Assembly: GCA_002269645.1 (NCBI GenBank)
Contig: NIVC01003660.1
Coordinates: 20,695 to 84,694, forward strand
Direction: 5' to 3'
Source of the DNA: Macrostomum lignano
Lineage: Eukaryota
Length of the DNA stretch: 64,000 bases
Shown one piece after another: positions 1-64,000 of this stretch. The notes beneath the pieces are model-generated. The model was not told the DNA's origin. It ran no database searches and worked only from the letters and a program-made list of their open reading frames with translations. Numbering within the stretch: position 1 is the stretch's first letter; every line of letters starts with the position of its first letter. The position numbers were made by a program, and so were the translations under genes.

Positions 1-42
1 AGTAGTAATAATACGACATACTCAACTAAACAAGGCCCGAAC

Positions 43-653
43 CTGAACGTCTCCATCGGAGCGCACTCGGACAACGCGACCAACCCGACCCCGACCGTTG
101 CCCAGCAACTGCTGCTGCTGGTCGGAGCCGCTGGACGTCGTCGCCAGCACTCGGACCAAATCGCCTGGCGACAGAGCCAGCGGCACCGACTGCGGCAGAT
201 TCGGCGTCACTGGCAGCAGCGTCGTAGCGTAAACGGAACTGGCGCCTCCACCCGCGCCGCTTCCTCCGCCGCCGCCGCCACCAACTGCGGCGCGAAGCCT
301 TCGGGCGGAAGCGGACGGGTCCGGGATGAGGCAGAGAGCGGCCGGGTTCAGCGTCCACCGGTTGCCGCTGGGATAAGAGACAACAGCGTCGCCGTCTTCG
401 TCCACGCCAACGATAGAGCCGACAATGTCGACGCATTCGGACATGGCCGGGGACCAGCCGCCGTGGGTTCGTTGAAGGCGTTGAAACGTATCGGTGGACA
501 CGGCGACACGTACCCGGTCGCCCGGCTGGAACGCGCACAGCTCCATGTGGGGACAGGCGCCAGGACAACCGGCGGAGCCGCCGCCCAGCTCCAGACTGGC
601 CGAGGTGGACGACGCTGCCGAGGTGTCCGAGTTGGGCGGCCGGTTTATTTCGC
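43..653 (-). CDS. MIB1: MIB1 second exon (REP / Mib SH3-like repeats); gene continues left of the window
   Basis: Acceptor ttccatag|GC at 654/653 is phase-compatible with the exon-1 donor. Encodes FQPGDRVRV...QRTHGGWSPAMSECVDIVGSIVGVDEDGDAVVSYPSGNRWTLNPAAL and LSPGDLVRV...GRVGRVVRVRSDGDVQ. Probable donor CAG|GTTCGG at 43/42. Confidence 0.85.
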
Positions 654-814
654 CTATGGAAACAGTTGAATTTAAAATGAGGGATTATATTAGCATCAGA
701 CTACTTTCAGTAGGTATTTTGCATTAAACTTAATTTTCAATACAGTAAGTAAATAAGTGGTAACCGAGGAGGATATACAGGATTCTAAAAATCAATAAAT
801 GAGACTATTCTTTT

Positions 815-1272
815 GATGGCTAGAGGGAGATTACTGAGATGACTAGAGGGAGATCATTGAGGTGGCTAGAGAGAGATTACTGAGATGGCTAGAAGGAGAT
901 TACTGAGCTGGCTAGAGGGAGATTATTGAGGTGGCTAGAGAGAGATTACTGAGATGGCTAGAGGGAGATTATTGAGGTGGCTAGAGGGAGATTACTGAGA
1001 TAGCTAGAGGGAGATTACTGAGATAGCTAGAGGGAGATTACTGAGGTGGCTAGAGGGAGATTACTGAGATAGCTAGAGGGAGATTACTGAGATAGCTAGA
1101 GGGAGATTATTGAGATGGCTAGAGGGAGATTACTGAGCTGGCTAGAGGGAGATTATTGAGGTGGCTACAAGGTGGCTAGAGGGAGATTACTGAGCTGGCT
1201 AGAGGGAGATTATTGAGGTGGCTAGAGGGAGATTACTGAGATGGCTAGATGGAGATTATTGAGGTGGCTACA
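815..1272. repeat. Intronic minisatellite, ~23-bp unit GGCTAGAGGGAGATTACTGAGAT
   Basis: About 20 tandem copies visible in the MIB1 intron. Confidence 0.95.
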
Positions 1273-1375
1273 AGGGTTCTAGACGTGGCATATACGAGCA
1301 TATTTGTTTAAAAAAGCTGAATTGCGATTCTCAATGTTTCCTATTTGCACACATTAGGAGCTACATCTGCCTTAC

Positions 1376-2107
1376 CTAGCAGCGGCAAATGGTCTCTATA
1401 ATAGGCGAATGCTTTAGCCTCGGACACCACTCGCAGGTCAACCATGCCCTCGTAGCCAACCCTATAGAGATTTTTAACTCCGCTATCCCAGAGCACGTAG
1501 GCGGCCGACCTCGGCGCATCCGGGCACCAGTCCTGCACCTCGGTGACCTTGCCCCGCTTCCCGCTGCCGCCGTCCTGATCCTCCCATTGCCAGTCGACGC
1601 CGCGTACAACCCTAGCGCCGGGAACAGGCCTCGGCAGGTGTATTTCTTAGCTCGCCGGCGGGAGTCGCACCAGACTGGCTCGGCTAGCGGGTGCACAAAT
1701 TGAAAGAATCTGTGCCTAGTGGAGTGCTTGTCGCCGTGATAGCAGGCTGAGCACAGGGATACGCCGTTGCAATCGGCGCAGGCCCATCGGACGCCATACA
1801 GCGGCCTGGCGCCGCACTCGTCGCAGCTGAAACAGTCCTCGTGTACAACGCCAGCTGGCCCGTTGTCAAGGACGCGCAGGTCATAGGCGCCTGAGCAGCG
1901 ATAATTAGCGGCGGTGCCATTGTCCCAAACTACAACGACTTCTTCTGGGCTTTCGAAATTGCGCACAGTGCCAACGCTGCCCTCGCCGCCGTCCTGTTTG
2001 GCCCATTTCCAGTGGGGCCCGCGGACAACCCGACTGCCGACGCCCAGCTGCATAGTGGCAGTCAATAGTAGGTCGCCGGAGCCCGACATGAAAGAGGCAT
2101 GCGACAT
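1376..2107 (-). CDS. MIB1: E3 ubiquitin ligase mind bomb 1, first coding exon (Mib-HERC2, ZZ zinc finger, Mib-HERC2); 1-nt frameshift at about 1620-1622
   Basis: [60 protein letters not shown] is near-identical to the MIB1 N-terminus. A CDEC..CADC..CSAC..H..H ZZ finger follows. After ...CRGLFP a shifted frame continues [63 protein letters not shown]. Donor CTAG|GTAAG at 1376/1375. Start codon at 2107 or 2053. Confidence 0.92.
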
Positions 2108-4407
2108 GCAATAGCATTTTTAATTGCATCCTTAATGCTTAATAAGTCAGTCAACATTTAATTCATTTATGAAAGCAATTAGATATCAATTAATTTGCTA
2201 GCCTATAATGAAATCTAGGTCTGTGTCAATAGCGCATTATGAAACAACTTTTAAATCTAGCGTCCATATTTTTGTAATTCATAGTTTACATAAAGGATCA
2301 ATAATTTTACTCTTGGATTATGGGGAGTACACTTTTACAAGAGGTTTTTCAATTTTCAATTTTTATTCTTCTGTAGACATGGAGTCAGCAGACTTACACA
2401 CTGTCAGTCAGTCAGTGCAGGGCAGAGTTATTGACAAAAAAATGAAATTTGACTTTCAATATGGCATCTACAAGTAATCTATTGCTTCCATTCAACTTAC
2501 AGTATGCCTTTTTTCACAAGGAGCACATGTTGGTATATGTTCAAGCCCAAGTATTTGATGCATGCTTTGTATTCTATGTCCTAAATCTTGCATTGATAAA
2601 GTCCACTAGCTATAATACTAGTCTCCTCTTGGTTTCAAATAAAAAACTTTGCCTAGCTATGATAATTAGCCATCAGCAAATAATATGGATGAATTAAGTT
2701 TCTTACACAACTAGTGCATTCTATGGTCACAATAATACCATAAGTTTTAGATCTAGAATGCATTGATGACACATTGGGTTAGACCTAGATTTTCTACTTG
2801 GATCATTACTTAGCACAATATCTATTTCAAAATAGTATAATCAAGGCAATTAACTATAAAAAAACATGAATGGTAGGGCTAACTTTGAGTAAACTATCTT
2901 GATTTCTAAAAAATATTTTCTCTTTATTGACTTGTATGCCTTTTTAAACAGACTTGCATAAAACTTCCATTTGGACATTGCCAAGGATTAGCCACTATGG
3001 GTTTATTGAATAATATTTTTTTGTTAGAGATTGCATTATCTCTTACAAAAAAGTTTTGATTGTATAATACTAGTAGACAAACAATTCCAATACTCTCATA
3101 TTAGGATTATTTTACTATATATACTTCTTTTAAAGTAGTCTAATACTAATACTATTATGAAAATTTTCTAACTTTTCATATTCTATTAAGTTAGCCTATT
3201 GTTTACTTGTATTATTTGTAAAATAAATTACTTTATCTATTTAATTCTTAAAATGTTTAATAAGAAAATTGTTGAAATAATATACTATAGGACTATTGCC
3301 ATAGTCAAGGTGCCTATATTCCAGAATTTTCTAGCATACATTAGCCCTTTATATTTCTTTGGCATATATATTTGGTATGCTATTACACTTAAATCTTAAA
3401 AATCTATATTTTGCATACAAAAATAGTATACAAAGCTATTTGAAATTTTGTATATATATCTACTAGTTTCTATAACAAAAGGTAGAATATTTCAAAGAAA
3501 AAGATAGTGGTTAAAAGGTGATAATAATACAAACAAAAAATATTAATTGAATATGACAATGCTATTTTAAAAAAAAGAATTTAGATATTATAACTTTATG
3601 TAATTATATTAAAAGTTGTTGTAAATGAGAAATAGATACAACAAAAATTTTGTTATAATATACATATAAATATCAAATGTAACAATACAAAAGGGCTTTG
3701 ATTGTTGCAATGAAAAAAATGTCCTTTTTTGAAGTTCAAAGGTAAGGTTGTATAATTTTGAAATTTTGGCATATATTGATATATAAAACTCTGGCATATA
3801 CTAGAAGTATACACTTTCTTAACAATACAAACAATGGGAGTCTATGGCTATTAGGGGTTGCCCTACATCTTGCTTAGCCATAGGCCTATTGTTTAGATTG
3901 TTATCTAATATACAGCCATCCTACTCCTGCTTTATTATATACATTTTGGCAATTTTGGTTTACTATTAGTAAAAACTGATTTGCCAAAGTTATATACATG
4001 GTCACATAACCTAAGGCCCATATATGTGCAACAGTTGGCCAAGTCGGCCAATCCGGCCAACCAATTTGGTAGCCAACCAAGGAAGTCGCAAAAATGCCCA
4101 CCTGAAAAACACCCAAGTAAAAGTAGTAGTACTATGTACTAAGTAGCTGATGAGCTATTTTGGCTTAATAAGACAGTCATAATTACTCCTGCCGTTTACC
4201 CAAAGTTGCATTAATTTTGCTTTAGGTTTTTTACATGTAAGTTGCATTTTTAGCCAAAAACTATGTTGCATTTTTGTTAAAACTAAGTCGCATGGCCAAC
4301 TGAATTTTGGAGGTTGCGCATGTATGCTAGGGCCTATCCTAAGAATATTCTAGGGTATTAATAAAATATTAAAAAATAATTATAGTTTATAGATTCTAGT
4401 TCTAAGA

Positions 4408-4445
4408 CAGGGGTCAGAAACCTATTTCCACTTAAGGGCCAGATA
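4408..4445 (+). mobile_element. Possible hAT-type MITE terminus (CAGGGGTCAGAAACC...GGGCCAGA)
   Basis: Starts with a CAGGGGTC..AAC motif typical of hAT non-autonomous termini. Partner end not identified. Confidence 0.25.
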
Positions 4446-6059
4446 AGGTTTTTTTCAATTCAAAACTATAAGCCACAGGTTGCAACCCAGTTAGCCTACT
4501 TCACTCTCTCCTAGGTCTTTCTTTACCTTCCAGAATCTACTCCCTGGGTCTTTACCTCCCAGAATCTGCTTCCTAATTCTTTACCCTCCAGAATCTGCTC
4601 CCCCCCTGGGGCCTGGGTCTTTACTAAACTAACATTTGTACTCCCATTAATGGCCTATACTACTACTTTCTCAATTTCCTTTGCCGCAAGTTCCCCTCTT
4701 TTTATTTTATTTGAAATTTTGAACTGATACGCTGTCTGTCTAAAGTTTTTAAACAGTCACTAACGCGACTAGTTTGTGTTTCATTACTAATTTGTCATTA
4801 AAAGTTGGCAATTGAGGAAAGAAATTCCATTTTAGTGCACAAAACTTTTGTAGGAGAAAATATAAAATTACAATTGCCTAAAGGTATGGGCCAGATTATA
4901 ATAATTAAGATTAAGGAAGTTTGTAGGCTTCTTTTAGTTAGGCCTAGTTGCTAGTTAGAGGAGGATCCTAAAAAGAGGATTTGACTTCTTTTTAAATGCA
5001 ACATTTCCATCAAAATAAAAACAATGCCAAATGCCAATAGCATAGGCCTATTCCATTCCTAAAGTTGACAAAGCTTCAGTATCGCTCTGTCAGTGTTTAG
5101 TTGACACAGTCAGTGGAACCAGCCTATGCACTGTTATGCAGTCAGACTGGTGTTGCAGCATTATGAGATCATGAATGAATTAATTAATTTGTGTACGTAC
5201 GTAACGTACATCGTTTTTTATAATTAAAGCTGCAGTTTTGCAAAAGACTTCGCTGTTTGAATGTTTGAATAGAAATCACAAGGTTAAACAAAACGTTTTT
5301 AGTTAGTTTATAATGCAACAAGTTAACAGTTTTAAGTTTTCATTTTAGTCTGTATATACTGCAAACAAATATGATTTTAACCAGTTAGAATTGCCTTGAA
5401 ACTTGACTGTAAGTGTACACATATAGATTTGATTTTTGTTAACGATAATTAAAAATTTTACTCACTGGGATCAGCAATGGACCTACTTAATGGACCAACG
5501 GTTCCAACTGTTCAGTTCAATATGACACCAGCCAAGATTTTATTCACCAAATTCTTGGTCATAATGACGCAAAAAAGTAAATTTTGTACAATCGCATGGC
5601 TGGCATAGCTATATTATATACACTTCAGACATAAGCATAGTGCTGCATTACAGACATGACATATTGACTTGATTTTCATTATTATAATATTAGAGACATC
5701 AGTCAAATGTTGCTTTAGCTACTTCATAACCCTACGAATCTACGATGGCAGTGTGTATCAAAATTTAATCTAGGGCTCTTATTGTATATCTATCTAGTAA
5801 TGTTTTTTCTGTAGCTTTAATCTTTACATCAGAACCTTAGCTTAGCTTTTTATTTTGTTTGCTCTATTTCAAAAGTTGTGATTTTTTATTCGTTTTGGCT
5901 TTCTATCTGATCGAACTGACTTTAGACCTAGGCCTACTGCCTTTATTTTTAGATTATTATAACTTTTAATTCATGAATAGACTAATAATATTAAATAATC
6001 ATCAATACCCCTTACTAATAGACACTTAAAAACACTGTTAGTGATTAACTAGCAATCTA

Positions 6060-7510
6060 CGCCCCCCGTTGGGGAGCCAAAGAAATGCAATACACGTATT
6101 TTTAACAAGCTACATGTAGCCTTGAAATTTTAAAAAATCTCCTGTCAAAATTCTAACCCTAACCAAAACCCTAAATTCAATATTTTGTCCATGAGTTTTT
6201 GCATGATCGATGCTTCTATGATTTTTGGCATGACGCTTCCATTGTTTTTGCATGACGCTTCCATTATTTTTGCATGATGCTCCCATGATAAACATTTTTA
6301 ATAAGCTAAATGAGCCAAGTTATAAGCTACCCTAACCCTAACCCTAACCCGAATCTTAACGCAATAACCCTGAACCTAACCCTAAACCTAAACCCTAATA
6401 CCAACCCTAACACTAACCCTACAGCCTGACATCTGCATAAGTTTGTGAAGAGCTAGTAGTATTTTTTAGCTTAGTATCTTAGCGTTAGGGAGCCAAAAAT
6501 ACAATACAAGTTTTGTAATAAACTACATGTAGCATCTCTTTGCAATATACCTCAGAAGTCACTTGTAAGCCTTGAAATGTCAGTAATTCCCCCCACAAGC
6601 TTTAACAAATCAACTCCCCCCTTGACATCTCAGCGATGCCCCAAATAAGCCTTGAAGTCTAAAAAATCTGTCAACCTTCTAACCCTAACCCTAGCCTAAC
6701 CCTAACCCTAACCCTAACCCTAACCTAACCCTAAAGCATTGAAATTTCAGTAATTCTGAGTCATTATAGCACTACTACAGCGTTATAGCGATTCCCTGCA
6801 AGCCTCGACATCGTAGGGATTCCCAAATGAATCTCTTCGCTTCGACATGAAGCTTCTTTTATTTTTTACATTATGCTTTTTCTATCAGTGAGCCCTGAGG
6901 AGCCAACAAAAAAATGTAATAAAAAGTTTTCATTAAACTACATGTAGCTTCTGACTTTAGTCTTGAAATCTCATTTATACCCCGTGAGCCTTGACATCTC
7001 AGCTATTCCCCCGTAAGCCTTGACATGTCAGCGATGCCCCCATAAATCTTGAAATCTAAAAAAATCCCCTGTTAACCTTGAAACCCGATAAAAAAAACCC
7101 TCAACCCACACCTGACCTAAACCTAACTTTAACCCAACCTAAAGCCTTGAAATCTCAGCAATTCTTCTCCCCTAAGCCTTGGCATTTTAGTGTTTCCTTC
7201 TTTAAGAATCACCAGCACTATAACGATTTCCACCAAGCTTTGACATTGTAGCAATTCCCAAATGAATCTTTTAACTTCGACATGACTTTTCTTATATGTA
7301 TACATAGTGCTACTTTTATTTTTTACATGACTCTGCTTCTATCAGCGCCCCCCTGTGGCGAGCCAACAATGAATGTAATAAAAATTGAGTAAAGTACATG
7401 AACTTTGAAGTAGCTTCTGACTTTTGCTTTGACATCTCAGAAACCCCCCCCACCTGTAATCTCAGTTATTCTCTGTGAGCCTTGACGTCTCAGTAATTCT
7501 CCCCAGCACA
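6060..7510. repeat. Composite repeat of four diverged modules (GGAGCCAA...AAACTACATGTAGC...CCTTGAAAT/CCTTGACAT) with interstitial (CCCTAA)n tracts
   Basis: Module heads at about 6070, 6490, 6900 and 7360. Telomere-type tracts at about 6330-6420 and 6680-6735. Confidence 0.7.
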
Positions 7511-7544
7511 GCACTGTACTATAGCTTCATTTAATTTTTATATG

Positions 7545-10520
7545 ACACCTTTCATGTCTGACATGGCGCTTCTTTTGATTTTTACATGACGCTTCTTTTA
7601 TTCTTCCATTATTCTTCTTAATTTTTTAAATGACACTTTCATTAGTTTTTATATGAGGCTTCTATGATTGTTTCCATGACGCTTCTATGATTTTACCATG
7701 ACGCTTCTATTATTGTTTGCATGACGCTTCTATGATTTTTACATGACGCAACTATGATTTTTTAAATGACGCTTTTATGATTTTTTACATGACGCTTTTA
7801 TGATTTTTTACATGACGCTTCTATGCTTGTTTACATGACGCTTCTATGCTTGTTTACATGACGCTTCTATGATTTTTACATGATGCTTCTATGATTGTTT
7901 ACATGACTCTTCTATGATTGTTTACATGACTCTTCTATGATTGTTTACATGACGCTTCTATGATTGTTTACATGACGCTTCTATGCTTGTTTACATGACG
8001 CTTCTATGGTTTTTTTATGACGCTTCTATGATTGTTTACATGACGCTTCTATGGTTTTTTTTATGACGCTTCTATGATTGTTTACATGACGCTTCTATGA
8101 TTGTTTACATGACGCTTCTTTGACTTTTACATGACGCTTCTATGCTTGTTTACATGACGCTTCTATGATTTTTACATGACGCTTCTATGATTTTTTACAT
8201 GACGCTTCTATGATTTTTACATGACGCTTCTATGACTTTTTCATGACGCTTCTATGATTTTTACGCTTCTATGATTTTTTCATGACGCTTCTATGATTTT
8301 TGCATGACGCTTCCATGATTTTTTACATGACGCTTCTATGATTTTTTCATGTCACTTCGATGATTTTTTATGACGCTTCTATGATTTTTATGACGCTATT
8401 TTGACTTTTACATGACGCTTCTACGATTGTTTACATGACGCTTCTATGATTTTTTAAATGACGCTACTATGATTGTTTGCATGACGCTTCTATGATTTTT
8501 ACATGACGCTACTATGATTGTTTGCATGACGCTTCTATGATTTTTAATGACGCTACTATGATTGTTTACATGACGGTTCTATGATTTTTACATGACGCTT
8601 CTATGATTTTTTCATGACGCTTCTATGATTTTTGCATGACGCTTCTATGATTATTACATGACGCTTTTATTATTTTTTCATGACGCTTCCATGAATTTTT
8701 CATGACGCTTCTATGATTTTTTTGACGCTTTTTTGACTTTAACATGACGCTTCTATGATTGTTTGCATGACGCTTATATGATTGTTTACATGACGCTTCT
8801 ATGATTTTTTCATGACGCTTCTATGATTTTTACATGACGCTTCTATGATTGTTTGCATGACGCTTCTATGATTGTTTACATGACGCTTCTATGATTGTTT
8901 ACATGACGCTTCTATGATTTTTTATGACGCTTCTATGATTTTTCATGACGCTATTTTGACTTTTACATGACGCTTCTATGATTGTTTACATGACGCTTCT
9001 ATGATTGTTTACATGACGCTTCTATGATTGTTTACATAACGCTTCTATGATTGTTTACATGACGCTTCTATGATTTTTTATGACGCTTCTATGATTTTTC
9101 ATGACGCTATTTTGACTTTTACATGACGCTTCTATGATTGTTTACATGACGCTTCTATGATTGTTTACATGACGCTTCTATGATTTTTACATGACGCTTC
9201 TATGCTTGTTTACATGACGCTTCTATGGTTTTTTATGACGCTTCTATGATTGTTTACATGACGCTTCTATGATTTTTTACATGACGCTTCTATGATTGTT
9301 TACATGACGCTTCTATGATTTTTTACATGACGCTTTTATGCTTTTTTACATGACGCTTCTATGATTTTTTCATGACGCTTCTATGATTGTTTACATGACG
9401 CTTCTATGATTGTTTACATGACGCTTCTATGATTTTTTACATGACGCTTCTATGATTTTTACATGACGCTTCTATGATTTTTTCATGACGCTTCTATGAT
9501 TTTTGCATGACGCTTCCATGATTTTTTACATGACGCTTCTTTGATTTTTTCATGTCACTTCGATGATTTTTTATGACGCTTCTATGATTTTTATGACGCT
9601 ATTTTGACTTTTACATGACGCTTCTATGATTGTTTACATGACGCTTCTATGATTTTTTAAATGACGCTACTATGATTGTTTGCATGACGCTTCTATGATT
9701 TTTACATGACGCTACTATGATTGTTTGCATGACGCTTCTATGATTTTTATTGACGCTACTATGATTGTTTACATGACGGTTCTATGATTTTTACATGACG
9801 CTTCTATGATTTTTTCATGACGCTTCTATGATTTTTGCATGACGCTTCTATGATTATTACATGACGCTTTTATTATTTTTTCATGACGCTTCCATGATTT
9901 TTTATGACGCTTCTATGATTTTTCATGACGCTATTTTGACTTTTTCATGACGCTTCTATGATTGTTTGCATGACGCTTATATGATTGTTTACATGACGCT
10001 TCTATGATTTTTTCATGACGCTTCTATGATTTTTACATGACGCTTCTATGATTGTTTGCATGACGCTTCTATGATTGTTTACATGACGCTTCTATGATTT
10101 TTTCATGACGCTTCTATGATTTTTTACATGACGCTTCTATGATTGTTTACATGACGCTTCTATGATTTTTTACATTACACTTCCATGATTTTTATATAAC
10201 GCTTTTACGATTTTTACATGGCGATTCTATGATTGTTTACATGACGCTTCTATGATTTTTTACATGACGCTTCTATGATTTTTTCATGACGCTTCTATGA
10301 TTTTTTACATGACGCTTCTATGATTGTTTACATGACGCTTCTATGATTTTTTATGACGCTTCTATGATTTTTTATGACGCTATTTTGACTTTTACATGAC
10401 GCTTCTATGATTGTTTACATTACGCTTCTATGATTTTTATATAACGCTTTTACGATTTTTTACATGGCGCTTCTATGATTGTTTACATGACACTTCTATG
10501 ATTTTTTACATGACGCTTCT
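7545..10520. repeat. Satellite array, ~22-25-bp unit CATGACGCTTCTATGATT(G/T)TTTA
   Basis: About 3 kb of tandem copies with variant blocks repeated at long range. Confidence 0.97.
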
Positions 10521-11039
10521 TTTTAAAAAGTCTTTTAGTTTTCCTGACGTTGAAAAGCTTTAATTAAAAAAATTATACTCTATGAAAATTCGAACCATCG
10601 TCGCTGCATTTGGCAGTTCAGTTTGTTCACCTCTAGGCTAGCTCTCATCGTTTTGATAACATCAAATTTTGCACTTATATAATTCAACACTTTAAAATCC
10701 AAGCATAGAGTAAATCACACGAAGCAGTTATGACATAATCAGTTTCTCAGTCAGTCAGTATCAGTTAACAATATGGTTACGCAATTTAAATCAAGTCTGG
10801 TGCTACGCTTCCACACTGCATTTTCAATTCAAGTCGGAGTTACAATTCAGTGATTATGCAATCTATTTCAGAATCAGAATTCAACCAGTCAGTTTTTTCT
10901 CTAGCATTCTTACAATGCATTTCAAGTCGAAAAGTTTGCTTGACCTTTGCAAAAAAGCATGTTTTTCGAATATTTAATCACTTTAACATGGAGCAATTTC
11001 TTAGCCAAGATGCATGTACCGTCACGGGAAAATTTCTGA

Positions 11040-11127
11040 TCGAACAGTGCAAGTCTCATGAAAATCGGTCCAGCCATTTTTTCTCTAATCGATCACATAG
11101 ACACAGACAGACCATTTTTAGTATATA
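11040..11127 (+). mobile_element. Helitron/DINE-like non-autonomous 3' end
   Basis: GCAAGTCTCATGAAAATCGGTCCAGCCATTTT...ACAGACAGAC...TTTAGTATATA resembles the layout of Lep1/DINE-1-type 3' ends (AAAATCGGTCCAGCC core, ACAG microsatellite, TATATA terminus). Confidence 0.4.
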
Positions 11128-11289
11128 CGAGTGGAACTCCTCCTTCGGAGGAGAAAGGGGAAGAACTCCCATCACCGGAATTCTATTCCCTGTAATATCC
11201 ATCAACTGAAATTCCATGTCTTTAACCCTATCTTCCAAATCGTCTCCAAATTTTTTACAAAATCTTTCAAAGACCATAGCTCAAAGACT

Positions 11290-12000
11290 CTCAAGTCTCT
11301 CGTATCTCCTCTCTCCTCTCTCTCATCTCATTTCTACCCCTGCTCCCTTATTTATCTCTTCTCCCTCGTCTTTCGTCTGTACCTTCTCCTGTCTTCTGTC
11401 TCCTCTCTTCACTCTTATCTCTCCCTCTTCTCTCCTCTCTCATATGTCATCTCTACTCACTTATCTATCGTCTCTCTTAACCCTCTCTCTCTCTTCTCTT
11501 TTCTCTTCTCTCTGCTCTCATTTCTCATATTTCATATACGCTCTGACACTACTTTCTTGTCTCCCATCTTTCTTCCTCCTTTTCACTATCCCCTGTCTCT
11601 TCTCTTCTCTCTTTTCTATTCTCTCCATTCTCTCTTTTCTCCTTTCCTTGCTCCTTTTATCTCTCTCCTCTCTCCTCACTCTCTTCTCCTTTCGCTTCTC
11701 TCTCCTCTCTCTCCTCTCATCTTTACTACCTTATTTATATCTTCTCCCTAGTCTTTCGTCTGTACTCTCTCCTGTCTCCTCTCTCCCCTCCTCTCTCATC
11801 CCTCATCTCCTCATCTCACTCTTTCTTTCTCCTCTACTCTCCCCTCTCTTCTATTGCCTCTGTACGCTCTTATCCCTCATCTATTCTCTCTCCTATCATC
11901 TCCAATCTGTCATGTCTAATCTCTCCACTCAATTATACTCTGTTTTCTATCATCTCTTCTCTCTTCTCTTTTCAGTCTTCTCTTTACTCTCTTCTCTGAC
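11290..12000. repeat. CT-rich low-complexity tract
   Basis: Pyrimidine-dominated sequence that gives spurious Leu/Ser ORFs. Confidence 0.9.
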
Positions 12001-12059
12001 TGATTGAAGATGCCAAATCCATCAAGATCCTCTCCGCGAAGCAAAAATCCTGTCTGTGC

Positions 12060-12350
12060 AACTAAAAACCATCGAAATCCTCTCAGTGAAACTGGACTCC
12101 TTCGAAATCCTCTCCTTGAAACCTGAATCCATCAAAATTGTTTCCATAAAACAGAAATCAATCATAAATTATCTCAGCGAAACAGAAAGCCTCTCCGTGA
12201 AGCTGAACATGATCGAAATCCTCTCCGTGAAACTGAACACCATGGAAATCCTTTCGTGAAACTGAACATCATCGAAATCCTCTCCACGAAACAGAAATCT
12301 TCTCCGTCAGAATTTAAACATTGAAATCGTCTCTGCTAAACTTGACTTAA
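12060..12350. repeat. Degenerate tandem repeat (ATCGAAATCCTCTCCGTGAAACTGAAC core)
   Basis: Core recurs about 7 times. Confidence 0.7.
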
Positions 12351-12390
12351 TCGAATTTTTTCCGTCAAACAACTCAACTCGCCAGATTCA

Positions 12391-12424
12391 TTAGGGTTAG
12401 GGTTAGGGTTAGGGTTAGGGTTAG
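12391..12424 (+). repeat. Interstitial telomeric repeat (TTAGGG)5
   Basis: Five perfect TTAGGG copies followed by TTAG. Confidence 0.9.
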
Positions 12425-13479
12425 AACTACGCACAGCTTCGTGTTAAAAGGCACAGATAAAAATATTGAACTAATTGAATCAATTCATTGCGCAACCGAT
12501 TTCACAGTCAGTCAGTATCAGCCTCAGGTAAAGTTAACAAAAACATTGCGCAATCTAAATCAACCCTCCAATACACAGCAGCAGTGAGAAGTTGAACCCT
12601 TCCCCCAACAATCTTTGCAGATTAAAGTACAATCTTTGCAGAAAGTTAAAAGTATGGAAATAGTTTTTCAAATGCTGTGCTTTTTCTTTTCATATTTAAA
12701 GCAAACAACTTATATCCCCGAACTCAGCGTTGCAAGATCTTTCCAGCAATATAAGTCTCTTCTCTCAAAGTTTAAAACTCGAGGAACAGTTAGCGTTTGA
12801 AACTGTCTGATTTATAGCATTGAAGTATCGAGTGTACGTTCACTGCCTGCTTGCAAGATGATGCATTGAATTTCAATGTCCAACAAATACACAGGACTGC
12901 CCATTGAAAGGCAGGAAAACTTATCAGTAGCCATATCATTGCGCAATTATCTATAAAGTCAGCCAGTGAGCTAGGGTTGACAAATTGAAATCAAGAAATT
13001 TTCTATGACAAATTGCTCTGATGCAGTTGAGATTTCGGAACAGAAAATTATACCATTCTGTTCAGTTTTTCAAACTCTTTCCAACGGTGTGATTCACTTT
13101 TCTGTAGCTTGAAAATTAAAAGCAGAAATTAAGGTGCAAGTTTTCCCGTTTCTTACTTGCAGAGCGCAATGTACACTCTGTGATGAGTTAAAAAATCAAG
13201 CCATCCATTCTCGCGCAGTGTGCACCTCCACCCCTTTTTAACACTGAGCAAGTAGGCCGCCAATTCTTAAGTGCCGGCGACCCTCCCCCAGCTGAAATGA
13301 AATACACTGCAGAGATAGGAGAAAAGTTGTGGCGCAACCATACAAAATAGCGTCAAGTGGGAAGTCCATGGAATGCGATATATAGACATCTGGTCTGGCT
13401 GTCTGGTTTGTGCTGTTTTCTGCTTTTTTGAAGCACTTAAAATTGAAATTTGAAAATGAATTTTAAATTGTAGCATCGT

Positions 13480-13608
13480 CGGGACATTTGACATGTTTTG
13501 GTACCGGTTTGAAAGTTGAGTTGCAAGAATCCTAGGAGGAGATCGTCGACAAACCCGGCCCACCGGCCCACCCTACCACCGGACCACGACGTCAGCTTTA
13601 GTATATAG
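13480..13608 (+). mobile_element. Second Helitron/DINE-like 3' end
   Basis: Short CCGGCCCA repeats and a TTTAGTATATAG terminus matching the end at 11116-11127. Confidence 0.3.
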
Positions 13609-13749
13609 AGGAGAAGGAGATGATTGAAATTTTAAAGTTTAAATTCTAAAAACTTCATCTTTTATGATCTAAAGGTTAAAAATTTATTATCAAATACTTT
13701 GAGAAGTACTTTGAGAAATAGCCTAACCCAATTAATTTTTGTTGCAGTA

Positions 13750-14412
13750 ATGTTGCCATATGGCCACAGCAGTGCCAACACTTCCCAATGGCAAAAAGAG
13801 GCACCAAAGAGGCAACCAGCGCATGTATCATTCTATGCCTGGTTTCTACAGCCTAGCTCAGCCAGTCAACTAGTCCAACTCGCCCAGGCATTTGTTAATA
13901 GTGTTGCACTGACAACTGGATTAGATAGAAATGCTAACCTCACTCCAAGCTCTAGCACTTTGCTTCATATCACCGCTAAATATTGTGGCAAATGTGGTGC
14001 CCAAAGCTACACAGAGCGCTCAGAAGTGGCGGCTTCTATTGGCCGGTCATTTGACATCCGCCTGACTGGCTTGCTGCTGCGCCCCGGCTCCAGCCTGGTT
14101 GCCAGGGCGGAGCTCTCGCCCAGCCAGCTGGCTCTGTGGGACAACGAGCCTACAAAAAGTGAAATGCCATCTGGAAAATCGTTGCCACGCGGCTCGCGAG
14201 CCCACGTCACCTTGGCAACGGCACCAGGCGTTCGACCGTCTCAGGCCGGCTTCGATCTGCTCGATGCACTCGCCATCCTGCAGTCTTCGTCCTCGGCGTC
14301 GCCTTCAAGCGTCCCTGGCGGCGGCCACATCAGTTGGCTCAGTGGCGGGCGAGTCTACCTGACCCTGGCCAAGCCGCTTACTGTTGCAGCTGTGTTCGAT
14401 GCGCACTCGTGA
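13750..14412 (+). CDS. CNP: CNPase-like 2H phosphoesterase (2',3'-cyclic-nucleotide 3'-phosphodiesterase catalytic domain)
   Basis: [16 protein letters not shown] (HxT-1), [40 protein letters not shown] (HxT-2) and [17 protein letters not shown] align colinearly with the vertebrate CNP catalytic domain ([72 protein letters not shown]). Acceptor ttgttgcag| at 13747, ATG at 13750, TGA at 14410-14412. Confidence 0.9.
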   Translation: [220 protein letters not shown]

Positions 14413-14432
14413 CCTTTTTTGTATACACTGGG

Positions 14433-15662
14433 CCAAGGAATTCTAAATCTAGCTACTGGAATGACAACTGAAATATCAGCTATACAAGATGAGGCCAAGA
14501 TTAGAGATCGCAAGCGTGCGACCTAAACACACAGAGCATTCAAAAAGAAGGATCGTATTTCAAAGTTCTGAAACAATAACAAAATCAGAGGAATGAAACG
14601 CGACATAAGAAGACGTTGAAATTATATCAATTTCTAAATGTAACACAAGTAGGCACAGGAGTATGTCAAGCAAGCAGAGCAAGAATAAATGGCTTATAAA
14701 CTGTATTGAGAAACTTTACAAAGAGCAAACAAAAAGAAACGAAAACTGTAAGCACAATTCAGAAATGTCTGGCAAGTAAAGAAAGAATACAGCAATAAAA
14801 CTAAATGAATCTCACTTTTGCCAGGCCAGTTACACCAGTCTGGCTATGCGAAAAATTGTTAGTGGGCATCAAAATCAATGCTTCCCACCTGTGAGTTTGT
14901 CTCAGCTTGATTGATCTGCTTTGTTAGCATCTTGGACGTGCAATTGAAAAACCTGTTGATGATCTCGCGGACCAGATCATGGCCAGCGGTGCAGTGTGTC
15001 CTACCAAATAGAAAGTTACCATGATCTGGCAGCACGAGGTCCATCGCGAGATAAAATGTCTCCCTTTGATCGCGAAGCTCGTGGAGTTTTTGTGAAATAT
15101 GATGGCATGCTGGTCGTGCTGTATTGGGGGGGGGGACTGCAATCTCTCTTAATCTTCTTTTTACAAGATTGGCACCTTCTTCGTGTTGTTTCTTTTTCCG
15201 ATACGCATTTGCTGTCCCGATTCTCAGTAATAAAATCTGATTCCGTGAAGTGAAGAGAGCAAATTCGAGTGTGCTTCGATGGCTTGAAAGTTGCTTCTCG
15301 GGAAATGCTCTTTAACCATTTTTCCAGCAGGTCGTCTCGATTCGGAAACTTGTGGAATGAAATCCTCGCTGACCGTGCCGTTGCCGACTCGCTGCCGGAC
15401 TTGCGGCCAAAAACGGCGCATTTATTTGGCATGCAGAGGACGCAGAGACTTGGCTTCAGGAAAGTCACTCTGGCATATTAGTGCTTACAGGCTAAGACAA
15501 AATAAGGCGAGCGAAGCTTCGAATTCTTCTTAGTGGCAATCTAAGTTGATGCGGCAAACAAATCCTATGTCTGTGGCAATCGCAGTAAGCCTCATCTTGT
15601 ATAAAAAAGTCCTCACCGCTATTTCAGTTGTCATTCCAGTTGCTGGATTTAGAATTCCTTGG
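14433..15662 (-). mobile_element. Internally deleted P-element/THAP9-type DNA transposon with inverted terminal repeats
   Basis: 43-bp inverted repeats at 14433-14475 and 15620-15662 (CCAAGGAATTCTAAATC[T/C]AGC[T/A]ACTGGAATGACAACTGAAATA, 2 mismatches), plus an inner 14-bp inverted pair (TATACAAGATGAGG). They enclose a THAP fragment and a transposase C-terminus-like fragment. No TSD found. Confidence 0.7.
14859..15432 (-). pseudogene. Degenerate THAP-domain transposase remnant
   Basis: MPNKCAVFGR (second Cys replaced by Arg)...SFHKFP...KWLKSISR..FKPSKHTRICSLHFTESDF. RRLREIAVP lies in a shifted frame. It is followed by HCTAGHDLVREIINRFFN, resembling the P-transposase C-terminal C..H motif. No DDE core. 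Confidence 0.75.
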
Positions 15663-16464
15663 TGTAGCCCATGGATCTCCTTCATCCATGGTGAAGCCTC
15701 CCCTCGCAAGTAACAGAGCGTTGACTACGGACTGTCTATGGTTATTCAGGTAGAGTGATCCAGCAGAATGGTTCAAAAGTTGACAGCGGCGGAGAGATGG
15801 CGAGAGAATGTTGAGAAAATTAACTTAATTAAGAGAAAACTCTCTAATTTGAGTTTGATACCAAAACAGTCAGTGGGGCTCATGGCTCAAACGGGTTGTC
15901 AATAAACTAGGGTAGGGGGTTGAGTTCAAGATTAGAAATAATACAGGGTTTAAAAATCTACTAAAACATTGTCACTATTACAAAAATTAAAAATTTCACC
16001 TTACTACTACCAACGGCCATTGCGATTTTTTTGCTTTTTTGCTAAAAAAGCTGGGTGATTTCAAAATCTGCGCTTCTATATGAGTTTATAGAGTAAAACT
16101 TTTAGCTAGGCCTACTGTCAGTAGTATAAAACATGATTTTCGATTAGGCATATTTTTATCAGTGTTGAATTGCCTTGTGTAAAAATTTTCTTTGTTGGAG
16201 TTAAAGCTGTTTTGAATTCCATAATTCGATATTTTTGATAGTTCATTTGTTAAACTTTTTGATCATTCGATGTTTGTTTTGATTTTTATTACGACCTGCA
16301 ATATGTATCAAACTAATTCAGGTCTATATAGTATATTTAAATACACGTGTCATTTTTTATGGTGATTGGTGACTGAATAGAGTGCAGAATAATATTACAA
16401 CACACTGGTCTTTCTTAAAGTTCTTACTCATTTTAACGAATTTTTTAAAGCCAAGGCTCATTTA

Positions 16465-17050
16465 TTGGCCCCACCCCCTCAGCTTAAACCCTCCAACCGC
16501 GCCTTTCCACACAAAACCTACCCCCGCCCCACCCCAATTTTATCGCCTTTCTCGGAATTCAAGCCTAAAGCTGCCATGTACATGCCAGTGGACTGGCTAA
16601 TGTACATTATTGCTGAACCAATTACGAGTAGCAAGTTGTTTACGCCTGAAAGCTTGGATTCTAAACTTATCAGACATTTCAGCTGCCTTTATTTTTAAAG
16701 ATTAGCTGATACATTCATTCTTTGCTACTGAACTGAAAGTAGAAAGCTATTTTACTATGTATATATGCCTGAGTGGCCCATCCAGTTATTTTAGTCTGTG
16801 CTCTTAACCCTAGCTTAAATCCTCCAACCACGCCACGCCTTTCTACACAAAACGTTTAGCCGCGCCTAGCCGTCTTCTAGTTCAGTGGCGCTGGCTATCG
16901 TACATTACGGCTAAACCAATTAGCAAGTTGTTTACGCCTGCAAGCTTGGGCTTCTAAACTTACGAGTGTATCAAAGTCCAGCTGGCTTTATTTTCAAAAA
17001 ATAGCTTATGTATTCTTTTTTGCTACTTAATTAAGAAGTAGAAAGCTGTT
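16465..17050. repeat. Tandem duplication of a ~330-bp unit
   Basis: CTTAAA.CCTCCAACC..GCCTTT..ACACAAAAC, AAGTTGTTTACGCCTG.AAGCTTGG and AGTAGAAAGCT each occur twice, about 335 bp apart. Confidence 0.75.
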
Positions 17051-17767
17051 GTAACTGCGCATATGCGTAAGAGGCCATCTAGTTTGTTTCAGTATATGTG
17101 GTTTGGGCTGGATGCAGGGATGCAGCCCAGCTATAAATCAGAGAAAAAACATTTGAATGAGAAGCTTATAACGATGGAGTAGAAAAAAAGCATATTTTTT
17201 GTTTCCAACTGTCCTTCGGAAGCTCGTCTCTCTCGCTAAATGAATGTACGAGTATGGCTACCGAGTTAAGAATTTTTTTCGAATCCGCTTTGGATACAGA
17301 TGTTGGCATTGTGCGCAGGCAATGCCACGCAGGGCACTGAGGGTGTTCAATGAGCCGAGACGGAATGTACAAATTTTAAAAGAAAAATAGTGCATAAAAA
17401 ACTAATAAGTCTATGCTATCTTATAATAAAACGTTTTTGCGGCGATGGAGAGATTCTGCCCTTCAAGTCTGGCTTCAACAGGCGTCAGTCGCAGTTTCTG
17501 TTCAAAAATAGTTTCTGGCTTGAGCAGTTCAGCGGCCACAATACTTAGCTCGTAGTGGCGGCTTCAGTGAGAGAGAGACAGAGAGAAAGATGAAAAGCGA
17601 GTCTCCAGCAGCAGTTGCTTTTTGCGCATAATGAGTCTCTGTTCTCAGAAAGTAAAAAGGCAGCGCGTTTTGGCAAAATATAATTTTCTTTTCACACTGG
17701 CAAAACTTGCCCCCGAGGTTTTCTCCGAGCGTCGGGGTTAGAGAGAAATCCACCTCTGTGCCACAGC

Positions 17768-18148
17768 ATGCACAACCATCGAAAGAATTTCAACGATCCG
17801 TTCAAGAGGAGGACAGCCGATACGGGTAGACAGAACTTCCCTATGCCTGCTAGCGACGTCCCCGAACAGGCCAATAATAGCCCAGGCTATGGAACGCTTC
17901 GGCAGCCACCTGAGCCGCAGGTGCAGCCGCAGTTCAGGCGCGACCAGGTTGATCAAAGACGCATGACAATGTCCAGAGCGCCACAGCCTGTTGAGCAACG
18001 CTTCCAAGTATATGATCCGGCAGCGGCCGCCCAGAACTTCATGCCTGGTCAGCCTCCGCCGCCGCCACCGACTCTGCCACCGCCCACACCGCCGCCGATG
18101 CCGCCGACTCCACCGTTGCCGGAGATGTCGAATCCGCCAGAGTCGTGG
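17768..18148 (+). CDS. cGAS/Mab-21-like protein, exon 1 (Pro-rich N-terminal region)
   Basis: Acceptor gccacag|C ATG. Encodes a Pro/Gln-rich peptide. Donor TGG|GTGCGT at 18148/18149 is phase 0, matching the 19251 acceptor. Confidence 0.6.
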
Positions 18149-18289
18149 GTGCGTCAAAATATGATGAGTAGTATGATGATGATTTGTGGCAGTTAAAGTT
18201 GTGCAGCTTGTACACATAGACCAGAATTCGTTCTTCAAAAGGCCTGTGTGGTCAATGTACCGCCTTTAAGATTGGGAGGTGGGGTTGCC

Positions 18290-19222
18290 ACTCTCCCAGA
18301 TGCCCAGTTGTGCCCCTGCCTGCACTCTCCCGATGCCCAGTTGTGCCACCTGCCTGCACCTCCCAGATGCCCAGTTGTGCCCCTGCCTGCACCCTCCCAG
18401 ACCCTCAGTTGTGCCACCTGCCTGCACCCTCCCAGACCCTCAGTTGTGCCCCTGCCTGCACTCTCCCGATGCCCAGTTGTGCCCCTGCCTGCACTCTCCC
18501 GATGCCCAGTTGTGCCCCTGCCTGCACTCTCCCGATGCCCAGTTGTGCCACCAGCGTGCACCTCCCAGATGCCCAGTTGTGCCACCAGCGTGCACCTCCC
18601 AGATGCCCAGTTGTGCCACCTGCCTGCACCCTCCCAGACCCTCAGTTGTGCCCCTGCCTGCACTCTCCCGATGCCCAGTTGTGCCCCTGCCTGCACTCTC
18701 CCGATGCCCAGTTGTGCCCCTGCCTGCACTCTCCCGATGCCCAGTTGTGCCCCTGCCTGCACTCTCCCGATGCCCAGTTGTGCCACCAGCGTGCACCTCC
18801 CAGATGCCCAGTTGTGCCACCAGCGTGCACCTCCCAGATGCCCAGTTGTGCCACCTGCCTGCACCCTCCCAGACCCTCAGTTGTGCCCCTGCCTGCACTC
18901 TCCCGATGCCCAGTTGTGCCCCTGCCTGCACTCTCCCGATGCCCAGTTGTGCCACCAGCCTGCACCTCCCAGATGCCCAGTTGTGCCACCAGCGTGCACC
19001 TCCCAGATGCCCAGTTGTGCCACCTGCCTGCACCCTCCCAGACCCTCAGTTGTGCCCCTGCCTGCACTCTCCCGATGCCCAGTTGTGCCACCAGCCTGCA
19101 CCTCCCAGATGCCCAGTTGTGCCACCTGCCTGCACCCTCCCAGACCCTCAGTTGTGCCACCTGCCTGCACCTCCCAGATGCCCAGTTGTGCCACCTGCCT
19201 GCACCTCTGCACCCTCCCAGAT
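18290..19222. repeat. Intronic GC-rich minisatellite, ~33-35-bp unit CAGTTGTGCC(C/A)CTGCCTGCAC(T/C)CTCCC(G/A)GATGCC
   Basis: Tandem copies that explain the many overlapping Cys/Pro ORFs here. Confidence 0.95.
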
Positions 19223-19250
19223 CCTCACATGCTGCACTTCCAATTGACAG

Positions 19251-19548
19251 GCCGCCGAAATGATGCAAAAATGCGGCTTTGAACGCGACCGAGTCAGCGC
19301 CCACTGGGCCTTCGCGGACGTGCTGGAGAAAATGTGGCGGGATGCCGGTTTTGTATTCGCTGGCAATTTCACCGAGGGCTGGGGCTACAACACCTTCAGA
19401 GTTGACGGCAGGTGCGGCTACGACTCGGCGCTCACCTATAAGTACATCGTGCCAGACTACATGGTGCACATTGCCGGAGCCTGCTCCTGCCGACAGCCGG
19501 TGCAGAAGGTTGTGCTGAACGAGGACGGCTCGGTGACGCTCAACCATG
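19251..19548 (+). CDS. cGAS/Mab-21-like protein, exon 2 (nucleotidyltransferase motif region, degenerate)
   Basis: Acceptor ttgacag|GCC, donor ATG|GTGAGC. Encodes FVFAGNFTEGWGYNTFRVDGRCGYDSALTY, which maps to the hG[S]xxEG...S[DE]h[DE] motif of Mab-21/cGAS-like proteins with substitutions. Confidence 0.75.
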
Positions 19549-19622
19549 GTGAGCAGGATGTTAATGCTGTCTAGTCTGGGCTAAGAAAGCCACAGGTTCT
19601 ATGCTGGCAGAATAGAAAATTT

Positions 19623-19935
<313 letters not shown>

Positions 19936-20040
19936 CATCTCAGTCACAAGCCCTAAACGATATAAAAGAAATAAAGAGTTGTTTTCTAAAGCAGTAGAAC
20001 ATGTATTATTATAAAAACTTCAAACACATCTTACCCCAAG

Positions 20041-20171
20041 ATTGCATCGTGCACCTGCGGGCGATGAATTTGCTCAAGGAGGACGCCGTACTGATGGTTA
20101 ACGAGATGCGCAGGCAAGCCACTAAGAGTTTGGGACTCACAGCCTGCGGACCCGCTCTTAGCCTGGAGCAG
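20041..20171 (+). CDS. cGAS/Mab-21-like protein, exon 3
   Basis: Acceptor ttaccccaag|AT (phase 1, matches exon 2), donor CAG|GTGAGT. Encodes DCIVHLRAMNLLKEDAVL...CGPALSLEQ. Confidence 0.75.
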
Positions 20172-20210
20172 GTGAGTATTAAATGTACAGAGTACATTGC
20201 GGATTCTATG

Positions 20211-20410
20211 ACAACAGACACTGGCAACAGACACTGGCAACAGACACTGACAACAGACACTGGCAACAGACACTGACAACAGACACTGACAACAGACACT
20301 GGCAACAGACACTGACAACAGACACTGACAACAGACACTGGCAACAGACACTGACAACAGACACTGACAACAGACACTGACAACCGACACTGACAGCAGA
20401 CACTGACAGA
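20211..20410. repeat. 13-bp minisatellite ACAGACACTG(A/G)CA
   Basis: About 15 tandem copies in the intron. Confidence 0.95.
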
Positions 20411-20466
20411 CATTGATAACAGGAACTCCGATAACGGCAGCTGTCAACCGCCACCCCCGCCCCCAG

Positions 20467-21369
20467 GTCTTCCCCTGCTGCCAGCGGCCCCGCCTACCCC
20501 GCCTGGAGCTGCTGGACCTGCCGGACCTGACCAACCAGCCGGTGTACATTCGGCCGGACGAGTTCGAGCTGCAGGTTGGAGGCCGGACAAGCAGGCAGCC
20601 CACAGGCCGGCTGGACCTCAGTCTGCTGGACAGGGCGCTGTTCCGCAAGCTCACAAGTCACCAAGGCCGACTCTACGTGGCATTGAAGATGCTTCTCCTA
20701 GAAGAGCTACCCAAGAAATACCCCAACGCTGCGTGCTTCTCCGAGGTGCACTGCAAGCAGGTGCTGCTGCACTACCTGCTGGCGAAGCGTCGCAGCGGCA
20801 GCCTCGCCGTGGAGGTTCGCGACGCTCTGCAGCTGATGACGGTGAAGAACGCCGAGGGTCCGTTTCTGCGCGACAATCAGCTGCGCTGCGCCGCCTTCCG
20901 AACCAGCTGGATGCCGCTCGCCACGGCGTGCTCAGCCTCCATTCTGCAGAAAGCTTTGGCCAGCCTGGCCGCCGACTCTGAGCAGCTGCTCATCAATCGG
21001 CTGCGTCGGCTTCAGTCCAGCGTCGCGGAAGACAGCATTGGCGGCGTTGCCGTCTTCCAGCCAATGACGCTGGCAATTCCAGGTCACAAGCGGCAGCTGA
21101 CAGCGGGATTGGGCGCGACCAGGCGGCTCGCCGGCTGCAGGGATGTCGCCTTTTTTGTCTACCGGGTCATGGAGCGGCTGCTCCAGCCACAGCTGACCGA
21201 CAATGTCCGGGATCTGCTGTCGGACATCGATGCTGTGCGATCTCTAGCTGGGGTGACCGCCATCTGCCTGCAGTGCCTGGCGCTCATGAAGATGAACGAC
21301 TGGCAGAGTGCGCAGGCTGTCCTGCGGGAGAGCCGGGCGGCCATGCAGCGGGTGCTGCGGGAGTTCCCG
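20467..21369 (+). CDS. cGAS/Mab-21-like protein, exon 4 (Mab-21 C-terminal helical lobe)
   Basis: Acceptor ccccag|GTC, donor CCG|[35 protein letters not shown]...[15 protein letters not shown] follows the Mab-21 pattern (R.S.S..E..L...L...Q...Y..LK.L....L.SYH.KT.L). Confidence 0.8.
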
Positions 21370-21379
21370 GTAAGTGCTG

Positions 21380-21608
<229 letters not shown>

Positions 21609-21630
21609 CGACAAACTCAAACTCACGCAG

Positions 21631-22575
21631 GCGAACTCAACCGCCGAGTCAATGGAGCAGTACCTACTCAGCGGCTGGGACTGTGCCTGGCAGTTCAAGG
21701 CCAAGTTGACAATCGAGGAGCCGCAGCACACCGTGAGCCAGCACTACAGACCCATCGGCACGGAGTTCCTGGCCTCCTTCCCGTTGATTCGCTACGCCTT
21801 CTTTCCCTGCCAGATGACGCGAATGCAGCAGATGAGCGGCTGCCTGGTGGAGTACTCGCTTAACATCAACTTCTTGGCGCTGATGAACTGCCTGGTGGTG
21901 CAGACGGTGCCGCAGAACCCGCAGAACACCGAGCTCTGGCGCTGGTTCAACGACAATAAGCCGCTGGAGGCGCAGGAGCTCTTCGCTCTGTCCCTGTCCG
22001 ATCAATACTTGGACCAGCAGCAGCTCAGCCAGCTGTGCCTGCGGCTGCTCGAACGCCTGCGACCGATGCGCCAGCCAAATCAACTACAGCAGCATCCGGA
22101 GCAGCCGAGGCAACGCCTGCCGGAGTTAGACTTCCTGGAGCACCTGCGCATCCGATTGCTGCACCGCTGGATCCGAAGCTTGCCGAGCCAGTCGCGCTGG
22201 GGCCCGGAGGAGGTGCAGTCTTGCCGCCAGCTGGGCCAGCTGCACGCCAGCCTGCCCGGCAGTCAAAGCATCGCCGAAATCCTCGCCCCCGTGTCCGGTC
22301 CCGATCTGTCTAAAACAGCGGCCAGTCAAGTTTTCAAAAAATTGTGCGAATTTCACACGCGCGAACTTGACAACACATTCGGACGCAAGCTGGCTAAGGG
22401 CGAGTACGGGGATCTGGGCCGCCAGTTCCTAGCTGCCAGCCTCTACAGCTGGTACTGCCTGGATTCAGCCACGGCTAAAAAGTACAGACAGACACTGGCC
22501 ACCTTCAGTGCCGGCAAGGGGCCGCAGCTGTTTCCGGAACAGGACACTGGTGACACCGTCAGCCTGCTTGGCTGA
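21631..22575 (+). CDS. cGAS/Mab-21-like protein, last exon (helical C-terminal extension)
   Basis: Acceptor cacgcag|GCG (phase 0). GC-rich coding-style sequence open to TGA at 22573-22575. Spliced CDS totals 2658 nt (885 aa). Confidence 0.8.
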
Positions 22576-22789
22576 ATCGCCCTAAATTATTTGCTTTTCT
22601 TAGTAGTTGATAGATCATACAATATAGTCCAAACATGAAAAAGGGTAGCTAACGAACTATTCGGCTTAAAGTTCATGCTACGGATATTAATTTTATTGTC
22701 AGTTTTTACTAAAAGGGGAACTTCTGGAAGTGTACTGTGGAAACTTCATTCCATCTCTTATGAGCCTCTGACTTCATGCCCAATCCTGA

Positions 22790-23440
22790 CCTCCACGACC
22801 ACTTCTGCAGCCACCTCACTCCCCTGTCCATGCCAACCCCACTTCTGCAGCCACCTCACTCCCTGTCCATGCCAACCCCCACTTCTGCAGCCACCTCAAT
22901 CCCTGTCCATGCCAACCCCACTTCTGCAGCCACCTCACTCTTTGCCCATGCCAACCCCACTTCTGCAGACACCTTACTCTTTGCCCATTTCAACCCCACT
23001 TCTGCAGCCACCTCACTCCCTGTCCATGCCAACCCCCACTTCTGCAGCCACCTCAATCCCTGTCCATGCCAACCCCCACTTCTGCAGCCACCTCACTCCC
23101 TGTCCATGCCAACCCCCACTTCTGCAGCCACCTCACTCCCCTGTCCATTCCAACCCCCACTTCTGCAGCCACCTCACTCCCCTGTTCATGCCAACCCCCA
23201 CTTCTGCAGCCACCTCACTCCCTGGCCATGCCAACCCCCACTTCTGCAGCCACCTTACTCCCCTGTTCATACCAACCCCCACTTCTGCAGCCACCTCACT
23301 CCCTGGCCATGCCAACCCCCACTTCTGCAGCCACCTCACTCCCTGTCCATGCCAACCCCCACTTCTGCAGCCACCTCACTCCCTGTCCATGCCAACCCCC
23401 ACTTCTGTAGCCACCTCCCTCCCTGTCCATGCCAACCCCA
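22790..23440. repeat. ~40-bp minisatellite CTTCTGCAGCCACCTCACTCCCTGTCCATGCCAACCCCCA
   Basis: About 16 tandem copies. Confidence 0.95.
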
Positions 23441-25293
23441 TTAAGACTCATTTAGTTTTCACTACATGGAACTGCAACGCATAAAGTATGCCAGTCGAAT
23501 TTTTTATGGAATGCTAGAATTCCAAAATTTGAAGGTTTTAAGTTCTGTTCCTGGCTCTTTTTCTGTCTGTATCAGCTCGATGATCAGACAGATGCAGCTA
23601 TCTTAGCTAGTCCCATTCTGAAGAAATGTTAGAAGTTTTCATTCATGCTTGTTTGATTCTATTAAATGTGAATTTTTGAAATTTTATTCCAAATTAAATT
23701 TTACCGTTAGTGACGTAGGTGTATTGTTTCTAGTTCGAAAGTCACTATTATTTTAATAGTGACTATTATTTTATTGAAATACTGTAATATAGTAGAAGTT
23801 ACGGTTAACGTTATTTCATTGAAACGACGCAAGTTTAAATTGGGTTTAAATTGTCTTACACTTCGCGAAGAAATTTTTCATTTTTACAGTAACAAACAAG
23901 CTGTTTTTAGACTAATTAGACTAATAAAAAATTATTTATATATTTTTGGCACCGATCTAAATTTTCATTGATCTATTCAATCCGAACATACAAAATCGAT
24001 AACCTTACATGTACATAAAAGTAAATTAATATGATTTGTATATCTACGTGTATTTACTAACAAGCAGTGCAGATCTGTTTTTCGCGATCTCATTAATTGG
24101 TTGCAACAATATTTTTGTGTGGACCGATTGCGTTTTAACAATTATTATTGTTAGTAATTAAAGTTAATAATTATATGACGACCTACTCAAGGAGAATCTC
24201 ACAGCACTTTCAACTTGTGCATGCAAATTTTACGGGGAGTTCGATTTTTCTTTTTAAGTATTTCATTCGTCCGAAGTTGTCCCCTGTTAAGCTGCAGAAC
24301 TGTTTTTACCCATTTTCATCATTTTTTACATTGGAATCTTCTAACAACTCTACTGCTAGTAGGATTACAATAAGAAACAAAGTAGAAGAAATAGGACGTA
24401 AAATAAAAAATAGTGCATTTTTGAAGGCCAATTTCCTGGAAACAACACTCTGCGGAGATAGGAAAAACCATTTTTTTCATAACATAATCAATGATTGTGT
24501 GACGATTATCCGGTGGCCTCGAAAGTAATTAACGAAGACAAACACGGCAGAGGCAAGTTTTGTAGCGGTAGCACTTGATGATAGTAACGGCCGATGCGGG
24601 CAACGGCCGCAGTCTTTGTTTATTGTAACCGTATGAGAGGATAGTTAGGCTTGCTATTATCAATTCCGTCTGGGTGGTCAACAGAGATGGGTCAGAATAC
24701 TTGCTGAATCCGTAAGAAATGCACCGGGCGACTACGCAACAATAAGATAGAGATGGTAGACGATAGCGTGAGTCGATGAGCCTGAGGCAATGGTGACGAT
24801 ATGGTGGCGGTGAACGTGTGGTGGCGGTGCTCGTAGCGAGAGCTCGTACAGACAGTAGAGGTGGCGTGACTGAGACTTGGCAGAGGCGTGGTTTAGAACC
24901 GTGGCGGAGCGAGGCGGAGAGAGAAGGCAAGCAAACAAGGAGTGCCGGGGTGGCAAGGGTCTAAGGGGTCTAAGGGCCTAAGGCGGGGCTAACCCCAAGC
25001 GCCCCAGCCAGACAGGACTGATAAGGAGCAGGCTGGGGGTGGGTGCGCGCGGAGAACTTAATTTCAGGCTAACATAATTTATGCGCGGCTTTTCTATTGG
25101 CCGACGAGAAAAACAGAAATTATCGATCGCCTACTGTACTTGGGCTTTACAAACGTACGCAAGTTGTTTAAAATTCTTTGGGCACTACTTTAGGCGGACG
25201 TGAGAGTACGAGACCATTAAATTAACAATATTATAGATTGGTACCGTATGCTAAAACGGCCCTTGTCGGGGCTACTTAAATTGACAACGTCAC

Positions 25294-25722
25294 AATTGCG
25301 TTTGTTCTGGGGCAGTGAAAATTACCATTATTTTAATGATTTATATGGCTAGCTGTCTAGTAAAAGTTTCATTTTCATATTATTTTTTATTTAAAAAGCC
25401 AAAAGCTGTATGCACTGACTGTGTTGTATGTAGGAACTAATATGCATTGAAATGAAATTATGCCACCAATAATGGCTTAAGAGTACCTGCATACAACATT
25501 TTTATTACAAATATACTTGTATTTAAGAAACAAAAAACAAAAAGTAAGGCTAATGCCACTTGTGAGCATTTTCAACTTTTGGTTTTGCTAAATTAAAGGA
25601 AAACTATATGAAAATGAAACTTTCACTACCACAACTATATAAAACACAATTAAGAGAGTAAAATGATTTGCATGCCAAATTAAAAGACTGATAATCTTCA
25701 CTGCCCCAGATTAAATGCAATG
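25294..25722. mobile_element. MITE-like element with ~40-bp imperfect inverted ends
   Basis: TCTGGGGCAGTGAAAATTACCATTATTTTAAT (from 25306) is the inverted match of ATTAAAAGACTGATAATCTTCACTGCCCCAGA (to 25710). The interior is AT-rich. Confidence 0.5.
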
Positions 25723-26104
25723 AATTGATTTTTGTGATGAAAGAATGATTTTCTTAGCTCGTATCTCCGCAGTGTATTTTTCTCCAAGAAATAGGCCTAA
25801 AAATTACACGATCTTTGTGAGTTTTATATCTAAAGCAAAATATAATTGGATAATTATAGCGCTAAGGGTGCTACACTTTCAAACTTTTGAGCACTATAAA
25901 TGTACTTTATTACTTTCTCAAGGGGGTTAACACATTTTTACTATAAGTAGGTTTAGTAGAAAACTAACAATTTTAATGAGAGGGAGAACTTTCATCTGCA
26001 GGAGTGCCTGCAGAAGTTGCCAACAGTTATCCAGGAGATATGCATGCCCTTACATGCATGCCGATGCAATCATTAGTCAAAGGTTGACTGGAACACTCTT
26101 GGCC

Positions 26105-26505
26105 AACGTATTAAACATTCGCCGACACTTATTCAGACACTTCTACAGACACTCAAGTTTCTGTCGTACGAATCGTAGGAACAAGCATTAAATTTGTTTA
26201 TTCCTCACAAACTACCAGTAAAATGTTTTATTTAAAGCTTTTTTTGCTTTATTTTATTAAATATGAATCATGAAATTTGTTATTCTGCATAGATTCTCTT
26301 CACGTGAAGAAGAATGTTAAATTTGTCCAGGACACTTCCTAATTCCTATTTAATAAAATAAAGCAAAAAAAGCTTAAAATAAAGCATTTTACTGGTAGTT
26401 TGTGAGGAATAAACAAATTTAATGCTTGTTCCTACGATTCGTACGACAGAAACTTAAGTGTCTGTAGAAGTGTCTGAATAAGTGTCGGCGAATGTTTCAT
26501 ACGTT
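26105..26505. repeat. Long inverted repeat (foldback), arms ~158 bp, loop ~83 bp
   Basis: 26105-26263 is the near-perfect reverse complement of 26347-26505 (e.g. AAACATTCGCCGACACTTATTCAGACAC versus GTGTCTGAATAAGTGTCGGCGAATGTTT). Confidence 0.92.
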
Positions 26506-26670
26506 ATTGGCCAGTGGCCGGTCAGATGTTTGTCTCTTCTGCTGTTCTGGTTGCCAGGGTTCCGCGGCCGAGGAGCCACCGACTACAGTGGTGACAATGG
26601 CCGTCTCCTCGGAGGCGGCCTCGGGTCCGACGATGGTGGCGCAGGTTCTGGATGTCGACATCAGGTGGAT
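26497..26670 (-). CDS. Uncharacterised small membrane protein, last exon
   Basis: Acceptor cgtttag|ATC. Encodes IHLMSTSRTCATIVGPEAASEETAIV...RPLANNV* with TGA at 26499-26497. Phase 0, matching the upstream donor. Confidence 0.6.
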   Translation of the reverse strand: MHLMSTSRTCATIVGPEAASEETAIVTTVVGGSSAAEPWQPEQQKRQTSDRPLANNV

Positions 26671-27015
26671 CTAAACGTGGCAAAAATTATTTTTGTTTTA
26701 ATTTGTGGTTTTTTCAAATTTAAATTTGAAATTCAAGCAGCAATCAACAATACCAATTGGCGACCTCCAAAGTATAAATATTAGTTTTGATGCCCGGAAA
26801 TGACGATGCACCATTTACATATGGAAGTAAATATGTCCATTCCGCTAATTTGGGCCAGATTTGAGAGAAAAGAAGAAGATAAATAGGAGAGGAGAGGAGA
26901 GAAAAGAGGAGGAGAGGATAGAAGAGCAGAGATGAGAGGAGAGGGGAGAGGAGAGAGCCGAGAAGGGACACAAGCCTTAGGTGTGCTGGATTGCTATTTT
27001 GAAGTTTCAAAGGAC

Positions 27016-27064
27016 CCGAGGGCCGCATAGAGAGGCTTCGCGGGCCGGAGTTCGCCGACCCCTG
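27016..27064 (-). mobile_element. hAT-type MITE terminus (CAGGGGTCGGCGAACTCCGGCCCGCG...TGCGGCCC)
   Basis: Motif layout typical of hAT-Charlie/Ac non-autonomous termini. Partner end not found. Confidence 0.4.
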
Positions 27065-27134
27065 CTTTAGGGGTTGAGTCAATGACTCTCCTGCTGGGTG
27101 TGAATGGCGTGACAACCTCTGGCACCAAAGGAAT

Positions 27135-27200
27135 GCGGCCGCTCCCAGGATCGAACCAGGGATCGCGACTCGCGAGTCAGGTGCGTTTACCGCTGAGCTG
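27135..27200 (-). mobile_element. tRNA-like sequence, probably a SINE head or tRNA pseudogene
   Basis: The minus strand reads AGCTCAGCGGTAAACGC (A box) ... GGTTCGATCC (B box). The anticodon arm and acceptor stem do not pair properly. Confidence 0.5.
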
Positions 27201-27239
27201 TTTTGTCTCTCGCATGTCCCTTTCAGAGTGCATGCTCAC

Positions 27240-27437
27240 CTCATCCACAGAGTCGTCAGTGCTCATGTCACGATGCCGACCAGAGGCCAGAAGCCGGGTG
27301 CCCCTGAGCGGCTGATGCAGAACATCATCAGCTTCGGCATCAACGATCGCCTCATCGAAGCTGACTGCCGTTTCGACTACTGCGGCTTCGTTGTTGCGGC
27401 GGAGGCAGCCGAGGTCGCGATTTCTGATGTACAGGCA
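27240..27437 (-). CDS. Uncharacterised small membrane protein, internal exon (acidic cytoplasmic region)
   Basis: Acceptor ccacccag|TGC, donor GAG|GTGAGC; 66 codons CLYIRNRDLGCLRRNNEAAVVETAVSFDE...STDDSVDE. Confidence 0.6.
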
Positions 27438-27534
27438 CTGGGTGGAGTGTTTGGAATTGCAATTTATCCCAGTGCTCGATTTTCTACGAAGAAAACACTT
27501 GAAAGGTCAATAAGGGAATGGGATCGGAGAGGAC

Positions 27535-28452
27535 AATAGGAGAATGGGATTTTTTAGAGGTTAGTGGGAGAATGGGATGTGAGAGAATGGGATTTGAGAG
27601 AATGGGATTTGAGAGAATGGGATCTGAGAGAATGGGATCTGAAAGAATGGGATCTGAGAGAATGGGATCTGAGAGAATGGGATCTGAGAGAATGGGATCT
27701 GAGAGAATGGGATCTGAGAGAATGGAAACTGAGAGAATGGAAACTGAGAGAATGGGATCTGAGAGAATGGGATCTGAGAGAATGGAAACTGAGAGAATGG
27801 GAACTGAGAGAATGGGAACTGAGAGAATGGAAACTGAGAGAATAGAAACTGAGAGAATGGAAACTGAGAGAATGGGAACTGAGAGAATGGGATCTGAGAG
27901 AATGGGATCTGAGAGAATGGAAACTGATAATGGGAACTGAGAGAATGGGAACTGAGAGAATGGAAACTGAGAGAATAGAAACTGAGAGAATGGGATCTGA
28001 GAGAATGGGATCTGAGAGAATGGAAACTAAGAGAATAGAAACTGAGAATGGGAACTGAGAGAATGGGAACTGAGAGAATGGAAACTGAGAGAATGGAAAC
28101 TGAGAGAATGGAAACTGAGAGAATGGAAACTGAGAGAATGGAAACTGAGAGAATGGGATCTGAGAGAATGGAAACTGAGAGAATGGGATTTGAGAGAATG
28201 GGATCTGAGAGAATGGGATGTGAGAGAATGGGATTTGAGAGAATGGGATTTGAGAGAATGGGATCTGAGAGAATGGGATCTGAAAGAATGGGATCTGAGA
28301 GAATGGGATCTGAGAGAATGGGATCTGAGAGAATGGGATCTGAGAGAATGGGATCTGAGAGAATGGGATCTGAAAGAATGGGATCTGAGAGAATGGGATC
28401 TGAGAGAATGGGATCTGAGAGAATGAGATCTGATAGAATGGGATCTGAGAGA
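27535..28452. repeat. 15-bp minisatellite GAGAGAATGGGATCT / GAGAGAATGGAAACT
   Basis: About 60 tandem copies in the intron. Confidence 0.97.
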
Positions 28453-29087
28453 GCAATGGGAGAATTGAATTCGAGAAGGCAATGGGAGGCTTTTTTTAAG
28501 AGTATTTTTTTTTGCATTTAATAGCGCCTAGGAATACAGGCCCCTCGTAAATTTGAGTTCTGCATCTCGCCTAAGGAAGATGGCGAGCCGATGAAACTTA
28601 GTTAATCAATTGATTTCCCCCAGGCTATGCCTCTCACCAAAGTCTGCGGTTGCCAAAAGTCCCAACTAAAGAAATATATTGAATTTCGTTCTTTCCGAAT
28701 CTTAGAGAGGCACATTACTGAGTAAAACAAACAGCCATCAGATTAAGTTTGAAGTAGGGCAGGGAAGTGTGGGGAGAAAATTTCCCAGAAAAAAAGTCAG
28801 AGACCCACACGTACAGACAGACTCAGGGAGTGATTGATGAGAATCCAAATTCTGCATAGCTTTTACATACAGTAGCCCACCCTGTACAGCTAATTTCAGG
28901 TGCAGACAGACTGCAGGGCCGGCCATATTAGGGATGCGGCGTAACTATGGGATGAAATCTCGATTTTTATTGCCTAATGCCGGGTTTGGATTAATGGCGT
29001 TGACAAGCCGTGATACACTAATCCTCTTCTAACAATAATCATGCGATATTATATCACATTTATTCACCGAATATGAAATGCTTCAAC

Positions 29088-29704
29088 TAGAGGTGTCGCC
29101 ATAGATTCAATGGTGAAGGGGGGAAGGGAATAACCAAGAGTTTAAAACAAAAAAATCCTTTCTTGGTACTTAGTACTCATTTTAGCGCCGCAGGCACTCA
29201 TTTTAGCGCCACAGGCACTCATTTTAGCGCCGCAGGCACTAATTTTAGCACCGCAGCCACTCATTTTAGCCCCACAAACATTCATTTTTGGTGGCACTCA
29301 TTTTAGCGCTGCAGTCAATCATTTTTGCGCTTCAGGCATACATTTTAGCACTGCAGGCACTCATTTTGGCGCCACAGGCACTCATTTTGGCGCCACAGGC
29401 ACTCATTTTGGCACCACAGACACTCATTTTAGCGCCAGAAACACTCATTTTAGAGCCGCAGGCACTCATTTAAGCGCCAAAGGCACTCATTTTAGCGCTG
29501 CAGGCACTCATTTTAGCGCCGCAGGCACTCATTTTAGCGCCATAGACACTAACTAGGCGCCCTAAAGCTAATTTGAGGATTTCCATTTAAGCTATGCAGG
29601 CTTAAGAGCTCATTTTTGGTCATTAAAACTTTTTGAACAATCCCGTTTCAAGGTGTCTTGTAAGAGGCATGCCCCCTGTCCCCCGACCGGTGGCGGCACC
29701 CCTG
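29088..29704. mobile_element. hAT-like MITE with internal 21-bp minisatellite (GCACTCATTTTAGCGCCGCAG, 29175-29545)
   Basis: 14-bp imperfect TIRs TAGAGGTGTCGCCA / TGGCGGCACCCCTG (11 of 14 match), flanked by GCTTCAAC and GATTGAAC (6 of 8 match, a possible 8-bp TSD). Confidence 0.55.
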
Positions 29705-30159
29705 GATTGAACTGTGTGAAAAAACGACTATGAAACAGAAAAGACAACATGCATGCATGCATATTTCCAAGTGATCACGAGTGACTTTCTCATTTACTCG
29801 TAATCAAGACTCACTCAGAGTGACGCTTTGGTTAGAGAGACACCTATCAGCACATGCATGTAAGTTATGGAACTGGCCCTAATTAACTCGAAAGGTAACG
29901 AAGGAATCCAAAATTCTAATATTAGGTGGGACTTTATTTTTAGCCAGATTTATCTGGTGCAATAGTTAGATATACTATCAGATTGGAGCCAAGGACTACT
30001 CTTAAAAGGACGCCTTTGAATAGGGGCCCTTTATTCAAGCTCCTATTCTTAAATAATCCAGTTAGTCTGTTGACCAGAATCAGTGAGACAGACTGTGACG
30101 TCCTAGCTTATTGAATTTTGCAATGAATTCATTAATAATTTCTGAATCTCGGAACTCAC

Positions 30160-30357
30160 CCTGGCCAACATGCAGCACATCAGTGACACAATAAGTAGTA
30201 GCAGGAATGCAATTGAAATGACAATCACTACAGGGTTAATCGCCTCCTTAACGAACACTAGCACTAGCGGAGTTAGTACTAAAGAGATCACCTGAACTAC
30301 AAAAATGACAACTGTCCGGCAGAGATTGCCGTCTGAGCAGCCGCATGCGCGCCGCAT
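30160..30357 (-). CDS. Uncharacterised small membrane protein, exon with two hydrophobic helices
   Basis: TVVIFVVQVISLVLTPLVLVFV and PVVIVISIAFLLLLIVSLMCCML. Acceptor tacag|C ATG, donor AGG|GTGAGT. Confidence 0.65.
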
Positions 30358-30408
30358 GCTGTACTGACGGCTATTAGGCTGACTGGAATCCGCGAGCTCT
30401 CTACTTAC

Positions 30409-30596
30409 ACAGGGATGCCGATCTCAGCTGTCACACGGTTGCAGTTGATGAAAATATATGGGCGCAATGGGAATGAGGGGAAGGAAAAATACCCCCCGTC
30501 CAATCCAATATTCAGCAGGATCCCAAGCCAGCTCATGCACGGCCAGTGTTGATTTGCTGCGAACGAGTCGATGCGAGCAGCAGGGGTACCAAGCAT
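30409..30596 (-). CDS. Probable upstream exon of the same membrane-protein gene
   Basis: Open frame MLGTPAARIDSF...TAEIGIP. Donor GT|GTAAGT at 30409/30408 is phase 2, matching the 30358 acceptor across a 50-nt intron. Confidence 0.4.
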
Positions 30597-31873
30597 AATC
30601 CCGGAAGTCTCCAAGGCTTTGAACGTTCAGATTGTCACGAGGGATGCAATCAAAAGAGGCGAGGAGTATTTGATAAAATGCACTTATTTATCGACGCTTC
30701 TGACAACAGAGATCTGTTTAGCATTTGGTGAAGTATAATTTTAAATAAATCTTAATAAAAGTCATTACTCTATGGGCTTACTATAAGTAGGATGGTACAA
30801 ACTTTGCAATGTAAAATTTTGATTCCATAAAAAGTTCAACAATGATTTTCGTTTGTCTTTGATTGTCTTGGCTAGTATTGTTCTAAGTGCTATTGCTTGT
30901 TGAATATTATTCTATAAATGATTATTAGTTGAGATTTAATATTAAACAAATATTTATTGTTTGATTTAATAAATACACTAAACATATATAATTACCTTTA
31001 TAATAAACTAATATTTTAGAATACATTTTAATGCAACAAATACTCGTATCCTGTATCTTTGATGTCTCTCAGAGTATAAAATTCTGAAAATCAACTATTT
31101 CTAAGTTAGCATCGATTTACCATCTTCATTTCTAAACTGAATCTGAATTTGTAATGTTTTAATCATGTTTGCTATTAAATGAAAAAACCACCTTGAATTT
31201 GTAGAAAATCGAAGCATATTGGACAGTTGTCTAAAATATTTTTCTATTATTTTTGGCTATATTCATTAAACAAAAATTGCTTCAATGCATTTTTCAAAAG
31301 TTTATTTGAAGTAAAGAAAAATATTTTAAATACAAACAGCTGTAAAAATTTATTTTAGTATCATTGATTAATAACTTTTCAAAACAATCTAAATATTAGT
31401 GTCATAATCCAATAAGCAAGTTTATTTTTAAAATATAAAAAGCACACAAAAACAGACTTTAGATCCAGATTACGCTTGTAATTGTTTGCTTTAGTGAACA
31501 CTTTTTCTTTCTAATAGTTTCTGAGAACTGCCTCATACAGTTTTTTGACTAGAGAAATAGGAGAATATCAATGAGTTAATAATACAAAGTGCTGTGTTAA
31601 TAGCTATATATATAATTTTTTCTAAATACATATTAGAAGGCATAGCATCTAAAAACCAAGAATCATTTTTCTATAAATAATGGGCAGCAGAAAAAAAGAA
31701 AATATTTGATAAGAAACTTGCAAATTGGTTAGCTGTATTTGGTTCTTATAATATTGGCTTTTTTAAGAAAAAAACTCTAATAGAAGCACAAGCACAAGGG
31801 GCTTTGTGGAAAGTGAAGTAGAAAATCCTATAATTTAACCTAGTTAAGTCTATCTGAGAACAGTATGAAAGCT

Positions 31874-32950
31874 TCACTTCTCCAGCTGAAGCAGCAGAGG
31901 AACAGACACAAAACCTTGCAATGGTAGATATAATTCGCAGAAGGTCTTGTACGAGGTTTCAACATAGACTTCGCGCAATGTGGCATGAAAGATCTTCTGC
32001 AAATCCATCAGATCCTCAATGGTGAGCCGCCTCAGCTTCGAGCGATAAGTCACCCTTTTGAATGGACACTGTTTGGGCAGCAGCAGCATTGGCTGACTGA
32101 AGTCCTGATGAATCTCCAGAGTGAGGCATCTGGTGAGAGTCAGCGCGGCCCACAGCTCGTTTGGACACTGCGTCTCCATCAGTTCTAGTGTGAAAATCTG
32201 AGTAAATTCGTCCTCGATAGCGCACACTTCGCGCAGTGCTGGAAGGCAGCACAGTGCTCGTATCAGTGGCTCCGACATGTTCAACAGACTGACGGACACG
32301 CGCTCCAGGTTTACCATCTCCAGCAGGGCTGTATAAGACGCGGTGCGAATATCCTTGGTCACGTTGCTAATGTTAAGCACGACTAGGCTGTGCTTGAGGT
32401 GGCAGAAACTATTAAGGAGCATAGATGAGTCATAGTATGACAAGAACAGGTTGCTAAGCTCCAGCCTGCGAACCGAACTTGGAAGCTTTCTGACAGTTTT
32501 AACCAAAACTTCCAGCATTCTGCCGCCAGATCCGAAAGTCACATTGCCATCAAAGATGCAAAAGAATGCGTATTCAAAGCTGCGCAGCAGTGGCATCGCT
32601 TCAGTGCCGAAGTCATCAAAGTATTTAGAAATCATGAATAGAAATTCATACAGATTGAAATAATTATCAAAAGGTTCGAAACGAATTCCTCGGATCTTCG
32701 AGCCGAAGCAGTGAAGGTAACTCTCGAAGAACATATGCTTAACATCCTTTTGTGGTCCCATAAACATGTCTTTTCGCTTTTTTGTAAAAACTTTTCCATC
32801 AATAGTTAAATATGACCACAAGCTCGGACAGTAAAAGGCGTCGTACCACTGGAAACATACCTGGGATGCGTGGTATCGGTCGCGAAAGCCGAGGTATTTA
32901 AAAACATTTTCAAGAATGGTTATTGGCGCTGATTCCCATTTGATTTTCAT
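31874..32950 (-). CDS. F-box / leucine-rich-repeat protein (intronless)
   Basis: N-terminal F-box WESAPITILENVFKYLGFRDRYHASQVCFQWYDAFYCPSLW, followed by LRR-like segments (VRRLELSNLFL, LVVLNISN, LERVSVSL, LREVCA). 358-aa ORF. Confidence 0.85.
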   Translation of the reverse strand: MKIKWESAPITILENVFKYLGFRDRYHASQVCFQWYDAFYCPSLWSYLTIDGKVFTKKRKDMFMGPQKDVKHMFFESYLHCFGSKIRGIRFEPFDNYFNLYEFLFMISKYFDDFGTEAMPLLRSFEYAFFCIFDGNVTFGSGGRMLEVLVKTVRKLPSSVRRLELSNLFLSYYDSSMLLNSFCHLKHSLVVLNISNVTKDIRTASYTALLEMVNLERVSVSLLNMSEPLIRALCCLPALREVCAIEDEFTQIFTLELMETQCPNELWAALTLTRCLTLEIHQDFSQPMLLLPKQCPFKRVTYRSKLRRLTIEDLMDLQKIFHATLREVYVETSYKTFCELYLPLQGFVSVPLLLQLEK

Positions 32951-34707
32951 AAGTAAACGTCTTTTCGACGACTAAAAACAATTGTATTCTTTTAGAATAC
33001 TTGCCTCAAGAATATTTGGAAGTGTTTTTTTATAGATTTGAATCTGCTACATAATCATTCAATCGTTTCAGTGATTCCGGGACATCCAGTATAGCTTCTT
33101 TGATTAGAATTCAACTCAAGAGTTTCTACTCCACCCTGTAACCTTGGTATTTCATTTGATAGCTAAAGTTCACGAATTACGCATTTGGAACTCTCTTTAA
33201 AAAGCTTTTAAGTCGCCAGCCAATGTGCTCATCTCAAATTAGTACCTCAATATCCACGAAAACTCAATTTAAGTTGCGGAAAGAGAGTGAGAAGGCAAGA
33301 AAGCAGATACAGAGTAATATTTTTTATTTTAACAATAAAAAACACAAATAAATATCTTAAATAAATACCTTACCCTCTTAAAATAACGTTTTGTTTATGT
33401 ATGTGTATTCATTAGAAAAAATCCGGAAAATTATAACTCATTTTTTATTACTTAACAGTTTGAATTTTTTAAGAACGAAATTTTTACCCAGAGTAATAAA
33501 TGCCACATAATACGATATTTTAGCAGTTAACTATGCACCCAAATAATATACTCGTTTTTTATTTCACATGCTTTTTAATTTCCATAGATAAGATACATAC
33601 AGCATCGAGCTAATTTATTAATGTTAAAAATGATTTTAAACGAAAAGCATACCATAAATGTAAAATACGTTGGAATACAGTGGAATACGGTGGTTTAGCT
33701 AATGACGACTTGAGCAAAGAGTAGGGAAACCTCAGCTTGTTTCTTCGAAAACTTTTAAAGGGCTTATATTATAGCGCGCTGTTTTGCGCGAAAATTATAC
33801 TACGGAGAAAAATTTTATTTCTTTTTTCCTGCAAAGAATGTGTAAAGTTATACGAATATCATTTATAAAAAGTTTTGCCAAATCAATGAGCAATGTTATA
33901 CTAAAAATATCAGCCCCTTCGATCTACTTCCCATAAAAAACATATGGCAATTTCTGTGCCTAAAATACTTTAAATGTATATGTACATGTGTACATGTAAA
34001 TACTTTACACATGTACAAATGTACATGTACGTATCTCCGTAGTGTCTTTTAGGGAAATCCCAGCCTCAAAAATTTCTAAGAAGTTCCTAAGTTCTAATTC
34101 CTAAGTTCTTCATAATTCCTAATTCCTAATTTCTAATTTCTAAGTTCCTAATTTCTAAAAAGTTCCTTCGACTTAAGTCACCCTTTAGATCCTAGCTAGT
34201 TTCTTCGCATTACTGTAAATTGGTGCACGTAGTTTAGTATTTGTGCTTATACACTGATATCTTTAGCTGTTAATACACGTAAACGTACTCTATTTAAAAC
34301 ACCTCGTCACCAGAAAAATTACATACCTTAACACCAAAACATGTATAATTGTCTGTGCTTTAGAAGCTGCTTGAGCTTGTAAAAGTATATTATCTTTCAG
34401 CGTACACACGTCGTTATTCGTGCATTACATCGACGGATATGACAACGTCATACGTCGGCTGAATATACAGGTGTAATTAAAGTAACATATACATATATTA
34501 TCGAATAAATATTTAAGTAGCAACCCTTCATAATCCCGTCTGATTATTGTTGTCTATCTAGTATAACGGAGTGAGAAAGAGCATTAAGACAGATATTACT
34601 CGTAGTTAATGTATCGGTGAAGCTCACAGGGTTGTTATTGAGAGTAAAATGGGAGCAGCGTTGCCTTAGGGTCAGTAATTCTGTCTATAAGCACCCCGGC
34701 CTTTCAG

Positions 34708-34813
34708 CTGCATCGTGTACCAGAGTAGCCGCGAGCAAGCCCGAGGTCCATGCAGCCCAGTCGATCGCCGTTATCCAGCAACTGCAGAAACCAATGGCCA
34801 TTCGTTGCCAGAG
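34708..34813 (+). CDS. Candidate coding exon, unassigned
   Basis: ctttcag| ... AG|GTAATT. Open frame AASCTRVAASKPEVHAAQSIAVIQQLQKPMAIRCQ ends in phase 2. Confidence 0.35.
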
Positions 34814-35144
34814 GTAATTAAGCGCGGAATCTGAGTGGCCGAAGTGACCTACTCTATGCATGTAGAGAGTTACTGAGACGAGTGTCGAAGCGCATATAGT
34901 AGTCTTATATGCATTTATTGCAAAGCTCGCATTGGTCAACGGTTGTAGCCAAATTGGAACAAAATTTCATGATCAAACTTAACAGAGCAACAGGTTTCCT
35001 GAGTGACAGAAAAGTTTTACGTCAGCGAAAGCGCCTTGAAGGCTTTGGCACAGCATGCAAATGCATTGGAAGCATCATCATTTATAATGCAGCGTGGTGT
35101 ATTCAAATGCGGCGATTTGTGAGCGCAATCGAATTTGTTCGCAG

Positions 35145-35382
35145 CGTCAGCTGTAGCCAGCAGCCGACTCCCACAGATGCCGCTGATGGCCAGCAGCATG
35201 AGCCGTTTCGACTGGTCTGGTCGCGTAGCATCGACAATCCGACTCGGTCGCAGTCGCGGTCGCAGTCGTCGTGCGCTTCAGTATGCGAGGTCATACCCGA
35301 GTACCGTCTGTTTCGCGAATTCTGCCGACCAGCCAGGCCGCTCAGTCACGGCTTCTTGCACAGGAACTACGAGCTGCATAGT
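35145..35382 (+). CDS. Candidate coding exon, possibly upstream part of the FERM-SPRY gene
   Basis: Acceptor ttgttcgcag|C (phase 2), donor AGT|GTGAGT (phase 0). Encodes VSCSQQPTPTDAADGQQHEPFRLVW...HGFLHRNYELHS with GC-rich codons. Confidence 0.4.
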
Positions 35383-35502
35383 GTGAGTTCTTAATTAGCA
35401 AGATGGTTCATGTGTTCAATAGGCTTTTATCAGCTGTTGAAGCTCTATTATAGCGTTGAGGTCTGATTACTGTTAGCCAATGTTGATCAGTGCGTCAGAT
35501 TG

Positions 35503-35605
35503 ATTAGCAGGTCAGATTGATCAGCAGGTCAGATTGATCAGCAGGTCAGATTGATCAGCAGGTCAGATTGATCAGCAGGTCAGATTGATCAGCAGGTCAG
35601 ATTAT
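35503..35605. repeat. 17-bp tandem repeat GATTGATCAGCAGGTCA
   Basis: About 6 copies. Confidence 0.9.
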
Positions 35606-38600
35606 AAGTCAGATAAGTAGGCCAGATTATCGCAGCAGGTGGAATTGTAAGTAAAAGTGTAGGTCAGTCTGTCAGTCCATACAGTCAGGAAATGGTTGTC
35701 AGTTAAAGGGTGAAGCTTTGTCGACGTACTATAAGATCTTAATGTAGTCTAGGAGCTATATTACAAATTCAATGTCAATTTTACAGCGTTAATTCTTATA
35801 TGAGTATTCACTCACAAGCCGAAAGCAATTAAAATGCAGTGCAACGTACAGTGTAGACGCTGATCACCAGGGAAGAAAGAACTGAAAGTAACATTCATGT
35901 ACGAGCTAGAAACAAAATATACCGACTCGATTGATGACGCGAAGGGGGAATTTGGGAGGACTGCGGACTGGGCAGAACTGGGAAAAATAAAATCAAGAAA
36001 ATGTTGATGACGACAACCACGGGTCTGGCAATCAATTTCCCGTCGGCTGCTCCCGCCCTCCCCTCTTCTCTCCTCGACCGATTCCACCAGTCTGCAGCCT
36101 CATCCCCGATCCCCCAGGAGGAATTTGGGGATGCTGAGCAGGCGGGCGGATGGAGGCAAAGCGGGGGGCTGAGGGCCTCGTGGACTTTAAATATAGAAAG
36201 TAGCCGTCGAGTTTCAATCAAGATTGGGGAGCAAACTATTACAGAAAGCAAATGCTTCGCCTTCTCGGGTCTCGCGATTTCATCTCAATCGAAATTATAA
36301 TTTTTTCCGCGATGCTCTTTACCCAATCTGCTTCGTCCAGACTTGAAACATCAATATGAATATTGGAATTTGACACGCTCCATTCTGGCATAGCCGAAGT
36401 TTTTTCTGCACCTTTCCATGAATTACCTGCACAGTTTATCCAATAAGTAGATTTTACGAGCGTATGTATGTACTTTTACGATTGCAGTATAAGTTGTTGT
36501 GTAAATTGTGTAAGTGTTGCAAAAACTTCAAAGACTACTTGAATTAAGCTGACAATGTCTTTTGGCTCAAAATTTATATGCACAAAAATTCGATGCACCT
36601 TGCAACGGTAATTTCTGCGCTGCGCCTTTTTAAACGAAGATCTGCATGCGCGTTTCCACTCCCCCAGACCGTTGAGACATTCATGATTCTGCCAGAAGGT
36701 CTGATTTTTTCCATAAGCGCTACAGTAATTTGATCAGTACACGACCAGATGTTAATTATGAATACATGCACTCGTACATGTAGTAAATGTGACCTCGATC
36801 AGTGCGGCCTTTGTCAACCCAATTCATACTTCATCAGCGCCATGCTGACTTTGTTCATGGCCTCTGACATTCACCTTGGCGGAGCTGCTATTGATCTGAA
36901 CCTACCGGTACATATAACAGCTGGATGAAACCATCAGACTATGGACTCTGTTGCGAATATGTTCGATTTGCGATATCGCTGCCGGTCAATTGACTTGGGG
37001 GAAAACCTGAGCTACTTGTGAATCCTCAACTCGTCTCTTCCAGCATTCGATCATGATGCAGTCATCATCCTGACGCCGTTAATTGGAAAGATTAAATAGG
37101 AAGGCACCATACACCAGGTGACAATCGAGTACCGATCGCGGGTGCAGAGCATCAACTCCGCTGATGTAAAGTCAGCGCGTGCGGTGTCAATCATGTACGC
37201 TCTGTGGATTTTTATTGCACAGGGGGCTCCCAGGGAATGGTCGTAACCGTTTCTGAGAGCGATCCATAGGGACTCCATCAACTCGACCTTCGATTACTTC
37301 AGCGAGATATTAGAGTTGCTTGAGAATGGTAAAATTGAAACTGTCAATGATCGATGCCATTCGCCTTCACTAAGTCTTCGAAAACCCTTGAGACGAAATT
37401 GGCCGAGTCGACTGTCGTCGGTGCTGTTCGAGAGATATCCAAAGAAGAGAACAACGCTCTTTGGGGCTCTATGATCGAACGTCGCACTGAATAGAGGAAG
37501 ACGAACTCTTGACTAAGAATGATTTAAGTGAAAATCTTTCTTATTAGAATGTTTAGAAAATAATCTATTTAATTTGTCGATGTATAGTAATAGGCAGAAC
37601 TAAACGCTATTAATTTTTTGCGAATAATCGACGCGTTGTGAGGTGTTGTAAGACAGGTACGTGTACACAGTAAGCCTCAATCAAACAGTGTTACTTTTTT
37701 ATGATAAGCATGTTTATTCAGCAAAATTAAATTAAATTAAGAAAGTAAGAAAGTATTTAGGACTTCTACCTGATTGAAATAAAACAGGAATTCTTAATTA
37801 AATTAGAAATGATGAATCCTTACACTGCATACTAGTGTGTTTTAAAAAGGCCTATTTAAGGAGTTGTGCTGAACATAATAATAACTAATACTACGAGCGT
37901 ATTACAAAATGTAGTTTAGTAGTAATAATAGTACCTATTACGAGCTACTAATACTATTTTTGCGACAAGGTCAAGTGTGACGAAGATTTTGCTAACCTTT
38001 ATTGAGAATCGTAATTTACGACAATAAAGTGATAACTCGCAAAATCAGATAATTTGAAAATCTGTTTTTTTCCTCGAAAGATATTTTAAATATCGCCAAT
38101 ATCGGGCTAGTCTAGGGCGTGGGGCTTTTTATTTCTAGAAGTTTTCTAGATATTGCAATATTACCATTGCAGAATGTTTAAAAATTCAAATAATTTTTCT
38201 CGTCAGCAAATTATTCACAATTTAAAGTCGTATTTAAACACAATACAATGCTTCTTCCCGAGGGTTTGAAGTTGGGTTAGCCGGGACCCGGGAGGGAGGA
38301 ATCAAAATCAGGCGCCTAAATCATAATTAGGTTTCAGTTCATTTAGTTCATTTTAATTAGTTCTTTAAATTTGCTTTGGTTGATTCAAATAACAAATAAA
38401 TAAAATAACTTTTATTAATTAACCAATACCTTACTTGATACTTGTTATTATACTTGATCATTACCTAAGAAGCACTTGTCGCTTGTTTGATAATTTAAAT
38501 GAATATTTTTTGCAATAAATTTAAGTTCATAGGAATTGAACCTCCTTTCTAACTATTGAACTAACTATTAAGGTGAAGTTTAAATAAGAATATTGCAATT

Positions 38601-39615
38601 TAACATTTTCTATCAAAAGAATTATTATCATAAAATTTTTATGTTAAAATTGCTTTTACTGCTTTTGAAAAAAGTTTTTGTTCAAGAATCAAGTGAATCT
38701 ATGAATATCTTTGGGAATTTATTAGTACAAAATACAATTCAATGCAAAAAATATTATAGCCAAATTGCTAAAATAGTTACCATATTGATAGAAAAAACTT
38801 ATTCCAAATTTCAATCTTTAAATTTAGATTTTTTACAATCAATAGAAATGATAATTTTATTAAATAGAGATATATTTCAAATGAAAAAATATTTGAATTA
38901 TGCTATATTTAAATCAAACTAATATTCTAATTTTTATAGGAATATACCAATAACAATTTAGTTCATAAAACTTTTTGTTTGATTTGTAATGCAAAACTAA
39001 AGAATATTTATAAGACAAACATGAACTTAAGCTTATATCTTATAAGCATATATCTTATGATAGTCTTCTGATAATATTGACAAGAAATATATAATGAATA
39101 TATTATAAAGGTAATTGCTATAAACAAATTGAGACTATTAAATAAGCAGTAACCATATAATGGGTTGCTTTTAGTTTGAAACCCTTTTTTTCTTTGTCTT
39201 ATATAGATTCATATAATAAATTGATACTATGACCAATTAGATCTTTACATCCTAGCTGAATCACTAATTGGACTTGATTTAATAAGAATTTTTTAACAAG
39301 AATTATCTCAAGAAACATCAATTATTTAAAGAGATACAAGTCATGATAGTAATAATAATAGATAAAAGTAAGTTGGATAAGAGCTAAATTGTCTAGATTT
39401 GGATCCCAATACAACAATAGGACTAGGAATTTGGATCCTATCCAACCTTTAATTTTTTATAAAGACAGATTTTGAAATTAAGTAGAGATATAGTCATATG
39501 TGTAGATAATAGTGGCTAAAAGCAAAAAGTTTATAGAGATTTTTTTCGGTATGATAATTAAGCCATATTTTATAACTTTTTATAACTGATTTAATTTTAA
39601 TGTTCTGCATCCCAG

Positions 39616-39969
39616 GAGGAACCCCAGCTTCAGGCCAGCGGCAGTAGCGAACCCGCTGTTCAGGCAGCTCAGGCCACAGAAAATGACACTGAAGAAGTGC
39701 AGCCTCGTCATCCTCAGCCTCAGCAGCCGCCGCCGCCGCAGCAGCAGCAGCAGCAGGTGCTGCCTCACAGCGATAGCCGAGTCGGCGAGGCGGACACGAT
39801 CTCCAAGCGAGATTATTACACACTGCGCGACCAGGGCGCCACTATGCAGCCGACACTGCAGAGGCAGTCAGAGGGAGGCGGCGGCGGCATTCGGCGCCTG
39901 GGTTCGGTGAAGATGCGCGAGTGTCTGGTTGTGATGCTGGACGGATCGGTTAATTCCTTTGAAGTTGAC
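39616..39969 (+). CDS. FERM-SPRY protein, exon with Gln/Pro-rich leader and start of FERM F1
   Basis: Acceptor catcccag|GAG, donor GAC|GTGAGC. Ends with KMRECLVVMLDGSVNSFEVD (band 4.1: MHCKVSLLDDTVYECVVE). Confidence 0.8.
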
Positions 39970-40127
39970 GTGAGCAATAAAATGCTTTTCTAATTATTCA
40001 GTATGCAGTTTTTTAGATTGCCTAATTTAACAAAAGAAGTTTCCCAGGAAATTGATCTATTTCCGTTTACCCAATATTTCATTGATGGATTTTTTCTTGC
40101 CCTCTTCTTCTTTCTATTCGATCGCAG

Positions 40128-40232
40128 CCGGCCTCCAAAGCGCAGGATTTGTTCGACGAGACCTGCAAGTTTCTCTGTCTGCGCGAGAAAGAATACTTCG
40201 GCCTGTGCTATCGGGACTCTACGCACATTTTT
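40128..40232 (+). CDS. FERM-SPRY protein, FERM F1 exon
   Basis: gatcgcag|PASKAQDLFDETCKFLCLREKEYFGLCYRDSTHIF|gtgagt (band 4.1: [26 protein letters not shown]). Confidence 0.88.
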
Positions 40233-40419
40233 GTGAGTTGGGCATTGCTTGTTAACTATATAATAGTACATTTGCTTTGCATCCTGCCGCACACTTTCTG
40301 GCGCCTCCCTCCGCTCCCTTTCTTTTAGAGGAAGGTATCTCCTTTATAGCCTTTCTTGGCGCCACCTTCCCATGCCTTAGCGCCTCCTTCTGCTCCCTTC
40401 CTGGTGCCCTATTAGTGTC

Positions 40420-40600
40420 CGTTTGACGCCCCTTCCACACCCATCCTGGCGCCGTCTTGTCTGTTTGGCGCCCCCTTCGATACCCACCCTGGCGCCCCCT
40501 TGGTGTCTTTTTGGCGCCCCCTTCCATACCCACTCTGGCAGCCCCTTGGTGTCTTTTTGGCGCCCCCTTCCATACCCACTCTGGCGCCCTCCTGCGCTCC
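40420..40600. repeat. Short GC-rich tandem repeat (GGCGCCCCCTT core)
   Basis: Recurrent TTGGTGTCTTTTTGGCGCCCCCTTCCATACCCACTCT. Confidence 0.7.
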
Positions 40601-41252
40601 CTCGGGTTTCCAAATCAATTTTTATTTCTCGTTTATGCAAAAGTACATAATCTCCCTCTATCTGAGCAAACGGACTGTAAAAAGGAAACGGACAGATCTG
40701 GCGGCACTTTCAATGCGATATTTTTGGGAGTTGGTTCTATAATAGATTGACGAGCGCCATTGGCGGGGAAGGAAAGAAGCAGAGAAACCCTCTCGCCACT
40801 GCCCTCTGGTCCCCCTCTTTTGAACTTTTTTCCATTCCCCTCTCTCTCCACCGTGATTGCCAATTAACGGGCAAACTCCCCCAAAACTCTGCCTCAAGCC
40901 GCCCAATCTCCCCTGATGAGGCCAACCCAGCTGCAGGTCACGTGACCCCTGACCGCATATATATATGCGGAAATATAAATATTTCCTGGCGTCAGTCTTT
41001 CTTCCTTTTTATTCGAGCATTTTTTAAGCCCAGCGCGAGTACGCTGACTTCCTGGTGGGATTTTTCTGGCCTAATAGAGGTGTGGGATAATTATATTGGC
41101 TGTCAGGTGGCGCGGGGCGGGGTCGAAAAAAATTTGAGTTGATGAGGAATATTATTAATCTGACCGGATATTGGTAGGTGGGATTCGCCCATTGTTTGCC
41201 GGGGGTTATTCATTGGCTCGCTGGGATGATTCCCAGGGCTTCAGATAGCGGG

Positions 41253-42730
41253 CACTGAGATTTACCACTCTGGGAAATTCCCCCATACACACTGAGATTT
41301 ACCACTCTGGGAAACTCCCCCATACACTGAGATTTACCGCTCTGGGAAATTCCCCCATAAACTGAGATTTACCGCTCTGGGAAACTCCCCCATACACTGA
41401 GATTTACCGCTCTGGGAAATTCCCCCATACACTGAGATTTACCGCTCTGGGAAACTCCCCCATAAACTGAGATTTACCGCTCTGGGAAATTCCCCCATAC
41501 ACTGAGATTTACCGCTCTGAGAAATTCCCCCCATACACTGAGATTTACCGCTCTGGGAAATTCCCCCCATACACTGAGATTTACCGCTCTAGAAAATTCC
41601 CTCACACACTGAGATTTACCACTCTGGGAAATTCCCCGATAAACTGAGATTTACCGCTCTGGGAAATTCCCCCACACACTGAGATTTACCACTCTGGGAA
41701 AATCCCCCATAAACTGAGATTTACCACTCTGGGAAATTCCCCCATACAAACTGAGATTTACCGCTCTGGGAAATTCCCCCATACACTGAGATTTACCACT
41801 CTGGGAAATTCCCCGATAAACTGAGATTTACCGCTCTGGGAAATTCCCCCATACACTGATATTTACCGCTCTGGGAAATTCCCCCATACACTGAGATTTA
41901 CCGCTCTGGGAAATCCCCCATAAACTGAGATTTACCACTCTGGGAAATTCCCCCATACACACTGAGATTTACCGCTCTGGGAAATTCCCCGATAAACTGA
42001 GATTTACCACTCTGGGAAATTCCCCCATACACTGAGATTTACCGCTCTGGGAAATTCCCCCATACACTGATATTTACCGCTCTGGGAAATTCCCCCATAC
42101 ACTGAGATTTACCGCTCTGGGAAATCCCCCATAAACTGAGATTTACCACTCTGGGAAATTCCCCCATACACACTGAGATTTACCGCTCTGGGAAATTCCC
42201 CGATAAACTGAGATTTACCACTCTGGGAAATTCCCCCATACACTGAGATTTACCGCTCTGGGAAATTCCCCCATACACTGAGATTTACCGCTCTGGGAAA
42301 TTCCCCCATACACTGATATTTACCGCTCTGGGAAATTCCCTCATACACTGAGATTTACCGCTCTGGGAAATTCCCCCATACACTGAGATTTACCGCTCTG
42401 GGAAATTCCCCCATACACTGATATTTACCGCTCTGGGAAATTCCCCCATACACTGAGATTTACCGCTCTGGGAAATTCCCCCATACACTGATATTTACCG
42501 CTCTGGGAAATTCCCTCATACACACTGAGATTTACCACTCTGGGAAATTCCCCGATAAACTGAGATTTACCGCTCTGAGAAATTCCCCAACACACTGAGG
42601 TTTATCAGTCTGGGAAATTCCCCCACACATGGAGATTCACCACTCTGGGAAATCCCCCCACGCTGAGGTTTGTAGATTTACAATGAGATTGTACACTGAG
42701 ATTTACAACTAAGAAATTCCCTCACACACT
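41253..42730. repeat. ~35-bp minisatellite CACTGAGATTTACCGCTCTGGGAAATTCCCCCATA
   Basis: About 40 tandem copies in the intron. Confidence 0.97.
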
Positions 42731-42888
42731 AGAGCATCTCCTGGTTGAGATTCGAGAATATTCCTATTAAGATTCGATCGTGAAGCATATCTTCTACAGG
42801 GTAAAATATTCAAAGATATACTGACGCTGTCGCACCCAATAAAATAATAATTTATTAAAAGCACTTCTTTTGCTTTTCCAATTTGCAG

Positions 42889-42931
42889 CACTGGCTCTAC
42901 AATGACAGACGGCTGAACAAGCAGATTGGCA
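42889..42931 (+). CDS. FERM-SPRY protein, 43-nt FERM exon
   Basis: tttgcag|HWLYNDRRLNKQIG|gtaagc (band 4.1: TWLDSAKEIKKQV). Ends in phase 1. Confidence 0.82.
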
Positions 42932-43404
42932 GTAAGCAGCTCGTCATTTTCTTCTTTTATTATTCAAAACCCATTTTTCTGTTTACGAATGCTTGCAAAA
43001 TTCCATTGGGACCCACGTGTGTCACCTGGGATTCAGTTTGGCGCATTTACGGCATCACCGTCAGGATCTTTCCTCTCCGCTGCTAGCATTTTTCCCCTTA
43101 ATTAGTCCCTGCCTTATCCTACATGACCTGTGTATACACAGTGTGCGGTCCATGCAGTGGTGGAGCGCACACCTGGCCTAGTTAGTGGATGCAGCCCTTC
43201 AGTTTAGTAGTTCCTTTATGGATATGGCGGTGCATGCATATTCCGCATCCATCACTTTCTAATGCCAAGTTAGACACGCGCACACAGGGCCACGTAATAC
43301 ATGGCTTATTTTGCTTGTGAGCATATGCATTTAGGATTATATAGTATTAGCGGATATTGACTTTTTGACTAATCCATATTCTTTCTATTATTAGCTAACT
43401 TAAT

Positions 43405-45355
<1,951 letters not shown>

Positions 45356-45809
45356 TCTACGAGCTACAAGACTCAAAAATTTATTGTAGCCGCGCATGGA
45401 ATCAAGGATTTTATAACCTCAACAACTGCAAATAGTAAATTTATTTACAGTGCGACATCGGTAGCAAAACTGGTGGCAAAGATTCTCACGCTATCTGAGT
45501 GACTGCACATGTAGAATAGCTTGTATAAGCATAGAAGAGGCCTGCTTTGCTGATCTTTAAGTGTTAGCTTTTCGGCACTGGTGTATGCAATCTGCAATTT
45601 GTACCCTCGCGCAGCCTCTCCGCCACTTGAATTTCGAACTGTGTGCTCCTAGGCCCACTGTAACTTGCACATATCTCTCATATCCTAGCGGCCCAGCCAG
45701 TTGCTATGCAGTTTCATGCTGAACACTATATTAATTTATGGGATGCAATGTACAAGTTGTCTGCCATCTCAAAGAGTTGAGCCCGACCAGTCTATTTTAG
45801 TCGTATTTT

Positions 45810-46745
45810 GAATGAATTATCGAGCTTGTGATGAATTATCGAGCTTGTGATGAATTATCGAGCTTGTGATGAATTATCGAGCTTGTGATGAATTATCGAG
45901 CTTGTGAGTTATCGAGCTTGTGAATTATCGAGCTTATGAATTATCGAGCTTGTGAATTATCAAGCTTGTGAATTATCGAGCTTGTGAATTATCGAGCTTG
46001 TGAATTATCGAGCTTGTGAATTATCGAGCTTGTGAATTATCGAGCTTGTGAATTATCGAGCTTGTGAATTATCGAGCTTGTGAATTATCGAGCTTGTGAA
46101 TTATCGAGCTTATGAATTATCGAGCTTGTGAGTTATCGAGCTTGTGAGTTATCGAGCTTGTGAATTATCGAGCTTGTGAATTATCGAGCTTGTGAATTAT
46201 CGAGCTTGTGAATTATCGAGCTTGTGAATTATCGAGCTTGTGAATTATCGAGCTTGTGAATTATCGAGCTTATGAATTATCGAGCTTGTGAGTTATCGAG
46301 CTTGTGAGTTATCGAGCTTGTGAATTATCGAGCTTGTGAATTATCGAGCTTGCGAATTATCAAGCTTATGAATTATCGAGCTTGTGAATTATCGAGCTTG
46401 TGAATTATCGAGCTTGTGAATTATCGAGCTTGTGAATTATCGAGCTTATGAATTATCGAGCTTGTGAGTTATCGAGCTTGCGATAAATTATCGAGCTTGT
46501 AAATTATCAAGCTTATGAATTATCGAGCTTGTGAATTATCGAGCTTGCGAATTATCAAGCTTATGAATTATCGAGCTTGTGATAAATTATCGAGCTTGTA
46601 AATTATCGAGCTTGTGAATTATCGAGCTTATGAATTATCGAGCTTGTGATAAATTATCGAGCTTGTAAATTATCAAGCTTATGAATTATCGAGCTTGTGA
46701 ATTAAGGAGCTTGTGAGTTATCGAGCTTGTGAATTATGGAGCTTG
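45810..46745. repeat. 16-bp minisatellite GAATTATCGAGCTTGT
   Basis: About 55 tandem copies. Confidence 0.97.
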
Positions 46746-47404
46746 TGAATTTTCGATGTCTTAAGTGTCAAGCTTATCGAAGTTCAGAGTCCAACAAAAG
46801 CAGGCACAATTCCAATAAAAAACCATAAACTTCAAAAAGTCGGAATTCGGTGCGGATGCGAAGCCATATTCCGGGAAACCTGCTGCAGCAGGTGATGGAG
46901 CTGTGGGAAGCTGGGCCCGCAGCGCATTACGCAAAAACATTTGGCAAGTATGGATAGGATTCGAAGCAGAATTTCGCCCCCACCCCCTGATTTTCTTCCC
47001 TCAGGGATATCCCTATCCGATTATTTCATTAGAAAAATCCTCTTGAGTGGGAGCGGGGCAAATTCTTGGCCTATTCTAAACCGCAATATTGTTGTTGCCA
47101 TGGTTACTAGGCTGGCGGCGGTAGGATCGAAAGCAGTAGTAGGTATAGGGGAATCGAATGCCTTCTTACCTGATATTTACTATACCCTTGGCAATGGGGT
47201 TTCAAGTTCAGCGATGACGCATCATCTGATCCTAATGCGATTTATGCCCAGGATTTGGGGAAATTTTATGTATTTTTCATCTCAATTGCTTAGTCTTCAC
47301 CTTTAGAGTTCAGGTGATGAATAATTGTTAGGTGCTTGTCAGAAATACTGTTGTACTTCTAAATATTGCGTTTGTGTGTCTATGATGGAGAATTGCGTGA
47401 TAAG

Positions 47405-49005
47405 CTTGTAAGCCCTATAAGATAATCGCCTATAAGCCCTATCTGGGAATCGCCTATAAGCCCTATCTGGGAATCGTCTATAAGCCCTATCTGGGAATCG
47501 CCTATAAGCCCTATCTGGGAATCGCCTATAAGCCCTATCTGGGAATCGCCTATAAGCCCTATCTGGGAATCGCCTATAAGCCCTATCTGGGAGTCATCTA
47601 TAAGCCCCATCTGGGAGTCGCCTATAAGCCCTATCTGGGAGTCGTCTATAAGCCCTATCTGGGAATCGTCTATAAGCCCTATCTGGGAGTCATCTATAAG
47701 CCCTATCTGGGAGTCGTCTATAAGCCCTATCTGGGAATCGTCTATAAGCCCTATCTGGGAGTCATCTATAAGCCCTATCTGGGAGTCGTCTATAAGCCCT
47801 ATCTGGGAATCGTCTATAAGCCCTATCTGGGAGTCATCTATAAGCCCTATCTGGGAGTCGTCTATAAGCCCTATCTGGGAGTCGTCTATAAGCCCTATCT
47901 GGGAATCGTCTATAAGCCCTATCTGGGAGTCGCCTATAAGCCCCATCTGGGAGTCGCCTATAAGCCCTATCTGGGAGTCGCCTATAAGCCCCATCTGGGA
48001 GTCGCCTATAAGCCCTATCTGGGAATCGTCTATAAGCCCTATCTGGAAATCGTCTATAAGCCCTATCTGGGAATCGTCTATAAGCCCTATCTGGGAATCG
48101 TCTATAAGCCCTATCTGGAAATCGTCTATAAGCCCTATCTGGGAATCGTCTATAAGCCCTATCTGGAAATCGTCTATAAGCCCTATCTGGGAATCGTCTA
48201 TAAGCCCTATCTGGGAATCGTCTATAAGCCCTATCTGGGAATCGTCTATAAGCCCTATCTGGGAATCGTCTATAAGCCCTATCTAGGAATCGTCTATAAG
48301 CCCTATCTGGGAGTCGTCTATAAGCCCTATCTGGGAGTCGTCTATAAGCCCTATCTGGGAGTCGTCTATAAGCCCTATCTGGGAGTCGTCTATAGGCACT
48401 ATCTGGGAGTCGTCTATAAGCCCTATCTGGTAATCGTCTATAAGCCCTATCTGGGAATCGTCTATAAGCCATATCTGGAAATCGCCTATAAGCCCTATCT
48501 GGGAATCGTCTATAAGCCCTATCTGGAAATCGCCTATAAGCCCTATCTGGTAATCGTCTATAAGCCCTATCTGGGAATCCTCTATAAGCCCTTTCTGGGA
48601 ATCGTCTATAAGCCCTATCTGGAAATCGTCTATAAGCCCTTTCTGGGAATCGTCTATAAGCCTTATCTGGAAATCGTCTATAAGCCCTATCTGGTAATCG
48701 TCTATAAGCCCTATCTGGTAATCGTCTATAAGCCCTATCTGGTAATCGTCTATAAGCCCTATCTGGTAATCGTCTATAAGCCCTATCTGGTAATCGTCTA
48801 TAAGCCCTATCTGAGAATCGTCTATAAGCCCTATCTGGTAATCGTCTATAAGCCCTATCTGGTAATCGTCTATAAGCCCTATCTGGTAATCGTCTATAAG
48901 CCCTATCTGGGAATCGTCTATAAGCCCCATCTGGAAATCGCCTATAAGCCCTACGAGTATCTTGGAATCGCCTATAAGCCCTATCTGAGAATCGTCTTTA
49001 AACCT
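47405..49005. repeat. 24-bp minisatellite TATAAGCCCTATCTGGGAATCGTC
   Basis: About 65 tandem copies, giving spurious SQIGLIDD and AYRRFPDR ORFs. Confidence 0.97.
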
Positions 49006-49122
49006 CACTAGAGAATCACTTGTAAACTTTACAGAAGCAGTAGTTGTACATGTCCATATATAGCCCTATTACTCATCGTTAACCATACTGATTCAAACGC
49101 CTGTCAACGCCCCATCGCTCAG

Positions 49123-49355
49123 AGAACGAATGGAAGCTGGAGTTCATGGTGAAATTCTATCCGCCAGATCCGGAGAATCTGCGCGACAATCTCACCCGGT
49201 ACTACATGGCGCTGCAGATTCGCCAGAATCTTATGGCCGACATTTTGCCCTGCTCGTTTACTACCTATATAGTGCTCGGCAGTTACGTTGTGCAGTCGGA
49301 GATTGGCGACTACGATCCGTCTGACCCGCGGTTTAACGATGTCACCTATCTGCAG
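49123..49355 (+). CDS. FERM-SPRY protein, FERM F1/F2 exon
   Basis: gctcag|AG. Encodes NEWKLEFMVKFYPPDPENLRDNLTRYYMALQIRQNLMADILPCSFTTYIVLGSYVVQSEIGDYDP. Donor CAG|GTGGGC. Confidence 0.95.
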
Positions 49356-49431
49356 GTGGGCTGAGCTGCTGACTGTTTGCTTTGGTCTGCTCTTTTACTG
49401 TGTAGTTTTTCTGAAATGTTGATAGAATCTG

Positions 49432-50635
49432 GAAAGGAAGCGGGTAGGGAGAGGAACAGTGAGGGAGAGGAGCGGGTAGGGAGAGGAACAGGGAGGAAGG
49501 GGAGCGGGTAGGGAGAGGAGCAGTGAGGTAGAGGAGCGGGTAGGGAGAGGAGCAGTGAGGAAGGGAGCGGGTAGGGAGAGGAGCAGTGAGGTAGAGGAGC
49601 AGGTAGGGAGAGGAGCAGTGAGGTAGAGGAGCGGGTAGGGAGAGGAACAGTGAGGTAGAGGAGCGGGTAGGGAGAGGAGCAGTGAGGTAGAGGAGCGGGT
49701 AGGGAGAGGAGCAGTGAGGAAGGGAGCGGGTAGGGAGAGGAACAGTGAGGTAGAGGAGCGGTTAGTGAGTGGAACAGGGAAGGAGGGGAGCGGGTAGGGA
49801 GAGGAACAGGGAGGAAGGGGAGCGGGTAGGGAGAGGAGCAGTGAGGTAGAGGAGCGGGTAGGGAGAGGAGCAGTGAGGAAGGGAGCGGGTAGGGAGAGGA
49901 GCAGTGAGGTAGAGGAGCAGGTAGGGAGAGGAGCAGTGAGGTAGAGGAGCGGGTAGGGAGAGGAACAGTGAGGTAGAGGAGCGGGTAGGGAGAGGAGCAG
50001 TGAGGTAGAGGAGCGGGTAGGGAGAGGAGCAGTGAGGAAGGGAGCGGGTAGGGAGAGGAACAGTGAGGTAGAGGAGCGGTTAGTGAGTGGAACAGGGAAG
50101 GAGGGGAGCGGGTAGGGAGAGGAACAGTGAGGAAGAGGAGCGGGTAGGGAGAGGAACAGTGAGGGAGAGGAGCGGGTAGGGAGAGGAACAGTGAGGAAAA
50201 GGAGCGGGTAGGGAGAGGAACAGTGAGGAAGAGGAGCGGGTAGGGAGAGGAACAGTGAGGGAGAGGAGCGGGTAGGGAGAGGAGCAGTGAGGAAGGGAGC
50301 GGGTAGGGAGAGGAACAGTGAGGTAGAGGAGCGGTTAGTGAGTGGAACAGGGAAGGAGGGGAGCGGGTAGGGAGAGGAACAGTGAGGAAGGGGAGCGGGT
50401 AGGGAGAGGAACAGTGAGGAAGAGGAGCGGGTAGGAAGAGGAAAAGGTAGGAAGGGGAGCGGGTAGGGAGAGGAACAGTGAGGGAGAGGAGCGGGTAGGG
50501 AGAGGAACAGTGAGGAAAAGGAGCGGGTAGGGAGAGGAACAGTGAGGAAGAGGAGCGGGTAGGGAGAGGAACAGTGAGGGAGAGGAGCGGGTAGGGAGAG
50601 GAACAGGGAGGAAGGGAGCGGGTAGGGAGAGGCAC
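49432..50635. repeat. ~32-bp purine-rich minisatellite GAGCGGGTAGGGAGAGGA(G/A)CAGTGAGG
   Basis: Tandem copies that explain the Pro/Ser/Leu ORF on the minus strand. Confidence 0.95.
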
Positions 50636-51499
50636 TTGGAAAGGAAATAAAAATTAAAAGATGATCTTAAGAGGGAAACAAATTTTGATTCTTTTTGCAA
50701 ACGATAATGAAGATAATAACGATTCTGCAATTGCTCTACGAGCTAGAAATACTATACTTTTTTAAAGCAAGCAGTTATACAAATCAAGTTGATATTGAGT
50801 ACTGAACTCAGCTTACGGGCATATGGTGATGCTTTCTATGCTTTTTCTTATATAAGAATACTTGAGCTGAGACTCGAAACAGACAAGAGAAAATTTAATT
50901 GACTTCATTAATCTTGATTAGTTATGATTGGTTGCCTGTGCCCGCCCGAGTAGGAGAGCCAGCAAGTCACGTGACTTTATTTCAGAGTACGATCTGCACT
51001 TTTATAGAAAATTTATAAGCACCTTTTTTATGGACTGTTGAGGGATGAATTGCAGATAAGAAAGTGACGAATGAGCAGCTCTGTTGTCATTTTAATTGCC
51101 TATAAACTGTAGGCTTGGATTTTTCAAGCTTAGATAATCCTCTCCAGATCAGGGCTGGTTGATGAGGGGAGCAGAGCAGCGGTGGATTCAGATCACCCAT
51201 GTCCGTCTCTGTCTGGCCATGTAAACCAGCTGCCGCCCGCCATCCACTGCTGCCTTGTCTGGCCTGGCAAGCAAGGGAAGAAAATCCCCCCCCTACAACT
51301 CTGGCCTTCTTATTCCTTTTTTGCTAAGCTTTATTCTATCTTATCTCGGCGTGTCCGAAGCCACTACGGACTTTAGCTGGGAATTTTTCAGCTTAATATT
51401 TGAGGAACTTTTTTTAAATGTCTAAGCTGGATTGTGCGAACATTTCGGAACTGAATGAATGCTTGGGCACTGGACACGCCGCCTGACACTTGGGAATGG

Positions 51500-52935
51500 A
51501 CAAGGCACTGAGGTATCTGAACCCTCAGGCACTGAAGTATCTGAACTCTCAGGCACTGAGGTATCTGAACCCTCAGGCACTGAGGTATCTGAACACTCAG
51601 GCACTGAGGTATCTGAACCCTCAGGCACTGAGGTATCTGAACACTCAGGCACTGAAGTATCTGAACACTCAGGCACTGAAGCATCTGAACACTCAGGCAC
51701 TGAAGTTTCTGAACACTCAGGCACTGAAGTATCTGAACTCTCAGGCACTGAAGTATCTGAACACTCAGGCACTGAAGTATCTGAACCCTCAGGCACTGAA
51801 GTATCTGAGCATTCAGGCACTGAAGTATCTGAACACTCAGGCACTGAGGTATCTGAACCCTCAGGCACTGAAGTATCTGAACACTCAGGCACTGAAGTAT
51901 CTGAACCATCAGGCACTGAAGTATCTGAACACTCAGGCACTGAAGTATCTGAACCATCAGGCACTGAAGTATCTGAACACTCAGGCACTGAAGTATCTGA
52001 ACACTCAGGCACTGAGGTATCTGAACCCTCAGGCACTGAAGTATCTGAACACTCAGGCACTGAAGTATCTGAACCCTCAGGCACTGAAGTATCTGAACAC
52101 TCAGGCGCTGAAGTATCTGAACACTCAGGCACTGAAGTATCTGAACCCTCAGGCACTGAAGTATCTGAACACTCAGGCACTGAAGTATCTGAACCATCAG
52201 GCACTGAAGTATCTGAACACTCAGGCACTGAAGCATCTGAACACTCAGGCACTGAAGTTTCTGAACACTCAGGCACTGAAGTATCTGAACTCTCAGGCAC
52301 TGAAGTATCTGAACACTCAGGCACTGAAGTATCTGAACCCTCAGGCACTGAAGTATCTGAGCATTCAGGCACTGAAGTATCTGAACACTCAGGCACTGAG
52401 GTATCTGAACCCTCAGGCACTGAAGTATCTGAACACTCAGGCACTGAAGTATCTGAACCATCAGGCACTGAAGTATCTGAACACTCAGGCACTGAAGTAT
52501 CTGAACCATCAGGCACTGAAGTATCTGAACACTCAGGCACTGAAGTATCTGAACACTCAGGCACTGAGGTATCTGAACCCTCAGGCACTGAAGTATCTGA
52601 ACACTCAGGCACTGAAGTATCTGAACCCTCAGGCACTGAAGTATCTGAACACTCAGGCGCTGAAGTATCTGAACACTCAGGCACTGAAGTATCTGAACCC
52701 TCAGGCACTGAAGTATCTGAACCCTCAGGCACTGAAGTATCTGAACCATCAGGCACTGAAGTATCTGAACACTCAGGCACTGAAGTATCTGAACCATCAG
52801 GCACTGAAGTATCTGAACACTCAGGCACTGAAGTATCTGAACACTCAGGCACTGAAGTATCTGAACCATCAGGCACTGAAGTATCTGAACACTCAGGCAC
52901 TGAAGTATCTGAACACTCCGGCACTGAAGCATCCC
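51500..52935. repeat. 24-bp minisatellite GGCACTGAAGTATCTGAACACTCA
   Basis: About 60 copies, stop-free in four frames, giving spurious 500-aa ORFs. Confidence 0.97.
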
Positions 52936-53033
52936 AATACTCAAACAGCAGCAATATCAACAGCAAAAGTCCAACTGTTTAAGTCGGGCGGGATCAATGA
53001 GCAACCTTAAATCCTGCCCCACCCCACCGTCAG

Positions 53034-53455
53034 GACTGTCCATTCTGCCCGGAGGAGTTCCGCGCACACCGCGACCTCCAAGAGCGGGTGATTGATTTGC
53101 ACCGATCGCACAGCGGCATGACGCCCGAAGAGGCTGATCAGCATTTTCTGCAGAACGCCAAGAAGCTGGCAATGTACGGCGTTGACATGCACGAAGCTCG
53201 CGACAGTCGCGGAGATGAGATCTACGTCGGCGTGTACCACGGCGGCGTGCTGGTGTACCGCAACAGCTTGCGGATCAACCGGTTCTCCTGGCCGAAGATC
53301 ATGCGGGTGTCCTACAAGCGCAGCTCGCTGAGGATCGCCCTGCGACCGGCCGATTCCGACTGGCGCGGTGAACGGGTGGTGGAATTTCGATGCGCTTCGT
53401 CTAAACTGGCGAAGCGGCTGTGGCGGGCCGTGGTGGAGCATCACGGATTCTTCAG
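53034..53455 (+). CDS. FERM-SPRY protein, FERM F2/F3 exon
   Basis: ccgtcag|DCPF...MTPEEADQHFLQNAKKLAMYGVDMH...RINRFSWPKIMRVSYKRS...AKRLWRAVVEHHGFF; donor AG|GTGCGC. Confidence 0.95.
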
Positions 53456-53499
53456 GTGCGCCTGGTTTATTAGTGACAGCTCGGCAATCGACTGCCGGC

Positions 53500-53965
53500 T
53501 AGGTTAGGGTTTGGGTCTGGGTTTGGGTTTAGGTTTGGGTTAAGATTTGGTTTATGGTTGGGTTTAGGTTTGGGTTTAGGTTTGGGTTTAGGTTTGGGTT
53601 TAGGTTTGGGTTTAGATTTGGGTTTAGGTTTGGGTTTAGATTTGGGTTTAGGTTTGGGTTTAGGTTTGGGTTTAGGTTTGGGTTTAGGTTTTGGTTTAGA
53701 TTTTAGGTTTAGGTTGGGTTTAAGTTTTAGGTTTAGGCTTGTGTTTAAGTTTGGGTTTAGGTTTGGGTTTAAGTTTGGGTTTAGGTTTTAGGTTCAGGTT
53801 TGGGTTTAGTTTGGGTTTAGGTTTTAGGTTCAGGTTTGGGTTTAGTTTGGGTTTAGGTTTTAGGTTCAGGTTTGGGTTTAGTTTGGGTTTAGGTTTTAGG
53901 TTCAGGTTTGGGTTTAGTTTGGGTTTAGGTTTTAGGTTCAGGTTTGGGTTTAGGTAAGGGTTAGG
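53500..53965. repeat. Telomere-like (GGTTTA/GGTTTG)n tract
   Basis: Starts with GGTTAGGGTTTGGG and continues as AGGTTTGGGTTT units. Confidence 0.9.
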
Positions 53966-53989
53966 TCACGTAAAACATAAAAGTGTCAT

Positions 53990-54850
53990 ATCAAACACAA
54001 AAGAAGCCTCATATCAAACATAAAAGAAGCCTCATGTCAAACATAGAAGAAGCCTCATGTCAAACATAAAAGCCTCATGTCAAACATAGAAGAAGCCTCA
54101 TGTCAAACATAAAAGAAGCCTCATGTCAAACATAAAAGCCTCATGTCAAACATAGAAGAAGCCTCATGTCAAACATAGAAGAAGCCTCATGTCAAACATA
54201 AAAGAAGCCTCATGTCAAACATAGAAGAAGCCTCATGTCAAACATAAAAGAAGCCTCATGTCAAACATAGAAGAAGCCTCATGTCAAACATAAAAGCCTC
54301 ATGTCAAACATAGAAGAAGCCTCATGTCAAACATAAAAGAAGCCTCATGTCAAACATAAAAGAAGCCTCATATCAAACATAAAAGAAGCCTCATGTCAAA
54401 CATAGAAGAAGCCTCATGTCAAACATAAAAGCCTCATGTCAAACATAGAAGAAGCCTCATGTCAAACATAGAAGAAGCCTCATGTCAAACATAAAAGAAG
54501 CCTCATGTCAAACATAAAAGCCTCATGTCAAACATAGAAGAAGCCTCATGTCAAACATAGAAGAAGCCTCATGTCAAACATAGAAGAAGCCTCATGTCAA
54601 ACATAAAAGAAGCCTCATGTCAAACATAAAAGAAGCCTCATGTCAAACATAGAAGAAGCCTCATGTCAAACATAAAAGAAGCCTCATGTCAAACATAGAA
54701 GAAGCCTCATGTCAAACATAAAAGCCTCATGTCAAACATAGAAGAAGCCTCATGTCAAACATAAAAGAAGCCTCATGTCAAACATAAAAGCCTCATGTCA
54801 AACATAGAAGAAGCCTCATGTCAAACATAGAAGAAGCCTCATGTCAAACA
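53990..54850. repeat. 20-23-bp satellite AAGCCTCATGTCAAACATA(A/G)AAG, related to the reverse complement of the 7545-10520 family
   Basis: The reverse complement CTTCTATGTTTGACATGAGGCTT compares with CTTCTATGATTGTTTACATGACGCTT. Confidence 0.9.
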
Positions 54851-55215
54851 AAGGCGTCATTGCAAAAATTAAAGATTTATTGGGGAATCGCTGAAATGTT
54901 AAGGCTGAAGTCAGAAGCTAAATTTAGTTTATTCCTCCTAAACGGGGACGCTGATTGCTAGTTTCTAATAATAGCATTTGAATAAAACATAGACTTTTGA
55001 TAATGCTATATTTTTAATAAGTAGAGTTTAAGTAGTAGCTTCCTGATTGAGCATTGACTTTAAATAAGGATTTTTAACATGGAATTTAAGCATCAGGAGC
55101 GTGCACTTTTATTAATAGCATCTTGATTTAGCATAGATTTAGCCAGTATCAAATTTCGTATGTATAGCTGAATGTATAAACGCAGGCATCTACCACTCCG
55201 TACTATTTTTGGCAG

Positions 55216-55379
55216 GCTCAAGTCGCCAGAGAAGCCAGCTAAGCCGCTAATTCCGGGAACATTCAAACGCAATTGGAACTACACCGGGCCCACTAGGGGC
55301 CAGATGAATGACCAGACTCTGGGGCCGCTGCCCGAGGCACTCATCACTCCCGGGATGCGCAAGAGCTTTCGAAAGAAGG
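55216..55379 (+). CDS. FERM-SPRY protein, FERM-adjacent-like exon
   Basis: ttggcag|G. Encodes LKSPEKPAKPLIPGTFKRNWNYTGPTRGQM...SFRKK. Donor G|GTGAGT. Phases 2 and 1 match the neighbouring exons. Confidence 0.8.
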
Positions 55380-55380
55380 G

Positions 55381-55935
55381 TGAGTCTGTACTGAGCTGGT
55401 CAGAGTCTGTACTGAGTTGGTCAGAGTCTGTACTGAGCTAGTCAGAGTCTGTACTGAGTTGGTCAGAGTCTGTACTGAGCTAGTCAGAGTCTGTAATGAG
55501 TTGGTCAGAGTCTGTACTGAGCTAGTCAGAGTCTGTAATGAGCTAGTCAGAGTCTGTACTGAGCTGGTCAGAGTCTGTACTGAGCTGGTCAGAGTCTGTA
55601 CTGAGCTAGTCAGAGTCTGTACTGAGCTAGTCAGAGTCTGTACTGAGTTGGTCAGAGTCTGTACTGAGTTGGTCAGAGTCTGTACTGAGTTGGTCAGAGT
55701 CTGTACTGAGTTGGTCAGAGTCTGTACTGAGCTAGTCAGAGTCTGTACTGAGCTAGTCAGAGTCTGTACTGAGCTGGTCAGAATCTGTACTGAGGTGGTC
55801 AGAGTCTGTACTGAGTTGGTCAGAGTCTGTACTGAGCTAGTCAGAGTCTGTACTGAGCTAGTCAGAGTCTGTACTGAGTTGGTCAGAGTTTGTACTGAGC
55901 TAGTCAGAGTCTGTACTGAGCTAGTCAGAGTCTGT
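55381..55935. repeat. 21-bp minisatellite GAGTCTGTACTGAGCTAGTCA
   Basis: About 26 copies starting at the splice donor. Confidence 0.97.
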
Positions 55936-55969
55936 GTCAGGTCCGGCACCCCATTCCCGCACCGCTCAG

Positions 55970-56651
55970 AAGACGCATTCAGCACTTACGAGCCGCAGCT
56001 GGGCGGCCCCGGTCTCAACGGCACCGGCAGCGCGGCGGCCACGGCCTCCCGCTACTACCCGGCGCAGAGCACACCTCAGGACTATCAGCACCAGCAGCAC
56101 CAGCACTCCACTCTGCCAGCTCGAGAACAGTTCGATCGCCGCATCGAACTGGAGTCGGTCAGGCCGCGCCGGTGGTGCCTAACGCCGCTGGACGCCGACG
56201 TTGACGGCGCCGGCGCCTCGGTGGCGATCGCCGACCAAACAGTCGATGGCGACGAGACTCGCCGACCGCCGCTGCTGACCGCCGCCTGTCCGGGCGGCGA
56301 CTGGCTCGGCGTTCGGGCCGACTCCGGCGTCAGATACGGCGGCCAGTGGTACTTCGAGGTCGTTGTCGACGTGCCCGACGGTGCCAACCGGGACGCCGAC
56401 GTCGATGCTCGCATCGGCTGGGCGACGGCGTCGGCTGGACTTCGGCTCGGAGCCGCCGACGGACACGGATTCGGGTTTGGGGCCGGGCCGGACGGCCGAC
56501 AGGCCACCAAGTGCTTGGCCGGCCAGGTTGAAGACTACGGCTGCCGCCTGCGGCCGGGCGACGTTGTCGGAGCCGCTCTGGACCTGGACAGCGGCCTGGC
56601 GCTGTTCTCTGTGAATGGCGCCGAGCAGGGCCAGGCTTACAGCCTGAATAG
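55970..56651 (+). CDS. FERM-SPRY protein, linker plus SPRY domain 1
   Basis: Acceptor ccgctcag|AA (phase 1). Encodes DWLGVRADSGVRYGGQWYFEV...ARIGWAT...LGAADGHGFGFG...YGCRLRPGDVVGAALDLDSGLALFSVNG. Donor AG|GTGAGT. Confidence 0.85.
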
Positions 56652-56669
56652 GTGAGTTCCGCACTGCTC

Positions 56670-57960
56670 ATCTATATGCCTGCTTATCTACCCGCCTGCT
56701 TATCTACCTTCCTGCTTATCTACCCGCCTGCTTATCTACCTTCCTGCTTATCTACCCGCCTGCTCATCTACCTGCCTGCTTATCTACCTGCCTGCGTATC
56801 TACCCGCCTGCTTATCTACCTGCCTGCTTATCTACCCGCCTGCTTATCTACCTGCTTATCTACCCGCCTGCTTATCTACCTGCTTATCTACCCGCCTGCT
56901 TATCTACCCGCCTGCTTATCTACCCTCCTGCTTATCTACCTGCTTATCTACCCGCCTGCTTATCTACCTGCTTATCTACCTATCTGCTTATCTACCTGAC
57001 TGCTTATCTAACTGCCTGCTTATCTACCCGCCTGCTTATCTACCCGCCTGCTTATCTACCCGCCTGCTTATCTACCTGCCTGCTTATCTACCCGCCTGCT
57101 TATCTACCTGCCTGCTTATCTACCCGCCTTCTTATCTACCTGCTTATCTCTCCGCCTGCTTATCTACCTGCTTATCTACCCGCCTGCTTATCTACCTGCT
57201 TATCTACCTATCTGCTTATCTACCTGCCTGCTTATCTACCTTCCTGCTTATCTATCCGCCTGCTTATCTACCTGCTTATCTACCCGCCTGCTTATCTACC
57301 TGTCTGCTTATCTACCTGTCTGCTTATCTACCTGTCTGCTTATCTACCCGCCTGCTTATCTACCTGCTTATCTACCCGCCTGCTTATCTACCTTCCTGCT
57401 TATCTACCCGCCTGCTTATCTACCTTTCTGCTTATCTACCCGCCTGCTTATCTACCTGCTTATCTACCCTGTTTTCTACTTGCCTGCTTATCTACCTGCC
57501 TGCCTATCTACTCGCCTGCTTATCTACCTGCCTGCTTATCTACCTGCCTGCTTATCTACCCGCCTGCTTATCTACTCGCCTGCTTATCTACCTGCCTGCT
57601 TATCTACCTGCCTGCTTATCTACCCGCCTGCTTATCTACCCGCCTGCTTATCTACCTGCTTATCTACCCTGTTTTCTACTTGCCTGCTTATCTACCTGCC
57701 TGCCTATCTACTCGCCTGCTTATCTACTCGCCTGCTTATCTACCTGCTTATCTACCCTGTTTTCTACTTGCCTGCTTATCTACCTGCCTGCCTATCTACT
57801 CGCCTGCTTATCTACTCGCCTGCTTATCTACCTGCTTATCTACCCTGTTTTCTACTTGCCTGCTTATCTACCTGCCTGCCTATCTACTCGCCTGCTTATC
57901 TACCCGCCTGCTTATCTACTCGCCTGCTCATCTATCTGCCTGCTTATCTACTCGCCTGCT
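56670..57960. repeat. 13-17-bp minisatellite CTGCTTATCTACC(CGC/TGC)
   Basis: Tandem copies in the intron. Confidence 0.96.
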
Positions 57961-58489
57961 TACGTGTCCTTATTTATTTACCTGCTAGTCTAGCTAATGA
58001 CACTTTCTATGACCCCAGCGCACCAACTATATTATAATAAGCGGGGCAATAAATTTTAATAATCCTATTATGAATTGGTGTTTGCATTTTGAATCGCTGC
58101 TCTGACCTAATAAAAATTTATTGCCAGAGTTTGTATAAATTGGAGCCCAAAAAGACAACAGAAACAATAATAATGATATGCCTTTCAGATCAAAGCGACA
58201 GGAAGTGCATGCCCGGCAGTGCAGTATGATTTATGCATATGCAGTTTCTATAGTTTTTGCAGTTTTTTTCAATAAAATAACGGCTTTTCTGTCTGGCTTT
58301 AACTATTTATAGGATGCTTATAATTATTCTTTGTCTGGCCTAATATAGTCGATCGAGTATTGATATAACGGGACTGAAATTTGCCAAGTAGCTAATAAAC
58401 TGTTTGTTTAACAATTGTTGATAAAGTGCTCTGTCAGCCCTGCTGTACAGTTTCAGCGGTGTTTGTGTTGAATAGATGGCTAGGGGAGA

Positions 58490-58915
58490 TTTTTATTAGA
58501 TTGAGGTGAGATGCGGTGAGATTGAGTGATTTTATACGAGATAGGGTGAGATAAGAGCGACATTTGTGAGATAGGGTAAGATTGGGGTGAGATTGGATGA
58601 TATTGAGATGAGATACGTGAAATGGGGTGAGATAGTATGAGACTGATGTGAGATAAGATAAGTCTGGGGTGACATAAGATGAGATTGGTGTGAAATAGGA
58701 TGAGATTGGTGTGAGATAGGATGAGATTGGTGTGAGATAGGATGAGATTGGTGTGAGATAGGATGAGATTAGTGTGAGATAGGATGAGATTAATGTGAGA
58801 TAGGATGAGATTGATGTGAGATAAGATAAGATTGGTGCGAGAAATGAAGATGAGATTGAGTGAGATAGCATAAGATTAGGGTGAGATGGAGTTTTAAAAC
58901 TTGATGAGATTTTAT
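58490..58915. repeat. Degenerate GA-rich repeat (GAGATAGGATGAGATTGGTGT)
   Basis: Direct reading. Confidence 0.8.
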
Positions 58916-59037
58916 GGAGACACGATAATAATTGGATGGATTTTGAGTAAGAGCGGATGGATAGTATTATGAGGAGATCAGAATTGACGGACTAAGCAAG
59001 CTACACGTGTACACCTGCAACCCCCGCCCACCTGCAG

Positions 59038-59362
59038 GGATCTCCGCGCCGAGACCTTCTTCCCGGCCGGCTGCGCTAGAAACGGCGCCAATCTTCGCTG
59101 GAACTTCGGCGACGATCCGGCGCAGCCGCTGCGCCACCTGCCCGGCGGCCCGTGGCGCCCGGCCGGCCTGGCGCCCGTTAACCAACGCACCGATAATCCG
59201 CGCGCCTGGCGCCTAAATCATCACGACGTAACTGGCCCGGGCCTGGCGCTTGGCCCTGACGGAGCTTCGGCGCAGGGCCGTCTCGGCTTCGGCTGGCAGG
59301 GCGTCCGCGCCGCCAAAGGCGTCCGAGCGGTGGCCGGCGGGCCTGGCCGCTTCTATTACGAG
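59038..59362 (+). CDS. FERM-SPRY protein, end of SPRY1 and start of SPRY2
   Basis: cctgcag|G. Encodes DLRAETFFPAGCARNGANLRWNFGD...AWRLNHHD...ALGPDGASAQGRLGFGWQGVRAAKGV...GRFYYE. Donor GAG|GTTCGT. This frame was not called in the ORF track because it lacks a start codon. Confidence 0.85.
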
Positions 59363-59444
59363 GTTCGTACATGTTTGTGTGCATTTTCTGTCTCAAAACT
59401 GTGCCGTTAGAGAGGCCTAGAGTAGGATAAATAAATCTGAGTAG

Positions 59445-60525
59445 GGTAGATAGCCTCACAGTAGGTTAGATAGGCCCACAGTAGGGTAGATAGGCTCACA
59501 GTAGGTTAGATAGGCTCACAGTAGGTTAGATAGGCTCACAGTAGGTTAGATAGGCTCACAGTAGGTTAGATAGGCTCCCAGTAAGGTAGATAGGCTCAGA
59601 GTAGAGTAGATAGGCTCCGAGTAGAGTAGATAGGCTCCGAGTAGGGTAGCTAGGCTCCGAGTAGAGTAGCTAGGCTCCGAGTAGGGTAGATGGCTCCGAG
59701 TAGAGTAGATAGGCTCCGAGTAGAGTAGATAGGCTCCGAGTAGAGTAGATAGGCTCCGAGTAGGGTAGATTGTTCCGAGTAGAGTAGCTAGACTCCGAGT
59801 AGGGTAGATGGCTCCGAGTAGAGTAGATAGGCTCGGAGTAGGGTAGCTAGGCTCCGAATAGGGTAGATGGCTCCGAGTAGAGTAGATAGGCTCCGAGTAG
59901 AGTAGATAGGCTCCGAGTAGGGTAGATAGGCTCCGAGTAGAGTAGATAGGCTCAGAGTAGGGTAGATAGGCTCCGAGTAGAGTAGCTAGGCTCCGAGTAG
60001 AGTAGCTAGGCTCCGAGTAGAGTAGCTAGGCTCCGAGTAGAGTAGATAGGCTCCGAGTAGAGTAGATGGCTCCGAGTAGAGTAGATAGGCTCCGAGTAGA
60101 GTAGATAGGCTCCGAGTAGAGTAGATAGGCTCCGAGTAGAGTAGCTAGGCTCCGAGTAGAGTAGATAGGCTCCGAGTAGAGTAGATAGGCTCCGAGTAGG
60201 GTAGATAGGCTCCGAGTAGGGTAGATAGGCTCCGAGTAGAGTAGATAGGCTCCGAGTAGAGTAGATAGGCTCCGAGTAGGGTAGATAGGCTCCGAGTAGG
60301 GTAGATAGGCTCCGAGTAGGGTAGATAGGCTCCGAGTAGGGTAGATAGGCTCCGAGTAGGGTAGATAGGCTCCGAGTAGAGTAGATAGGCTCCGAGTAGA
60401 GTAGATAGGCTCCGAGTAGGGTAGATAGGCTCCGAGTAGGGTAGATAGGCTCCGAGTAGAGTAGATAGGCTCCGAGTAGGGTAGATAGGCTCCGAGTAGG
60501 GTAGATAGGCTCCGAGTAGAGTAGA
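59445..60525. repeat. 20-bp minisatellite AGGCTCCGAGTAGAGTAGAT
   Basis: About 54 copies. Confidence 0.97.
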
Positions 60526-60554
60526 TTAATTGATTTTGACCGCTCCAACTCCAG

Positions 60555-61019
60555 GCGGAGCCGCTGGAGTCGCAGCCGGCCGCCCTCGCCCGAGTCGGCT
60601 GGGCCACCGAGTCGGGCAGCTTGGACGCCGGCCGGGACAGCCAGGGCTGGGCGTACGGCGCGGATCCGGACGGCTTCGGTCTGGCCGGCAGCCAGGGCAA
60701 GAAGATGCACAGCGATCAGATTGACGTGTACGGTGAGCCGTACAGCGGAGGCGACGTGATCGGCTGCTACCTGGACTTCGGCGCCGGGGCGATCGCGTTC
60801 GCCAAGAACGGCAAATCGTTTGGCCAGGCCTATGCCCTGCCGCCTGCCGCCCGCGGCGACTCCACCACTTATTATCCCGTGGTGTGCCTCCGCGACCAGA
60901 CTGTGGACGTGAATTTCGGACAGCGGCCGTTTCGGCATCCGCCCGGGCCGGGTTGGACTCCGGTGGGCCTGGCCGGGGACGAGTCTGTCCGGCGGAGCGC
61001 CAGAACTGGCGTTGCCGAT
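60555..61019 (+). CDS. FERM-SPRY protein, SPRY domain 2; gene probably continues beyond the LINE
   Basis: actccag|AEPL...ARVGWAT...QGKKMHSDQIDVYGEPYSGGDVIGCYLDFGAGAIAFAKNGKSFGQAY...YPVVCLRDQTVDVNFGQRPFRHPPGPGW. Donor GAT|GTGAGC. Confidence 0.9.
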
Positions 61020-61127
61020 GTGAGCTGGCCGGGTTTTGTGTGTTTAATTGCTCTAATTTGTGTTTACTGTCTATTATGTGTTTCTTCGCATGATGTGTGT
61101 TTCTCCCTATGTGATTGTGGTTCTTCC

Positions 61128-61445
61128 TATGAGATTGTGGTTCTTCCTATGAGATTGTGGTTCTTCCTATGAGATTGTGGTTCTTCCTATGAGATTGTGG
61201 TTCTTCCTATGAGATTGTGGTTCTTCCTATGAGATTGTGGTTCTTCCTATGAGATTGTGGTTCTTCCTATGAGATTGTGGTTCTTCCTATGAGATTGTGG
61301 TTCTTCCTATGAGATTGTGGTTCTTCCTATGAGATTGTGGTTCTTCCTATGAGATTGTGGTTCTTCCTATGAGATTGTGGTTCTTCCTATGAGATTGTGG
61401 TTCTTCCTATGAGATTGTGGCTCTTCCCATGAGATGTGTGTTTCC
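61128..61445. repeat. 20-bp minisatellite GAGATTGTGGTTCTTCCTAT
   Basis: About 15 near-perfect copies. Confidence 0.97.
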
Positions 61446-61523
61446 TCCCATGAGATGTGTGTTTTTTCCTATGAGTTATGTGTTTCTTATTTTAGTACTG
61501 TGTTGAGTCCTTCATAGCATCCG

Positions 61524-64000
61524 TCTTCTTCTTATCTTAGCTGCAGGGCGGTCCGAAGACGCAGCGGGGAGGCGAGCGTCGCCCATTCCGCTAATCCCTG
61601 AAAGACCCGCATAGGCTAGGGCGCGGGGCCGGTCAGGGAGGTCTGCCGGTCCTGTCTGCAGCGTTGTCTTCGGTGGGGAAGACGGAGGCTCGCTTGGTGG
61701 CCCGGAGGAACCGGATGAGCCGTGGGATGTTCTCGGGCCGGCAAACGTCGTCCAGGGACGGGTTGGGCCCGAGGTGGTTGAGCCGGTCTCGGTTGAAGGC
61801 CGGGCAGTAGCAGACGAAGTGCATGGCATCTTCATTCTCGAGGCTGCAGAAGGGGCAGAGTTCACTCCGGCGAACACATCGGAGGAAGCAGTGCCTGGCA
61901 AAGCAACCGTGACCTGTGAAGGTCATAGTGAGAGCGCGGATATCTTTTCGATTTTGATTCAAAAGGATTCTCCGCAGCTTGAGGGACGGATTGGGCACTG
62001 CCGCACGAGATTGGCGGCAGTTGGAGATACCATCCCATCTGCGCAAGTGCAGGATGTCCGCCCAGTCGTTAATCTGACGATTAATGACTGTGGCGGGGAT
62101 GGGGGCCAGGGGCACGGGGCCAAGGGGCGAGCCGGAACAGCCCGCCTTAGCGAGGGAGTCGGCGAGCTCGTTACCTTTGAAGCCGGCGTGTCCTGGGATC
62201 CACGTGAGCCGGACGGTGTTCCTCCGAGCCAGCTTGTTGAGCTGCCCGATACAGTCGCGGACTGTTCGGGAGTTCGTAGTGGTGTGACACAGGGCCTGTA
62301 AAGCGGCCTGGCTGTCAGAGTGGAAGAAGATTCTTCTGTCCTTGAAGTCCTTGCGGTGGAGCTCAGCTGCACAGGAGCTGATGGCAAGGACTTCATTCTG
62401 GAAGACGCTGGAGAGTCTGCCAGTGTGTTGGGCGTGAGTAGCAATCACGCGGCCGTTGATAAGGATACAGACTCCAAAGCCGGATAAACCGTCTTTGGAG
62501 GATCCGTCAGTGAAGCAGTGAACCTCCTGAGGGGCCCAGCTGTCGTTGGCGTTCTCCCTGGAGGGGATCGTGACCTTGAAGCGTTGGTAGAGATTGAGGG
62601 AGCGCGGTTCAGCGTCCGAAAGGACAGCCGCACTCCCACTCTCCTCCAGAACTTTAAGGCACAGGTCAGAGTGCGGCAGGAGCTTGCGCTTCGCCATCGC
62701 TCTTTGTGGCTTGAAGCTAACACCAGCCTCGATGAGCCGGCGGGTGGTTTTAGCAGCCTCGCGACGGACAAAGATGTCCAGAGGCGGGAGGCAGAGAAAG
62801 GCGTTGAGGCCGTCAAAGGGAGCAGAGAGCGGGGCATTCAGGATCATGCGGCACGCACGTCCCTGCACCTTTTTGAGGGCTTCGTGGCAGGTTTTAATCT
62901 GCAAGGCGCTGGTCCAGACCAGACCGGCGTAAGTAACGGCCGGTCGGACCATTGCGGTATAAGGTCCACCAGAGCCGTTTCGGGGTGAGGCCCCAGGTGG
63001 TGCCGACGGCTCTGCGCAGCTGCGCAAGAATCGCGAGGGCTTTTTTGGTTTTGGCCTGGACGTGGGTGGACCAGCTCAGCCGGTGGTCCAGCGTAACGCC
63101 GAGACACTTGGTTTGCTTGCAGGATGGAATTTCCACCCCGTAAAGCTTTAGTGGGCGAATACGCCAGTTACCCTGCTGGTGAACATGATCGCGACAGTTT
63201 TGGTCTCGGAGAGCCTGAGGCCGCACACTGTCCGCCCAACGTTCAGCAGAGCGAATGAAGTTTTGCAGAAGATCTCTAAGGGTTTCAGGTGACGGTCCGG
63301 ATGCCACGGCTGTGACATCATCGGCGTAACCGACCTTGAGGATGGGGTCAAGATGGCTGTCCTGGAGGAGCTCATCGATGACCATGTTCCAGAGAACTGG
63401 AGAGAGGACACCGCCCCTGGGGCTGCCTTTGCAGACGGTTACCGTCCGTTGGTGGCGCAACAGGTGTGCGGGGCAGTACGGTGGCTGATCATATACATGA
63501 TCCACCGGGTGAGGTGCGAGTGGGTTTTTCTAGCACGTAGAGCTCTGTCAAAAGCCTCAAAAGAGGACATTATCAAAGGCTCCAACAATGTCGAGGAAGA
63601 CAGGCGAGAGCGTAGCCATTACCAAGAACGGCTTTCTCCAGCATGTCAACCAGAACGTGAAGCGCGCTCTCCGTGGACCTGCCTGCCCGAAAGGCATGCT
63701 GGTTCTCACTGAGCGGCTTGTTCTTCAGTTCCACCAAGAGGAGGCGCCAGAGCACCAGTCTCTCTAACAGCTTCACCAATGAGGAGGTGAGGCTAATTGG
63801 TCTGAAGGATTTAATGGACCGGTAGTCCGGTCGGCCAGGCTTGGGGATAAATACCACCTTGGCCTCGGTCCAGGATTTCGGAGCAAAGCCGAGCACAATG
63901 CAGGCTTTCAGAACCGCAAAGGTTCCGCAGGAAACCGGTGCATTTTCACCGCCTCCGCCAGGAAGGCTGGCACAACGCCGTCCGGTCCTGGGGATTTGAA
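61524..64000 (-). mobile_element. Non-LTR retrotransposon (LOA/R1/I-group-like) with RT and RNase H; 5' part beyond the window; multiple frameshifts
   Basis: RT motifs KSPGPDG, WTEAKVVFIPKPG..FRPISLTS, QHAFRAGRST, FLDIVGAFDN, GSP[Q]GGVLSP, GYADD and CLGVTLDHRLSW. RNase H motifs FTDGS, EVLAI, SDSQAAL and WIPGHAGFKGNELADSLAK. C-terminal CPFC..EDAMHFVCYC knuckle. TAAGA/AGA-type 3' tail at about 61524-61540. Confidence 0.93.

What the first reader, a model, noticed from the sequence alone, without database searches (positions are those of the whole stretch)
39616..61019. FERM (band 4.1) fused to two tandem DDX1-type SPRY domains
Nine exons (354, 105, 43, 233, 422, 164, 682, 325, 465 nt) join with canonical GT-AG sites and consistent phase into a 931-codon stop-free frame. 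It contains a full band-4.1/EPB41-type FERM domain, a diverged FERM-adjacent segment, a low-complexity linker and two SPRY domains. SPRY2 tracks the DDX1 SPRY subtype closely (W.LN..D...AlG.DG..aQ.R...WqGvRA.KG; YYE; RVGW; GKK.H....D.YGE.....DVIGCYLD; KNG...G.A; NFG...F..PP). Classical 4.1 proteins instead carry spectrin-actin-binding and CTD regions after the FERM domain. I know of no described FERM-SPRY-SPRY protein. It could be a membrane/cytoskeleton adaptor built by capture and duplication of a DDX1-like SPRY module (inference).
Basis: partly seen in the sequence, partly recalled or inferred. Interest (0 to 1): 0.8.

Follow-up and report, generated by a model that had tools for sequence, protein, structure and literature searches.

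The report
Flatworm protein 4.1 with two SPRY domains
This is a real gene of the flatworm Macrostomum lignano: a band-4.1-type membrane-anchoring (FERM) protein carrying two copies of a protein-binding module otherwise typical of the RNA helicase DDX1. The same undescribed architecture occurs in flukes, tapeworms and monogeneans, so it is a conserved flatworm gene family and not a one-off.

Summary
All nine exons (39616-61019, + strand) have AG|..|GT borders and join into 931 stop-free codons. Pfam finds FERM_N, FERM_M, FERM_C and two SPRY domains. The FERM is closest to EPB41L3 (1.7e-92). Both SPRYs are closest to the DDX1 SPRY.

The window is Macrostomum lignano. The model is cut at both ends:
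- A near-identical database protein continues for 228 residues after exon 9, on exons beyond the window.
- Exon 1 starts in phase 0 without an ATG.

The architecture is not unique. An exhaustive profile search found FERM-SPRY-SPRY proteins in trematodes, cestodes, a monogenean and three Macrostomum paralogs. Among the 150 best hits only flatworm proteins had a FERM. Several are misnamed "DDX1, partial". Intron-free RNA-like contigs encode the whole fusion in a relative. A paralog shares the intron at the FERM-to-SPRY join.

The SPRY tree is congruent for both copies, so the duplication predates the flatworm radiation. The tail may be a remnant of the 4.1 C-terminal domain (hhalign 55-64%). If so, the SPRY pair was inserted and did not replace it.

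I found no paper on this architecture. The likely function, a membrane-cortex adaptor, is inferred.

The parts
39616..39969 (+). Exon 1 (354 nt, phase 0 at both ends). Encodes a Q/P-rich N-terminus, the conserved SKRDYYTLRD motif and the start of FERM_N. It has no ATG of its own at the 5' end.
   Evidence: Acceptor tcccag| and donor |gtgagc. It aligns with the N-termini of P0001 and P0004. P0005 starts at the same residue.
40128..40232 (+). Exon 2 (105 nt), FERM_N (KAQDLFDETCKFLCLREKEYFGLCYRD).
   Evidence: The intron position is shared with paralog locus L003.
42889..42931 (+). Exon 3 (43 nt), end of FERM_N (HWLYNDRRLNKQIG).
   Evidence: It is one of 5 AG..GT candidates and was chosen by homology to P0001 and P0004. 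P0001 has the equivalent 43-nt exon.
49123..49355 (+). Exon 4 (233 nt), FERM_M.
   Evidence: The intron after it is absent in paralog P0001.
53034..53455 (+). Exon 5 (422 nt), FERM_M and FERM_C.
55216..55379 (+). Exon 6 (164 nt), the FERM-adjacent-like segment (FFR|LKSPEKPAKPLIPGTFKRNWNYTGPTRGQ ... MRKSFRKK).
   Evidence: It is colinear with P0001 and both of its borders are shared with L003. The Pfam FA model gives no hit.
55970..56651 (+). Exon 7 (682 nt), low-complexity linker plus most of SPRY1.
   Evidence: The junction KK|EDAF matches QK-EDAY in P0001.
59038..59362 (+). Exon 8 (325 nt), the end of SPRY1, the conserved inter-SPRY segment (NFGDDP..PL...PGG.WRP.GLAP) and the start of SPRY2.
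60555..61019 (+). Exon 9 (465 nt), the rest of SPRY2. It ends at a used donor (GVAD|gtgagc), and the coding sequence continues beyond the window.
   Evidence: P0002 and P0001 continue with RKSKGF.Y.DP after this point. The tail exons are absent from 61020-64000.

Best explanation
The locus is a functional Macrostomum lignano gene of a family found across flatworms. Its N-terminal half is a protein-4.1/coracle-type FERM domain with a degenerate FERM-adjacent segment. Then come a disordered linker, two tandem SPRY domains that both descend from the SPRY module of the DEAD-box helicase DDX1, and, on exons beyond the window, a tail of about 230 residues whose last block may be a remnant of the 4.1 C-terminal domain.

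Shown here: the exon structure, the domain content, the DDX1 affinity of both SPRYs, conservation of the architecture in Macrostomorpha, Trematoda, Cestoda and Monogenea, and a SPRY duplication older than the split of those groups.

Inferred: a copy of the self-contained DDX1 SPRY module was inserted into the variable central region of the ancestral flatworm 4.1 gene and then duplicated in tandem. Flatworm DDX1 keeps its own SPRY, so this was a copy and not a transfer.

Inferred mechanism: the FERM domain docks the protein on cytoplasmic tails of membrane proteins and on phosphoinositides at the cell cortex or at septate junctions, as 4.1 and Coracle do. The rigid SPRY1-SPRY2 unit offers two protein-binding surfaces that recruit partners there. 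It sits where vertebrate 4.1 proteins carry the spectrin-actin-binding region.
For: - Exons, phases and splice sites.
- Pfam FERM_N/M/C plus 2 SPRY.
- FERM against PDB: EPB41L3 314 bits; the next family, FARP1, 187 bits.
- SPRY1 and SPRY2 each hit the DDX1 SPRY best (61 and 118 bits; next is RyR at 39 and 46).
- AF2 model: pLDDT 84.8, pTM 0.74, all-beta. The top PDB fold match is 4xw3 (TM 0.93, rmsd 1.5 A).
- Organism and paralogs P0001 and P0004 (FERM+SPRY, 55-60% identical over 97-100% of the query).
- Exhaustive HMMER search of 1.84 billion representatives with the SPRY-pair profile. The best non-Macrostomum hits come from Echinostoma, Paragonimus, Dicrocoelium, Clonorchis, Mesocestoides (two), Schistocephalus and Cichlidogyrus (two); nearly all carry FERM plus 2 SPRY.
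- Only flatworm proteins among the 150 best hits contain a FERM.
- A second profile search adds Schistosoma japonicum, S. curassoni and Heterobilharzia. Scores then drop from 311 to 194 bits, below which the listed hits are DDX1-type proteins of many phyla, including S. japonicum DDX1 with its SPRY.
- Two 3.5-kb Logan contigs from two runs carry an uninterrupted 1088-codon ORF for FERM-SPRY-SPRY-tail (P0003, 80% identical to M. lignano P0004). A 3,975-nt contig encodes the 1,105-aa Dicrocoelium-type protein.
- Colinear alignment across every exon junction.
- The introns at the FA-to-linker join and after SPRY2 are shared with paralog locus L003.
- SPRY tree: S1+S2 clade 70%, S2 clade 93%, with S1 and S2 subtrees congruent.
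- Exons 7-9 total 1472 nt, which is not a multiple of 3, so the SPRY block cannot be skipped in frame.
Against: - There is no RNA evidence from this exact locus. The junctions are supported only by homology and by transcript-like contigs of relatives.
- Both ends of the gene are unresolved in the window.
- Homology of the tail to the 4.1 CTD is weak. hhalign gives 55-64% probability. hmmsearch gives 8.3 bits against 6.0 for the best of 300 shuffles. Pfam 4_1_CTD gives no hit.
- The Pfam FA model does not hit.
- S1+S2 monophyly has only 70% NJ bootstrap support and the DDX1 clade itself is unresolved.
- Intron positions in the SPRY exons do not match those of Lottia DDX1, so the mode of capture is open.
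- I could not test whether flatworms also keep a classical 4.1 without SPRY.
- No functional data exist. The adaptor role is extrapolated from the 4.1/Coracle and SPRY families.
Confidence: 0.75

Rival explanations
1. Gene-model artefact. A truncated 4.1-like FERM gene and a separate downstream SPRY-SPRY gene lie head to tail and were joined only on paper.
For: There is no transcript from this locus in hand. One database model of the same gene (P0002) contains only the SPRY part and the tail, and another (P0005) contains mainly the FERM part.
Against: - No stop or terminal exon follows exon 6, and the phases fit.
- The junction residues are conserved in P0001 and the intron position is shared.
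- Intron-free contigs encode the complete fusion in a relative.
- The same order is kept in at least 8 other flatworm genera.
- P0005 and P0006 themselves run from FERM into SPRY1.
Confidence: 0.03
2. The window copy is a decaying duplicate (pseudogene or redundant homeolog) in the polyploid M. lignano genome, without a function of its own.
For: M. lignano carries several paralogs (P0001, P0004) and near-identical copies (P0002, P0005). The window copy has an unusual 14-residue insertion in SPRY1 and Ala/Gly-rich substitutions.
Against: - All nine exons are open, with intact canonical splice sites.
- The residues invariant across the family are kept.
- A copy that differs at 1 of 470 residues is annotated independently.
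- GC3 of 0.77 contrasts with the introns.
Confidence: 0.05
3. The SPRY pair does not come from a single DDX1 capture plus duplication. Either there were two independent acquisitions, or a pre-formed tandem SPRY module came from another protein.
For: - S1+S2 monophyly has only 70% support.
- The SPRY2 profile scores higher on DDX1 (120-138 bits) than on SPRY1 (82-93 bits).
- Multi-SPRY proteins with similar spacing exist in protists and metagenomes.
Against: - Both SPRYs have DDX1 as their best PDB match by a wide margin.
- Below the flatworm family, the listed hits are DDX1-type proteins.
- The multi-SPRY hits are non-metazoan or unnamed and score below the flatworm family.
- The S1 and S2 subtrees mirror each other.
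- P0001 has introns at the homologous WQ|G position in both SPRYs, although CAG|G is also a favoured site for intron gain.
Confidence: 0.1
4. The protein is not primarily a membrane-cortex adaptor. Its SPRY pair keeps a DDX1-like role and ties it to RNA-processing or nuclear partners, as some 4.1R isoforms act in the nucleus.
For: - The SPRYs retain 35-41% identity to DDX1 SPRY, including its flanks.
- Cestode tails give weak, sub-threshold hits to the eIF3g N-terminal model (E about 0.002).
- 4.1R is known to have nuclear partners (own knowledge).
Against: - The FERM is a conserved 4.1-type domain at 48% identity to EPB41L3. Its established role is membrane attachment.
- The eIF3g hits are below the curated cut-off.
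- No RNA-binding or helicase domain is present.
Confidence: 0.12

Closest known systems
Protein 4.1 family (EPB41, EPB41L1-3; Drosophila Coracle)
   Same: - The three-lobed FERM domain is of the 4.1 subtype: 48% identity and 314 bits to EPB41L3, far above FARP, PTPN or ERM.
- It has the 43-nt exon encoding WL...K.I.KQ.
- After FERM comes an FFRL..P..P.K...G.F...Y.G.T..Q segment that resembles the FA region.
- A long variable centre precedes a short conserved C-terminal block.
   Different: - There are no SAB and no Pfam-detectable FA or CTD.
- Two SPRY domains occupy the central region.
- The C-terminal block matches the CTD only at 55-64% hhalign probability.
SPRY domain of the DEAD-box helicase DDX1 (PDB 4xw3)
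   Same: - It is the best sequence match for both SPRYs and the best fold match for the model (TM 0.93, rmsd 1.5 A, 35% identity).
- The DDX1-specific N-terminal extension (W.LN..D...L...PDG...Q....W.G.R) and C-terminal flank (NFG..PF..PP..G) are shared.
   Different: - There is no helicase core: DEAD and Helicase_C are absent.
- The module is duplicated in tandem and embedded in a FERM protein.
- SPRY1 is much more diverged than SPRY2.
Other FERM proteins with a lineage- or family-specific effector module after the FERM (FARP1/2, PTPN3/4, MYLIP/IDOL)
   Same: The logic is the same: a 4.1-like FERM anchor followed by a different functional module. All appear as weaker FERM matches.
   Different: Their modules are catalytic or signalling (RhoGEF-PH, PDZ-phosphatase, RING). 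Here the module is a pair of SPRY interaction domains. The FERM here is much closer to true 4.1 than theirs is (314 against 109-187 bits).
Ryanodine receptor SPRY1-3 and ASH2L SPRY
   Same: They share the SPRY beta-sandwich fold and are the next-best PDB matches. RyR also carries several SPRYs in one chain.
   Different: The scores are much lower (39-46 bits against 61-118 for DDX1), the domain context differs, and they lack the shared DDX1-type flanks.

Membership tests
Protein 4.1 / Coracle family | N-terminal three-lobed FERM domain of the 4.1 subtype | tested here: met
   Pfam FERM_N, FERM_M and FERM_C are all above their cut-offs. The best PDB matches are EPB41L3 (1.7e-92) and EPB41 (2.3e-83), against FARP1 at 5e-54.
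Protein 4.1 / Coracle family | FERM-adjacent (FA) regulatory region directly after FERM | tested here: inconclusive
   Pfam FA (PF08736) gives no hit for the window protein or for P0001, P0003 or P0004. By eye the segment FFRLKSPEKPAKPLIPGTFKRNWNYTGPTRGQ keeps the FFRL..P..P.K / Y.G.T..Q spacing, and neodermatan members have RKYHY.
Protein 4.1 / Coracle family | Spectrin-actin-binding (SAB) domain | tested here: not met
   PF04382 gives no hit. SAB is regarded as a vertebrate addition (own knowledge), so its absence does not exclude orthology with invertebrate 4.1/Coracle.
Protein 4.1 / Coracle family | Conserved C-terminal domain (CTD, PF05902) | tested here: inconclusive
   The tail lies outside the window and was tested on P0001-P0004 and on neodermatan members.
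- Pfam gives no hit.
- hhalign of flatworm tails against classical CTDs gives 64% / E 6.7e-5 and 55% / E 1.2e-4, over 39-44 columns at the extreme C-terminus.
- hmmsearch gives at most 8.3 bits, against 6.0 in 300 shuffles.
SPRY domain superfamily (PF00622) | SPRY beta-sandwich, scoring above the Pfam gathering threshold | tested here: met
   Two stretches total 114.8 bits against a cut-off of 26.3. The AF2 model is all-beta with pLDDT 84.8. Fold matches to SPRY structures have probability 1.00.
B30.2 (PRY-SPRY, TRIM/butyrophilin type) | PRY subdomain preceding SPRY | tested here: not met
   No PRY family appears among the Pfam hits. The N-terminal extension is of the DDX1 type.
DDX1 (DEAD-box helicase 1), the name some databases give to relatives | DEAD and Helicase_C core with the SPRY inserted in RecA domain 1 | tested here: not met
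   No DEAD or Helicase_C hit occurs in the window protein or in any flatworm FERM-SPRY member. True DDX1 proteins show PF00270+PF00622+PF00271.
Flatworm FERM-SPRY-SPRY family (unnamed; defined here) | Colinear order: 4.1-type FERM, FA-like segment, linker, SPRY1, conserved inter-SPRY segment, SPRY2 | tested here: met
   There is a full-length colinear alignment with P0001, P0004 and Echinostoma P0133. Pfam gives the same architecture for P0133, P0135, P0137 and P0138, and partial versions for P0136 and P0139-P0141. The SPRY-pair profile scores 311-837 bits within the family, against 194 bits or less for DDX1.
Flatworm FERM-SPRY-SPRY family (unnamed; defined here) | C-terminal tail with the RK.KG(F/W).Y.(D/E)P motif after SPRY2 and a terminal D..LN.AI...T block | not testable with these tools
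   The exons for the tail lie beyond the 3' end of the window. The tail is present in P0002, which matches the window at 469 of 470 residues.

The most novel reading that the evidence does not exclude
In the flatworm stem lineage the single protein 4.1/Coracle orthologue took up a copy of the DDX1 SPRY module between its FERM/FA head and its C-terminal domain, and then duplicated it. On this reading every flatworm, including schistosomes, liver flukes and tapeworms, builds its 4.1-based membrane skeleton or septate-junction scaffold around a double-SPRY recruitment platform that no other animal phylum has. That would be a phylum-defining rewiring of a core cortical adaptor, and a parasite protein architecture absent from the hosts.
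Probability: 0.3. Interest if true: 0.6.

Novelty: new variant of a known kind. Interest (0 to 1): 0.45.

Why it matters
Protein 4.1/Coracle proteins are core organisers of the membrane skeleton and of septate junctions. A whole phylum appears to run a version whose central region is a double SPRY interaction module copied from an RNA helicase. That is a clean, datable case of domain capture followed by tandem duplication. It gives flatworm cell biology a candidate lineage-specific cortical scaffold that can be tested by RNAi and in situ hybridisation in Macrostomum, planarians and schistosomes. The family includes proteins of major human and veterinary parasites, has no host counterpart with this architecture, and is currently misannotated in places as 'DDX1'. 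It is not a new kind of molecular system, and lineage-specific domain shuffling onto FERM proteins is common, so the surprise is moderate.

Tried and rejected
1. First word-indexed search with the Macrostomum SPRY-pair profile. It returned only 15 hits and none of the neodermatan relatives. The exhaustive HMMER search replaced it.
2. P0123, named 'SH2 domain-containing', looked like a second context for the SPRY pair. Its sequence is a frameshifted model of the P0001 locus, so I rejected it. P0205 ('SH3 domain-containing', 199 aa) is likewise a fragment.
3. Multi-SPRY proteins with similar domain spacing (P0143, P0146, P0152, P0183, P0187, P0209, P0230) were checked as possible donors of a pre-formed tandem. 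They come from protists or metagenomes, or are unnamed, and carry other domains. Rejected as donors.
4. Pfam on the tails. There is no 4_1_CTD hit. Weak eIF3g N-terminal hits (E about 0.002, below cut-off) appear on two cestode tails and are not relied on. A classical-CTD HMM against the tails is barely above shuffles.
5. Search of the window for the tail exons and for the 5' start. No tail exons lie in 61020-64000. The window holds no copy of the M. lignano spliced leader. There is no ATG|GTRAG exon end in 33000-39616, and no similarity to the 5' exon of the paralog.
6. Intron positions as a test of DNA-level capture. The Lottia DDX1 SPRY exons (L004) share no intron position with the window gene or with P0001, so this is inconclusive. 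The Exaiptasia DDX1 locus was not on record.
7. Literature. No paper in the held library combines FERM and SPRY with Macrostomum, Platyhelminthes, Schistosoma, planarian, flatworm or tapeworm, or combines FERM domain, SPRY domain and DDX1.

Full report
**1. The observation**

Exons of exactly those lengths, bounded by AG and GT, exist on the + strand:
- 39616-39969
- 40128-40232
- 42889-42931
- 49123-49355
- 53034-53455
- 55216-55379
- 55970-56651
- 59038-59362
- 60555-61019

Together they give 2793 nt, or 931 codons, with no stop. Every acceptor has a pyrimidine-rich tract, and the donors are mostly GTGAG or GTAAG.

Splice and no-stop rules alone leave two exons ambiguous: exon 2 has 3 candidates and the 43-nt exon has 5. 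Homology settles both. The 43-nt exon encodes HWLYNDRRLNKQIG, against YWLNGEKKLGKQIG in a paralog.

Exons are 51-72% GC with GC3 of 0.77, while introns are 32-51% GC.

Pfam finds FERM_N, FERM_M, FERM_C and two SPRY stretches, all far above the curated cut-offs. Against PDB sequences the FERM is closest to EPB41L3 (1.7e-92) and EPB41 (2.3e-83). The next FERM family, FARP1, is at 5e-54. The C-terminal SPRY is closest to the human DDX1 SPRY, 4xw3.

**2. Whose gene it is, and where the model falls short**

The best database matches are all from the free-living flatworm Macrostomum lignano.
- P0002 (698 aa, named 'B30.2/SPRY domain-containing') matches the window model at 469 of 470 overlapping residues. 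It then continues RKSKGFAYADPRMLQESL... for 228 further residues.
- tblastn finds none of that tail in 61020-64000. The donor at 61019 is therefore real, and the gene runs off the 3' end of the window. The stretch after exon 9 instead holds an antisense reverse-transcriptase/RNase H (LINE-like) ORF.

At the 5' end, exon 1 begins in phase 0 straight after an acceptor and has an in-frame stop just upstream. Yet the sequence before its first internal ATG (EADTISKRDYYTLRDQG) is conserved in the paralogs. The start codon must therefore come from upstream.
- In paralog P0001 the first coding exon ends exactly in ...aaaATG|gtaagc, and the next exon follows 5 kb downstream in phase 0.
- The M. lignano spliced leader also ends in ATG, and about 30% of its genes are trans-spliced (PMC8629364).
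- I could not decide between these two sources. No ATG|GTRAG site lies in the 6.6 kb upstream, and no leader copy is in the window.

**3. Is the FERM-to-SPRY join real?**

No RNA from this locus was available. Four independent lines support the join.
- The window protein aligns colinearly across all eight internal junctions with paralogs P0001 (60% identical) and P0004 (55%). At the key join, SFRKK|EDAF aligns with SFRQK-EDAY. P0004 has a 13-residue insertion exactly there, as expected at an exon border.
- In the genomic locus of P0001 (L003, assembly GCA_002269645.1), introns sit at the same positions after exons 1, 2, 3, 5 and 6 and after SPRY2. The introns inside the FERM_M and SPRY regions differ.
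- P0003 (1088 aa, 80% identical to P0004) is encoded as one uninterrupted ORF, with its own 5' UTR and ATG, on 3.5-kb Logan contigs from two sequencing runs. That is what an assembled mRNA looks like for a gene whose genomic relatives have 9-12 introns. A 3,975-nt contig likewise encodes a 1,105-aa Dicrocoelium-type member.
- Exons 7-9 total 1472 nt, which is not a multiple of three. The SPRY block therefore cannot be skipped in frame to give a classical 4.1 isoform.

**4. Distribution**

I searched 1.84 billion representative proteins exhaustively with a profile of the SPRY1-SPRY2 region (HMMER). Besides Macrostomum, a tight group scored 233-367 bits. Pfam shows FERM_N/M/C plus two SPRYs in the complete models and partial versions in the truncated ones.

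Exact look-up names their sources:
- Trematodes: Echinostoma caproni, Paragonimus kellicotti, Dicrocoelium dendriticum, Clonorchis sinensis.
- Cestodes: Mesocestoides corti (two genes), Schistocephalus solidus.
- Monogenean: Cichlidogyrus casuarinus (two genes).

Two of these are named 'ATP-dependent RNA helicase DDX1, partial' or 'DEAD box helicase 1, partial'. A local phmmer of the window FERM against all listed hits found a FERM only in the flatworm proteins.

A second profile search, built from neodermatan SPRY pairs, added Schistosoma japonicum (again named 'DDX1'), S. curassoni and Heterobilharzia americana. Scores then fall from 311 to 194 bits. Below that gap the listed hits are DDX1-type proteins (DEAD plus SPRY, most with Helicase_C) from many phyla, including the S. 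japonicum DDX1 itself.

The architecture is therefore conserved from Macrostomorpha to Neodermata, and I did not see it outside flatworms. A limit applies here. Only the best 150 and 120 hits were listed, so more diverged FERM+SPRY proteins elsewhere cannot be excluded.

**5. Origin of the SPRY pair**

Taken alone, SPRY1 hits the DDX1 SPRY at 61 bits (next is RyR at 39). SPRY2 hits it at 118 bits (next is RyR at 46). The SPRY2 alignment runs through the DDX1-specific N-terminal extension and C-terminal flank.

An AlphaFold2 model of the pair has mean pLDDT 84.8 and pTM 0.74 and is all-beta. Its best PDB fold match is 4xw3 (TM 0.93 on the target, rmsd 1.5 A, 35% identity).

I built a neighbour-joining tree of 20 flatworm SPRYs, 24 DDX1 SPRYs and 2 outgroups (194 columns, 100 bootstraps).
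- It joins all SPRY1 and SPRY2 sequences in one clade (70%) beside DDX1.
- SPRY2 is monophyletic (93%), and so are the neodermatan SPRY1 sequences (100%).
- The SPRY1 and SPRY2 subtrees mirror each other. Each has a Macrostomum clade, a group A (Echinostoma, Mesocestoides-A, Cichlidogyrus-A) and a group B (Dicrocoelium, Schistocephalus, Mesocestoides-B, Cichlidogyrus-B).

This is the pattern expected if one DDX1-type SPRY was captured and duplicated before the flatworm radiation, with the whole gene duplicating later in Neodermata and separately in Macrostomum. The support is moderate and the DDX1 clade itself is unresolved.

Paralog P0001 has introns at the homologous WQ|G position of both SPRYs. 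This fits a DNA-level tandem duplication, but CAG|G is also a favoured site for intron gain. None of the SPRY introns coincide with those of Lottia DDX1. How the module was captured therefore remains open.

**6. The tail**

All full-length members continue after SPRY2. Macrostomum and neodermatan group A share RK.KG(F/W).Y.(D/E)P directly after SPRY2. Most members then have a (D/E)P..(V/I)..Y..E.G..V.(K/R).(I/V) block. Near the very C-terminus they have (D/E).D..LN.AI...T.L....V.

The last block resembles the end of the classical 4.1 C-terminal domain. Compare [38 protein letters not shown] with Macrostomum ETRTGRRNLQLVLSEEGGEEDDLLNDIIYQQTGLS and S. japonicum DDFDEDLSMALLTVTKLDPDISV.

The statistics are weak:
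- hhalign gives 64% and 55% probability (E 6.7e-5 and 1.2e-4) over 39-44 columns.
- A CTD HMM reaches only 8.3 bits, against 6.0 for the best of 300 shuffles.
- Pfam 4_1_CTD does not hit.

I treat CTD homology as possible but unproven. If it is real, the SPRY pair was inserted into the variable centre of a 4.1 protein and did not replace its C-terminus.

**7. What it most likely does**

*Shown:* a 4.1-subtype FERM, two intact SPRY folds and family-wide conservation of both.

*Inferred from established knowledge of the families:* 4.1 and Coracle FERM domains bind cytoplasmic tails of membrane proteins and phosphoinositides, and they organise the membrane skeleton and septate junctions. SPRY domains are protein-protein interaction modules. 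The most likely mechanism is therefore a cortical adaptor. The FERM anchors the protein at the membrane, and the SPRY1-SPRY2 unit recruits partners. This unit occupies the position where vertebrate 4.1 proteins carry the spectrin-actin-binding region.

*Alternatives:* a nuclear or RNA-linked role inherited from DDX1, a non-functional duplicate, or a chimeric model. These are listed with their tests, and the last two are unlikely on the evidence above.

**8. Comparison with what is known, and novelty**

The protein passes the FERM criterion of the 4.1 family. It fails SAB and is inconclusive for FA and CTD. It is a SPRY-domain protein of the DDX1 subtype, but it is not a DDX1 because it has no helicase core.

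FERM proteins with family-specific modules after the FERM are well known (FARP, PTPN3/4, MYLIP). A FERM followed by two SPRYs is not among the described ones, as far as the held literature shows. Four full-text searches found no paper.

The proteins themselves are already in public databases, unnamed or misnamed. I rate the finding as a new variant of a known kind. It is real, conserved across a phylum and undescribed. It is also the product of an ordinary evolutionary process and has no functional data yet.

**9. Verdict**

| Item | Result |
|---|---|
| Observation | Confirmed |
| Interpretation | Partly supported: architecture and DDX1 affinity are right; 'instead of CTD' and 'no such protein' need amending |
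| Interest | 0.45 |

Noticed in passing
window 40400-61488 (introns 2-9 of the gene): Every intron except the 158-nt intron 1 carries one to three distinct tandem arrays, each with its own unit:
- 46-nt x4 and 35-nt x40 in intron 2
- (TTAG)x489 (nearly 2 kb), 16-nt x58 and 24-nt x66 in intron 3
- 32/159-nt x38 and 24-nt x60 in intron 4
- 12-nt x38 and 23-nt x38 in intron 5
- 21-nt x26 in intron 6
- 16-nt x86 and 21-nt x15 in intron 7
- 20-nt x55 in intron 8
- 20-nt x19 after exon 9
The arrays make up most of the intronic DNA.
   Followed up: partly
window 55380-55969 (intron 6): The 590-nt intron at the FERM-to-SPRY join is almost entirely a 21-nt minisatellite that starts 2 nt after the donor. 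It is open in the reading frame of exon 7 (VCTELVR repeats). In the frame of exon 6 it hits a stop after about 20 codons, so retaining the intron would truncate the protein.
   Followed up: partly
window 39616; L003 10001-10003 and 15121: Exon 1 of the window gene and the second coding exon of paralog P0001 both start in phase 0 right after an acceptor. In P0001 the upstream exon ends exactly with ATG|gtaagc. The M. lignano spliced leader also ends in ATG (PMC8629364). The start codon of the window gene may therefore be supplied by an ATG-terminal 5' exon or by trans-splicing.
   Followed up: partly
window 61636-63998, minus strand: Reverse-transcriptase (RVT_1) and RNase H ORFs of a non-LTR-type retroelement lie antisense in the intron after exon 9. 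The element runs to the end of the window.
   Followed up: partly
window 25-2119, minus strand: These are exons of a Mind-bomb-like E3 ligase gene: two MIB_HERC2 domains, a ZZ zinc finger and a Mind bomb SH3 repeat.
   Followed up: partly
window 13636-14409, plus strand: An ORF matches the 2',3'-cyclic-nucleotide 3'-phosphodiesterase (CNPase) family at E 1.3e-27. I did not examine its gene structure or relatives.
   Followed up: no
window 15019-15477 and 31877-32971, minus strand; 20407-22572, plus strand: There is a THAP-domain ORF (2.9e-12), a 365-aa F-box ORF, and a 722-aa open frame with no Pfam hit that runs through a (CAGA)n-type repeat.
   Followed up: no
related proteins P0136 (Clonorchis GAA30691.2), P0138 (Cichlidogyrus KAL3319268.1), P0296 (Schistosoma japonicum): Public records name these FERM-SPRY-SPRY proteins 'ATP-dependent RNA helicase DDX1' or 'DEAD box helicase 1, partial', although they have no helicase domain. 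Several M. lignano UniProt models of this family (P0005, P0006, P0122, P0123) are frameshifted.
   Followed up: yes
L003 about 25736 and 26957 (paralog P0001): P0001 has phase-0 introns at the homologous position of both SPRY domains (DWQ|GCR and GWQ|GVR). The window gene has neither. It has introns at YSLNR|DLRAE and FYYE|AEP instead, plus one in FERM_M (TYLQ|DCPF) that P0001 lacks. Intron turnover between paralogs is therefore high.
   Followed up: partly
tails of P0284 (Schistocephalus) and P0285 (Mesocestoides): The block GDP.V.V.YY.NE.GQ.VKRIIQ.H gives sub-threshold Pfam hits to the N-terminal region of eIF3g (E 0.0015-0.002, 19 bits against a cut-off of 24.4). A similar hairpin-like motif occurs in classical 4.1 CTDs. 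The significance is unknown.
   Followed up: no
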